From the NCBI GenBank assembly GCA_051294905.1, contig CM119384.1, forward strand, positions 3,038,001 through 3,102,000: DNA of 64,000 nt. Reading direction: 5' to 3'. Within the stretch, counting starts at the first letter, position 1. Each line of letters begins with the position of its first letter. Made by a program: the position numbers and the translations under genes. The notes beneath the pieces were generated by a model, which saw only the letters and a list, made by a program, of their open reading frames with translations, was not told the origin of the DNA and searched no databases. Origin of the DNA: Botryllus schlosseri. Its lineage: Eukaryota. Shown here piece by piece: positions 1-64,000 of this stretch.

Positions 1-1241
1 ATTATATACAACTGTAACTGTTAAAGATGCCTGGAACTGATCTAACTGATCGGTCTGTTAGGTTAGAAATTGCGACAGAATCTCGCATGTAAAAAGGCCA
101 AGAGAACATCGAACAATGCAAAACAATCAAGAACGTATAGGGATGGTAGGGCAATGTGTTGGAAACCATTTTAAACCATGCAATTCGGTATGTTTCTTGG
201 TGGCTACAGTAAATTTTTGGAAATAAATGCATCGTCTTATTGAAAGTAAAAGCAGCTAACTCGAAATACGAACAGTGGACATTTGGGATTTATTTAGCAT
301 TCTCGGAGTACCATTCACTTTTCTTGACAAAAGAGGACAAATATACTCATAATAGAGGACATATGGTACGCATATATATGTAATATCGCATACCAGACGC
401 AACAATTGGAGCCGTTTAACCGTGTATTCGATCAATATATGATTACTGATTACTGTGATGACTCTTCAAGAGTTTCAGTTATAAGTAGAGCGCGAGTGCT
501 GTATCTATACGGGCTCCTTTGCCTCGTAATGACCACACTGATCGTTATCTGCAAGATACATATCTTGCGCAGCAACGATAACCATCACAGCACCGACTTT
601 TTCGATAGTAATTGTTCTAATCGCCTTCCAATGCAATATAGTGTTTGCCAGATGCAAAAACAATTTATAGTTGGAGATGAACGAGCAGACAACGCATAGC
701 ATGCACCGTGTACGGGGATCGATGACATATCTGTAAACTATTGTTTCGTCTGAAATTGAATCAAGCATCCCTACATACTCTATAAATTCAGACGTTGTTA
801 GTATAGGCTATATATACTTCAAGAGTACTTGTTATTGACCTTACGTCAACGTGTGCCGATATATCAGCGTACACTATATTTTACATAGTTTACGGTTCTG
901 CAGAAAATGAGCGTTATGGAAAAATTCTCAATACAGACAATGATGCAAAATTAGCCTATTTCTCGAGATGTGGGGCATGTCCCCGTAGCTTTTGATTTTT
1001 ATCGCAGCGCTCCGTAAGATAGACCCGTCTATTATTATTTATAGTCAAGGAATTCGTATTTTCCTCTCTCAGGTATGCATCCGATAACAGCAAGTTGCCA
1101 CAGAGTGGGCCGCAAAATAACGTAATAGCCTCCGGTGAAAACTTTGGCAGGTAACACGACTGTTGTGATACGTACCCTCGAAATATTTTAAGTAAGCGAA
1201 AGGTCGTAGAGAGGTTCGTAATATATTAAATTAGCACGTAC

Positions 1242-4200
1242 CGGGATAATTTTTAACTTGAAAGTCAAACTGGCAAAGTACTTGACCGCCGAGATTGAAT
1301 AGTTTCGTGTTGAACACTTCCCTAAATGCGTCCAAGATGAAATTCGTATACCACGGACTCCACGGTCTGAAGAAACTTGTGATGTACCTGTAAGCATAAT
1401 ATAATTGGGTGTGAACTTTCTTAATCGTGAATGGTCCGAGACGAAACAGTTATTGGTCATATCAGTAGCTATACTAACTGTCTATATCATGGCTTCTCGA
1501 TGGTAAGTTATAACTCTCATGAAATAATTTACAGCCATGCAATTGTAATGCGGCGTAACTATATTCAAATTCCGGTAAAGCGGTGTTGGCAAAATCAATA
1601 AGCGAAACGTATTTATTGTTACGTTAGTCCCGACTAGGGAGACAATTGGCATTTTATTTTCTTGCTAGGTCTATAGTCTCTTGTTTCTGAACACAATCCA
1701 TGTCTGGATACCACTAGATTCGGACATTTTGGGCAGACTTGGATAACTAGATAATTCTAAATAAAATGTCGGTAATCTAATTCTCATCTATTTCGTGAAA
1801 TGTTTCTTTTCTCTAATTCCAATTAAAATCTAATTTGTGCAATGTTTCTATGCGGCAATTTTAATTCCGATCTAATTAATGATAGTTTTTCTGGAAATAC
1901 TGCAGGATAACTGTAATCAGTGAAACGAGCCAATAAGCTTTGCTTACAGACATTCGACATTCTCGTGCTTATGACGCCGAGCTCTGAGTTGATATGAACT
2001 GAACATGACTCAATGGCCAAGTTTTCGCGAAATCAGTAATTCTAATTCTAATCTAATTTGGAAAAAGCAATGTAGCTATAATTCTAATGCTGCAGTCTAT
2101 TTGGAAAAGCCGAAGATTTTTGAATTGTCAAAGTCTGGCCTACGGGGCTACCAAGTCCTTCGACGCACACGATAGACTATAACCGACATTACAATTAATC
2201 AACGCGCGGAGAAAATCATCACAAATGTCGTTACCGCCATTGCTGAGACGTAGCTCCGTAATAACACGATGGCGCGCCGCCCATCACGTTCGGTCCGAAT
2301 ATCGACTTCAAAAAGGCGAGCTGGTAATCGAAGCAGCACGTCGGATCCTTCAAACATTCTCCTGGATTATCATCGGGTTTCCTGTCACTCCCGAACCCGC
2401 CGCACGGCACTCTGGAACGCAAAGAGACAGTAACAACCGCAAGATATTCCCATAGCAGTGGTTCTCTAACGCCGGTCCGCTAAATATGCCTATATTAGAC
2501 TTTTATATTTCAATTTCAAAATGCAAGAAGTTGGACGTCTTTCGTTAAAAGAGTTTCCTGGAGGTACAGAACATCAATATAAAATTGACAATATCTCCAT
2601 ACTGAGTGGAACCCCGAATATTTTCAACTGACACTCGTCTGAGGTAATCGTCAGCAACTGGCTGAGAATTGCATTTATAACATTGGATGTCAACAATCGT
2701 ATCGCAAAATATCACCCCCACTGGTAATTAAAGAAGTGAAGCAACAGATATTTCAATAGACTTGGAAATTTGAAATATATTTTTCTCCATGGTGTCGTAA
2801 TCAGAGGTGGTAAAATTAGCTATATTCGGTATTTAGGTAGAGGTAACGCCGGCAATTTATTTTATAAGTAGCGATTTACAAGTAAGTGAAAAAGTAACTA
2901 TTTTTTAGGCCGAGTTTTGCCTACAAAACCGAAAACTGTTCGTAGTCTAATATCATATTGGCGAATATGTCCAAGTGGGCAAAAATTGCTTGCAGTATTC
3001 CGAAAAGTAGACCACCTCTGGTAGGAATATATAGCGCTCATGGACTGCTTTGGACTTGGATTGCGTCACGATGCTGCAAGTGTCGTGCGATACTATATTT
3101 CGTTCAGGAACAGTTACACGGGAAAAGGCCCCGTTTAAACATAGCTACTTAATTTCGACAGACATTCCACATCATTTATAGTGATGTTTTACCGGTCGAA
3201 AAGTTTGAAAACCACTGATCTATAGTGTAGGCACCAACCTGTAGCACAGCTTCACGTGGACTGGACATTTCGGAAAGAGGTCCAAGATGCTCCCACCCCC
3301 GAAAGCGCCGGAAAGCAGTCCAAACGAAAGGCTGCGTTGAAGAGCGTTTTGCTGCAAGGTACCGGGAACTCTGCCCAGCTGAAAAAGACCGGGAAACAGT
3401 AAATAACATGCGCTCAATGAAAGAGGCGGCCACGGTGGTTTGCGATGCTACTCGAGTAGAATTAGAAGTGATCTAATAATTTGTACTTAATTACAAGCAG
3501 AAGTTGAACAACTAGAAGATTCTCAGCTTTTCTAATTTAGATAAGAAATATAATTAACTCTTAAGGCGGAAATGGACCGGAGCCAGATCGGATATCCGGC
3601 CGGATTTACTCATTTTTGGCTGCATGGAGCCGGATCAGTACTTTTTCTGATACGGCCGGAGTCGGGTCGAAGCCGGATTAGTACATTTTTACTAATAACG
3701 TGACAGCCATGCACTCTTCCGCCCTCGAATCAATAGTTGAAGTGAAACGTTCATGAAAATAACCCACATGCTAAGTCCAAGTTGGCATAATCACTTCAGA
3801 TTTTTGAGTTTTGATCTTTGAGTTTTGAGATCATTGAGATATTCGAGTTTTTAATTTCCTGTTTGCATTGTTTTAATCGATATTCAATACCATCCTGTGA
3901 TCGCGGTCATTTCTAGAATACGGCCTAATAGGAGTCGGGTCGGAGTCGGACCAGAGAGTTTGTCGATCCGCTCCCACACTCTTAACTATACACAGTTCTT
4001 TCCAGGTCAGACTAGAATTAGAATCATATAGCTACACAGATTTTTCCAAATTAGATTAAAATTATAATTATAGCAGCACAGTTTTTCCCCGAATTAGATT
4101 AAAATTATTATTACTGAATTCGCGACAACTTGGTAATCGAATTAAATTTAGAATTAGAATGAACTGTCTCAAAAATCAGCTCGGCTCGTTTCGCGCTATA

Positions 4201-6450
4201 TAATTATCCTGTAACATTTTCAGGAAAAGCAGAAATTAGATAAGAATTAAAATAAGAGCCTTAAAACGATCAAAATTATATTTCCGGCGTTTTGCTCTAA
4301 TCAGACGACAATAACAAGTAGCAATTTGCGAGACATGTTTGTTTGTTCGTGGTTTTCACGGTGTTTGTCGACTACTGTTATCGTTTAAACCGGGCCAATT
4401 TTCTTCGATTTTTATTCCATAGCTGCCGACATGTAGCACGGTCCACTTCCAGACTTTTGTAAGGCACCGCTTACGCGGATGAGATGGCGAGGAGGAGCCT
4501 AGATAAACCTCCAACACGTTGGTAGGGATTCTGAAGTCGGCTTCGGTCGGACTCGAACCCTCAACCCATTGGTGCTGCAGCCGTGGATTATACCACTATA
4601 GGACAGGGGTGTCAAACTCAAATTGCGTCGTAGGCCGGATTCGAGGCTTCAAATCGGTCGCAGGCTGCACTAGTCAACTTATTCGAAAATTTTACGTCAC
4701 GCAGTAACTGTTCACTTGAATATTTTATTACATTGAACCACGGATCACAGGGGTGCCATTCTAGCAAGTAGCAACAACTTTATTCGTGGACAACGGAATA
4801 GGCAAAAATATCGTATGATTGGCAGGTGAAAACGGATATGAACCGCTAAAAAACTGGCGCTAACGAGGATATAAGTTGGCATATTTCCATGCTCATCATG
4901 GCTAATAAGAACAGGTTTTCAACGCAATTGTTTTAAATTGTTTTTTGTGGTAAATGCAATGCGGCTGATGAAAATCAAGAATTTAGGACTCTGATGATAT
5001 ATTCCTTTATTATTTAAAGTGCGTACAACAGCATCACAGCGCTGAGTTACATTATAGCTTCATTTTCTTTAATGACTATATTACCACACACACAATCTCG
5101 ATCATATTATCAATTCACTCGGAATCAAACGATACTCACCGATCTTTGCAGAGTTGGATCGGTGGATGGCGGCATTGAGCGCACGAATCTTTGTACTGAT
5201 GAAGGGTCAGGCTGGGGAGGCACACCCTGTGCAAGGCCGAAGCTTCGAAATCCAGAACTAGCTGTAAAGGAACACGCATAAATTGACATAAAAGCAGTAG
5301 ATGACTTTAAACGGCGTGTATCCTGTTTCATGCACACAAGAAGATGGTAAAGATGGCCAGAAACTAACCGATTTTGTCACAACATTCGAGTGCGACCCAA
5401 AAACGAATGCATGGAGGTAGACTTACCATATTTTCGGCATCCCAAATGAGGAATTTTATATTTGACAGCAAGTAAAACGAAAGTAGAATTGTTACGTCTG
5501 ATTTGGGCGATGTTTTGGATTTCCTCGGTATTGAAGGTAAAAGTTGTGCGAAAAAAGCAAAGCAATTTGCAAAAACAGACACAAAAACAACCAACCGAAT
5601 TTCGTTTACAGATCCAGCAGTTTCATTTTCCAATATGAAACGATCAGTTTTAATGTATTCGTGAAATTGGTTACACGAAATATCTTCGAATTTATATACA
5701 GCCGTCAAGATGCTCGAAACTAATCCAACTGATAGTTATGAAAAGATTGAGCTCGCTCCCGAAAAACTGAGACCGACCCTCGCGTATAAGAAGGCGCAGA
5801 TGTTACAGAGGACGTGTAACAATGTTTGCAATATGAAGAAGGTAGGGCTGTTAGGGTAATTTGTTGAAAAACCTGTTTTAAACCAAAAAGTCAGCATGTT
5901 CCGTGGCTCTAGTCATTTTTTGGAAATGAATACGTCTCGCCTAAAAGTATTGTTGAAGATATCGGCAACCAACTCGAAATGCTAAAAAAGAGGATATTTG
6001 GGCATTTTTGACGGTACTCAGAGTACCTTTCTCTTCTCTTGAGAGAGGAGGACAAATCCTCTTAAAAATGGAAATATAACAAGCCTGACTTGAAGGAACA
6101 TTTGAAAATTGGATACGCACTGACGGTGAAGCTTCGCGCATTCGCCATGCATCCTACGCCTTCCTTCCAGCAGCAACCTTTCCCCGCACATTCGCTCACC
6201 CGTCCACATTCATTCCTACTGTAGGTACCGAAAGGTACCAAATTTGCTGATCGACCGCAGGATGCCTGACCTTCAGTTCCTGCAAAAGCAATACCGGTAT
6301 TCCGTGTAAGAAAGAGAAATTCCAGTCAGATACAGTTGATGTTTTCTTAGTGCAAGAAAGAATTAAATAAAGCAACTGTTCTCACTTACCTAAAAAGAAG
6401 AAGCACTGAACGGCGAATAATAGCACGACATGCAATCTGCCGACTACCAT
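1242..6450 (-). CDS. Partial multi-exon gene for a predicted secreted protein with trefoil (P-type)-like Cys domains
   Basis: Exons bounded by AG/GT: 6450-6390 (MVVGRLHVVLLFAVQCFFFLG, hydrophobic signal-like), 6279-6125 (TEGQASCGRSANLVPFGTYSRNECGRVSECAGKGCCWKEGVGCM), then a phase-consistent chain 5261-5140, 4498-4475, 3378-3239, 2411-2235 (RVPCGGFG...GECLKDPTCCFDY...APSCYYG) and 1387-1242. RxxCG...C...CC[FW]...C is the trefoil pattern. The link between 6125 and 5261 and the 3' end are unresolved. Confidence 0.7.
1800..2100 (-). repeat. TTAGAA-rich dispersed repeat family, copy in reverse orientation
   Basis: ttctaattctaatctaatttggaaaa motifs, the reverse complement of the blocks at about 3990-4270, 7780-8220, 26760-27010, 35120-35420 and 35830-35970. 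Confidence 0.6.
2456..3217. mobile_element. Degenerate hAT-type MITE in an intron of the trefoil-like gene
   Basis: Ends cagtggttctc... and ...gaaaaccactg; flanking 8-mers match only partly (tcccatag / atctatag). Confidence 0.4.
3565..3977. mobile_element. Short insertion with ccgga/gagtcggg subterminal repeats
   Basis: Exact flanking 8-bp direct repeat actcttaa (3557-3564, 3978-3985); TIRs are weak. Confidence 0.4.
3990..4270 (+). repeat. TTAGAA-rich dispersed repeat
   Basis: Aligns by eye with 7780-8220 (ctacacag...tttttccaaattagatt...ttagaattagaat). Confidence 0.65.
4533..4600 (-). pseudogene. Truncated tRNA-like sequence or SINE head
   Basis: Reverse strand tagtggtataatc...ggttcgagtcc carries A-box and B-box-like motifs; its 5' side abuts a caggggtgtcaaact MITE end. 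No complete cloverleaf. Confidence 0.4.
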
Positions 6451-7779
6451 ACTTTCAATATGTCTGTTGTGAAAACAATTTATCGATTGGTGAGGGGAGA
6501 GTTTAAATCACCATTAGCTAACGTCCAAAGTTTCAAAAGCAATGTTTTCTTATTGAGCTCATGTGGTGTGGTTGTCATCAGGTAGTGTGGTCGCCGATGT
6601 AAAACTGTAGCCTATACGTATTAATTACAGGCCTCAGTCTCGAACTTTACACCTGTCGGCGCCCTTCAGCCATCTATTTGTGTACGGCAAATTGTGATAG
6701 GCTATCGAAGCCAATATCTGCACAAGTTTCAGTAATCGACGTATTATTATGAAAATTCCTTTACACTTGAAATTATATTGTTTTGAGTCGGAAAATAGTG
6801 ATTTTCTCCAAACAGTCCATCAACGAACCAATTTACGAAATGGTTCGTCAAAATAGACTTTTTAAGAATTTCATTTAGCGCCCCATGAGATTGTTACGCA
6901 GCCGAAAAAATCGCGCGCATCAAATTTGACAAAATTCCAACCCGTTAAAGCGAAGTTACTAGGAAGTTAAAGTCAAAGGAAGTTAAAGGAAGCTGCAATA
7001 TACTTCTCCGACACATAAATGTTTATTGATGCATTATTTCATAGAGACATGAATTTTACAAGATTATGAACAACGCATGGGTCCGTTTCAGGCATATTTC
7101 AAATACATGGCAATATATATGATACAGGCTTCATGTGACTTTCTGTTGAACAAGCCTATTGAGCTGTAAAAAGGCGTATCATCCGACCACACGATGATAG
7201 TTGAGCATAACATCTACTCATGACAACAGGCCGGATGGCGAGTATAAAAACCACCGAGAGAATTAGGTCCTATAATCAGTGATATTTGCTAATCGCGCCA
7301 TCGAGTCGCCTAAACCTAACATTGTGGTTTGCTATCGGGAAGGGCATGACGCAAATCAATATATATTCAGATACACTGCTCATGTTCACCAATGCCACAT
7401 CTCGTGTGGTATTGCTGCTTATACACATTAACAGACATGATATCATGGAATTACGGTACGATATTATTGCCGTTGCTAACGCTCGATAGTAATTTCGTAT
7501 TGTTGTAGCATAAACCGAAAAGTGACCTACGCTACGAGTAGGCTATATAACTGGATACGATTTCAAGTATACGGGAAAGGCTCATCAAAATAACGTAACG
7601 TCTTCTTTCAAGTCTAATTAAAATATCATCACTCACCATTGCAACCTACCCCACTATAAATCTTCCGGCGCCTATAAACTTCGTTAAAACAGGGTGGATA
7701 ACCTTAAAATTACGCACTGAATAATTTGGCTCGCATTTTTCCAGTCAGACTTACAGAACTAGAAAACTTTGTGCTTTTC

Positions 7780-8220
7780 CAAATCACATTGGAATTAGAA
7801 TTACGGCTACAAAGTATTTTCCAAGCTAGAGTAGAATTGGAATTGTAGCTACACAGTTCTTTCCAAATTGGATTAAACTTCGAATTATAGCGACACGTGT
7901 ATTCCGTATAAGATTAGAATTAGAATTACTGAATGAAAGAGAACTTGAGCATTGAATCAAGTTCTGCTAATATCAAACCACGGTTCATTCTTACGAGCAT
8001 GATAATAGAAAATTTCTGTGCAGCAAGCATGGCTCGTTTTGCACTACCCATTCTCCTACATTATTCACAGGAAAACCAGAAATTAGATTATTATTAATAA
8101 TATAGCACAGAAATACTTCGCAAATTACATTAGAATTAGAATTAGAATTAGAGCGACGAAAGATAATTATTCTAATCAGATAACAAGAATTATCTAGTTG
8201 CACAAGTCTGGTTCAAACTA
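7780..8220 (+). repeat. TTAGAA-rich dispersed repeat
   Basis: Tandem ttagaa units, homologous to 3990-4270 and 35120-35420. Confidence 0.65.
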
Positions 8221-10112
8221 CACCGCGATTGCTAATTCAACTGCTAGTCCAATTTCTCCCGATTGCATACCATTGAATACCGGGTTTATCGAGATCGGCA
8301 TTGCTCAAAGGTATTTGCAGCACGACAAGCAAGCGCGATAACTCCGCGTCATATATATGCGCCATTTCCGTGCGTGCATTGTAGTAAGAATACTTCGACA
8401 CCAAAAGCAAGCGAAATATTTTTCAGCCTCTGGGCAAGTGCAGAGATCGGGGCGACGGAACTGCTAGTCACAGGGTTTATCAAGCAAAATAATCAGGCTT
8501 GTTACCATCGGTGTTATGGTGCATGCCGGCGACATGCTTTCAAAAATAGATATTCCGTGACGCAAGCGCGGCAGCTTAGTAATTACAGTTAGTAGAAACT
8601 CACGTTCACCCCTCAGCGATAAGGATAGGTTCAAACACTTTCACTTATTTTTGACTTGAATAATTCAGTTAGGCTTGTTCTTTGTCGTATTCATAAGATT
8701 GGGAAAGTATCATATTCAGTGCAAACAAAAGAACCATAGACAGAGGTTGCTGTACAACCAAAATCAGTCGCCTCCCGTTCAACATAAAGTAAAGACTTAT
8801 TATATGTGACATCCACCAAATCAAAAAGTCTTTTCTCACAGACGCATATGTTTAGCAAGCATTTTACTTAGAATGATCACAAAATCACAATATCTGCTTC
8901 AGAGTACTGTATAAGTGTATATCATTGAGCTGGTGTAGCATTCGACCATAATGTGTGTAAGATTGGTATATTTGTAAACAGTAAAATCGCAAAAGTGTTT
9001 CATATTATCTGTTACGTTATGCCGACTGTTCTACGTCATACAGATCCAAAGTATCATATGGTTAACGTTAATCTAAATTCATGTAATCAGAAGCACGACT
9101 TTTTGCATTGCAATTGATAGCATCAAATCTCTTGGCCGCAATGCGATTGTCGAGTATATGATGGAAATATTGTATTCTTGAAAGCTATATGCAAAATTTA
9201 TGTGGAATTTTGACTGATGCGGTTTTGCTGAAGGATCGAGTCAAAAAGTCAATCTTTGGAGCGGTAATGTCTCGCGGACCGAGCTTTAGATGCCTCTGGC
9301 TTAAGCCGGTCGTGAATTTAGTTCAGTTTGTCAATAGCTGTAGCCTAACATGTGGCCTAATCACAGAATTGAACGGGAAATGGATCACACCATTTTCGTA
9401 AGAAAGTTTCCGTGTTCGAACTGTAGCTATAAAAGATGTCGAGGTGTCGAGGTTCCTCGTCATCGCTTCTTGACCGCCACCGAAACTTATGGCACTTATG
9501 GCATCACTGATGCACTTTCTCGACGCGACCTCCACTTCATACACAAGATTTCATAAGATGCGTCACTCGCATCGCTTCCAACAGCAAGGTCCCACATTGC
9601 AACTTCTTCCAAAACCATAGTTCATTTCCGCGCCACGAACTTGTCGCACACAGACTTGAGAAATGGAAATATGTCGAGTACTGCTAGAAAGCAAGAATGA
9701 ATAGACGTAAAGTGGGCTCAAGTCAGGCGGTCTTAAGCCCGGCGACAGCAGATAGAATTTTCAAACGGAACTATAAGTCGGCCACAACCAACCGCAAGTC
9801 ATGTACTGGTCTTGAGCCCAGTCCAAACTATACGTAACTTCATCCAGTATGTTTGTCGCCTCTCATTATCAATTCTCAGTCTTACGGAAAAGGACTCAAT
9901 TATGGTGCCTGTATCCACCCGCGAAAATTAGCTACCAGCTGTACTCGCAGACAACAGGAACATCGCCTATGAGCGGATTTTAGTGATGCGATTTAACACT
10001 AGCTCTACAGGCCTCCACGAGTTGTATGGGGCCAGTGAAATAGAACTACGTCACCAAGAAACCATAAAAACATATTGTCCCTTGAGAGTTATACTGAGAT
10101 TACCGTCTAGTC

Positions 10113-10813
10113 CAGTGGTTCTCAACCGGGGGTCCGCGAAGCATTCTCAGGGGTCCGCGAAGCCTCTAAATTTACGAAATAGCTGATAACCGAATTTGTA
10201 TTTTTTTGAATTAGGAAAATCACGAGTCAGTTTCTCTTCATTACTAGTAAAACTCCATCATTACTAGTAAAACCCCAGAACTCACATCAACTCATTTTAA
10301 TTGGTAAATCGCCGATAGCCTATACTGATACAAACATTTTGCTGTTTAAAGATGTTGTGTTAGGTATTGTGGAATAAATAAAAGTTGTATTAGTAAGGTT
10401 AATCACGATAACTTCGAAATGTTTGCAAAAATCCATTTATCCTGCGATATAGCCTACATAATCATTCTCCATAATAATTTCAAGGTGAACTGCTATATGT
10501 AAATGATCGGGCTTGACGCTATATGCTCATTACAAAACTTGTTTGTGAATTGTGGTGCCATATATTTGTTGCGATCATACCCAAATGTGTCGTCGGAAGC
10601 GTGCCGTTATTATTACACGCGCCACCACCTTTTTTGTTTGAATGGATTTTCGGCACTCGTTCATAATAAAGCAACGGCGCCGATTTTCAAGACACGACCC
10701 GGTATTTCAAGAAATGCAGTTGCAGAATTTGATTTGAAATAGTAAAAGTCAACTCAACACAATTTGTACAATCCAAACGGGGTCCGCGAAGCCAAAAAGG
10801 TTGAGAACCACTG
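10113..10813. mobile_element. hAT (Charlie-like) MITE
   Basis: TIR cagtggttctcaacc / ggttgagaaccactg; perfect 8-bp TSD gtctagtc. Confidence 0.9.
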
Positions 10814-10833
10814 GTCTAGTCATCAGTTATCGT

Positions 10834-11683
10834 TGGGGCGAATTTTTGACTTGAAAAACGAACGATTTTGATTTAAAAAATCAAAATTTTTACATTTTTT
10901 GACCATAAAAATCCTAATTATGACCAAATTTGACTTAACACATGCAAATTAGGTGTTTCCCACATAATGCTAGAATCGTATTACTTATCATTTCTGGTTG
11001 GAACTGTCTGTCGTTACGATGTAGTTTGGAATGAAAAAAATCTTTTTTGCCTCAAAAACTGACAAATTTTTCAACGAAATCTGGCCCTATGAAGAATTCC
11101 AGTAGTTACATCACGCATTATGGCATAAATATTTGAAACAAATTGGTAGTACAACGAAAGATACTTTCCTACATTCTCGGGTAGTAAGTGTCTGTCCAGA
11201 CTTTAAGTGGCTTGCCATCAATGGAGAAAGAACGTTCAACTGCAGCAGTTGTTGGCTGACAGCACTGAAATTGTGCGTACACTGCTGGTGACAAACCGTG
11301 TTGCTTCATTCTAGCAATGGTGTCTACATCACAATTTTTCATCATGCGCTTCTTGGTTTAAGAACCATGCAATGCCCACGCAGTCATACTCAAGTTGTGA
11401 TATTGCGATACGTTGAGCATAATACCATGCCAACCTATTTATTTCATTTGAATGTTTATGATTCACAATGAGCAGACAATAGGTCGTCTACAACGCTAGG
11501 CCTATAAGTAGGTGACAAGCTGTGTCAAATGATAAGTTCACCGACAGTGCAAAATCTACGATACAAACGAAATGCAGGTTACAAAAAAGTTTCTACTTTG
11601 TAAACTATTTTGAGATTTTTGACCTAACGCTACAATTTTGACCGAATTTTGGCTTTTTTGACATGAGAAAAATAATCGCCCTA
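10834..11683. mobile_element. Non-autonomous TIR element (same family as about 24040-25325)
   Basis: Imperfect inverted ends (tggggcgaattttt / aataatcgcccta), flanks gttatcgt / gttgtcat (6/8). The interior aligns with 24040-25325 and carries the empty cacaatga site. Confidence 0.7.
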
Positions 11684-12124
11684 GTTGTCATATTTTACTC
11701 ATGTAATAGCCTAAACGTAATCCAGCTTGTGAAGTTTGTGCGTACGCGCAACCGGCCACAAAACTTGAAGAGGTTCGATATGAAAAAAGTTTTGAAATCC
11801 ACGTTTTAGGAATTCCCTTGACCATTCCAGGCGTGGCAGCCGAAGACGTGACGCGATAGCTGACCCTATAAGAATATTGTCGTTCAGCGTAGAAAACATC
11901 CGTCCTAAAACTAAATACAGCATCAATTGTACGCACTCAAAATACGATAGTTTCCTCGACTGTGTCGGGCATTGCGAACCAACAGTGCTAAGCGATAATC
12001 CTTTACAAATTTTGTGGTTCAGCGTAACAAGTATGCAAGCCCGCGTATAAACCAATAACTATATCGCAAAGTCGCCTTTATTGTGCGCACTCAAAATACA
12101 GCAAAAATGTAACATGGTGAGCGG

Positions 12125-15100
12125 TCACTTTGACTTCCTCGACTTGGATTTGCTTCCTGGGGATTTCGCTTTTATTATTGGAACTTTGTGCTTTACTGCA
12201 GTCTCCTTCATAGCCCCGGACATAGATTGAAGCTTAACACCCGATGCAGCTTGAGGCTTGCTGGCATCACCCGAAACAGCTTGTTGCTTGACAACCCCCG
12301 ATGCATCTTTAGGCTTGTCAGCCCTCGATACAGCTTGTGGCTTGACAACCCCCGATGTGGCTTGAGGCTTGTCAGCCCTCGATAAAACCTGGGGCTTGAC
12401 ATCCCTCCATACAATTTTAGGCTTGGCCGCCCTCGATGCTGCTTGCGGCTTCAGATCTCTCGATACAGGTTGAGACTTTACAGCCCCCAATGCAGCCTGG
12501 GTCTTGACATTCCTCGATACAGTTCGGGGTTTGACTGTCCCCGATGCTGTTTTGGGGTCCATGGCGCCAGACATAACTTGGGGCCTTATGGGGGGCGAAA
12601 TAGTTTCACAAAGACCACCTCGAAGCGATTCCCAGTCCGCTTCCCCTCTACGTGCACAATTTATGTTGGAATCGACCATGGCTATCAGGTATGCCAGTTC
12701 TGTATCGTCGAAATAGTCGGTGGCGTCCGCCATAGCCGCTTTGGCTTCGACCATGTCAGCGATGCCTTCCTCAACGTCGCCCAATTTAGCACGAAGAACG
12801 CCCTTCCACAATAACAGCCTCCCGTAGATTTTATACTTGGACGGGTTTGAAAGGTCACGCTTTATATCGATGATGGCTAGCTCAGCCTCCTGCAAGGCGC
12901 GCTCGTAAGTTTCCTCGACGCAGTAATTGGTGATCATCCCGTGATCGAAGCAAGCTTGGTCCACCGCATTCGTTTCGTTGTAAGACACCAGTTTTTTCTG
13001 CAGGTTGGAGCGCACACTGTTAAAGAATGTGATTAAAGGAAATCGTCGATCGAAATTATGTTTGATGACGAAGTAACCAATGCCGTCTACGCCGACAGTG
13101 AAGTCCCGAAGCTCTCTCACGTAGTGTTCCGCGCTCATGCCTTCGTTTTCGTACTTCTTCAGGAGGCCGCACAGCAGCAGAACGCCTCCTACACACCGCT
13201 GCGAGTGGACGTTGTGCCCGTGTCTCGGGAAGAAAAGGCTGGCCCAACGCTGTATCCGTTCGTTCGACAAATCGGAGTCGATCATATACATGTAAAGCGC
13301 CGCCATGTCGTCCATCCTATCGTTTCGTGTCTCGTCGCTTAGCAGCACAGAGCATTCCGCCATGAGTAGCAGGTCGTGGAGGTCGTCCTCACCTTGAATG
13401 CGGGACACTTTCTTTAGACACTTTCTCGCCGCCTCGTACTCGCCGCCCATGTAGTGGACCAGAGCCTCGCCTGGATGAAAACGAGATCGCTTGAACATTT
13501 TAGATATGCTGAAGAAATGGAAAGGGATGGCGTGTTTCGCACACATTGATCTCGCTGGAAAATCGGCGCAGTCATCTCCCGCCAGAAATTGGGCACATTG
13601 GGCCAAAACATAGTGTCCTATATGGTGTGGACACAGCGATACTGAACGGCTTACTACATTTGGGTTACGTCATACTTGCTATCTGACCAAAGGCAGCTTC
13701 ACGGCCCTTTTTAACCGGCTTGCCGAGCGCTAAATTCAATAAAACTGGTATCAATGGAAAGCTGCTGCTGTACTGATTATTAGCGATGGTGTGAACGTAA
13801 GGTTCACGTTCGCGTTCTGTGTGTGAACCTCAGTAATTTAGAGGTTCACGTTCACAAACGAACCTTGGTAGGTTCTGCACTGTGAACCTTTTTCATTTAT
13901 TACAATTTTCACTTCATTATAACACCTTATTTGGTGGAAATTTGTTGCACTCTATGCATAGCGCTGTTAGCATAAAAAATCAACATTAAACGAGCATGCA
14001 CCTTGACAATTTCAAAGATTTACTGGATTTCTTACAAAAGTTTGCTCGAAATATCCACTTCTCCGTTTGAGTATATTAATGACTCTTAGTTGTGAGCTTG
14101 ACCCGCAATCACTATCATACAACATCAATAGCGAAATACACTACATATGCGTAGTCAGCTAATGATGCTTATTCAACCAATCAATGGAATTGATATCGTT
14201 GTCTGATGTAAAAAATCTAGCATGCGTAAGGGGTCAATCTTGATTTCATATGTTTATTGTATCATAAAAACCAAATTCGTGCGATTGGGGTGTTGGCTTG
14301 TTGCTGTATAACTTATTGTTAATGGGTTAATGTCGGTAGCAAGTACAGACACCCTTGCAAGTCGTCATTGAAATGGTTGGCGAAGCAACGGAAGATATTG
14401 ATTTTATGGGATTATTATGTCATTTGATTGCCCAGTTGATACATTTGGCGACGTTTAAAACGCCAATATGTACTTCAGCATTGTGGCATTAAGGTGCCCG
14501 AGTCGCCGCTAGGTATCGTGTACTACTGTTCATTAATATGGGCTTTCAATTCACTGAAATGTAAGGTTGGAATTAACAATATGACGTCACGTGACGTCAT
14601 GAGGTTCACGTTCGCGTTCACACAGAACCTTTCAAAAAGGTTCGCGTTCACACGAACCTGAACCTTTCAGAGGTTCGCACCATCCCTACTGATTATGATA
14701 CTATACATTCTATTTCGCCCAAAATCAACCTTAAAATTTGCATTGTGATCTAGTTTTGGGATTGTGACGGAACTATTCTGTCTGGTAAAACGAGAGTGAA
14801 GCTAAGAAGAAAGAGCCAGACAGTACTGTTGCGTAGCAGGAAAAGAAATGACGTAGTTTATTTTTTGTCCTTGATGTTTTTTGCGGCATATACACCGACT
14901 CATGATACACATACACACGATCTGTGGATATGCATACCATGAGTGCATGATGTGCATATGCCGCTGGACAAGGAAGTGCAGATATAGCCTTTACGGCTTT
15001 CTAAGTCATGCACCACCCCTCCATGCTATCCTAGTAATGCATGAGCGCCAAGCAGGGAAGCCATGGATACCAGTGTTACTAATCAGGTTTTTGGTCTGAC

Positions 15101-18100
15101 CCGGCCGGGAATCGGACCCACGACCTACTATTTCAAGAAGCCGGACGCTTAACCATTACGCTATCTTGTCGGATGACAATGCCAACTAGATCACGATGCA
15201 AATTTCGAGGCTGATTTTGGCGGGTTCCCGGACAATGAACAGAATAAAATTTATATTTTCGTAATCAGTTCAGCAGCAGCTTTCCATTGATATCTGTTTC
15301 ATCGAATTTTGCGCTCGGCAAGCCGGTTAAAAATGGCCGCAAAGTTGCCTTTGGTCAAATGGAAAATCTGACGTAACCGAAATGCAGCGAGCCGTTCAAT
15401 GTCGCCGTGTCCGCACCTTATAGGACACTATGACCCGAATGGGCAATTACTTTATGTCCGCTAACTACATTATTATAACCAGACAACTTTGATGACATGA
15501 TGCATTTTCCTCTCGCATGGGTCAATATCTCACACTCTTAGCGAAAAGATTACGTATTCGCACCCTTGTACCACCTGTAATATACGGGTGTAAATATACA
15601 CCTGTGGTACAGTAGACCAGAACATACCTTCGACTATAGTTACACCACGGTAAATATCAATTACAACATTCGAAACCAAATGGTGCTTACAGGAAGTACA
15701 CCTACGAACGCTTATACTCTCTGCCAAGTACAACTTTATTCCAATTTTATAGATGCCATTTCCTGGTGCCAGACCTGAATCGCTAAAATAGTAAATCACA
15801 TTTTCACGGTGTTTCTGGAATGTCAGTCTGCAAGGTCGGTTCACTTTCAATCGGATAATTTCATCGGGTCAAAGAAGGCCTACTTAGAGAAATAGAATAG
15901 CCTTATAGATGCTGCGGCCCGCGGCGTCGCTAAAACATGGACATTGACCCGGAAGCACATTAAAGTTATGATTCCTTGTTTATAGTGTATGCCCGGCCTC
16001 GACATCCTGCAGAGCCGAAGCGCTACGGTACTCTGTGCCGAAATGCGTTAAAGCTCTTGCTCAATATTTACCAAAACAAGGACCGAACTATAAATTGTGT
16101 CAGTCTAACTACAGCTACCTCTGTAAACTGCGATAGCTACCTCTGTAAACTGCGATGAGATCTTGCTGTGCTTTTTGGGATCTCGTGCGCTTTTTCCTGG
16201 TCGCTTCGTGCGATTCTGTAACAACGTTGTAGTAATGAATACTTGATTGGATCGTGATAGCTCCGCAGCTCTTTTGCCATAAGAGATACCAGCCTGACAG
16301 CACTTAGGAATCGCTATACTTGGTTACTTACCGTCAGGCTCTGGACTAGCTGGATTAGCGCTTTGCTTCGGTACTTTGAATTGGCGCGTTAGAAATTTTG
16401 TCATCTCCTCCGGTATACTTTCAACGCTGTTTCTGTAAAATGTTATGCGTACGTTCGTAGTGGTACATGAAAATAACAATTATTCGGCCTGTCGACAGCC
16501 GGATCTATCAAACGCTGGTTTGATGATCACTATATTGATTCTCGTATATAAATCGATAGAAGCAGACGCAAAACAACCGAATTATAGTCAAATTTGAGCT
16601 CAAAATTTCAACACTCCGTTACAACAGGCATTACAAACATATAAATGCAGATGGAAAAGGACTCACGCGCTTTCCGTAGACGGAGTACCAGTATCGGTGG
16701 CTGAGGATAACTCTTCGACTTCGAGGTCACCTAAAAGTCACCGAATCGGAATCATGCATTCGTTTTCATTTCACGAAAATATAGAGAGGAGTCGAAACGA
16801 TCTACTGAAGTCGGTCAAACAAACACGCATCTTGACCACCTTCGATAGTAATAAACATCAAATATGTTAAGGCGTATGCATGCAAAATAAATACAAGAGC
16901 ACGACTGCACGAAATTGACATGTCACAAACGTCATCTTGATCAGATAATGCAGCAGAGGTTGCATTCATATTTTTCAGCAGGGTAGACGCAATACATACT
17001 ATGAAAGCCAGTGAAATGATGTAATGCCGACTTGATTACTGCTCAAATCGCAGCTTGTGTGCCAACTAATAGCGATAATAATATTAGCTCACAAGAATCG
17101 CGAAGCCGTAGAATTTTGGTGTCAGTTTTGTGGAGCAGATTCCAATCCAAGCTAGACTTCCATAGCATCATAGCAGTGTTGGGATGACTCGAGTCATGAC
17201 TTGACTCGAGTCAGACTCGAGTCAACATTTTCGTATGACTTGACTTGACTCGAGTCACTTTGCAAAAATGACTTGACTTGACTTGACTCGGCGCTTCAGA
17301 AATGTCAATTGACTCGTGACTCGGAGCAAAATTTACGAGTCAATTTCAAGTCATCAATTAAACGGTGTCGATTAAATCGTCCTTTTTTTATGCATGTTCG
17401 GATTGTTCGTGATACGCCGATGTCACTGGTGAGGGCAACCAGTCATTTACTGATTGAAAATTGACCGCAAACGAAACGATCACAACTTCCGTTGTTGTCG
17501 TAGCAGTAGTAGACTAACCCAATAGCAACGTATCTTTGTTTCTCAGTGCTCAGTACGCAGTGCTCCCCTTTACCAACACTCTGGTATAATTTAAATCGAA
17601 CGAACATCGTTTATGTGTTTATATTCTCGCAGGTGTGTAGATGGGTAGTGTATGCTACTGTAACATATCAATTTGTTACGACTTCGAGGCTTCGTACTCG
17701 ATCCTCTATTTTGGTTGATAATAACATACTGTAACATGTATCTATACGCAGCAGTTACTCAAGTATTTTACTAGCAGCTCTAGTGTGCGTGAGCGATAAA
17801 ACGCCTTTTTGCATGTATATTTAACTTTATATTTGTAATTTGATGCAACAAAAATGTCCAATTAATCTGTCTTTCACTCTGCTAGCAAAATTTAATCACT
17901 TTGCATTATCACTCATACTTCGAAAATCCAATTTGACTGGAATCGTGACTTGACTCGTGACTTGACTTGACTCGACTTGACTCGAGTCACCTCCAAAAAA
18001 CGAGTGACTTGACTTGACTCGAGTCATCTTCGAAAATCGATTGACTTGACTTGACTCGAGTCAAAATGTGCAATGACTCGAGATGACTCGTGACTCGAAG

Positions 18101-18872
18101 GTAGTGACTTGATCCCAACACTGCATCATAGTATTAGTATCAATTTATTTGTAATTTCATCATTTCAGAACGCCACAAGACTGCGATATAATGCAAAAAA
18201 GGAACGTGCCGAAACGACTTAGAGTAGTCCTTGAAATCAGACACACGCCTGGGCCTAGGTGATGTAAAGAAGAGGCATGTACACTAAATAAAAAGAGAAA
18301 TAATATCATTGAAGGACAATCCACCAAATCACGACGAACACCATAAGCATGATATAGGTACTTACTATCCGTCCGGTTAGGTGGCAACACCAGACGCATC
18401 GGAGATGGAATAATGAACGAGACCGATCTCTTCATTGCTGGCCTTCAAAAATGGTAATTTCTTATGTAGTATTGGAAAGACATGGTGAATCATATCGCAC
18501 GGATAGTAACCAGTACCCTAAGAGCATCGACAGTTACACAACAATTTGAAATATGAACGTTAACGTCTACGCGTGCTCTAGATCAGTGGTTCTAAACCAT
18601 GGTTCCCACGAGAAAATCGTGCTCTCAAAGATGTTTTTCTTTCAAAACTGTTTTCGATGCTCAGCTTATTTTTGCACCGGTAAGTTGAGTATTATACTCG
18701 TAATGGGATAGATTTTTTGTAACTAAGCCACTGTTTCCAACCATAGACAGTTTTACCACTAGAAGCCGCTGTTCGATAAATACTGTCCGAAGCGGTGGAG
18801 ATACAATATAGGTTTGTCCACGATTTCCGTCACTTTTCTGAATTCTCACCTTTCCTCACCGCCGGAGGCCAT
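12125..18872 (-). CDS. Paralogue 1 of an unrecognised TPR-like protein family (about 561 aa predicted)
   Basis: Coding exons 18872-18850 (MASGGEE), 18442-18366 (..FIIPSPMRLVLPP..), 16730-16667, 16432-16332 (..PEEMTKFLTRQ..), 16215-16141 (..DLIAVYR) and 13470-12125. All AG/GT, phases 2,1,2,1,1, total 1686 nt with no internal stop. AATAAA at 12077-12082. Confidence 0.85.
12190..12570 (-). repeat. Coding minisatellite, 27-bp unit (9-aa KPQAVSRAD-like repeat)
   Basis: About 14 degenerate units in the paralogue 1 tail. Confidence 0.85.
13781..14688 (+). mobile_element. hAT MITE, TAGGGATGGTG family
   Basis: TIR tagcgatggtg / caccatcccta, gtgaac/gttcac subterminal repeats, perfect TSD ctgattat. 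Confidence 0.9.
14885..15175 (-). mobile_element. tRNA-derived SINE (MetaSINE-like core)
   Basis: Reverse strand: A-box taatggttaag, B-box ggtccgattccc, then ggccgggtcagaccaaaa...ggta...ccctgcttggcgctca, resembling the metazoan MetaSINE central domain (from memory). Homologous to 39268-39530. Confidence 0.7.
17174..18123 (+). mobile_element. hAT MITE with GACTC subterminal repeats
   Basis: TIR cagtgttggga / tcccaacactg, perfect TSD catcatag. Confidence 0.9.
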
Positions 18873-19199
18873 CTTAGGCGCAACAAAAAAGCTATAAACG
18901 TATGAATCAACTATATAAAATACAAAAAAATGTTAACAAGAATTCACGTCTACGCTGACGCATGTTATAAAGTTAAGTCTTATCAAATTTTCAGTTGAGC
19001 CTGCATGCTCCACTAAACATTGTCAGTAAAGTTAACACCCATGCACCTAAAAGGTAGGAAATAGTATTGGCTGTATAGTGGCAGGTTACTACGAGATTAC
19101 CATGAGATATTACGAGCACAGGCTTTACGATATTCTCGCGCTATTGCTTGGCTATACAAAATTCGCTGCTCTATCGTTGGAGAGAATCATTAGCGCAAA

Positions 19200-19640
19200 T
19201 CTACAACGATCAGAGGTATATTGAGATTGAGTGAATCTGTGCATTGAAACTTCGAAACACGGGGACAGCAGATGCAAGTCAAGACCTGCATGGTAATGCT
19301 CAAAGATTTGGTTACCTGCCTTTATCTACCATATTACGTCAGCAGGACCCCTCTACTACACTATATCGGCACATTGCAACAGACATGCGGATGATATGCC
19401 TATATAAAGAAACAAACGTTGATTTCAACATCTCATTCCTGTCCCACCGCTACGCACTGAACTCTTGACGTGAAACCATCGCGAATCACTCAAACCAAAT
19501 GCGGCCAGACAAATCGAAATAATTATTAGCGTCCGATCTCCGCAAATGCGACGTTGAAAACTCAATTATTGCTTTTCGCTACAGCAGACGTCTTTTAAGA
19601 CAGCAGACAAAATAGCCAATCGCAAGGCGTTCATATTCTA
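19200..19640. promoter_or_regulatory. Conserved upstream block of paralogue 1 (putative promoter / 5' UTR exon region)
   Basis: Homologous to 38350-38820 and 62880-63400 (tgaatctg/atggatt..aaacttcg; cactatatc.gcaca; aaactcaattattgc..tacag). Contains an aligned minus-strand donor-like site near 19315. Confidence 0.55.
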
Positions 19641-19744
19641 TGTAAATTATACTATGAGAAGAGGAGGAAGAATGCAGCATATTTTCGTCGGGATCATCGA
19701 AGTGGTTGTAGGATGAAGACGCGAAGAAACCGTCCGTTTGCCGA

Positions 19745-19830
19745 GCCACGGATATCGACGTTTTGATCTGACCGGGCCGGGGATTGAACCGAAGGCTTAT
19801 CGATCAAGTAGCTGGATGCTCGTAGCGCAA
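19745..19830 (-). mobile_element. SINE head fragment
   Basis: Reverse strand ggttcaatcccggcccggtcagatcaaaa matches the SINE copies at 14885 and 39268. Confidence 0.55.
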
Positions 19831-20003
19831 AAAGAGAAATTTTATTGCTTACTCAACCGGAACGTTAACAACAAATGAGATAAGTATGTAAAATACTCGA
19901 AAACACAAATACACCGACAATAATATTAGCGATTGGAGATCCCCGTTATCGTCCAACCATGAAAGGTGTATATCTCGTAACCGAGAGACATCATGTTGTA
20001 GAG

Positions 20004-21118
20004 CAGCGGTTCTCAACCTTTTTTGACACGCGCCCCCCTTGGCGATTGTCAAAAAATCGCTCACCCTGACCCCCCCTGACATTTATCGTCATGTCAAAAA
20101 GAGCACATCATCTAATACAGAGGTGGGCAACCTTCTTCCTAATCATGGCCACATTTCGATTACTTATGAAGCCTAAGGCCGCATTCCGGGCATAGCCGCA
20201 ATGAACGATCTGGTAAACTGTCCATATCCATTCCCGGTGAACTCCGGACTATTCTACTTTTCACAACGGCCTATTGTACGCACCGAAATCGCGAGTGGCA
20301 ATATTATGAATAGTAGCTGGGAGGGCATATTGTCGCGCGGAGCGCGAAAACTTTTCAGAGCCGCGAATGAATCGTTATTTCTTGAGGATTCCCATTCCTG
20401 TTCCAAGTAAGAAGGGCGCTACTGCAATAAAATCGAATAATGAAGTCTTGTTGAATTGCGCATAGCGCGAAGAAAATTTCAAGATTAAATAAAATCTCTC
20501 GAAAATTCGGGAGTGAATTCGTAATTGCAATTTGCATGTTTACGGCTGCCAACACAAACTAATTGAATTAGGTGTCGACGGCCGCACAAATTCCCTTCTA
20601 CGGAGTCATTGCTGATAGTGACTACAGAGAGCACGGCGTCCTTCTGTCATGCCATGCTAAATTTGATGAGTTTTGGAAATGAATTAAATTGTGTTGATTT
20701 ATAGCCAAATTGAGGGCGAAACCGGGTAACCTATATTGCATCTAAGTCTGTCTTAGGCAGTGCAGTTCGCCAGCTATCAACAACAGCTACCTATAGCGCA
20801 CAGAGATTTAGGCTGCTGCCAAAGCTATAAAGTAATGAATGACTTGCACGTAGGAATTTCTCTAAATCTTCAAAGAATATCAAAAATTTGCTCAAATGAA
20901 GTTGAAGTCAGCCTATACTCCGTTGAGCGCGACTGCTGGATTTTGAGTTTGTCAAGCTTTCTAGAATATGAACTAAGTTTTATCATCAATAATCGTCTCT
21001 CCAGAATAGTTGTGAAACACATGTTTAGTACCAATTTATACAGACATTGACAAAATTGACAAAAATTTCTCGCGCCCCCCCTGAGAGCCTCCCGCGCCCC
21101 CCAGGTTGAGAACCCCTG
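20004..21118. mobile_element. hAT MITE with an internal second MITE end
   Basis: TIR cagcggttctcaacc / ggttgagaacccctg; TSD ttgtagag / ttctagag (7/8); cagaggtgggcaacc at 20119. Confidence 0.75.
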
Positions 21119-22473
21119 TTCTAGAGTAATTTGCCTCTAGTATAAAACTACTGATTCTCTCGAATCAGTAGACTCATTTGCTAAACCTACTTGTAACAAC
21201 GTCTGAAATATATTCGTATGTGCTGTGTAATATTGGCGTGTTAAGAAGATCTCACCAGGATACAGGATTCCAGGTTAAGTAGTCAGCCAGCTAAACCTAT
21301 AATACTTTGGTTAGCTATACTTCTACAACCAGGAACAATATACCCTATAACGTTGCAGTACTAACTATAACCAATGTTCCCTCTAATTTCTTACGAGTGT
21401 GCGCATACTCACCAACTCACTGCGTGGTCGCTTGGACAACAGTGCGTCATGACTAAAAAAAGGTCATCACTTCGGATTTTTTGTGCGCGGCTTAGATTTT
21501 TCTTTGCTCAGACGCAGTGTCAGCACTACGCAATTGCGCACGTGCGCAGCTTAGAGGGAGCATTGCCTATAACTGTAACAAATGTAGACTGGTGCCGGCG
21601 ATATGATCCTACCTCAACCCAGAATCCAGGAGAATATAAGCAAGCATATATGCTATATGAATATACACTAACACTAGTTCCAACCTTTGTTAACTCTTGG
21701 GCCTTGAAATCCCCTATTAAAAAGAGTGTGGTGTCTAAAAAGGTTCGCTACCGATACGTATAGCTCGCTAAGACACATGTTCACTTGTTCAGTCGTTTCG
21801 GATGCGGACCGCATTACAATTTGCTAAGGTACCACTAGGCACTTCCGTCTCACACATTGAAATGGACACTGCACTCTAAATATGCGGTTTCATATTAAGG
21901 ATGGAAGTGTGAAAGAGATTCTGCCAGCTGTGAGCTCCTTCAGGAAGTGAATATATTCGGCTTTATATCTCCGTGATATCACGGTCACTCGTCATCGTTT
22001 AGCCCTTTGCGAAATTTCAGGCAAAGATTTGTTGACTGTTGCACTTCCTCGAAGTGACACCATTATCAGTCCTATTTGTTCAGCGGTAGTTACGTGATGC
22101 GTCACTCACCTTACACCCACTTGACGCAGCAGCACAGGCTCTCATTTGAACTCACGCGCTAATTTGCCCGGGCGCCAGAAATCAGCAAGATACCTTAATC
22201 CCTCACAGGCCTAGAGTGCTTGTTCTCTTACCTTGAGAAAATAAAGACGAACTATACGCAATCCGCTCTGGCAACAGGTATTCGACACAGAGTATCTTTT
22301 ATTGCAATGGCGAAATAGCGCCTGTATCACGGTAGCTGGATACGTTTTCGAAGTTTCGCTTATTTGAAGCGTCATCAAATCATTTTTCGTTAGCCGTCAG
22401 GATGCATCTTGCGAGCTCGAACGTAGCCACTTCCGCCGAACTGCTAAAATTACGCGACCCCGCGATCATCCAC

Positions 22474-23863
22474 CAGACTTGTACAAACTAAACATTTAGT
22501 TAGTTGACGGTCAACTAACTAACAGTTTTTTGAGTAGTTCTAGTTCTAGTTGTAGTTGCGGATTTTGAAAATTGCGTAGTTCTAGTTCTAGTTGTAGTTG
22601 CGGATTTTGAAAATTGCGTAGTTCTAGTTCTAGTTGTAGTTGGAGATTTTGAAAATTCAGTAGTTCTAGTTCCAGTTTTAGTTGCGCATTTCAAAAAAAT
22701 ATTAGTTGCCGATCAACTAGAAAACACTCGTGTGTCCTGCGTGATGAGAACTCTCCTCGCGTGACAAGTGAGGCTACTGCGGGTTACTGATGTGATCATG
22801 ACAAAGGATCAATGCTCATTGTTGGATCATAGTTAATACATTGATTATGCCGAGTTTACTGATAACTCGGCAAATTTACAACAATCGACAGTCCGCAGCG
22901 ACACGCGATCTCCCGCTGAGGTTGTTTACTAATTGGAATGTGAACTAGTGATCTACTGCTGTGCGTTGGCGAGTATTATCTCGGAACTAAGCTGTCGCAT
23001 CTGTTGAACTTACGAGATTTGATTCGTGATGATGATGCCGACCATGCCTGCCCAGGCACAAAGAGAAGACGATCTGGATTCGCCCAAGGTATCTTTACAA
23101 AGGAAATTGCATAAATTGCCTGGGTCGTCTCCTACTGGCTCTCCAACGCACAAGAAACCGAGACTCTCACTCTTCAACTTTCTACCTCAAAGTCAGTGTC
23201 GTCCTCTTGAAGTTAAAATCAGGCCCGTCTGAGGTGAAAAAGTATGCCAGGGAACAGCGACTACCCCTGGATCAGAATGTGCTAAACTGTTGGCGGAATA
23301 TGACCGACTTGCCAGAATTACGAAACTTGGCGAAATTTTCTTGGGATGACTGCGACATCTGCGCCCAGTGAAAGGGGCTTTCTCGCATGCTGGGATTTTG
23401 TATTCCCCAAAGAGGGCAAAACTCAACGAAAAAAACATTTTCGCGACTCATGTTGATTCGCTGCAATCAGCAACAGCTGCAGAAAATGGTTTAGTTTATC
23501 CTGTACTGATTACAGAATAGTTCTGTCTGTCTGATTTTTCAGTAATTTCGCTGTACCGACGCTCATGTGGAAAGCTGGAACGCCGAATTCGAATAAAATA
23601 AAAATGAATGAGTTGATTGAGAATTATATTTAGTTAGTTGTGTCTTAGTTAGTTAGTTGCCGATATTTAAATTTCGTTAGTTCTAGTTATAGTTCTAGTT
23701 GCGAGTTTTGAAAATTGAGTAGTTCTAGTTCTAGTTCTAGTTGCAGGATTTGAAAATTGGGTAGTTCTAGTTCTAGTTGTAGTTGCGAGTCTTAAAATTT
23801 GAGTAGTTTTAGTTCTAGTTCTAGTTGCGCTTTTGTGAAAATTCAGTAGTTTGTACAAGTCTG
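22474..23863 (+). mobile_element. Internally deleted hAT transposon with a dimerisation-domain relic
   Basis: 17-bp TIR cagacttgtacaaacta, perfect TSD tcatccac, agttct subterminal arrays. 23270-23470 translates with frameshifts to ..CWRNMTDLPELRNLAK..LGMTATSAPSER.FSHAGILYSPKRAKL.., the hAT C-terminal dimerisation motif. Confidence 0.9.
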
Positions 23864-24039
23864 TCATCCACTCTTTAAAATTTCATAGCCCACTCAAGCT
23901 TAGTTCTCACACCTCTATTTTCTACTCGCACTCAAAGTATCTTTGACATGTCTTCCATATCAGTAGTTCTAAATTCTACTTGTAATTGGGTCAAAATTTA
24001 TGACGTAGTGACTACCCTCGCCAAGAAAATAGAGAATTA

Positions 24040-25325
24040 CGTTATCATTCAGGTGATTTATTTACCTAAAAAACGAAAGATTTTGACCGAAGAAAATCAA
24101 CATTTGACATTTTCTGCCCATAAAAGATATCAATTGACCAAATTTTGACCTAACGTATGCAAATTAGGTGTTTTCCCCAGAAAATGTTGTAATTGTACTG
24201 CTAATCTTCATTTCTGGCTGGAACTGTTTGTCCTTACGGAGTAGTTTATCCTTAAAAAACTTGTTTGACTCAAAAACCGACATATTTTTACATGGAAAAA
24301 CTTTGTTTTAACGAAATATGATCCTATGAAGAATTTCAGTAGTTACAACACGTCACTGCAGTTGTGCGAACTCTGCTGGTGACACACCGTGTTCCTCATC
24401 CTGACAATGGTGTCTACATTACAGTTTTTCATCATGCGCTTCTTGGTATAAGAACAGTACAATGCCCAGGTAGTGTCGTTTTGAACGTGTCGTCACGTAT
24501 CCTATGTCAACCCATGTTTCATTTGAATGTTTATGATTCACAATGACAGGGTTGTAATGACTCGAGTCATGACTCAACTCGAGTCCGACTCGAATCATGA
24601 TTTTCTGATGACTGACTTGACTCGAGTCATTTTATCAAAATACGGAATTGACTCGACTCGACTCGAGTCAATTTGTGTACTGACTCGACTTGGACTGGAG
24701 TCATTGCGCATGACTCGCGACTCAGACGGCCAAGACCGACATTTCATTGCAATTTCGAAGAATAGTAAAGTAACCCCGCTATTGGGATTTCGTGTATTGG
24801 TACTAGTACTTGAAAATGCGACCTGAAACTTCTAAAATTGAGGCAACTTATTATATTATAATTGCGAATCATTCGATATCACCAAGTAGAGTTGTAAAAA
24901 GTGGGTTTAACAAGACTTTACCTGGAAACTGAGCAGTCAACACAATGACTTGGACTCGGACTCGAGTCATAATACCATGACTCAGACTCGTCCCTCTGCT
25001 CGCTGACTTGGACTCGGACTTGACTCGATGGTGAATTGAAAATGACTCGACCTGACTCGAGTCAAAACTATAAAGGTGGGATTGACTTGTGACTCGAAAC
25101 CTTGTGACCCTGCACAACCCTGCACAATGAGCAGACAATGGGCCGTCTACAACGGCAGGCCTATAAACTAGGCTACAAGCTGTAAAATGTCAAATGATAT
25201 GATAGCCGACAGTGCAAAATCTATGATACAAACGAAATGCAGGTTGCAAGAGAGTTTTGACTTCGTAAACAGTTTTGACATTTGACCTAACGCAAAATTT
25301 TGACTTTTTTTGACATGTCAAAAAC
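24040..25325. mobile_element. Second copy of the 10834-11683 family, interrupted by an insertion
   Basis: Colinear with about 10850-11670 on both sides of 24547-25122; ends approximate. Confidence 0.7.
24547..25122 (+). mobile_element. hAT MITE (cagggttgt termini, GACTC repeats)
   Basis: TIR cagggttgt / acaaccctg; perfect TSD cacaatga, which is present once in the uninterrupted copy near 11464. Confidence 0.9.
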
Positions 25326-25654
25326 GCCTTATCAAAGATGTAGAATTAAGGTCTTGTTGACCCCCTGAATGATTCGCGGACCCCCGGTAGAGGACCACCG
25401 GCTTAGCAGCTTTCTCGGGCATGTCTTAGGTCGCTAGCGTATACCATGTTGAGTGACGGGCTAACTGCTGACCATTACAACGTAACAAATACACCCCCCT
25501 CATAAATCAATATATATACCGCAAATTCATCTTTATTTTACGTATTCCAGGAATGCAACCAAAACGTAACACTCTATTCCGATGATTGGCAGTCACTTCG
25601 ACTTCTCGACTTGGATTTGCTTCCAAGGGATATCACTTTCGCCGCATCTTTTTG

Positions 25655-28600
25655 TTAGACAGCTTTCGACTTCGTAGTTTCCGACGCATCTTCCGGCTCG
25701 ACAGCCCCTGATACAGTTTCAGGCTTCTCAGCCCCCGATACAACTGGAGGCTCGGCAGTCCCCGATACAGATTGAGCCTTGTCAGCCCCCGATACAGCTT
25801 GGGGGCCAACATCGACAAGAACGGCTTGAGGGCTCACGTCGGCCGAAGCATCGTGACCTATTTCAACTCGAACCGTTTCCAACTTGGCTCTTGCTTCAAG
25901 TGCAGATTTCATATTGGACTTGAACGTATGGATCAGGTATGCCAGATCCGTGTCGTCAAAATAATCAGTGGCGTCATCCATCGCCGTTCTGGCTTTCTCC
26001 AAGTCGACGATGCCCGGTTCAACTTCGCCAAGTTTAACACGCAGAACGCCCTGCCACATCAACAGCCGTGCGTAGATTTTAAATTCGGAAGGCTTGGTCA
26101 GGCGGCGCTCTATATGGTACACGGCCAAGACGGTCTTCTGCAACGCGCTTTTATAATCTTTCTGTACGCAGTAATCGGAGATTATCCCGTGATCGAAGCA
26201 GGCTTGGTCCACCGCATTATCTCCGTTGTACGATTTCAGTTTTTTACGCAGATCGGTGCGCACTCCGCAAAAGAATTTGATCAAAGGCGATCGCCTCTGG
26301 AAGTTACATCTAATAACGTGATAACCCACGATGTCAAGGCCCACCATGAAACCCCGAAGCTCGTCCACGTAGACGTCGCGGTCCATGCCTTCGTGTTCGT
26401 TTCTTTTCATGAGACCGCACAGCAACAGAACGCCCCCCACGCAGCGAAGCGAGTCGACGTTGTACCCGGGCCTCGGAAAGTACAGACTGGCCCAACTCTT
26501 TATACGATGAATTGGTATGTTTGTGTCACGAATTTTTCTGTGAAGGTTCCCCACGCCTTCCCGCGTACCATCGCTCAGCATCACGGAGCACTCCGACATC
26601 AGTAGCAGATCGTGAATGTCCTCTTTACCCCGAAGCGAGAAAACCTTGTTCAAATTCTCTCTCGCCCCCTCGAAGTCACCGGCCATGTATTGGATCGCAG
26701 CCTCGCCTATGCAGATAAGAAAATATCACATAAAACTATAGAATAAGTATTACAGCTACACAGTTTTGTTTCAAATATAGATTGGAATTTGAATCATCAA
26801 ACTCGCAAAAGGAATTTTAATCAATTTCAGCTCTTTTGAACTCATGATTCATACTTATAAGCACGAGAATCGCTGTAGCATTATCAGGAAAAACAGGGAT
26901 TGGATAAAATATTAAATTCGAGGATAGAAACATTTCACAAATCAGATTCGAATTGGAATTAGAGCAAAGCAGCATTTCACAAATTAGATCATAATTAGAT
27001 TACCGACCTCATGGTATAATTAATCTAAGTCGGGGGTCCAATGGCGTCGTTGGCCTATTCTCTGGGGTCGCGGGGACGAAAATTAAATACCAATGAATAT
27101 TGGAAGAACGTCAATTAAGCGTATGCTTTCGACTTCTCATTTCTGAATATTTTAGTTCTTTATTTTTCAAAGGAGGAAAAACTAATACGAATCCGGCAAA
27201 CAAAGAATGAGGTCAGTCGAAGCGTCATTTAAAGCGCCACCTACTATAACGCATGCTGGTCGGTGGTCATTTATCAAGATCAAAGCGTCGGGAGCATAGA
27301 AACCAACAGGACGGTTACGTTTCCTTCCGGGAAAATTTCCAAGTGATTGGCAGTAGTATGTGTTAACAATAAAATAAATAGACAGGACACACGTAATAGT
27401 CACGTAAATAAACACGTGGTAATCAGCACGCCAAATTGAGAGGCGGGCTCGCGAAACATTTGCAAATCGAAATTTGGCGTCGCGATAATAAAGTCTGGCA
27501 GCCTTTGATCTAAGTAGACAACTAGAATTATGGTTGTCCGACTCCGGCTGGATAAGCACGGAGATCAGTTGAACGTATCGGACAAGAAGAAGACATATAA
27601 ACGGCTGGCGTACATGTTAGATTTTAAAGCGAATTACTTTTATCGTCATATTTACAATGTTACCCTGGTATGTTTGCTACTAAGATATAAGTTTTCTTCG
27701 ATCAACATTATTATAACATGGCAATGTAGAGGAAATGTGAGCGTTATCATCATACTAGCCGCATCGATCATCATTATCCGATACGGGATGCTTTGCCTGC
27801 GATTTTTTGTATCATCATTGCTGACGTATATTCGTCATATAGTGATATATCTCGGTTGGGTGAAAATGAAGTTTCAAGTCTTCCGCTCGTCCCTTTCCTA
27901 CATATTACAACCTTGACACTCCTCACAGCCGAAGCGTTATACTGCTCGGTGTCGAAATGCGTCCGGGTACGGGTTTGCGTAAATATCCGGTTTAATATTC
28001 TCCAAACTATGAGTGATAAATTTCTGAAGCTTGCGCCTACCTCTGTAAACCGAGATGCAATCCAGCGCTGTATCAGTTATGTGTCGCATCGTGATGCTCG
28101 TAGAATGTGACGCTTGAACGTGCGATTCTGTAGAAACGTTGCAGTGAATATAGTTGATAGGATCAGGCCTGATATCACAGGGTTGTAACCAAGTCACAAG
28201 GTTCCGAGTCACAAGTCGAATCTCCCTTTTATAGTTTTGACTCGAGCCAAGTCGAGTCATTTTCAATTCACCATCGAGTCAATTCGGAGTTCAAGTCGTC
28301 GTGCAGAGGGTCGAGTCCGATTTATATCGGGTTATTACCATATTTTGGAATCCTCAAAGTAGAATACTTTTTACAAATCATAAAAGTCAGTTTACTGAAA
28401 TTGAAATATTTATTGGCAATTTTATAGTGATGACTAAAAAAATTGTCATCTTTCCGAATCATCTCCGAAACCCCCCGCTCTTTACCGTTACTGCTGGCGT
28501 GTTGCCTACAAAATGGTCGATTTTAAAGGAGGACAAATCCTCCTATAAAGGACGTATGGTAACCCTATAGTCGTTTTGTTGACTGTTCGGTTTCGAGTTA

Positions 28601-31600
28601 CAGTATTGTTAAAATCACTTTTTACAGCGCTGCTTGGTGATATCGAATGCTGCGGATTCATGATATACAGTTTTATTCTCATTTTAACAGTTTCTGGTCG
28701 CATTTCCAAGTACCAGTACCAATAGACGAAATCCCAATAGTGTGGTTACTTTATACTATTATTCGAAATTACAATGAAAGGTCGGTCTTCGCCGTCCTAG
28801 CCTAGAGTCACACGACTTGGTCCTAGTCAAGCGCAATGATTCGAGTACAAGTCGAGTCAATACACAGATTCACTCGTGTCGAGTCCTTTTTCGTATTTCG
28901 AGAAAATGGCTCGAGTAAAGTCGAGTCACCAAAACATTGCATCCCGATAACATCCCGGCATCGTCAAGAAAAAAGCAAGAAGAACATCACTTCTCAAAAT
29001 CGATACTCTTACCATAGTGTCCTATATGGTGTCGACACAAGCAAATCTCACACCCCAGTGAAATTGTATCACGTCACAATTTCCATTTGGCTACAGGCAA
29101 TTTAACGGTCATTTTGGACCGGCTTGCCGAGCATTAAATTTGGTAAAACTAGTGTCAATCGGAAGCTGACTCTGCAGTGATTACGAAAATATAAATTTTA
29201 TTCCGCTCGTGGCCCTGGAACCCCCACAATCAGCCTCGAATTTTTCATTGTTATGGAGATTGGCATTGAGACGCAAATATGCTATCTGGCGAAACGAGAT
29301 AGTAGCTCAAGAGAAAAAGCGCCAGACAGCATTGTTCAGCATTGTTGCGTCCCAATGCCAATCTCCATAACAATGAAAAATTCGAGGCTGATTGTGGGAG
29401 TTCCAGGGCCACGAGCGGAATAAAATTTATATTTTCGTAATCAGTGCAGAGTCGGCTTTCGATTGATACCCGTTTAACCAAATTTAATGCTCGGCAAGCC
29501 GGTCCAAAATGACGGTCAAATTGCCTGTAGCCAAATGGAAATTGTGACGTGATACAATTTCACTGAGCCGTGAGATTTGCTTGTGTCGACACCATATAGG
29601 ACACTATGCTCTTACCGTCAGGCTTCGCAACTGGAGCCGGAGCCGGAGCCGGAGCCGGAGCTGGAGCTGGTTCTGGTAGTTTGGTTTGACGCTTTAGAAA
29701 TTTTGTCATCTCTTCCGGGAGACTTTCAACGCTATTTCTGTAAAATGTCACGTATTGAAGTGGTACAGTGTTTGGCTTACCAGTACCAGTAATTAACAAA
29801 TATTTTCGTTTGTCGAGAGTCGGGTCTGCAAACGCTGTCTTGATCATAGCCTACTGAAACAAGGCCTCGTAAGCAACATTTGACCTGAGGATTAGAGAGG
29901 CAGGTCTTGAAAGTAGCGGAAATCTCACGGAAATACCTACGCGAATGGTAAGTATCGCGCTAGTCAGGACCAGGGTAGATTCTGACCATAATTAGGGTGT
30001 TGTTTTGATACAATATAGTTCAAATACCAACGCAGTCGTTTTAGTCTCAAAGAGAAGATAGTTCGGGTATGCTTGTGACCAGAGGTGATCAGTAACGAAG
30101 TACTTCTACTTTCTCGAAGTACTCAAGTAGTTTTCCTCTACTTCTGGTACTTACTCAAGTAGATCTGATTTTCGCTACTTCTACTTCGTAATATTTTGAG
30201 ATCTACTTACTTACTTTTCGCTATTTCAAGTTTGTCAAGTAGAAGTAGTTTAATCCTCCAATCGGAAAGATAGCCTGAGGAATTTTGGGGCTGTTATCAC
30301 GAACCATCGGCATATAATTTTCATAAAATTTTAGTAAAGCCCAGTGGATCGCGCGCAGCGGATATGGAGTAACCAGTATGATTTCACTAGAGTATCGGTG
30401 AATATAATTTAGGTAGCGGGTTGGCGTGGTTCCGTTCACACTGCATTGTCACCCTTCGTCATATCAAATATTTCATCACAATAGATAATATTATCGCTCA
30501 TCATAACGTTTGAAGCTGATGTTTCGCAATCTAGCATTTACTTATCATATCATAATCTAGCAGTCCATGGCGTGTCCTAATCTGGAAAAGTGGACTATGC
30601 CTTTTTTAGTCTTAGAACTGTTTTAGCATACCAACCGTCGAAACCTTCTGGACTAAAGACATGAAATACATGTTCCGCTTTTAGAAGTACTATTTATATT
30701 TCACTCTCAATTCCTAGTATCATATAGCCTACTTTGAGTTCTAGTTAATCAGTTTTTTTTGTCTGGATAACATACACGCTGAAGTATAAAAGTAAGTGTG
30801 GTAATGCTTTTAATTTCCGGAAATAAATCCACACAGTATGGCATTTTTACGATCCACCATCTTTTAAATTAATGTTTACTAATCGCGCAAACTGTTCACA
30901 CTGTATCCTTTACAACTTCTCTGTATTGCTCTTCGACTAAACTATACAGGCCTTATAATATGGGGGAGGGCACCATACCATGATATTTTCTAAATCGTGC
31001 TCAGAGGAAACAGAGGATTATAGTATCGCATTTCCATATCAATACTACCATTTGCATCCCATGATGCGGACGAATGCTTATGCTGTCGAAAATTGAATAC
31101 CTCCTGGTATGCATCAATATGAATCAAGCTCTGCACCTTTTGCATAGCTCAATTTGCACCTTATTTTGACAATCCCCGTGAACGAATTACGATCGTTTTC
31201 AAAACTACTTACTTACTTGAGTAGACTTAAAGTCAGTCAATTCTACTTCTACTTCAAGTAGTATTAGGTTGCTTATGGAAGAAGTACTTCTACTCGTACT
31301 TCAGTAGATTTTTTTCGTCACTACTTCTACTTCTACTTGAGTAGCCTTCTTAACTACTTGGACCACTTCTGCTTGTGATGTACACTGCATAAAAAACTGC
31401 GTGGATGAATACAAACGTAGGTGTTATGGTAGTTTCGTAGTAGTGGAACGTTTCAGTAGCCTGTTCTCACGCTCGTGGTCGTGGTTGTTGCGTTAGACTT
31501 GTCGTTTTCTTGCGATATTTAGATTGAATTCATAAACAGATGTTCATTATAATCATTAGATAGTTCAGTTAGCTACAGGGCAAACTTTTCAGCTCGCGGA

Positions 31601-34600
31601 CAGAACGCTCTACTTTTCAATCGATTATATAGGGACCAAGGAGATGTGGAGATGATATGCGTGTATATTCAAACAAACCAAATATTGATTCGATCATGAT
31701 GTACACGCGTTGGAAACATTGAAGTTACCTGGTCATCCTCGATAACCAATTGCTCAAAATAAGGGATGAAGGGTGAACCGGATCCGGATGAACGTCAGCT
31801 GTGACGATTCTTAGAATACGATGTGGAAGTTCAACTTCTGAGGAACGATCTGTTCCGAGATTTGCTGAATGTACTTTTGACTTTCCTCCGGGACACACAA
31901 TTCTGACAGAATTATGTAGTCCTACATACGCTTCTACAATATATAGATAATATCAATATAAAATACTTCTACACATATCGAGGACCTAGCACACGCGCAA
32001 TTGGGTTTCCCAAGTATAACGCTAAAAGTAATAAGCCTGATGGAGTTGACAATTTAAAATCAAACTCTTGATCGAATTATGTTAATTCCGTTTAGACCAG
32101 GGGTGGGCAAACTACGGCCCGCGGGCCGCATGCGGCCCGCGACACCGTTTTGTGCGGCCCGCGAGAGTCCAAAGAAACTTTTTTTAAATATTGATAAAAT
32201 ACATACTCAATATCGAATTAATGTAGGGACTTGATTAAACTTTTTCTTAGTATATTTCACCATGATAATCTTAAGGCAATGGTTCCCAAACTGGGACGCA
32301 CGCCTCCTTGCGGGTGTGAAGGCATCTGAAGGGGGTGCGAAGCTGAGCTCAACTGTAAAAAATTTTCGCGCTCCGCGCGATTGTAATCCGCTTCATAATT
32401 GTTGCTCGGTATTTAGTCAGGATTTCATAGTTACCTGCCATCAAACTATCCGTTAGGTTTGCTAGCATCCTGGTTGCGTTTTGTGACATGACGATAAGGG
32501 GCCGCGAAATGCTTCAACATCATAAGGGGGGGGGGCGTGTCTTAATAAGTTTGAGAACCCCTATTCCAAGGTAAATACTTCGTTTAATTTCTGGCGCGAC
32601 AGCCCGATCTCAAGGCCCACGCAGTTTGAAAGGTTCAAGAAATCACAGTCACAGAAATCCTAAACGAGATTGACATAATTCGGACCACGAGTGGGATTTC
32701 AGATTGGCCACTCTACTTTAATAATCTCAGTTATGTGCTTATAAAAACCGATTCGCGCGTGTCTTAGGTAGATTCGTTCTCGGTATGCGTAGAATTGGGG
32801 TATTTATATTTTATCTACACATAGTAGAAGTGTGTTTGAAGCTAGCATGGTTATGATGCTGTCTGCATTTTGTGTCCTGGAACTGAACCAAAAGTGGAAT
32901 TAGTAAATCTATGAGCAGACCGCTGCTCACAGATTTTCCGACTTTCATCTCTATAGTTTTGACAAATTGGTTATTGAAGTCGACCAGCCGATGAAATCTC
33001 GCCACTATGTTTCTGACGCGAGTACGATACCATCAAAGCAATGTTTGGTTTGTTTTAAATAAGCACATATATCAACTTCATGTCCTCACTATATTATCAA
33101 ATACCAATGTTGCGTTTCGGTTTATAATCCCAATTTTATAGAGTATGGTGCGGCCCGCGAATGGATTTAGATGTTGAATGCGGCCCGCGAGCTCAAAAGT
33201 TTGCCCACCCCTGGTTTAGACTGTCTGTAATGTTTAGCAATTGACACCTCTTAAAATACGTGGGCCTTGCAATCAGGCGATTGCGCTAGCAATAAAATAA
33301 GCACCATAGTAAGAGTTTGGCTTGTCATTGTCATGTTGAAATATCTTTAGAAAAAGTTTCGTCAAGACTCGGTAATGTAACTACATCTTTTGCACTCATA
33401 TCCCATTTTACTGATGCTTTCGCGGGCCGCATAAAACGGTGTTCCGGGCCGCATGCGGCTGCGGGCCGTAGTTTGCCCTTCCGTAGTTTGTTTCAACGAA
33501 CAGCTCTACCGAAGCATTTCTTTACAAGCAGCAGGCCTGTATCCATACATGGCCGTTCACAAAACAGGTAAACATCATCTATTCTACGGTCTACACTGAA
33601 CTGCTAAGCCATCCTAGCATTTGCTTCACAGCCTTAGAACCCAGGCTCAGCAGCGCATGTAGTATTGTCAGCAGCCGCCAGTGCTGGGATGACTCGAGTC
33701 AGACTCGTGTCGCCTTTTTCGTATGACTTGACTGACTCGAGTCACTTAGCAGAAATGACTTGACGCTTCAGAAATGCAGATTGACTCGCGTCTCGAAGTA
33801 AAATTTTCGAGTCAATTTCAAGTCATAAGTAATCGAGGTCGACTAAATCGCTATAACTTCTTATTGTTAACCAATCACTCAATAATTGTGCGTATCAACG
33901 AGCCTACATCGTTATATCAAAAATAAATTGATCGCGAACGCAGCTTACAACTTACGCTGTCGTAAACTTGCTCACCTTAACCAAGCTTCTTGTATGATTT
34001 AAATCGAACGAATATCGTTATTACGTTTATAATTGTATATCATGGATATGTAGGTTGGTAGGGTATTGCATCATATCAATTTATATATTTTTTCATGTTT
34101 CGCACGCTATCCTGTAAACATGTTTCGCATGCTATCCTGTAAATTGGCGGATAAATATTGTATATTGAGGCTCTACCGCTTGCGTAGTTTAGCAGTTCTA
34201 CGTACGCGTGAGCGATAGAGCGCCCTTTGCGCGTATAATCGACTCTTTATTCGTTCCTCGAAAAATAGGGACCTCATCTGTATTTACAACAGCTACTAAT
34301 CGACTAGAACAAACGCAAAATCGAATTATAGTTAAATTCACACGCAAGCCTTAAATTACATGTTGCAATAGGAACTCCAAAGCGTATTTATGGACAGCAA
34401 AAATGAAAATAATCTCACCCGCACTCCGTAATAGGGCTTTCTGACGACTCTTCGTTATCCGCATCACCTAAAGTCACAGAATCGGAAACACTCAGTCGAT
34501 ATCATTTCACCCGCAAGACTTCGAAATGACGCACTAGTCTCGGTCTCACAACCACCTCCATCAGATAACAATAAAAACCAGCCATTTAAAAAGAGTCGTC

Positions 34601-37013
34601 TGCAATGTTCCCTCCAAGCTGCGCGCGTGCGCAATTGGGCAGTCCTGACACGGTCTCTGCGCACGGAAAATCTAAGCTGCGCACAAAAAAGGCGAAGGGA
34701 TGACCTTTTTTCAGTCGATACGCACTGTTGTCGAAGGGACCGCGTGGTAAGCTGGTGAGTGAGCGCAAACTTGTGAAAGTTAGAGGAAACATTGGCTCGA
34801 CTGTAACCCTATAATGGGAGCATAAAAAGCGATGAAAATGCAAGATAGCGACAAGCGTACTAGAAACAGCTTTTATTTTTCGCTAGGGCTGGAGCAATAC
34901 CCACTACACGCACTCCCCAGAATATGATAGTTATAGTGGTGAAACAATTAATTAATTCCAGCTCCGACTCCACCCTGCGCAGGGTTAATAGATTTTTGAG
35001 ATCCGGAGAGTGGACACTTTTTACAAATCACAAAATTTATAATATCGAACGGTTTTGCGTCATACATGGCGTTCTTTATTAGTGCCTGCCTGCCCGCTGA
35101 TCGGTTGCAGACTTGGACAACTAGAAAATTTTCAGCTTTTCTCAATTAGATTAGAATTAGAATTAGAGCTCAACAGTTTTTTTCAAATTAGATTAGAATT
35201 AGAAGTAGAGCTACACAGTTTTTCCAAATTAGATTAGAATTGGAATTAGAGCAACACAGCTTTTTCCAAATTAGATTAGAATTGGAGTTAGAGCTAATAA
35301 GCTTTTTCCGAATTATATTAGAATTAGAATTAGAGTTACTTAGTTCGCAGAAACTTGGAAATTTAATGAAATTGAATATGGGAAATGAATACAGCAAAAT
35401 TCAGTTCATATCAAACCACAGTGCGGTGTGCAAAAGGCCGTCAGACGATGAGCGCCACATATTTTTGTCAATAAACAGCAACAACAACAGTGCATTCCCA
35501 TAACCACGAGAATGGTTAACTTCTGTACACCAAGCTTGGCTCGATTTTTACTATACTTTAATAAAATATTACTTCTTTTATGGTAGCCATGGGTGTCGCC
35601 CATGTTAGTCAGAACGGCGATGTACTACTAACGTAAAGTTTTAAATACTAGAATGTCGTTCGCAGACTCCAAGCTACTCTAGCAGGCTATTGTCATAATA
35701 TATATTATGACTGCACGGTGTAAGTAAGGCTTGGTACTGGATTTCCCTGCTCAAGAGGAGATATTCTTGTTAACTCACTGCAATAGTGCAATATGCCTCG
35801 GACAAAGAGTCATTTTCAGGAAAACAATAATTAGATTAGAACTAGAATTAGAGAATAGGGACATTTCATAAATTAGATTAGAATTAGAATTAGAGCATGG
35901 AAACATTTAACAAATTAAATTAGAATTAGATTACTGGCATTTCGCTCTAATTTAGTGAAATTAGACAACTAGAAGGAGCCTGAATTACCAAAAAGGAGGA
36001 CATATTCGATAATTTCCTGAAAACGGAGGGGAAACCCTCCCCATAAGGAGGATGTATGGTAACCCTTAACTTGCGCCCATCCGTTGCCCAAGTCATATTA
36101 CCTCGTACGAATCTTGTATAATTTTTGTGTCGGCTACGCAAGTTTGGTGGATTAGCTTCCAATGTAGACCCCGATAACATTATTGGATGACAAGAACCGC
36201 AAGCATGATAGGTACTTACCATCCGCATTGTTAGGAGGCAACACGAGGCGCATCGGAGATGGAATAATAAACGAGTCCGTTTTCTTCAGTACTGGCCTAC
36301 AAAATTAGTATTTTTGATATAGTATTGGAATAGCGCAGTGAATCGTGCCGCACTGGTTGTCTACAGCGCTACAGCGCATCGACCGTCACTAAACACTTTG
36401 TAAAATGTGCGTGGCCGCCGAAGCAACATGCTACAAAGAATCAAGATCAGTGGTTCTGGACCGGGGCTCGCACGAACCCGTCGCCGGTCTCAGGGATTCG
36501 CTGTAGGGCAAGGCACATAAGGTACTCATACAACAGAAGTAGCGGTAACTTGGAATAAATATATATTGTATCTCATCGTTTTGTGTGACGATTTTGCTCT
36601 TTTAACAGTTGTTGATACACGCTTCACTTTGTGCATCAGATCTCTGCTTTCGTAATATAGGCTAAAATCAGGGTTCGGAAGGATCATGAATGTGAAGAAC
36701 CAGAGTTCTAGATATACCTAAACTTCCTCGTTTGATATAATCAAAGCAATGCACAATGAAACCCGTTATATTTGATACGCCAAGTTTCGATTTGGTGCGC
36801 CGAGAGACATTGTTATATGGACTTATCTTCACGTGGGCTACATGTAATATAGCCTTAAATCGGGGTAAGAAAGTATCGTTGGAAAACATTACTTATTAAC
36901 AAAGATGCTACAGAAAAGAACTTTATTTCACTAGAAGTCACTGTTTTGATAAACGCGGAGGAAAAACAGTTCAAATCTCAAAATTCTCACCTTTCATCAC
37001 CGCCAGAGGCCAT
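25655..37013 (-). CDS. Paralogue 2 of the TPR-like family (about 469 aa predicted, C-terminus truncated)
   Basis: Coding exons 37013-36991, 36296-36220, 34467-34419, 29737-29616, 28127-28041 and 26706-25655; same phases as paralogue 1; 1410 nt open. AATAAA at 25532-25537. Confidence 0.85.
28178..28940 (-). mobile_element. Degenerate copy of the 24547-25122 MITE family
   Basis: Begins cagggttgtaacc, carries gagtc repeats and is reverse-homologous to 24547-25122; the right end is eroded. Another relic lies at about 42335-42699. Confidence 0.65.
29013..29608. mobile_element. Young foldback MITE, near-perfect hairpin, 7-bp TSD
   Basis: Arms of roughly 260 bp are almost perfect inverted repeats; TSD ctcttac at 29006-29012 and 29609-29615. 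Confidence 0.92.
30080..31371. mobile_element. hAT-type non-autonomous element with tacttc subterminal repeats
   Basis: Ends cagaggtg / cacttctg; TSD cttgtgac / cttgtgat. Confidence 0.8.
32098..33213 (+). mobile_element. Composite hAT MITE carrying an internal MITE at 32277-32563
   Basis: TIR caggggtgggcaaact, perfect TSD gtttagac; reverse-homologous over its full length to 40883-42068. Confidence 0.9.
33679..34290 (+). mobile_element. Truncated copy of the 17174-18123 family
   Basis: cagtgctgggatgactcgagtc start and colinear interior; no right TIR found. Confidence 0.7.
35120..35420 (+). repeat. TTAGAA-rich repeat array
   Basis: Repeated caaattagattagaattagaattagagct units; a further block at 35830-35970. 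Confidence 0.75.
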
Positions 37014-37192
37014 CTTCACCGCAACAAAAAAGTTCTAAACCTATGAACTAACTATACATAGAAATACAAAAAATGTTACCAAGAATTCACGGTTACTGAC
37101 ATATATGATCCAAAGTCGTGTCCTATAAATTGGGGTAGAGCCTGTGTATGCTTTGTATGAACGACGTAATACTGAATAGTAGTAGCTTAGAG

Positions 37193-37483
37193 AAGTAGTA
37201 CTCAAACTTTTTCTAGAGGCACCTCCCTTTATGAAAGTGGAAGTTCTCGCGCCCCCTTATCGTCATATCACAAAATGCAACCAGAATGCTAGCAATCCCA
37301 ACGGATAGTTTGATGACATGGACGGTTACGACTGTCGATGGGAGAATTATCAAATATAAAATTCGGACTATACACAGAGCAACAACTGGAGGTAAGTCGC
37401 GCCAGGCGCGAAAAAAATTTCCAGTTGACCGCAAGTTCGCTCTCCGTTCAGATGCCTTCACGCCCCCAGTTTGAGAACCACTG
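37193..37483. mobile_element. Free-standing copy of the MITE found nested in 32098 and 40883
   Basis: TSD gcttagag on both sides; interior ccccttatcgtcatatcac..gcaaccag.atgctagcaa shared with 41569-41894. Confidence 0.75.
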
Positions 37484-37672
37484 GCTTAGAGTGTGTTGGA
37501 TATCACAATTTAACATGGTAAACAATTGGGTAATATAGATTGAAATAAACTCGAATATATTAGGGTGACACTCGTGCGGGGTAATCGCCAGCAACTAGTA
37601 GAGAATTGTGAAGAACATTGTATATCAACAATCGTATCGCGAAATACTATGACCTTTACGATATTCTCTGAC

Positions 37673-38323
37673 CATAGTGTCCTAAATGGTGTGGACACAT
37701 GCAAATCTCACCGCTCAGTGAAATTGGTTTACGTCACACTTTATATTTGGCTGACGGCAATTTGAGGGAAATTTTTGACCGGCTTGCCGAGCGTGGAATT
37801 CGATAAAACGGGCATGAATCGAAAGCTACCGCGGTACTAATTGCGAAAATATAAATTTTATTCTGCTTGTGGTCCTAGAACTGCATTGTTACGGAACTTG
37901 GTATTGTGACGCATCAATCTCGTATGAGCAGCTCAGGAACAAGTGCACATGAGAGTGAGAGTGTGAATGCTCCTTCGGTTGCACAACAATTGCAATCACG
38001 CTTGCGGTTTGCGCGAAGAAATAAATATCTCTCTCTCTCTATTCACCTATTCCCAAACGGCACGGTTGCGTCAAAATACAACACTCTGCTTCAATGCAAC
38101 ATTTGAGGCTGAGGGTTCCAGGACCACGAGCAGAACAAAATTTATATTTTCGCAATCAGTACCGCGGTAGCTTTCGAATAAAACTCGTTTTATCAAATTT
38201 TGCCTTCAGCAAACCGGTCAAAAATTACCATCAAATTGCCTTTAACCAAATGGAAAGTGTGACGTAGACCAATTTCACTGAGCCGTGATATTTGCCCGTG
38301 TCCACACCATGTAGGGCACTGTG
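37673..38323. mobile_element. Foldback MITE, 7-bp TSD
   Basis: Termini catagtgtcc / gggcactgtg with long inverted arms; TSD ctctgac at 37666-37672 and 38324-38330. Confidence 0.9.
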
Positions 38324-38349
38324 CTCTGACTATCGCTCGGTCATACAAA

Positions 38350-38820
38350 CCTCTCTGTTCTATCGTCCGAGAGAATCACTTAACGAAAACGCACAGATCA
38401 GAAGTATGTTATGGATAAAATGAATCTGTGGATTGAAACTTCGCAACCCTTGGATAGCAGCTCAAAAAGTCAATAACTGGTACATCTCAATCTACAATAT
38501 TTGATAGCTACCTTTACCTACCTAATTACTGCTGCAAGTCCTATCTACTGCACTATATCGGCACAGTAGACAACAATGGATAAATATACGGGGGAGAGGC
38601 CACTACAAAGAAACAACTGTCGAATTCAGCGGCTCATTCCTCGTTCTGCGGCAGTGCACCTTTCCTGATATGAACCGAACGGGACGAGATAAATTTAAAT
38701 CATTATTAGAGTACGATGCCCGCAATTGCGACCGTGGAAACTCAATTATTGCTCATCGTTACAGAAGACGTCTGTAAACGCAGCAGACGAAATCGCTCAT
38801 TGTAAGGCGTGAGTATATCC
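38350..38820. promoter_or_regulatory. Conserved upstream block of paralogue 2
   Basis: Homologous to 19200-19640 and 62880-63400. Confidence 0.55.
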
Positions 38821-39267
38821 ACGCGCACGATGAAGATGGACTCAAGAAGCTGGACGCTCCAGCGCAGTGGTTCCCAATCGCGGACCCATTCGGCCGCGAT
38901 TTGGGCTGAAATACCCTCCCAGGAAAAGTAGCTCCGTGTCTAAAAAGTCATCCTTCCCGTGCAAGCTCCTCTTATATAGGGCGGACGCCGCGGCTACGAA
39001 GACCTGGGTCAATGATAGCAACACTATTTCAAATGCAGGCCGCATTACACTTTGGTAAGGTATACTGCTGGCCTCAGCCGTCTCAAATATCTAAATATAA
39101 TGTGGTTTCAAATCAAAGATAGAAGTGAGAAAGTAATTTCGGCAGCAGTCATTCTCTTCAGAAAGCCAACGTAATCCTATTGCAATCTAGCTACAGTTAT
39201 ATGTGTCTGTGGCATCGAGGTCACACATCCTCATTTGTAAGACTACAAAACTTCCACCTCCACTCGC

Positions 39268-39530
39268 ATCGAGCGAGATAGTGTAATGTTGATGCGTCCG
39301 GCTTCTCGAGCGGTAGGTCGTGGGTTCTATCCCCGGCCGGGTCATACCAAAGACTCGATAATTGGTATCCGCAGCTATCGTGCTAGGCGCTCAGCAATCA
39401 CGGATAGCATGGAGGAGAAAAACGGGGGCGCAGACTAGATGACCACATGGCCGTATCGCAACCCCGTCGTCAAATCATCTCGATGGTGTAGGGCTGTAGG
39501 CGAAAAAGAATACCATCTCTCTCTCTCTCT
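39268..39530 (+). mobile_element. tRNA-derived SINE (MetaSINE-like)
   Basis: B-box ggttctatccc followed by ggccgggtcataccaaagact..aattggtatc..gctaggcgctcagcaa; (ct)n tail. Confidence 0.7.
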
Positions 39531-40882
39531 CCGGCACGCATTTGTTCACTGGAGCACTTCCTCGAATCGTCCCAGCATAGAAAATTATGCGAAGAATACT
39601 TGATGTGTCACCCGCACAGGCTCTCAAATTGCTATTAGAACACGCGCTATATTTCCCGGGTGCCAGAAATTGGCACGGTACTTACCTGAAGAAGAGAACC
39701 GCAAACTACGCCACCCTGTACACTCAACAGTTAGTCTACACACGATATCTTGTATTATATTCAGAAAGTTACTTTTGCTGTACATTGCCAATATTGCATA
39801 TAGGCTATAATAATAAGATTCACCATTGAAGATTCGTGTCGGAAATCAGCATATTCATCTCTGGCACGCTTCTGTGTTCTGTATTCTGTCCAACTCCATT
39901 CTTAACAATCTCGAGGCTCTCGTGGAGACTCGCGGCGCCATCAATATGTATGAAATATAAATGGGTACGAATTAAATTTGCCAATCAGCTAAGAAAGCTT
40001 GACTAGAGAAATTTGGTAATGAATGATATTCTAGATGCGAGAGGATTACGATTGTGACTTTTGAGCATGTCCTGCCGATGTGAGATTTGGATGCTGAAGA
40101 AATGGCCAAATTCTAAGGCGGTGCATGGACCAATAGTTAGTTCAAAGCTGTCGCTTCAGCACTATATTTTTTACGAATAAATGGTATGAAGGAAAAGGTG
40201 ATGAGGTGATGCCTTTCAGATGGAGTACAGGCAACAGATATTAATTACTTTGTTTCCTAAAGCAGTCAATCAATATTAGTTGCTAGTGATCAGATTGCGC
40301 AGGCTGCAATTGTAGAGATGGGACTGAATTTCTTCAGTAGGAAGTTTAGTAATTGACTCTATTTTGGAGTGTCACAGAATTGGAATCGATTCGAAGACCT
40401 TCTATAGCACTAACAATAACAAATCTTGTGTAAATGATATATCCTTTGGTTCTTTTATGTAGTATGGAATCAGGGGACGTGTGAAATGGGAATGAGTCAC
40501 AGAATCCCGTCATATTTAGAAAGTATGGTGAGAACAACAGTTCACTTCGAATTTTGTATTCCGAGTTGGGGAACAGAAATATAATGATAATTCAAGTTTC
40601 CGGGATCCCCGTATAAAGTCGTATTTTTTCAATGAATTGAATGTGTCGTCGGAGGACGCCTAACTTTCCTCTTTCTTAAGAAACAGTGTTGAAATGCGAT
40701 CGAGTATGCAAGATTGCAAGGCAATCAACGATAATTTGGGAGTAGAGATGTAGTCAACACCGCTGAAATAGTGTAGAAGCGGGTAATTCGGTATTCGAAA
40801 CGAAAGATGACCTCTTGTTTAGTCAACACAGTACTATTGCTTAATTTTTTTTATTCTCCAGTTTTCTTTTATGGTACTAGAG

Positions 40883-42068
40883 CAGAGGTGGGCAAACTTT
40901 TGAGCTCGCGGGCCGCATTCAACATCTGAATCCATTCGCGGCCCGCACAATATAAAATGGAGATTATAAACCAAAACCCGATATTGGCATTTCATCATAT
41001 AGTGAGGGCACGGAGATAATATATATGCTTATTTAAAACAAACATTGCCTTGATGATATCGTACACGCGTCAGAAACAGTGGCGAGATTTCATAGGCTGG
41101 TCGACCTCAATAACCAATTTGTCAAAACTATAGAGATGAAAGTCGGTTGTCCCGATTCTTAGAGCAGGATTGTTCAGCGATCTGTTCAGATATTTACTAA
41201 TTCCACTTTCGGTTCAGTTCCAAGACACACAAAGCTGACAGAATCATAACCATGTTCGCTTCATACATGCTTCTACTATTTTTAGATAAAATATAAATAC
41301 TCGAATTCTACGCATACGGATAACGAATCTATACCTGATACACGCGCCAATCGTTTTTATAAGCACATAACTAAAAGAATTAAAACTGGGGTAAAATAAT
41401 TAAAGCTGGAGTGGCCGATCTGAAATCACACTCGTGATCCGAATTATGTCAATCTCGTTAAAGATTTCTGTGATTTTTTAGCAGTTGAAACCTTTTAAAC
41501 TGCGTGGGCCTTGAGATGGTTGCACAAGCAATTAAACTTAACTAATTCAGGAAGTATTTACCTTAGAACAGCGGTTCTCAAACTTTTTGAGACACGCCCC
41601 TGTTCTTGTGATGGTGAAGTATTTCGCCCCGCCCCTTTATCGTCATATCACAGAACGCAACCAGGATGCTAGCAAACCTAGCGGATAGTGTGATGGCACG
41701 GAAGGTTACGACTATGGATGAGATATCTTCAAATATGAAATTGAGACTAAATACAGAGCAATAATTAGGAATTGGGTGTAAATCGCGCGGTGCGCGGAAA
41801 ATATTTTCATCTGATCTCAGCTTCTCGCCAACTTTAAGATGCTTTCAGGCCCCCAAGGGGGTGGGGGGCGCCCACCTTAATTTGAGAAGCACTGCCTTCG
41901 AATTATCATGGTGAAATATACAAAGAAAAAGTTTAATGAAGTCCCTTCATTAATTCGATTTTTAGTACGCATTTTATCACTGTTTTTGTTTCTTTAGACT
42001 CTGGCGGGCCGCACAGAAAGGTGTTTCGGGCCACATGCTGGCCGCGGGCCGTAGTTTTCCCACCCCTG
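40883..42068 (-). mobile_element. Composite hAT MITE carrying an internal MITE at 41569-41894
   Basis: Perfect TSD tactagag; internal MITE TSD ccttagaa / ccttcgaa. Confidence 0.9.
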
Positions 42069-42803
42069 TACTAGAGATTTCAGAATTTTCGAAAAGTCAT
42101 ATCTTTTTTGGATATCGAAATTTTGAAACACTAGTATAAGTATTCTTGATTGTGTCGTCCGAGAAATAAGCATAAGCATAAGCAAACAAGCATAATAACT
42201 TTCCGAATAAAGATGGTGTAAGGGTCCGATCGTAAAGCACGCTCCTACTTGTTACCTAACCTAAGTTTTCCAGACCATGTTCAGCGATAACTAACCGTGT
42301 CAGGTAACAAATACACGCACGCCGAAGGTTGAAACGAGGTCAAAGGGTTCCTAGTAACAAGTCAATCTTACCGCAAGCCCAAAACGTAAGTCCCAGTCCA
42401 AGTGGTCGTGTTTGGTGTTCAGTTTCGAGTTCAAGTAATGCTCATTTCAAGTAATGTAATTTTTTGCAACGCTGTTTGGGTGATATGGAATGCCTCACAT
42501 TCATAATAATCTAATTTTCATCAGTCTTAATAATTTCTGGACCTCATTTTAATGTAAGAGTACTGATTGAAATACTAATATTGTGGAACTTTGCTATTCT
42601 TTGTAGTATCAATGAATTGCCTGTATTTGCCGTCCGAGTCTCGAGTCACATTACTTGGCCGAGTCTCGAGTCAAGACGGGAAGAGTCATTACAGCCCTGC
42701 GCCCGCCCATGGATTGATAACCATCCAACAAGGTCGTTTTTATTGTGGTTACGGGGCTCAGAACAACACCAAACATGCAACAAGCTATTCATATGATGCG
42801 AGA

Positions 42804-45800
42804 TCACTTGGACTTCCTCGACTTGGATTTGCTCCTTGGGGATTTCGCTTTCGCTGAAGCTTTGTGCTCGACTGCCGTCGACTTCCCAGCTCCCGGTGCT
42901 GCTGGTTCAACAGCCCCTGATGCTTCGCGAGGCTTGGCAGCTCCCGACATTGCTTGGGGTTTCACAGCGTCATACACAACTCGGCGCCTCACGGGGGAGG
43001 AAGCAGCGTGATACATGTCAGCTTGGAGGGTTTTCAAGTTCGCTTTCCCTTTACGTGCATATTTTATATTCGTATCGACCAGGCTCATCAGGTATTCCAT
43101 GTCACTGTCGTCGAAATAATCGGTGGCGTGCGCCATAGCCGATTTGGCCTTCTCCATGTCGACGATGCCCTCATCAACCTCGCCCTGTGTAACACGCAGG
43201 ATGCCCCGCCACATCAACAGTCTCGCGTAGATTTTATACTTTGAAGGATTGGCCCGGTTACGTTCTATATCTTTGATGGCCCATATGGCCTCATCCAACG
43301 CACGCGGGTAGTCTTCCTGCACGCAATGATTGGTGATCACACCATGATCTAAGCAAGCTTGGTCCACCGCGTCGAGTTTGTTGTATTCCACCAGTTTACT
43401 GCGCAAATCGGTGCGCACGTCAGAAAAGAATTTTTCCAGTTCAAATCGTCTATGGAAATTACGTTTGATCACGTAGTGAACGACGCCGTCCAGGCCCACC
43501 AAAAAATCCCGAAGCTCATTCACGTAATCTACGCACAGTATGCCTTCGCTTTCGTATTTTTTCATGAGACCGCAAAGTACCAGTACGCCCCCTATGGAAC
43601 GGAGAGAGTCGACGTTGTGTCCTTGTCTCGGGAAGAAACGGCCGGCCCAACGCTTTATTCGGTCGTTGGACACGTTGGATGCGACGAGTTCGACTTGGAA
43701 ATCGACCCAGTAGTCCCGCGAGTCTTCCCACAGCAATACGGTGCACTCCGCCATTAGTAGGAGGTCGTGGAGATCATAGGTAGCCATAAGTCGGGCAGCT
43801 TTTTTCAAACTCTTTCTCGCCGCCTCGTACTCACCCCCCATGTATTGGACAAGGGCCTCGCCTGGATAAAAACGGAGATCGGAGGTGAAATTATCGAATC
43901 TGGTTTTCCTCTCCTGATGAGAGTCCATTGAAAAGCTTCGAGTGGAATGAATTTGGCAATATGAGTATAATTTTTGATGACTATGGTGAACTGGCGGTAG
44001 GCATGTTTACTGTTTATTTGTACTTTCCAAGTTGTTATTAGAGTCTGTGCTTTCCAAGAGGGTATTCGCGGGTAAACGCGTTCGCCCTCTTCGTATTCTT
44101 TATTTTCTTCTCAAAGGCTTGCGTCAGGAGAGACAAGATAAGGTGCGAGGGAAACTAAGAAGCTATAAGGTCAAGAGCGCGACCAGTGGCACTAAGAAAC
44201 GACACATGCTACTATAATACAATCTAAGATCAATGGCGGGAGCCAGTAAATATCACAATAACACAAATTTTCGTTCGCTCGGAGGTTTTACGATCAATCG
44301 TGGCGACACAATTTTACTATTATTACTCGAATTGAAAAACGAGACAATTCCATATGCGGCACGGAAGGATCTAGTATACTCCCTTAACTTAACTCACTGG
44401 AGAGAAAGTGGGCAGCGCATCACATATTTCGCACGTAATTACCAGTGTTGGGATCAAGCCACTACCTTAGAGTCGTGGCACATTTGGACTCGAATCACGT
44501 CAAGTCACTCGAATTTCGTGATTGAAGTGCATATTGAGTCGCAGTATCTTTTCTGAGTCAAGTAACCAATCCCCAGAACCCCCATGAGCCAGTGGGCTTT
44601 TTGTCGCTACATATCAGCTATACCTATCTCATGTACTGTTTGGTAAGTCACCGTATTTCGCCTAAACGCGCCAAGCGCGACAAATTTATATAATTCATGT
44701 TTGAATCGGTCAATAAGGTCGATGTGGTATGTTGGAAAATGTAGGACCCCTAAATAATAATTAAACATCTTCGTGCGGAATCGTTGTTATATTGACCTCT
44801 TTACATGATGCTATTTCCTGACCTCCTATATCTGCTATGTCAGAAGATATGGAAATCGTAAAAACGTACCAAACTAAAAGACGCACATGATTTCATATTG
44901 GTATTTCTTTACTGGCAAATATTTTTTTCCTTGCGGGATGGCATTTGTCCTGTAGGGTTAAGGTCGCCAGGACAGGAACATTCGACGCCAGCCATTGAGG
45001 CGCCTATGGACAATTAAACATATATGTATGTATATATATCGAAATTTTCGGTCTTCTCGCTGCTGATCGTTCTGGCACACTTCTTGGAGTCGCATGTTAC
45101 ATGGCCTGTAACTTCATGATATGTTTTGGTGCGTCGTGGCGCAGTAATGGCCGACGCCGAAGTCTCCCATTTCCATAAATCATGCGTATTTTTGTCGGGT
45201 GACGAGGACCCCAACATCAAGATACATGAAAATAATAAATCGCACGCAGCGCGAAAATTTTTTGAAAAAGTCGCATGAATTTCTAAAAAATTACTCTATC
45301 ATTCATGTTAATCCACGAAATAATTTTGGGCTTCCTTCGATTTCGGGCCCCCCACCACCAATTGGGGGGTTTGGGTGCGGTAGTTACGGTCCCGACTCCA
45401 ATATAGCCGTTAACGCGCCATCGCCCCCTTCGTTGTATTCGCCCCCTATCGTCCCTTCGTCCGTTTTCGCCCCCCCTATCGCCCCATTCGTTATTTTCGC
45501 CCCCCCTAGACCGCCAAATCGCCCACGTTGGGAACCACTAGTCTACACTGATCAGATAAGTGACTTGACACTCAAGAATTTTGCTTCGAGTCACGGTTCA
45601 ATCCAGACTTATGAAAACCGAGTGGAGTCGAGCCATTTTTGAAAGGTGACTCCGAGTCACGTCAAATCATCTGAAAAAGTTAACTAGAGTCGTCCAAACA
45701 CTGGTAATCACTGAAGTAGGATCAGGCGGAGGTCGCAACCGGGAAAGTGACGCAAGAGTGAAGAAATGTGTATCAGAAAGTTGCAAGGGTTGAGGAGCGA

Positions 45801-48800
45801 TGACGGGTGATATCGAAGCCATAGATATACAGAGCTGTGTTTTTTTCAAAATATTTTAGCAGCTGTTCCAATACGGTGGCTTTGTGAAGAAAATAGCGGC
45901 TGCCAACAGTTTTTCCCGATTTCGTCTTTAATTTGAGACCCCATCATGTTTAGAACGCAGTGCCGCTTCACTGAATACATAGGTGCCGAATTCATCAAGT
46001 GAAACATTGATTTCCGAAACTCTTAATGCAGTGCTTTTCAACCTTGTTGAGCGCCATCCGCACTTTTTTACAAATACAATTTGATCCGACCAAACCAACC
46101 AAAAATTGTTACGCACAATGAACGAACGAGCGACGGTCATTTCTGACCATGGTTTTGTAACCATTGATGTGTTTGGCACCACACCTTCCCACCGTTATGT
46201 TGGCCAAAACTTCACGTCTTCGTGTGTCCTGACGCAGAAGGGTTTGGCCTCGAAATAAATGCGTCTACTAGGCCCATACCCGCTCGCTGCACACCCCTTG
46301 CGACTTGCAAATGTTACCGTACAATGATGAAATTTACTACCATCTTATGCCCCGTGCTAATCGAGCCGTTACGGCAAAAATATGATGACTGTTCTGAGAA
46401 AGAAAGCAAAAAATCAATTTAATGTCATTTTTATTTCGCGTTTCGCAGGCTTGCCGGGCTGATACAGTGTATGCCTGCCACTCCACGCGCTTTCGAACCA
46501 GACTTTTCATTACGGAATAATTATAGTGCGCAAATATTAATTCATTACGGCTGATGCGAGACTGCGTCTGATAACGTAACCATTTACGATTTTCATCCGC
46601 ACTCATCCACACCACGCTTGTCATAGGCACTGCAATGTTTTTCTTCCGCACAAGTGCGCATGCGCACCATTCCACTGCTCGAAAAGCACTGTATTGATGC
46701 AATATTGAGGCGTCGCTTTTATTATAGTTATCACACTGACAAATCCACCGGCTGTTCGGAACAGTTCAGCATTTTCAATAAGGTCTGAACTTCTTATGGT
46801 TTCGACAAAGCAAACGAATAAATATACTGAGAACGTTTGTTGTTGGGAATAGCTGTAGGGTGCTGAAGTCAAAGTACGGCCGATAGCCTTCAGCCCAGGG
46901 CTCATATATATCGAGACAATTACTGCGTTTCCATGCACGGCCGATGGGCTCATTTTCGAGAGACTCGGCCGACGAACGAGAGAATTTTGTTGCGCAAGTA
47001 CGCCCACGTCGGCCGACTCGTCGGTCATCGAGTGAATACTTCAGCTTGGCCGTTCGGCCATGCTAGCGCTGTGTCTTCTATTAGCAAATTGCTATTTGCT
47101 ACTTACAATACACTCTTCCTATCAAATGTTCATGGCTGCACTCCGGACGGATCTTAGACGCATTGAGAAACCAGGAATTTAATTATGATTGCAACGGAAA
47201 TTAGTAGTACCGGTACTGCTACGAATTACCCGTTGGCTACCGAAATCTTCTTCGCGATCTGCTCACATACGTTTCTGCCACAATTCGAGGGTTTGTGTTC
47301 TGGTCAGGGCATGGTATGGTATGGTATGGAATGGGAATTTTCCATACTCCATACCCGCCCAATCGTTCCATACCATACTTGACAATTTTCCATACCATAG
47401 CAACATGCTTCCATACCATATTTGATACTTTTTCCATACTTTCGTAACTTGCCCAACCTCTCAAGTGACATTCTATTTTTGATATGTGGAAATGTTGCGG
47501 CGTTTTAATTCTAATTATTTTGGATGAAATTATCCATTTAAACAGCCCTGATGCACCAATGATATCTCCAGTTTCTTTATACAATATATGTCGTCAGCAA
47601 TGTATGTTACCTAATCATCGAGGTCGGAACGTATAATATATAGGCCTACACACGGGATTATTTGTAAATCACAACAGAATCTCATGACAGCTAGCGGTAA
47701 CATCATCTACAAAATTGCATAAACCAAAGTTATTGTGAAATTAGAAGATTGCTTCCCAACCCCTTTTCCTTTATTCCCCATTTCCTGAAATCTATATTTC
47801 CACCCTTTAAAAGTGCTCCCTCCAATAAAATTTGGTAAGACTTTGTTTTGTAAAGACTTGTTATTGGTGAAAGTTAAGACACCCAGAATTGAACAGCACG
47901 CAATGAACTGAATGAGCACTGCAGTGAACTGGTAACCGTAAACGTAATGTTTCGCCTCTGTCAAATGTATGTGTAAGCCGACAGAAAAATTGGAAGAGTT
48001 TGGAATATTTCCAAACGTAGCGAGGTAGCAGCAATTTATATGTGTAAATGCCAAACAATGCTTGGGCCAGATAAACTTCCTGCTGCTAGATATAAGCCGC
48101 CATAAGCTTCACTTTCGCACCCTACGCGACTCGAAAAGAAATATGTCATTTCATCCGTAACGAGTCCAACTATGCTATCAATTAGCCAGTCGGCGATGTC
48201 CCTGAATACATATTCCCATACATATATGAACTCTTATTATAACGAATCAGGTGATTTCAATCACACCATTTCGCATGCGACTGAATAACAACGTGTTTGC
48301 GTGAGATCGCGTGCTGCTATGTCCAGTCGATTCTCGCTAATTGGAGACACTGGTAATACGAATTCCTGAATTGCAAATGAGCTAATAGGCCTAAATATTA
48401 TAGATACGATCGGCATTCCATAGAGAAGTTTAATAAACGAGGTTAATAATGTGATTTTTTACAAGTGAATCTATACCCGACCAGAACCCCTAAATTACCC
48501 ACCGGTTCGAAACACCACTACAATAATTTTGGTACAGCGGATCAAATTTCCATTGTTCTCGCGAATCTGTGGGTCACACAGCATTAGATTCTTTAACCAA
48601 GATCATGGTGTCTATTCTTTTATCAGAGATAACCCAATTTCATGAAGTTTAATGCGTGTTGGAGGCCGGCATAACGTAATGTCGCTCCAAGACAAGCGAC
48701 ATATTTTTGAATTACAATAATGGTTATGTCAAATGGATAGTGCGTGATGATCATCGTACCAAAGCGGGGAAAATTATTTCCAAGTTCAACAAATTGAATA

Positions 48801-51800
48801 AAATAGTCATGTAACTTTTACATTCTCAGAATCTAAAATTTTTAAACTCCCTTGGTAGTTTACGGAGTGGAAGTTACGATAAGCGATATGCAAGTTGTAA
48901 CGCGACAGCGGTCGAATATCATTCGTTTTTATGATATCTAGATTTGATTTGATTTGATTTGAACATTCATTATTAAAATTATTTCCCTTCATATACGTGT
49001 AGCGCTACTTTGTTGTCTTCAAATAGATGTCGACCGGGGTGGGTGAGTGATAAATCGCAATTTGAGATATGAACATAGACAGTGAGCGATTTTCTGTGGT
49101 ATGCAATCAATTTGACAAATCGAAAGTGGTAACATTGTCATGATTCTGGCAAACTGTCAAAGTATGGAAAAAGTATGGAAGTATGGAAATAACATTCCAT
49201 ACCATACTTGTGAAATTTCCATACCATACCATACTTGCACTCTTCCATATTCCATACCGAAATTTCGTTCCATACCATACCATACCATACCATACCATAC
49301 CATGCCCTGGTTCTGGTGCATGGCTACAATACAAACTACGAAATTATCAGGCCACGATATCCCATATCTATATCTCCCACATACTAGGATATGCCACCCA
49401 ATTTTCATCTTTTTTCTATTTTATTTTATCTTCTGTTAGTTTTAAGCTAGTGGTTCATCATGACCATCTTACATGTTGGACGGGTTTAGGCCTACGTGTT
49501 CAAGGTCTAAGCGGGTTGTTTGATTGAATGACCGCTACAAGTCGTGTTACTCGTGTCGACCCATTCATGCTTTTCGCAATATTGTGATCATTATGAAATT
49601 AATAATGAGTAAGCCATAAACGTCATCGCGAACGCTTCGCCCATCTAGTTCGGCCAAGTCACGGTCGGATTACGCCTGGTCTGGTCATGGAAACACGGCC
49701 GACATGTAGGCTACAACGCATGCGACATGGTTTTTCGGCCGTCCTTCGGCCGTGCATGGAAACGAAGTAAATGTCAGACTTCTAAATTTCATAGGTCTGA
49801 ACCTACTTCTGTAAATTGCGATGAGGTCTAGCTCCTTGTCAGATAAAATTCGCGTCGAAATTCGCGTCGTCTTGTTCGCTAACGATGGCGGGTCAACATG
49901 CGTTTCTGTAAAAACGTTATGGTGAATGTACGCGACTGTGTCGTAGCCATGTGTGACAGTATCACGGCGTCCGCCAGACCAGATGCTAGCCCAGCATCAT
50001 ACCTCTGAATCGCTATACTGACCTTGAGGTTCCGAAGCTGGAACCACGCTTCGTTCCGGTACTTTCGGTGCTTTCGGTACTTTCGGTGCTTTCGGTACCG
50101 GTACTTTCGGTTGACGCGTTAGAAATTTTGTCATCTCCGGGAGTATTTCAACGTCATTCCTGTAAAGTGGGATTCGCGAGTATCCGTCTGAGTGACACAA
50201 TATTTGACTCATCTCTTCAAGTAAATAACGATCATTCAGGTTTGTCGACAGTCGAATCTACAAACGCTGGTTTGATGAGCATCGGTCGCCCTATACAAAT
50301 CGAGCAAAACAGACGAGGAACCGAGTCATATTAAAACGCAAGATATCAAAACCCCTCGTTAAAATAGGTACTATACCGGTGGTTCGTAACCATTTTTAAC
50401 TCATCTCCCCCTTATCGATCTTGACATGTATTTATCGCTTCCCTTTCCACGTGTATTTTGTACGGGAGTCCGGATAATTAAGTATATCAGTACATCAACA
50501 ATTTCGCCCCCTTCGTACGTTTTCGATTCCCTGTTTCTGAACATCGTCCACTATGAGGAAAGGTATCGTCCACTAGTAACGGAAACTTATGAAAATCTGA
50601 ACTATATTGTTACTAATAGATTTCTTCACCAATATGTTTATTAAGGTGTGTAAATAACATGTGTTAAAATGTTGAAGTTCAACTCTTGTGAGAAACCCCA
50701 AAAAAGTTGTTAAATTTGACGAATTGAAAAATAAAATATAAAAAAATCTTTATAGCCTGTAGGTAACTTAGGACGGATTTGATAATGGTTTTACATGATT
50801 CTCAATTGATTGTTAACACTTAAATTTCACTACAAGCTCTGCTTAGTGAAGAAAGCCACACCCACTTTTATGTTCATGCGCAAAATAGCCTTTATTTCGC
50901 ATAGATATGTTCACCGAAGAGGTAGCCTATTTCTCATGCACAATATCAGACATTTCAACAGGCATTGGCTATGCCTTCTTCGGACTCAACATCACCGTGA
51001 CTGCAATTTTTGCGTTATAAGGCCTTTACATAGTCCACAGGCCGAAATGCATGTCTCCTCATTCTTCTTGCTGCTGTATATTCGGCCGTTGCAATCTTTA
51101 TGACAACCACATCTTGTAAACTACAATAGCTCATCAGGAGCCAACGCCTCCAGTATTGGAACTTGCTCATATCCCTGCACGTTTATTTTCCATCCATAAT
51201 CGCTAGGTTTCGGAGACACGTTCTGTATAAGAATCCAATCCCGGGTCTGCACGTACTCGCGGAGTGAACGTTGCGCACTGTGCAGCTGCACCCTCTGTCA
51301 GAGATAGTGTCTCTGGTTTGATCACTCCTGCAGCAGTCTTCCTTGAGAACATCTTGTATCTTGTAACCATCAAAGACCACATTGACATTCTGAAAGCAAC
51401 TGCCTAGATACTGCAGGTAGCTTGGGTAATTGTAGACGTTGTTCCACCTCACCATGTACAGAAGCCATCCATCATCAATTATGAGGGTACAGATTGGTTG
51501 GCTAGTCAAGTCCAGTGGATCAGTTCAAGTCAAGTGGATCAGTTAAGGCCTACATGGTTGTATTGAAAATTCTGCCTTGGTAGCCTTGTTCATCTTCTGA
51601 TCTTTGTTGCTGAACAGGGACATCGGGAAAGGAGTGAACTCGTACTGTAAGATTGTCGCAACATCCATATCCCGTTGGGTGAAAATGATCAGTCGGTTGA
51701 ACAACTTCAATGAGTTAATGTGAATGTTCTACCAGTAAACCTTAGGACATTTTCTTTGCGATGACAGGACATTCACCTTTGACATGACAACCACGGTCAA

Positions 51801-54800
51801 CGTCACTGACTTTCCATCGAGGTTGATCTGCATGGCCAACGGCCATCCTAACTTCAGCTGCTCCCTCAACATTTCAGCTACGTCATCACCCGTACTTTTG
51901 AATCCAAATGAGAAATACACGAGCAACCTCTTTTATCTATCGTTGACGAATGGCTTCATTTCTTCAAACCATTTTAGGACAAGTTCAATGGCCCCTGCAT
52001 CTCGCTTCATCTGTGTCTCGGTAAGGTCTCTGTCAACGGGTACACGTCTACTGACGTCATCCTCTATTCACCGGTTTGACATCTGACTGTGAGTGAGCAC
52101 CCAACATCTGTGACCAGAAAAGCTGTTGCTCATTCTCCCTCTGCTCGGTTCACCAACGTGGTTGCCGAGGGCGGGAGACGTTCTAATGCAGTGGCTCTCA
52201 AACTGGGGGGGGGGGGGGGGGGTCGTGGAAGCATCTGAGTGGAGGCGCGAGGCCGCCTGAGAGAAATGATTTTCTTGAACTCGGAAATAGTTTAAATTTG
52301 TGCTGAAAATCAAAGTTTCAATAATGGCAATGATTGTAATTGGGCCTATATTTCGATTTGAAATGTCATTATTCTGCCGTATCATCCTTGCACTGATATT
52401 AGATTTTGAGTGACACGGAACCTTGCACTAATAAGAAAATGTCACTGAATGAAGTGTAACTGGTACATACGTGAAGCTGCCGTTGATTTTTGATTTAGGT
52501 TGTGGTCAGATCTGTTCGAGCTACGCTACGCTCAAGTGGGGTAATAGAAGCGGTTACGCACCAAAATTGCTGGAATATCTATGTGCTACATATTATCATT
52601 GCACATGGTTATGTTTAATAAATTATTTAAAGTATTTAACTGGAATACTTAAATACTTAACTACTTAACTATACTTACTTAACTACTTTAAATAATTTAT
52701 TAAACATAACCATGTGCAATGATAACATGTAGCACATAGATATTTGAGAGGTGTCTCAACAGCCACAATTCCTCTCGTGCCACCAAACAATGCATTGGGA
52801 TTGCAAATATTCTGGTTGCTCTTCTTAATATTTTTCGTTATGACGATAAGAGGGGGGTGAATTTTTTTACTATATCTAGGGGCGTGTCGAAAAAAGCTTG
52901 AGAACCACTGATGATGGCCTGCAGGTGTGAAGCATCTTGGTAACAATGCAGGACCGATTCCCATTGTGGTCTGCGAGTCACGCGGTTCTGATAAAGAAAG
53001 ACCTTGGGCATATCTACCATGCAGTGGTACTCAACCCAGAGTGCAGCTGTTCTTCCTCATTTTACAAATCGATTGAACGTTTCTTCAAACCTTCGATGAA
53101 ATACTCGCACTACTGGGTCACAGTGTCTGGCTTCCATTTCCCAATCAGCCACCTTTTCCATGAATGACTTTATGTCACCACGCTTATCCTCAGTTAAGGC
53201 AATTTCCATGGTATGTTGATAGATAGCTGCATCGATGAGGAGGTGAGCACGGATTGCCTTGTCAAAACACCATCCATGATGTGGCTATGGTTGCTGTGCT
53301 TCCAGCATAGATCAACTGAATCACATCTAGTAGCTAAGAATATTCCATGTTGTTTCCAATTGATCCAATATATGATTTCAACAGGTGAAAACCACACAAC
53401 CTTGGAATGACTGGCAAATTTGTCTGCTTCATTATATATATAGCCTTCAGCGGAATCGGAAGACCCACGATCACTATAGGGCCATAGAATGCTGTGTGCA
53501 CTCTTTTAAGAGTGGTGGAGAAGGTTGAGGTCATCAGGGTCTCCTTCAATAACTGGAATGAACTCGATCTGTGTGCGATGTTATGCATCATTAGCATTGA
53601 TTCTCTTCATCCAGCCATTCCAGTTGGAATGTTGAAACTCAAGATCGTAGGCTTTAATGACCCAAACCGCTGCTCATAGTATGTTACCTGGATAGATGAG
53701 AGGCTGATCCAAGCTGATCCATGAGCCAAGGATCAGAAATTATGGTGAAACAGCGACGATCCATTCAGTAACAATCGACAATGAACTCACACATAGCCGT
53801 GCTGGGTTCATAGTCGCTTCTTTACTTCGGTACAATTGCGTCTATCTTACAAAACGGATTGATACAGAAACACCGTTTCACCCCTTTCTGCATTGCTTAG
53901 TACTGTATTTGAGGAATTACTGTACTGGTTTTAACCCTATATATGTGTGTTTTACGCAGTATTACAGTATACAGAATTTGTTGAATCGTTCGGTATCGAA
54001 TTACTGAATGCTGTACCTATGACGGTATAACTATGCCATCAGTGCCATTACTTTTACATATATTTCCACAAAACAGTCTGTAGTAAAATGTTAATTTTAC
54101 CAACCAATTGGGAATCCTGAAAAACCATTATTAAACCCATCCTTAGTTACTTATAGCCGATAAAGATTTTTTTCAATTTTTTAATCCATTTTATTTTTTC
54201 AAATTTGTCAAATTCAACAGCTTTTTTTCGGGGTTTCCCACAAGAGTTGGACTTCAACATTTTAACGCATGTTATAAGAGACCTTCAGAGACATATTGGT
54301 GAATAAATTGTTTGGTAACAATATAGTTGACAGATTTGTGAAATATTTCATAAAATGCCCTTACTGCACGTTAAGAACCGCCGCACTATACAGTCATATT
54401 TATTAGGGATGGTGCGAACCTCTGAAAGGTTCAGGTTCGTGTGAACGCGAACCTTTTTGAAAGGTTCTGTGTGAACGCGAACGTGAACCTCGTGACGTCT
54501 CGTGACGTCATATTGCTAATTCCAACCCTATCTTTCAATGAAGTGATAGCCTATATTAATGTACACGATACCTAGCGACTAGGGATGGTGTGAACGCGAG
54601 GTTCACGTTCGCGTTCTGTGTGTGAACCTCGGAAATTTAGAGGTTCGCGTTCACAACAGAACCTTGGTAGGTTCTGCACTGTGAACCTTTTTGGTAAATT
54701 GTAATTTGGACTTCACTATAAGATCTTTGATTAAAACATATTGCATTTCAACTGCGGGACACTCTATGCATGGCGCTGGCAGCATAAAAAATCAACACTA

Positions 54801-57800
54801 AACGAGCATGCGCCTTGACAACATTAAAAGTTTTACTTGCTTTTTGGTTGCAAAATATTTCTCGAAATATCCAGCTTTCCGTTTGTGAATATTTAGTGAC
54901 TCTCTGCTGTGAACTTGACCCGAAATCACACAACATCACGAGCGAAATATACGTAGTCAGCGAATGATGCTTATTCAACCAATCAATGACATTGATATCG
55001 TTTTCTGATGTAAAAAATCGAGCGGGCGTACGGGGTCAATCTTGACTTCATATCCTTACTGTATCATTGAAACCAAATCCGTGCGATTAAGGTGCTGGCT
55101 ACTGCTATATAACTTGTTGTTTACGGTATCGGTAGCGAGTATAGAAACCCGTTTTACACTCTGCTCAATATCAATGTAGCAATACTCCGACTCCGAACAC
55201 ATTGCCCGGTCTGTCAAAGACCGTTAAGGCGTAAGCTTATATTCCCTGGTAAGTCCTGGTCGAAATTGTTGGCAAAGCGACGGAATGTATTGATTTTATG
55301 AGATTATTATATGCCTTCATAGCCGAGATTGATACATTGAGCGACGTTTAAAACGCCAATATGTACTTCAGCAATGTGACATTATGTGACCCGAGTCTTC
55401 GCTAGGTATCGTGTACATTAATATAGGCCAGAGGTCTCAAACTCAAATGTGGTCGCGGGCCAATTTTCCAGTTTTTGACGACGCCGCGGGCCGCAGCATC
55501 GATAAGGCTATTCCATGTCTTTCCAAGTAGGCCTTAGTTGACGGGATGAAGTTGTGCTATTAAAAGTGAGCTGATACAGCAGACTGACATTCAACACGCA
55601 TCGTAAAAATGTGATTTATTCTTGTATCAATTTAGGCCTGGCATGAAAAAATCATTACATTTATAACTATTTTAATAGAAATGTTGTTGTACTTGATATA
55701 TATTAATTATAAGATATAGACGCCATGTGAGCGGAAAAATATATAATGTTATCATAAAAGCTATCACGTTATAATTTTGCAGCTACTATGAATATTGTGA
55801 ATTTAACAGATTGATAATAATAGAGATTGATCTGATATCACAGCATTTGGGGTTCAGCAGTGTAGCCCAATCCAGGATTTGGGTATACTCCTGATAAGTG
55901 GGTTATTAAGCTCATGGTCAATTACCTTCGAATAGAGCAGAAAAATAACAATATAAATATAATAATGAATGTGTCATAGGTATAGAAATGTCGAAATGCC
56001 GAACAACCCATTGTTGTTATATCTACGAGCGTACCACTACGGCACTCGTACCTTTAAGTAGCCTAATAACATGATTTAGCGATCCAAGATGTAACGAATA
56101 GATTGCCAATGGTTGCCAAAACTACTTGCTTAGTAAGCGAAATACCATGCAGCGACCTTCTGGTCTATTACTATTCCCATGACTCCGTGTCCACTCGGGT
56201 CATTTTCATTTAACCATTGAGTCAGCCCGAGTCGGAGTAATTCTAATAAAGGTCGCGTCCAAGTCCAACTCACAAATTTCAGTCACGCATCGTTTAAGCA
56301 TAGTGCTGTAAACGACTATCGTCTAAGGGTCAGGGTTTATCATCATGAATTGGAAATGTGGCGAAATAGTGAAAATTCTACTGCAGGGACGCGGATAGTG
56401 AAGTTTAATGAATAGTTCCAGGCTTTCGGAGCAATAGAGCGAATTTCCACTTTAAAACTTGAAAAGATATATGTGCCACTTATATATTGTAAAATAATTG
56501 AAAATCTAAAATGTCGTCACGGGCCGCACAAAATGATCTGGCGGGCTGCATGCGGCCCGTGGGCCGCGTGTTTGAGACCTCTGATATAGGCTATCACTTC
56601 ATTGAAGGATAGGGTTGGAATTAGCAATATGACGTCACGAGGTTCACGTTCGTGTTCACACAGAACCTTTCAAAAAGGTTCGCGTTCACACGAACCCGAA
56701 CCTTTCAGAGGTTCACACCATCCCTACTAGCGACGACTGGGGTCACATAATGCCATAATGCTGAAGTACATTTTGGCGATTTAAACGTCGCTATATGTAC
56801 CAACTGGGGCAATCAGATGATATAATACTCCCATAAAATCAATATCATCCGTGGCTTTGCCAATAATTTTGAAGAGGTGTTGCCAGGGAATATAAACTTA
56901 CGCCTTAACGGTCTTGACCAGACCAGGCAATGTATTCGTGTATGAGTATTGCTACATTGGTATTGGGCAGAGTGTAATACAGGTTGTTATACTTGCTAAC
57001 GATATTAGGCTACCCCAAAAGTTATACAGCTGTAGCCAACACCTCGATCGCACGTATCTGGTTTTAATGATACAGTAAACATATGAAGTGAAGATAGACC
57101 CCGTACGCTAGCTAGATTTGTCACATCAAAAAACGATATCAATCTCATTGATTGGTTGAATCGCTCTCTACATGTTATGTATGTCGCTCGTGATGTTATG
57201 TGATTGCGGGTCAGCTCACAGCAGAGAGTCACTATATATTCACAAACGGAAAGTTGGATATTTAGAGCAAAATTTTTGTAACAAAGCAAGTAAAATCTTT
57301 GAAATTGTCAAAGTGGATGCTCGTTTTGAGTTGTTTTTTTTATGCTGCCGGCGTCATTCATAGGGTGGCCCGCAGTTGAAATGCAATAAATTCGAACCAA
57401 AGATGTCATCATGAAGTGAAAATTGTAATATATGAAAAAGGTTCACAGTGCAGAACCTACCAAGGTTCTGTTGTGAACCCGAACCTTCAAATTCCCGAGG
57501 TTCACACACAGAACGCGAACGTGAACCTCGCGTTCACACCATCCCTAATATTTATATACAGAGAAAATGAAAACGTCCTCACCCGCTTTCCGTGCAACTG
57601 CTTTCGGTGTCGGTTGCGGCTGCGGCTGTGGGTAACTCTTCGGTATTGGCGACATCTAAAGTCCCCGAATCACAATCATTCATTTGTTATCATTTCATCA
57701 ACTACGTAAAGATAGAAACGAGTCGGAACAACCTACTAAAGTCGTTCAAACAAACACGCACCTTGATAAAATACGCACCTCGGATAATAATGAAAATTAG

Positions 57801-60800
57801 ACATTAAAAATAGACGGGCAAGCAGAATGGTACCTTCAAAATGATAACATAAAAGCGACGAAAATATAAACGCACGACTGCACGAGGTACGGACGAAGTC
57901 GATGATGGTAATACAATGCACTAGATCAGGGGTGGCCAGCAATCCGTGGTCCGGGAGTAATATTCGGAATTAGTTATATTGCAAGGCCAACAAAAATTTG
58001 ATTACAGCCTACTGCGACGTTTGGGATGTTGATGACTACAATATCAGTTCTGACGCATTGGCGTAGCCAGCGGCCAGCCACATTTTTCGTAGATCATCGC
58101 ATATTACAATAAGGTAGGTTCTAGGCAGAATTATTCAACTTGGAAGGTTTCTTCGCGCTATGCAATTTACTGCGTCTCGATCAATGATAAACGTTTGTCT
58201 GCCGAAACCTTCGATAATGATACGTCCAGGCGACGTATAGTACTGTCTAGGGATGGTGTGAACGTGAGGTTCACGTTCGCGTTCTGTGCGTGAACCTCAG
58301 ATATTTAGAGGTTCACGTTCACAAACGAACCTTGGTAGGTTCTGCACTGTGAACCTTTTTCATATATTACAATTTTCACTTCATTATAACATCTTCGGTT
58401 GAAATCAATTACATTTCTACTGCGGGACGCTCTATGCATGACGCTGGCAGCATAAAAACATCAACAGTAAACGAGCATGCACCTTAACCATCTCAAAAAT
58501 TTTACTTGCTTTTCTACAAACGTTTGCTCGTTTTATCCAGGTTTCGGTTTGTGAATATTTAGTGATTCTCTGCTGTGAGCTTGACCCTCAATCACGCATC
58601 AAGAACGAAATATACTACATGTAGCGTAAATAGTCAGCGAATGATGCTTATTCAAATATTCCACCAATCAACGAAATTGATGTCGTTGTCTGACGTAAAA
58701 ATCTAGCAGGCATACGGGGTCAATCTTAATTTCATATATTTATTGTATCATAAAAATCAAATGCAATTGGGGTGTTGGCTACTGCTGTATAACTTGTTGA
58801 TGGGGTAATATCGGTTGATGGGGTAATATCGGTAGCAACTAGCAAGCCTCTGCTCAATATCAACGTAGCAATACTCAGACGCCGAATACATTCTCCGGTG
58901 CGGCCTAGACCGTTAAGGCGTAAGCTTATATTCTCTTGCAAGTCCTCGTTGAAATTGTTGGGCAAAGCGACGGAAGATATTGATTTTCATGGGATGATTA
59001 TATCAATTGATTGCCCCAGTTGATACATCTGGCGGCGTTTAAAACGTCAATATGTACTTGAGCATGGTGGCATTATGTGGCCCGAGTCGTCGCTAGGTAT
59101 CGTGTACACTGTATGTACATCAATATAGGCTATCATTTCACTGAAATGTAGGGTTGTAATTAGCAATATGACGTCACATGACGTCATGAGGTTCACGTTC
59201 GGGTTCACACAGAACCTTTCATAAAGGTTCGCGTTCACACGAACCTGAACCTTTCAGAGGTTCACACCATCCCTAAACCGAGCCCAGCGACTCGCAATAT
59301 ATGTATGTAACAATATTACTGACCGAACTCACTTTATTAACCAATTTTCGCGCTTATTGTCGCGGCTAGGACATAACCGGGCGAATTTTCGTAGCATAAA
59401 CGTGTCCGATATTTATGCGTGGTCTTATTTTCACCGTTACCTAGTCCGGCTTTCTCCTGTCGGACGACTAAAAATGTCATCCACAATCAAGTGGCCAACG
59501 CAATGAATCGTAAAAGGCATTTGGCCCCTTCGGAAACCTTTTACTAGCACTTTGGCTAGCAAGGCCAATTATGGAAATTACCAGTAAACGCCAGCAAACA
59601 ATGAATTTTCGACAGGTTGGATATTTAGCTGGAATCGGGCGCGCTGATAAGTGTAAACCTTGTGCATCTTGTGAAAAAAATTCCAATATCGAGGAGTTTC
59701 AAAAATATTGCAATTATTTGGATGCTCATTTTATGAAAAGCCCAATAGTGGTCAAACCCAAAAAGTTGACATATTGTATACAGATGTAATCCAAAAAACA
59801 ATACTTCCGATAACGAAAATGGTTGTTTCTGAAAACAAGCCTATCCGAGAATAAAACCAATTCAGTACTTCACTGAACGCATTTGAGAAATATCCTAAAT
59901 ATGGAATCGCTGGCACTTCATGGGATTAAGTAAAATCCTAAATTTAGGATTGTTGGCAGTCAAAGTGCTAGGGAACCGGAAGTCGCCTTGATTTCTTCAT
60001 CATGTTGGCGCAATGTCCAATGCACACACCTGGCAGACTCTGATAGCCAGCGATATACCGAATTAATTCCAGTTCGAACTCCAGCATAGGTTGCCAACTT
60101 TAACGGATAGTTATAGGTCACATGAGTCGAGTAATTTCAGCGTCGACTCTATAAAGGTTCGGTTGGTAAGCAGCATCCGAGGGAGACCTCGATAGCACTT
60201 GTTTCATTGACGAGAATTATTAGCATTATATGAATTTACCTGCCGGACGGCTAGGACGCAGCACGAGGCGCATCGGCGAGGGAATAACGAACAGGGCGTC
60301 GCTTCTCTTTACTGGTCTACAAAAATGATAAATTTTAGTACTCTATATTGAAACGTGTCGCACGGGATGTCAATAAAATGAGGGCGTCGAAGAAACATGC
60401 TAAAAAATCTCGAGATATGCCCAAAACGCAGCACTATGATAATAGTCCAAGTAATACACAATGTAATCGGCTCAGAGGGGATTGGTGGCCACTGGTCAGT
60501 TACGAGTAATCGAGTAGGTTTTGTCTGCGTGCACTGCTTACTCAAGTGAGCATGGTTTGTAACTAGGCTACTTCCACTTCTGACCCTACTTAGCAAGCAA
60601 GACTACTTTGTATACCTTGCGTTTCGTGAAGTAGAAAATAGTCATTGTATATGCACGTATCGCTATTAGGGATGGTATGAATGTGAGGTTCACGTTCGCG
60701 TTCATCGTGTGTGAAGTTCAGAAAGTTAAAGGTCCAGGGTGACAAACGAACCTTAGGTTATGTACTGTAAACCTTTTCCATTCATTTCAATTTTTCACGT

Positions 60801-62136
60801 AATTATAATATATTTGGCTGTAATGCTTTGCATTTCACCTTTGAACCACTCTATGCAGGGCGCTGGCTGCATAAACACATCAGCACTAAACGAGCATGCA
60901 CCTTGCCAACCTTAAAAAAATATACTTGCTTCGTTATGAATGTTTGCTCGGAATATTCAGCTTTCCGTTTGTGAATTTTAGTGACTCTCTATATTGTGAG
61001 CTCGACCCACATCCACACAACATCAAAAACGAAATATACTACATGTAGGTATGGGTAGTCAGCGAATGATGCTTATTCAGCCAATTTTTGAATTTGATAC
61101 AAAGAATAAGTGTTGTCTAATGCAAAAAAAATCCAGCAGGCGTATGTGGGATCAATTTTGATTTGATATGTTTATTATATCATAAAATCCAAAGCTGGGC
61201 GATTGGGTTGCTGGCTACTGTATAGCTTGTTCATGGGGTAATATCGGCAGAAAGTATATCGGTAGCAAATATAGAAACCCGTTTTACACTCTGCTCAATG
61301 TCAATGTAGCAATATTCAGACGCCGAATACATTGTCCGGTCTGGCCTCGACCGTTATGGCGTAAGCTTATATTCCCTTGCAAATCCTCGTCGAAATTGCT
61401 AGCAAAGCGACGGAAGATATGATTTCATGGGGTTCTTATAGCATTTGATTGCTTCAGTTGATACATCCTGTACTTTAGCATTGTGGCATAACGTGGCATT
61501 AGTCGTCGCTGGGTATCATATGTACATCGTATAATGTACATTAATATACCACTTCATTGAAATGTACAGTTGGAATTAGCAGTATGACGTCACGTGACAC
61601 AAGGTTCACGTTCGCGCCCACACATCAGAACCTTTCGAAAAGGTTCGCGTCCACACGGACCATCCCTAACCGCTATTATGAGTGAAATTTTTATGTAAAC
61701 TGGGCGAGAGCGACCCTGTATCAAGATAACCGAGTATATACGCTTTGTACAGTTGTAGGCCTACCTATTTGTAGAGTCATTGATCATTTTGAGTTAGTCG
61801 AGAAGTTGCCCCCTCGATGTTCGAATGTGTAGCCACCTTGTTACATGCTGAAAGTGTGTACCCCATTCTTGAAACTAATTGCTCGAGCACTTTCCCTATC
61901 TTCATTTTCTTGTGATAGAAGTCCACATTTGGCTGAAATTGTTACTTCCAAATGATTAGAAATGCTGACTGCTTTGACCACCTCCGAACCTGATATACAT
62001 TTGATACGTCAAGTTTTGATTTGGTACTGCGGGACACTACTTCCATGGAGTTATCTTCACATCTGATATCGTTAAAAACAGATGTTTCAATTCCTATCGT
62101 TATTCTGAATTCTCACCTTCCTTGACTGGAGGCCAT
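42804..62136 (-). CDS. Paralogue 3 of the TPR-like family (about 487 aa predicted)
   Basis: Coding exons 62136-62117 (MASSQG), 60316-60240, 57655-57583, 50159-50023, 49905-49807 and 43861-42804; same phases; 1464 nt open. AATAAA at 42739-42744. Confidence 0.85.
44443..45703 (-). mobile_element. Degenerate GACTC-family hAT MITE with internal insertions
   Basis: Ends cagtgttggga / ccaaacactg; TSD gtaattac / gtaatcac. Confidence 0.7.
46923..49767. mobile_element. TIR element (TA-flanked, Tc1/mariner- or Harbinger-like) hosting a nested hAT
   Basis: Inverted repeats ct[gt]cgtttccatgcacggccga at both ends, each flanked by TA; superfamily ambiguous. Confidence 0.55.
47305..49309 (-). mobile_element. 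Decayed hAT transposon with GGTAT subterminal arrays
   Basis: TIR cagggcatggtatgg, perfect TSD gttctggt. Minus-strand relics IVGLVTD (about 48160) and PVHCSAHSVHCVL (about 47910) resemble the hAT catalytic D and CxxH motifs. Confidence 0.85.
50574..54366 (-). mobile_element. Decayed Academ (AcademX-like) DNA transposon
   Basis: Imperfect TIRs of about 250 bp beginning YAGTAA, 3-bp TSD cac. Broken minus-strand ORF: NWNGWM..IEFIPVIEGDPDD, PRLCGFHLLKSYIGSIG, AIRAHLLIDAA, MKRD..WF...PF, IDDGWLLYMVRW..VVFDGY (XPG/PIN-like) and CGCHKDCNGR..CISACGLCKG (Cys-rich finger). Confidence 0.8.
52574..52744. repeat. Small AT-rich hairpin element inside the Academ relic
   Basis: Arms of about 60 bp (52574-52634 / 52684-52744) are near-perfect inverted repeats around a tacttaa-repeat spacer. 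Confidence 0.8.
54580..56726 (+). mobile_element. TAGGGATGGTG-family hAT MITE, middle layer
   Basis: Perfect TSD ctagcgac; same family as its host, in opposite orientation. Confidence 0.9.
55429..56583. mobile_element. hAT MITE, innermost layer
   Basis: TIR cagaggtctcaaac, perfect TSD atataggc; a fragment of this family also lies reversed at about 15850-15990. Confidence 0.9.
58248..59275 (+). mobile_element. TAGGGATGGTG-family hAT MITE
   Basis: Both TIRs present and colinear with 13781-14688; no TSD recognisable. Confidence 0.85.
60667..61668 (+). mobile_element. TAGGGATGGTG-family hAT MITE
   Basis: Both TIRs present; TSD atcgctat / accgctat. Confidence 0.85.
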
Positions 62137-62879
62137 CTTCAGCGAAACAAAAAGTTCTAAACGTATGAATCAACTAAACATAAATGCAAAATGTTACCAA
62201 GGATTCACGACGACACTGACGTCCATGATCCAAGTTGGATCTGATCCATTGCTGTCGAGCTGACACGCTAATGATCGCATCTTTTGTACCTATTCTAGAA
62301 GGGTTGCCAATTACTAAAGGGCTCTGGGAGCTAGATCTTCTATAAAATGGCGCCGAATTGACTGAAGTATTGTTAATATTCAAAACATCCCTATGTATCA
62401 AGAAGAATGAGTTGCAGCAGTTCAGTTATGCCAACGATAGGCTACTAGAAATAGCACGCGGGAGTAGGAATTCAATGTTCATTCAAATGTTTCACTGCAT
62501 AAGATGGTAGAGTTGAAGCAGCCTCCGTCCAAATTTCTCTGGAGTCACACCCATATATCTACTTAGTTTAATCAGAACAACCTCAGTTGCGGTAGGTCGG
62601 TATAGCCCACTTTCCTATCGAAGCACCTGCTATAGTTGCAACCTATCTAAAATATCCTGAAAACAAATTGTCATTGTGATGGTTGAACAAATGTGAAATG
62701 CCAGAATAGTGCCTATCTGTTAAACTTATAATCATGGTGCCAAGAAACTTGAAGAAGGGCCGAAATTCGGAAATTTGGCAGCCAGTCGTGCCAATTGGCA
62801 ACACTGTTATCTATAGTATCTGGTATGAAGTTGATATGGTAACCTGACATCACTTGAACAAGATTTATATATATTGGCC

Positions 62880-63400
62880 TACTGTCGCTCGGTCATATAA
62901 AAGTAGCTGTTCTATATCGTTCGAAGAGACTCATTTTGCAAACCTACAACTACAACACACTTGTCATAAGTGTAGCCCATATATTTGCTGAGTGAATCTA
63001 TGGATTAAAACTTCGCAACCCCTGGAAAGCAGGGTCGCAAGTTAAGTACTGGTACAGCTCTACCTATGCTGCTAATTGGTTACCTACCATCAGCTACCTC
63101 GTTACTTCAGACTAGCTAGTTCAACGAACTGCACTATATCAGCACAGTACAAAAAGGAGATTTATCCAACGGTGGATCATACCGCTATGCAGAAACCGAG
63201 AGCTCGGTTGTCCCGCGTTGCTGCAGTGCATTGAACCTTCTTTGACATGACCCTAATGTGAAACACGTAAACCAGTCACCGCCAAAACAATCTAAATTGT
63301 GTCATTATTAGCGTCAGATGACCATGAAATGCAAACTCAATTATTGCTTTACAGCAGACGTCTCGCGGTTCGCACCGGACAAATTGGTTAAACGTATGGC
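62880..63400. promoter_or_regulatory. Conserved upstream block of paralogue 3
   Basis: Homologous to 19200-19640 and 38350-38820. Confidence 0.55.
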
Positions 63401-63547
63401 TTTGTTCTTGGCACCTCCGGGTATAGCCCAAGTCTGAAAAGTATGTGTCGCAGCATCCTTCATCGTTGACCGGTCAGAATCGTGTGGCAGTTTTCAAATT
63501 GCTGGAACTAGAAGTTAAATTCGTTGATTTATAACAGTGGTTCCCAA

Positions 63548-63781
63548 TAGCGATGGTGTGAACTTGGGGGCCAAGTTCGCGTTCTGTGTGTGAACCGCAG
63601 AAATTTAAAGGTTCGCGTTCACCAACGAACCTCGGTAGGTTGACGAGGTTCGGCACTGTGGCCTTTTTCGTGTATTACAATTTTTACGTCATTATAACAA
63701 CTTTGGTTGAAATTTATTTCATTTCAACTTAGGGTCACTCTATATGCATGGTGCTGGCAGAATAACAAATTAACACTAAAC
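63548..63781 (+). mobile_element. Truncated TAGGGATGGTG-family MITE
   Basis: Left TIR and first roughly 230 bp only. Confidence 0.7.
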
Positions 63782-64000
63782 TAGCATAATAAAATAGATG
63801 TATTTCAAGCAGTTATGAGTAAATCAAAGCGAGTAGTTTGACGTGATGCGCATAAAATCACATTCAGTTCCGAGTAGCCAATATAATGATTCAAATAATT
63901 ATTTTCGAAAATAGTCTGACTATACGATATTAAAGGCAAACATGTAATCCATCAACCACGCCTATATATACAATTATACATATATATAGGTCTAGGGACA

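Follow-up and report, generated by a model that had tools for sequence, protein, structure and literature searches.

The window that we analysed, a stretch of 64,000 nt from Botryllus schlosseri, probably holds three tandem coding paralogues on the same strand, which belong to a small, ascidian-restricted family of divergent tetratricopeptide-repeat (TPR) proteins and are predicted to act as scaffolds. The three minus-strand gene models are denoted here as A (12125-18872), B (25655-37013) and C (42804-62136). Upstream exons were placed with motif searches, alignment of the paralogues and scans for splice sites, and the models were then assembled by script. The spliced frames run uninterrupted from ATG to the stop codon (561 aa in A, 469 aa in B and 487 aa in C), 15 of the 15 introns are GT-AG, the intron phases are 2,1,2,1,1 in every copy, and exon 2 has exactly 77 nt in all three. 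The large terminal exons are 56% identical between A and C (340 aa, E 3e-140) and 51% identical between B and C (325 aa, E 3e-115). The original prediction had described tandem paralogues of six coding exons with a 77-nt second exon and open frames throughout; the assembled models bear this out as real-looking loci, and the gene-structure observation is confirmed.

Gene A starts with a 23-nt coding part of exon 1 (18850-18872, ATG GCC TCC ... AG/gtgaga), followed by exon 2 (18366-18442, coding ...KRSVSFIIPSPMRLVLPPNRTD). A conserved 38-nt leader that follows a conserved AG lies at 18873-18910. Exon 3 (16667-16730, 64 nt) is acidic and S/T-rich, exon 4 (16332-16432, 101 nt) codes for NSVESIPEEMTKFLTRQ and a P-rich stretch, and exon 5 (16141-16215, 75 nt) ends in ...QDLIAVYR. 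The true exon 3 of A, B and C was located by blastn together with splice-site scanning; a tblastn candidate pairing 17203-17352 of A with 33691-33824 of B was rejected as a GACTCGAGTCAAGTCA-type repeat. A perfect tandem repeat of 22 nt (16113-16156) doubles the donor of exon 5 and could disturb the splicing of A. Exon 6 (12125-13470, with the stop) encodes the TPR-like domain, the 9-aa units and the K/S-rich end KSPGSKSKSRKSK. The units have the form PQAxSGxVK and appear in the DNA as a 27-nt repeat at 12236-12521. An AATAAA lies 42 nt past the stop (12077-12082).

The exons of gene B are at 36991-37013 (exon 1, 23 coding nt), 36220-36296 (exon 2, …KKTDSFIIPSPMRLVLPPNNAD), 34419-34467 (exon 3, 49 nt, placed by splice-site scanning), 29616-29737 (exon 4, 122 nt, NSVESLPEEMTKFLKRQ and a PA repeat), 28041-28127 (exon 5, 87 nt, ending in ...LDCISVYR) and 25655-26706 (exon 6). 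The last of these includes a premature TAA (25655-25657) that removes the ancestral C-terminus, and a 1-nt deletion is present further downstream; four 9-aa units remain at 25695-25801 and the polybasic end is gone. The AATAAA (25532-25537) is 117 nt past the premature TAA and was aligned with the signals of A and C. In gene C, exon 1 (62117-62136, 20 coding nt), exon 2 (60240-60316, …KRSDALFVIPSPMRLVLRPSRPA), exon 3 (57583-57655, 73 nt, from splice-site scanning), exon 4 (50023-50159, 137 nt, NDVEILPEMTKFLTRQ and a KAPKVP repeat) and exon 5 (49807-49905, 99 nt, ending in ...LDLIAIYR) precede exon 6 (42804-43861, with the stop), which holds the TPR-like domain, a short tail of 9-aa units and the end KSPRSKSKSRKSK. 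Its AATAAA is found 59 nt past the stop (42739-42744). The predicted AATAAA just beyond the ancestral stop occupies the same aligned position of the 3' flank in all three copies.

The 5' flanks of A, B and C are 82% identical with their AGs conserved, and the AG kept before each ATG is probably a spliced-leader trans-splice acceptor. Conserved intronic blocks adjoin exons 3 and 4. We considered the conserved block of intron 3 as coding sequence, which was rejected because A and C carry stops or a frameshift there, and as structured RNA, for which the three sequences gave just a weak 5+3-bp hairpin of -5.9 kcal/mol. Rfam and tRNA scans of the whole window returned no matches, and ten further long ORFs of the window had no Pfam match.

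Each of the proteins begins with an N-terminal region of 113-135 aa, which is coded by five small exons and is probably disordered since it is rich in S, T, P and E and shows turnover of low-complexity repeats. Three motifs in this region are strictly conserved, namely basic-x3-F-[IV]-I-P-S-P-M-R-L-V-L, [EP]EMTKFLxRQ and DxIxxYR. Comparison of codons agreed with the earlier claim that short motifs (MAS, IPSPMRLVL, EMTKFLxRQ, DxIxxYR) are kept in A, B and C through synonymous changes; in IPSPMRLVL the changes are solely synonymous. The end of exon 5 and exon 6 then code for an all-helical solenoid of ~280 aa, followed by a tail of tandem 9-aa units (about 14 in A, 4 in B and 3 in C) that is closed by a K/S-rich basic stretch in A and C.

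RNA mapping covered positions 12950-18949 around gene A in four 2026 bulk RNA-seq runs. Gene A received a handful of reads in one of the four runs (X20) and no exon reads in the other three, and no splice junction of gene A reached the listing threshold in the four runs. In X20, the repeat-free bins with reads were solely those holding predicted exons 1-6, and the nine bins free of both exons and repeats had zero reads. A signal seen in X20 alone at 17550-17949 (intron 2) was rejected as an extra exon, being a high-copy repeat. Sequencing runs that contain exon 6 were not counted as expression, because six of them have an identical share of 0.39, as reduced-representation DNA would, and they are more likely to be such DNA than RNA.

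As no junction read is listed for gene A, one might take the last exon by itself as the gene, a single-exon ORF starting from the internal Met of ...YMGG..., and regard the upstream exons as conserved non-coding DNA or as parts of something else. Such a gene would agree with P0001 and P0002 from another species, which were called from a Met within exon 6, and with the distant paralogues L004, L006 and L007, where the exon-2 and exon-4 motifs are absent. We consider it very improbable. The five upstream segments keep their order, splice sites, phases and open frames in three of three copies, although the introns span 0.1 to 10 kb and each is stuffed with different repeats, and IPSPMRLVL varies through silent substitutions. 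A pyrimidine tract and AG precede exon 6 in all three copies, with stop codons further upstream in B, and the X20 reads also fall in the bins of exons 1-5. Moreover, the first TPR helix would be incomplete without exon 5, because the fold model opens with a helix of 6 residues and the TPR_2 match starts at position 8 of the Pfam model.

The three six-exon genes are old copies under constraint. Pairwise dS is 0.78-0.83. The folded domain has a dN/dS of 0.31-0.40 and the N-terminal region one of 0.42-0.56, and dN/dS stays below 1 everywhere but in the low-complexity tail of A-B, where it is about 1; this is purifying selection. Chance origin of the three frames is excluded since frames of 1.4-1.7 kb have stayed open at dS of about 0.8 with dN/dS mostly below 1. 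A, B and C form one clade (support 100/100) nested inside the ascidian family tree, and three more distant paralogues sit on the same chromosome; the N-terminal motif exons are confined to A, B and C. In the tree, C pairs with P0001 (support 83/82) and B with P0002 (84/95) in an orthologue-like manner, as do L004 with P0004 and L006 with P0003 from the same other species. A related species thus seems to have its own orthologues of B and C, and these pairs make the duplications older than the species split. Automatic ORF callers shorten family members to the last exon, as happened with P0001 and P0002.

The loci could also be decaying or never-expressed unprocessed pseudogenes with leftover open frames, which seems very unlikely to us. 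Gene A is nearly silent in the four bulk runs, the A-B tail evolves at a dN/dS of about 1, B has lost its ancestral C-terminus to a premature stop with a 1-nt deletion beyond it, the perfect 22-nt duplication doubles a donor of A, and the family has broken members in other places, namely the split L007 and a C9 fragment that carries four stops. However, the long frames and 30 of the 30 splice-site dinucleotides are intact despite the divergence at synonymous sites, the domain has the low dN/dS given above, and the short motifs have been retained through synonymous change. Intact orthologue-like ORFs in another species and the conservation of poly(A) signals and 5' flanks likewise argue for functional genes.

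The original prediction that the C-terminal domain is TPR-like is supported by an AlphaFold2 model of the copy C domain (pLDDT 84.4, pTM 0.78), which is an all-alpha solenoid of 13 helices arranged as about six TPR-like hairpins and a long capping helix, the C-terminal helix being residues 251-286. The model and the fold searches agree on a right-handed solenoid of antiparallel helix hairpins. Matches in five fold searches were solely or dominantly generic TPR-type solenoids, and the best structural Z of 12.4 falls inside the tool's stated background for helical repeats. The family profile matched consensus TPR proteins with E 4e-49 and the TPR of KLC1 with E 1e-5. The part of the profile that matches the consensus is the predicted second TPR (LLWKGVLRAKLGDVEEG...), which is thereby upheld. 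Within the TPR superfamily, Pfam clan CL0020, TPR_2 was matched by 12 of 16 aligned family members (best 4.4e-11), whereas the Pfam TPR matches of A, B and C taken singly reached 15-17 bits, short of the cut-off of 27, and B had no TPR_2 match. The TPR that joining exon 5 to exon 6 was said to complete is likewise below the Pfam threshold. A feature search in the ESM Atlas returned bacterial and archaeal TPR clusters only, with a recognition value below the reliability mark, a weak TPR lead. The complex predicted between the TPR domain and the exon-4 peptide of copy C scored 0.06 against a mark of 0.34 and gave no answer.

Searched exhaustively with the family HMM, 1.84 billion representative proteins yielded 17 matches at E<=1e-3, about 10 of which are true relatives; full-length members had E-values from 1e-137 to 6e-7. 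Named relatives are 'uncharacterized protein LOC...' entries of Styela clava (LOC120332495, LOC120329724 and LOC120330244, i.e. XP_039255685, XP_039252436 and XP_039253055) and an automatically named 'Tetratricopeptide repeat protein' of Clavelina lepadiformis (CAK8689378). These proteins are collinear with A, B and C across the whole ~270-aa domain and share with them the signatures LLxxxEC and xSKYKIYGxLL, with G-x-Y-x-E-A close to the start and A-x-DY close to the end, which places the three genes in an unnamed ascidian 'SKYKIYG' TPR family defined by alignment A4. Like A, B and C, a 430-aa Styela protein has a low-complexity N-terminal extension. However, the Styela and Clavelina proteins are only 16-20% identical to copy C and have neither the exons for IPSPMRLVL and EMTKFL nor the tail of 9-aa units and the K/S end, and their TPRs pass Pfam while those of A, B and C do not. 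The family had been called unrecognised; it is uncharacterised, but relatives are known in these two ascidians and as three paralogues on the chromosome. As expected from the original prediction, neither database nor literature searches produced a named orthologue: no characterised orthologue came up in the sequence searches, including the exhaustive one, and nothing relevant was found in the literature on the ascidian LOC names or on ascidian TPR tandem families.

In order to have a function transferable from elsewhere, A, B and C would need to be diverged members of a characterised TPR family (KLC, LGN/GPSM2-TTC24, the histone-binding NASP/TONSL or IFIT-like immune genes), which we regard as very unlikely. 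TSK/BRU1, NASP, KLC, LGN/Pins and TTC24 are among the top fold matches, but identity is 8-16% to every match, no TM by query exceeds 0.44, and the best Foldseek E against PDB is 3.7e-3. The matches also scatter, at nearly equal scores, across many TPR families that are unrelated to one another. The exhaustive profile search returned none of these named families as a full-length match, and Pfam found none of their accessory domains.

Among natural proteins in the PDB, kinesin light chain (3nf1, 5oj8, 3zfw) matches the sequence profile of the family best, local to about 100 positions (143-240, E 1e-5 to 1e-4), and shares TPR_12-type helical hairpins with a structural Z of 9.2-9.4. Identity is about 12%, however, and the full-length matches of the exhaustive search include no KLC. 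No heptad-repeat kinesin-binding region was detected in the S/T/P-rich N-terminal region, where coiled coil was judged from composition only, and the three proteins do not fit the kinesin light chains, which have six TPR_12-type repeats and an N-terminal heptad region for binding kinesin heavy chain. Designed consensus proteins (CTPR; 1na0, 8bu0, 9qhb) are matched repeatedly by profile positions 214-237 (…YGRLLxWxGxLxxxxGxVxEAI…) with E down to 4e-49, which shows that the family has one genuine TPR hairpin; the match is confined to it, and in A, B and C the remaining helices have drifted past Pfam thresholds. TONSL/TSK-BRU1 (7t7t) and NASP (7v6p, 7w5m), which bind histones through their TPRs, were among the top fold matches (Foldseek E 3.7e-3, TMq 0.40), with VIA Z of 10.9-11.2 inside the stated helical-repeat background and a long C-terminal helix as in the copy-C model. 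Both were absent among the best 60 of 96 PDB sequence matches at E<=1, and A, B and C do not show the SHNi-TPR or TONSL TPR homology and accessory regions of that group. NASP has an interrupted acidic TPR2, and TONSL has ankyrin and LRR parts. TTC24 and LGN (GPSM2) recurred in the AlphaFold DB (mouse and human TTC24, scallop TTC24, GPSM2) with TMq 0.31-0.42, E 3e-3 to 2e-2 and identity of 10-13%, without support at the sequence level. Tandem arrays of diverging TPR genes resemble the loci of the interferon-induced IFIT proteins, but IFITs are absent from every sequence and fold match list; IFIT TPR-module homology was not found, and the tandem layout is the sole likeness between two-exon IFIT genes and the six coding exons here.

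Returning to an ascidian-restricted family, the fold class alone would assign A, B and C a putative role as generic protein-binding scaffolds. TPR solenoids in general are peptide-binding scaffolds, and the solenoid domain may behave likewise. The conserved N-terminal motifs may be docking or phosphorylation sites, because SPMR fits the proline-directed kinase consensus S/T-P-x-K/R. The basic tail could contribute a non-specific attraction to acidic partners, nucleic acid or membrane for example, and would have been given up by copy B. The original idea of a nuclear or nucleic-acid-associated adaptor is putative, its sole basis being the K/S-rich tail that is lost in B.

A more specific proposal, which we hold to be a long shot, is that A, B and C are a recently elaborated class of ascidian-specific phospho-regulated adaptors in which an old TPR scaffold was joined to a new N-terminal exon module, with regulated splicing and subfunctionalised copies. 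A basic-x3-F-x-I motif resembling kinase docking would then act directly before the S-P-M-R site, with EMTKFL as a second motif; the intronic blocks by exons 3 and 4 could put the splicing of the module under regulation; and the differing tails (about 14, 4 and 3 units, with the basic end lost in B) might reflect subfunctionalisation. If this were true and the partners acted in a tunicate-specific process, for example whole-body regeneration or colonial allorecognition, the family would offer a way into that process. Otherwise A, B and C are ordinary in kind and have no bearing on long-standing questions at present. They enlarge the catalogue of tunicate-restricted genes by a small, clearly bounded TPR family that is as yet uncharacterised, with curated exon coordinates for three members, and offer an example both of a canonical repeat domain drifting under Pfam thresholds while keeping its fold and of a scaffold protein diversified by gain of an exon module and tandem duplication.

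The window lies at G000:C14:3038001-3102000 of a eukaryotic assembly of 495 Mb, and its minus strand carries three long ORFs at 12125-13606 (gene A), 25655-26686 (gene B) and 42804-43928 (gene C). With 56% identity over 340 aa between A and C (E 3e-140) and 51% over 325 aa between B and C (E 3e-115), these ORFs are clear paralogues. A motif search found the short motifs of the original prediction (MAS, IPSPMRLVL, EMTKFLxRQ and DxIxxYR) upstream of all three in identical order, and in paralogue alignments the conservation of the upstream exons breaks off at AG and GT dinucleotides. Exon 3 was located in A, B and C by blastn and a splice-site scan; the first candidate for it had been dropped, having proved to be a repeat. 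The spliced models, which were assembled by script, run from ATG to stop with no break in the frame (561, 469 and 487 aa for A, B and C, respectively), with GT-AG at 15 of 15 introns, intron phases 2,1,2,1,1 in every copy and an exon 2 of 77 nt in all three. The distance from the stop to AATAAA is 42 nt in A and 59 nt in C, and the AATAAA of B aligns with both despite a premature TAA in this copy. The original prediction, namely three minus-strand six-exon genes with open frames, shared phases, a 77-nt exon 2 and AATAAA soon after the ancestral stop, is thus confirmed in every particular. The genes measure 6.8 kb (A), 11.5 kb (B) and 19.4 kb (C), differences that arise solely from introns filled with repeats.

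Pfam TPR_2 is matched by 12 of 16 aligned family members (best 4e-11), but only below threshold in A and C and not at all in B. Consensus TPR proteins are matched by the family profile at E 4e-49, through the hairpin previously flagged as a second TPR, and the TPRs of KLC1/2 are matched locally (E 1e-5). For the domain of copy C, AlphaFold2 with a family alignment of eight sequences returned a confident all-alpha model of 13 helices, the last of 36 residues (pLDDT 84.4, pTM 0.78), with a disordered tail; the first solenoid helix is split by intron 5. Five fold searches (Foldseek against PDB, AFDB clusters and AFDB Swiss-Prot, VIA-align against 48,161 PDB representatives, and an ESM-Atlas shape search) returned TPR solenoids and essentially no other fold, among them TSK/BRU1, NASP, KLC, LGN/Pins, APC subunits, CLU, TTC24 and TTC19. 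All scores are weak and lie close together, with Foldseek E values of 3.7e-3 (PDB) and 3.9e-4 (AFDB clusters) at best, TM by query of at most about 0.5 and a top Z of 12.4. The fold class is therefore clear and no specific relative is singled out. The TPR claim is supported for the solenoid and the second hairpin.

The domain is preceded in A, B and C by an N-terminal region of 113-135 aa, rich in S/T/P/E, with three invariant short motifs and with proline repeats that are unstable, PAPAPA in B and KAPKVP in C. It is followed by a tail of 9-aa units PQAxSGxVK, present about 14 times in A, 4 times in B and about 3 times in C; in the DNA of gene A the tail is a 27-nt repeat of 9.3 copies (TRF). 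A K/S-rich end closes the tail in A, C, P0001 and P0002, the last two being ORFs on contigs of another species (run SRR25569784) with 55-60% identity. The premature TAA of gene B (25655-25657) precedes the ancestral stop by about 75 nt; the aligned codon of C is a sense codon, and A has no TAA there. A 1-nt deletion follows, and the ancestral K/S-rich end (about 25560-25655) can still be aligned out of frame. B has hence lost the basic tail, which is accordingly dispensable for the family. By analogy with TPR solenoids in general, the solenoid of the three proteins may be a peptide-binding scaffold. The N-terminal motifs would most simply be docking or phosphorylation sites, S-P-M-R fitting the S/T-P-x-K/R consensus, and the basic tail could help in binding acidic partners. 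The nuclear or nucleic-acid adaptor role originally proposed would be just one of several possible readings.

When 1.84 billion cluster representatives were searched exhaustively with the HMMER profile, no more than 17 matched at E<=1e-3, and a word-indexed search with the family profile gave no further members. Full-length collinear matches fall into ORFs of a second species, four ORFs (P0005-P0008) on Logan or metagenome contigs (that of P0007, 24 kb long, has few genes and is eukaryote-like), and proteins that are annotated in the ascidians Styela clava and Clavelina lepadiformis but uncharacterised. The signatures GxYxEA, LLxxxEC, SKYKIYGxLL and AxDY are common to all of them in the alignment. 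A literature search on the Styela clava and Clavelina lepadiformis loci found no mention of them. The original prediction recognised no named orthologue, and the only named relatives are these uncharacterised ascidian proteins. This genome holds six members and one fragment. Besides A, B and C, these are L004 (G000:C14:18667673-18668464, 18.67 Mb), L006 on the opposite strand 22 kb away (G000:C14:18689805-18690551, 18.69 Mb) and L007 (with L013 and L015; G000:C14:21052727-21053565, 21.05 Mb), all on the same chromosome and 23-28% identical to copy C. L007 is split into two overlapping match pieces, which suggests a frameshift or a small intron; the fragment, L005 (G000:C9:17790228-17790467), has four stop codons. 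The exon-2 and exon-4 motifs were found nowhere in the genome outside A, B and C, so the N-terminal module is peculiar to this clade.

The copies A, B and C are old, with dS of 0.78-0.83 in the domain, yet none of their frames or splice sites is broken. For the folded domain dN/dS amounts to 0.31-0.40, against 0.42-0.56 for the N-terminal exons and 0.5-1.0 for the repetitive tail, and IPSPMRLVL differs among the copies by synonymous changes only, as predicted. In a maximum-likelihood tree P0001 groups with C (support 83/82) and P0002 with B (84/95) and not with each other; among the more distant paralogues L004 groups with P0004 and L006 with P0003, also ORFs from contigs of the other species. 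These pairings place the duplications before that species split, and several copies are retained on both sides of it. The evolutionary evidence favours function for A, B and C.

We also aligned four bulk RNA-seq runs of 2026 to 12950-18949, the region of gene A. Reads on unique sequence occur in only one of the four (X20), at depths of 0.3-2.7, and are confined to the bins holding exon 6, exons 5/4/3, exon 2 and exon 1; in this run zero reads fall in nine intronic bins free of repeats. The remaining covered bins are high-copy repeats. No splice junction reached the listing threshold of three reads in the four runs over this region. Direct RNA evidence for gene A is thin. Runs of a k-mer index that contain exon 6 have identical shares, and are thus probably reduced-representation DNA.

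Several non-coding features accompany the genes. The 5' flanks (minus strand; A 18873-19010, B 37014-37150, C 62137-62275) share 82% identity across about 170 nt, far more than the introns, which otherwise cannot be aligned. In each, a conserved AG with a T-rich tract in front of it lies 37-38 nt ahead of the ATG, and a second AG directly before the ATG; these are candidate spliced-leader trans-splice acceptors, or could mark where a 5'-UTR intron ends. Another conserved block, 73% identical, is found farther upstream (A 19120-19330, B 38310-38520, C 62880-63090). In gene A a perfect 22-nt tandem duplication (ATCGCAGTTTACAGAGGTAGCT twice, 16113-16156) doubles the 5' splice site of exon 5; it is presumably recent, its copies being 100% identical, and splicing at the second donor would lengthen the exon by 22 nt, with a frameshift. 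A block of about 55 nt (…ATCATCAAACCAGCGTTTGTAGATCCGACTGTCGACAAACC…; minus strand, 16470-16530, 29790-29850 and 50225-50285) is conserved in A, B and C, 60-115 nt upstream of the exon-4 acceptor, while intron 3 varies from 0.23 to 7.4 kb. Coding sequence was ruled out for it in A and C, and its predicted structure is only a weak hairpin (GUUUG/CAAAC, maintained in A by G-U pairs); it may serve to regulate splicing. A and C further share about 100 nt of conserved sequence just ahead of exon 3 (A 16731-16835, C 57656-57766).

Intron 5 of gene A contains a very high-copy repeat of about 335 nt (14838-15172; more than 5,000 first-look candidates genome-wide, scored copies mostly 94-96% identical), with RNA-seq pile-ups of depth up to about 4,000 in X20. 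Most of its reads continue into unlike sequence, and a tRNA-like GGTTCGATTCCC motif is present at their loose ends, from which we consider it probably a young, transcribed tRNA-derived SINE; ARAGORN and Rfam gave no match for the copy in the window. Intron 2 of gene A holds a dispersed high-copy repeat (17480-17960, also 17185-18063; 3,260 first-look candidates, scored copies 79-96% identical), flanked by short tandem or palindromic repeats of the GACTCGAGTCAAGTCA type, which are found in B and C introns as well. Minisatellites of 42-44 nt, of two related types (…TAGTTCTAGTTCTAGTTG… and …AATTAGATTAGAATTAGAATTAGAG…), lie in intergenic sequence and in intron 2 of gene B (3989-4113, 22530-22691, 23678-23851, 35133-35335 and 35829-35930).

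Taken together, the results bear out the original observation in full and its interpretation in part. A, B and C are real-looking tandem paralogues, maintained by selection, in a small, ascidian-restricted and strongly diverged TPR family. TPR scaffolds are already well known as a class; this ascidian family has no characterised member, and its three genes are worth correct annotation.
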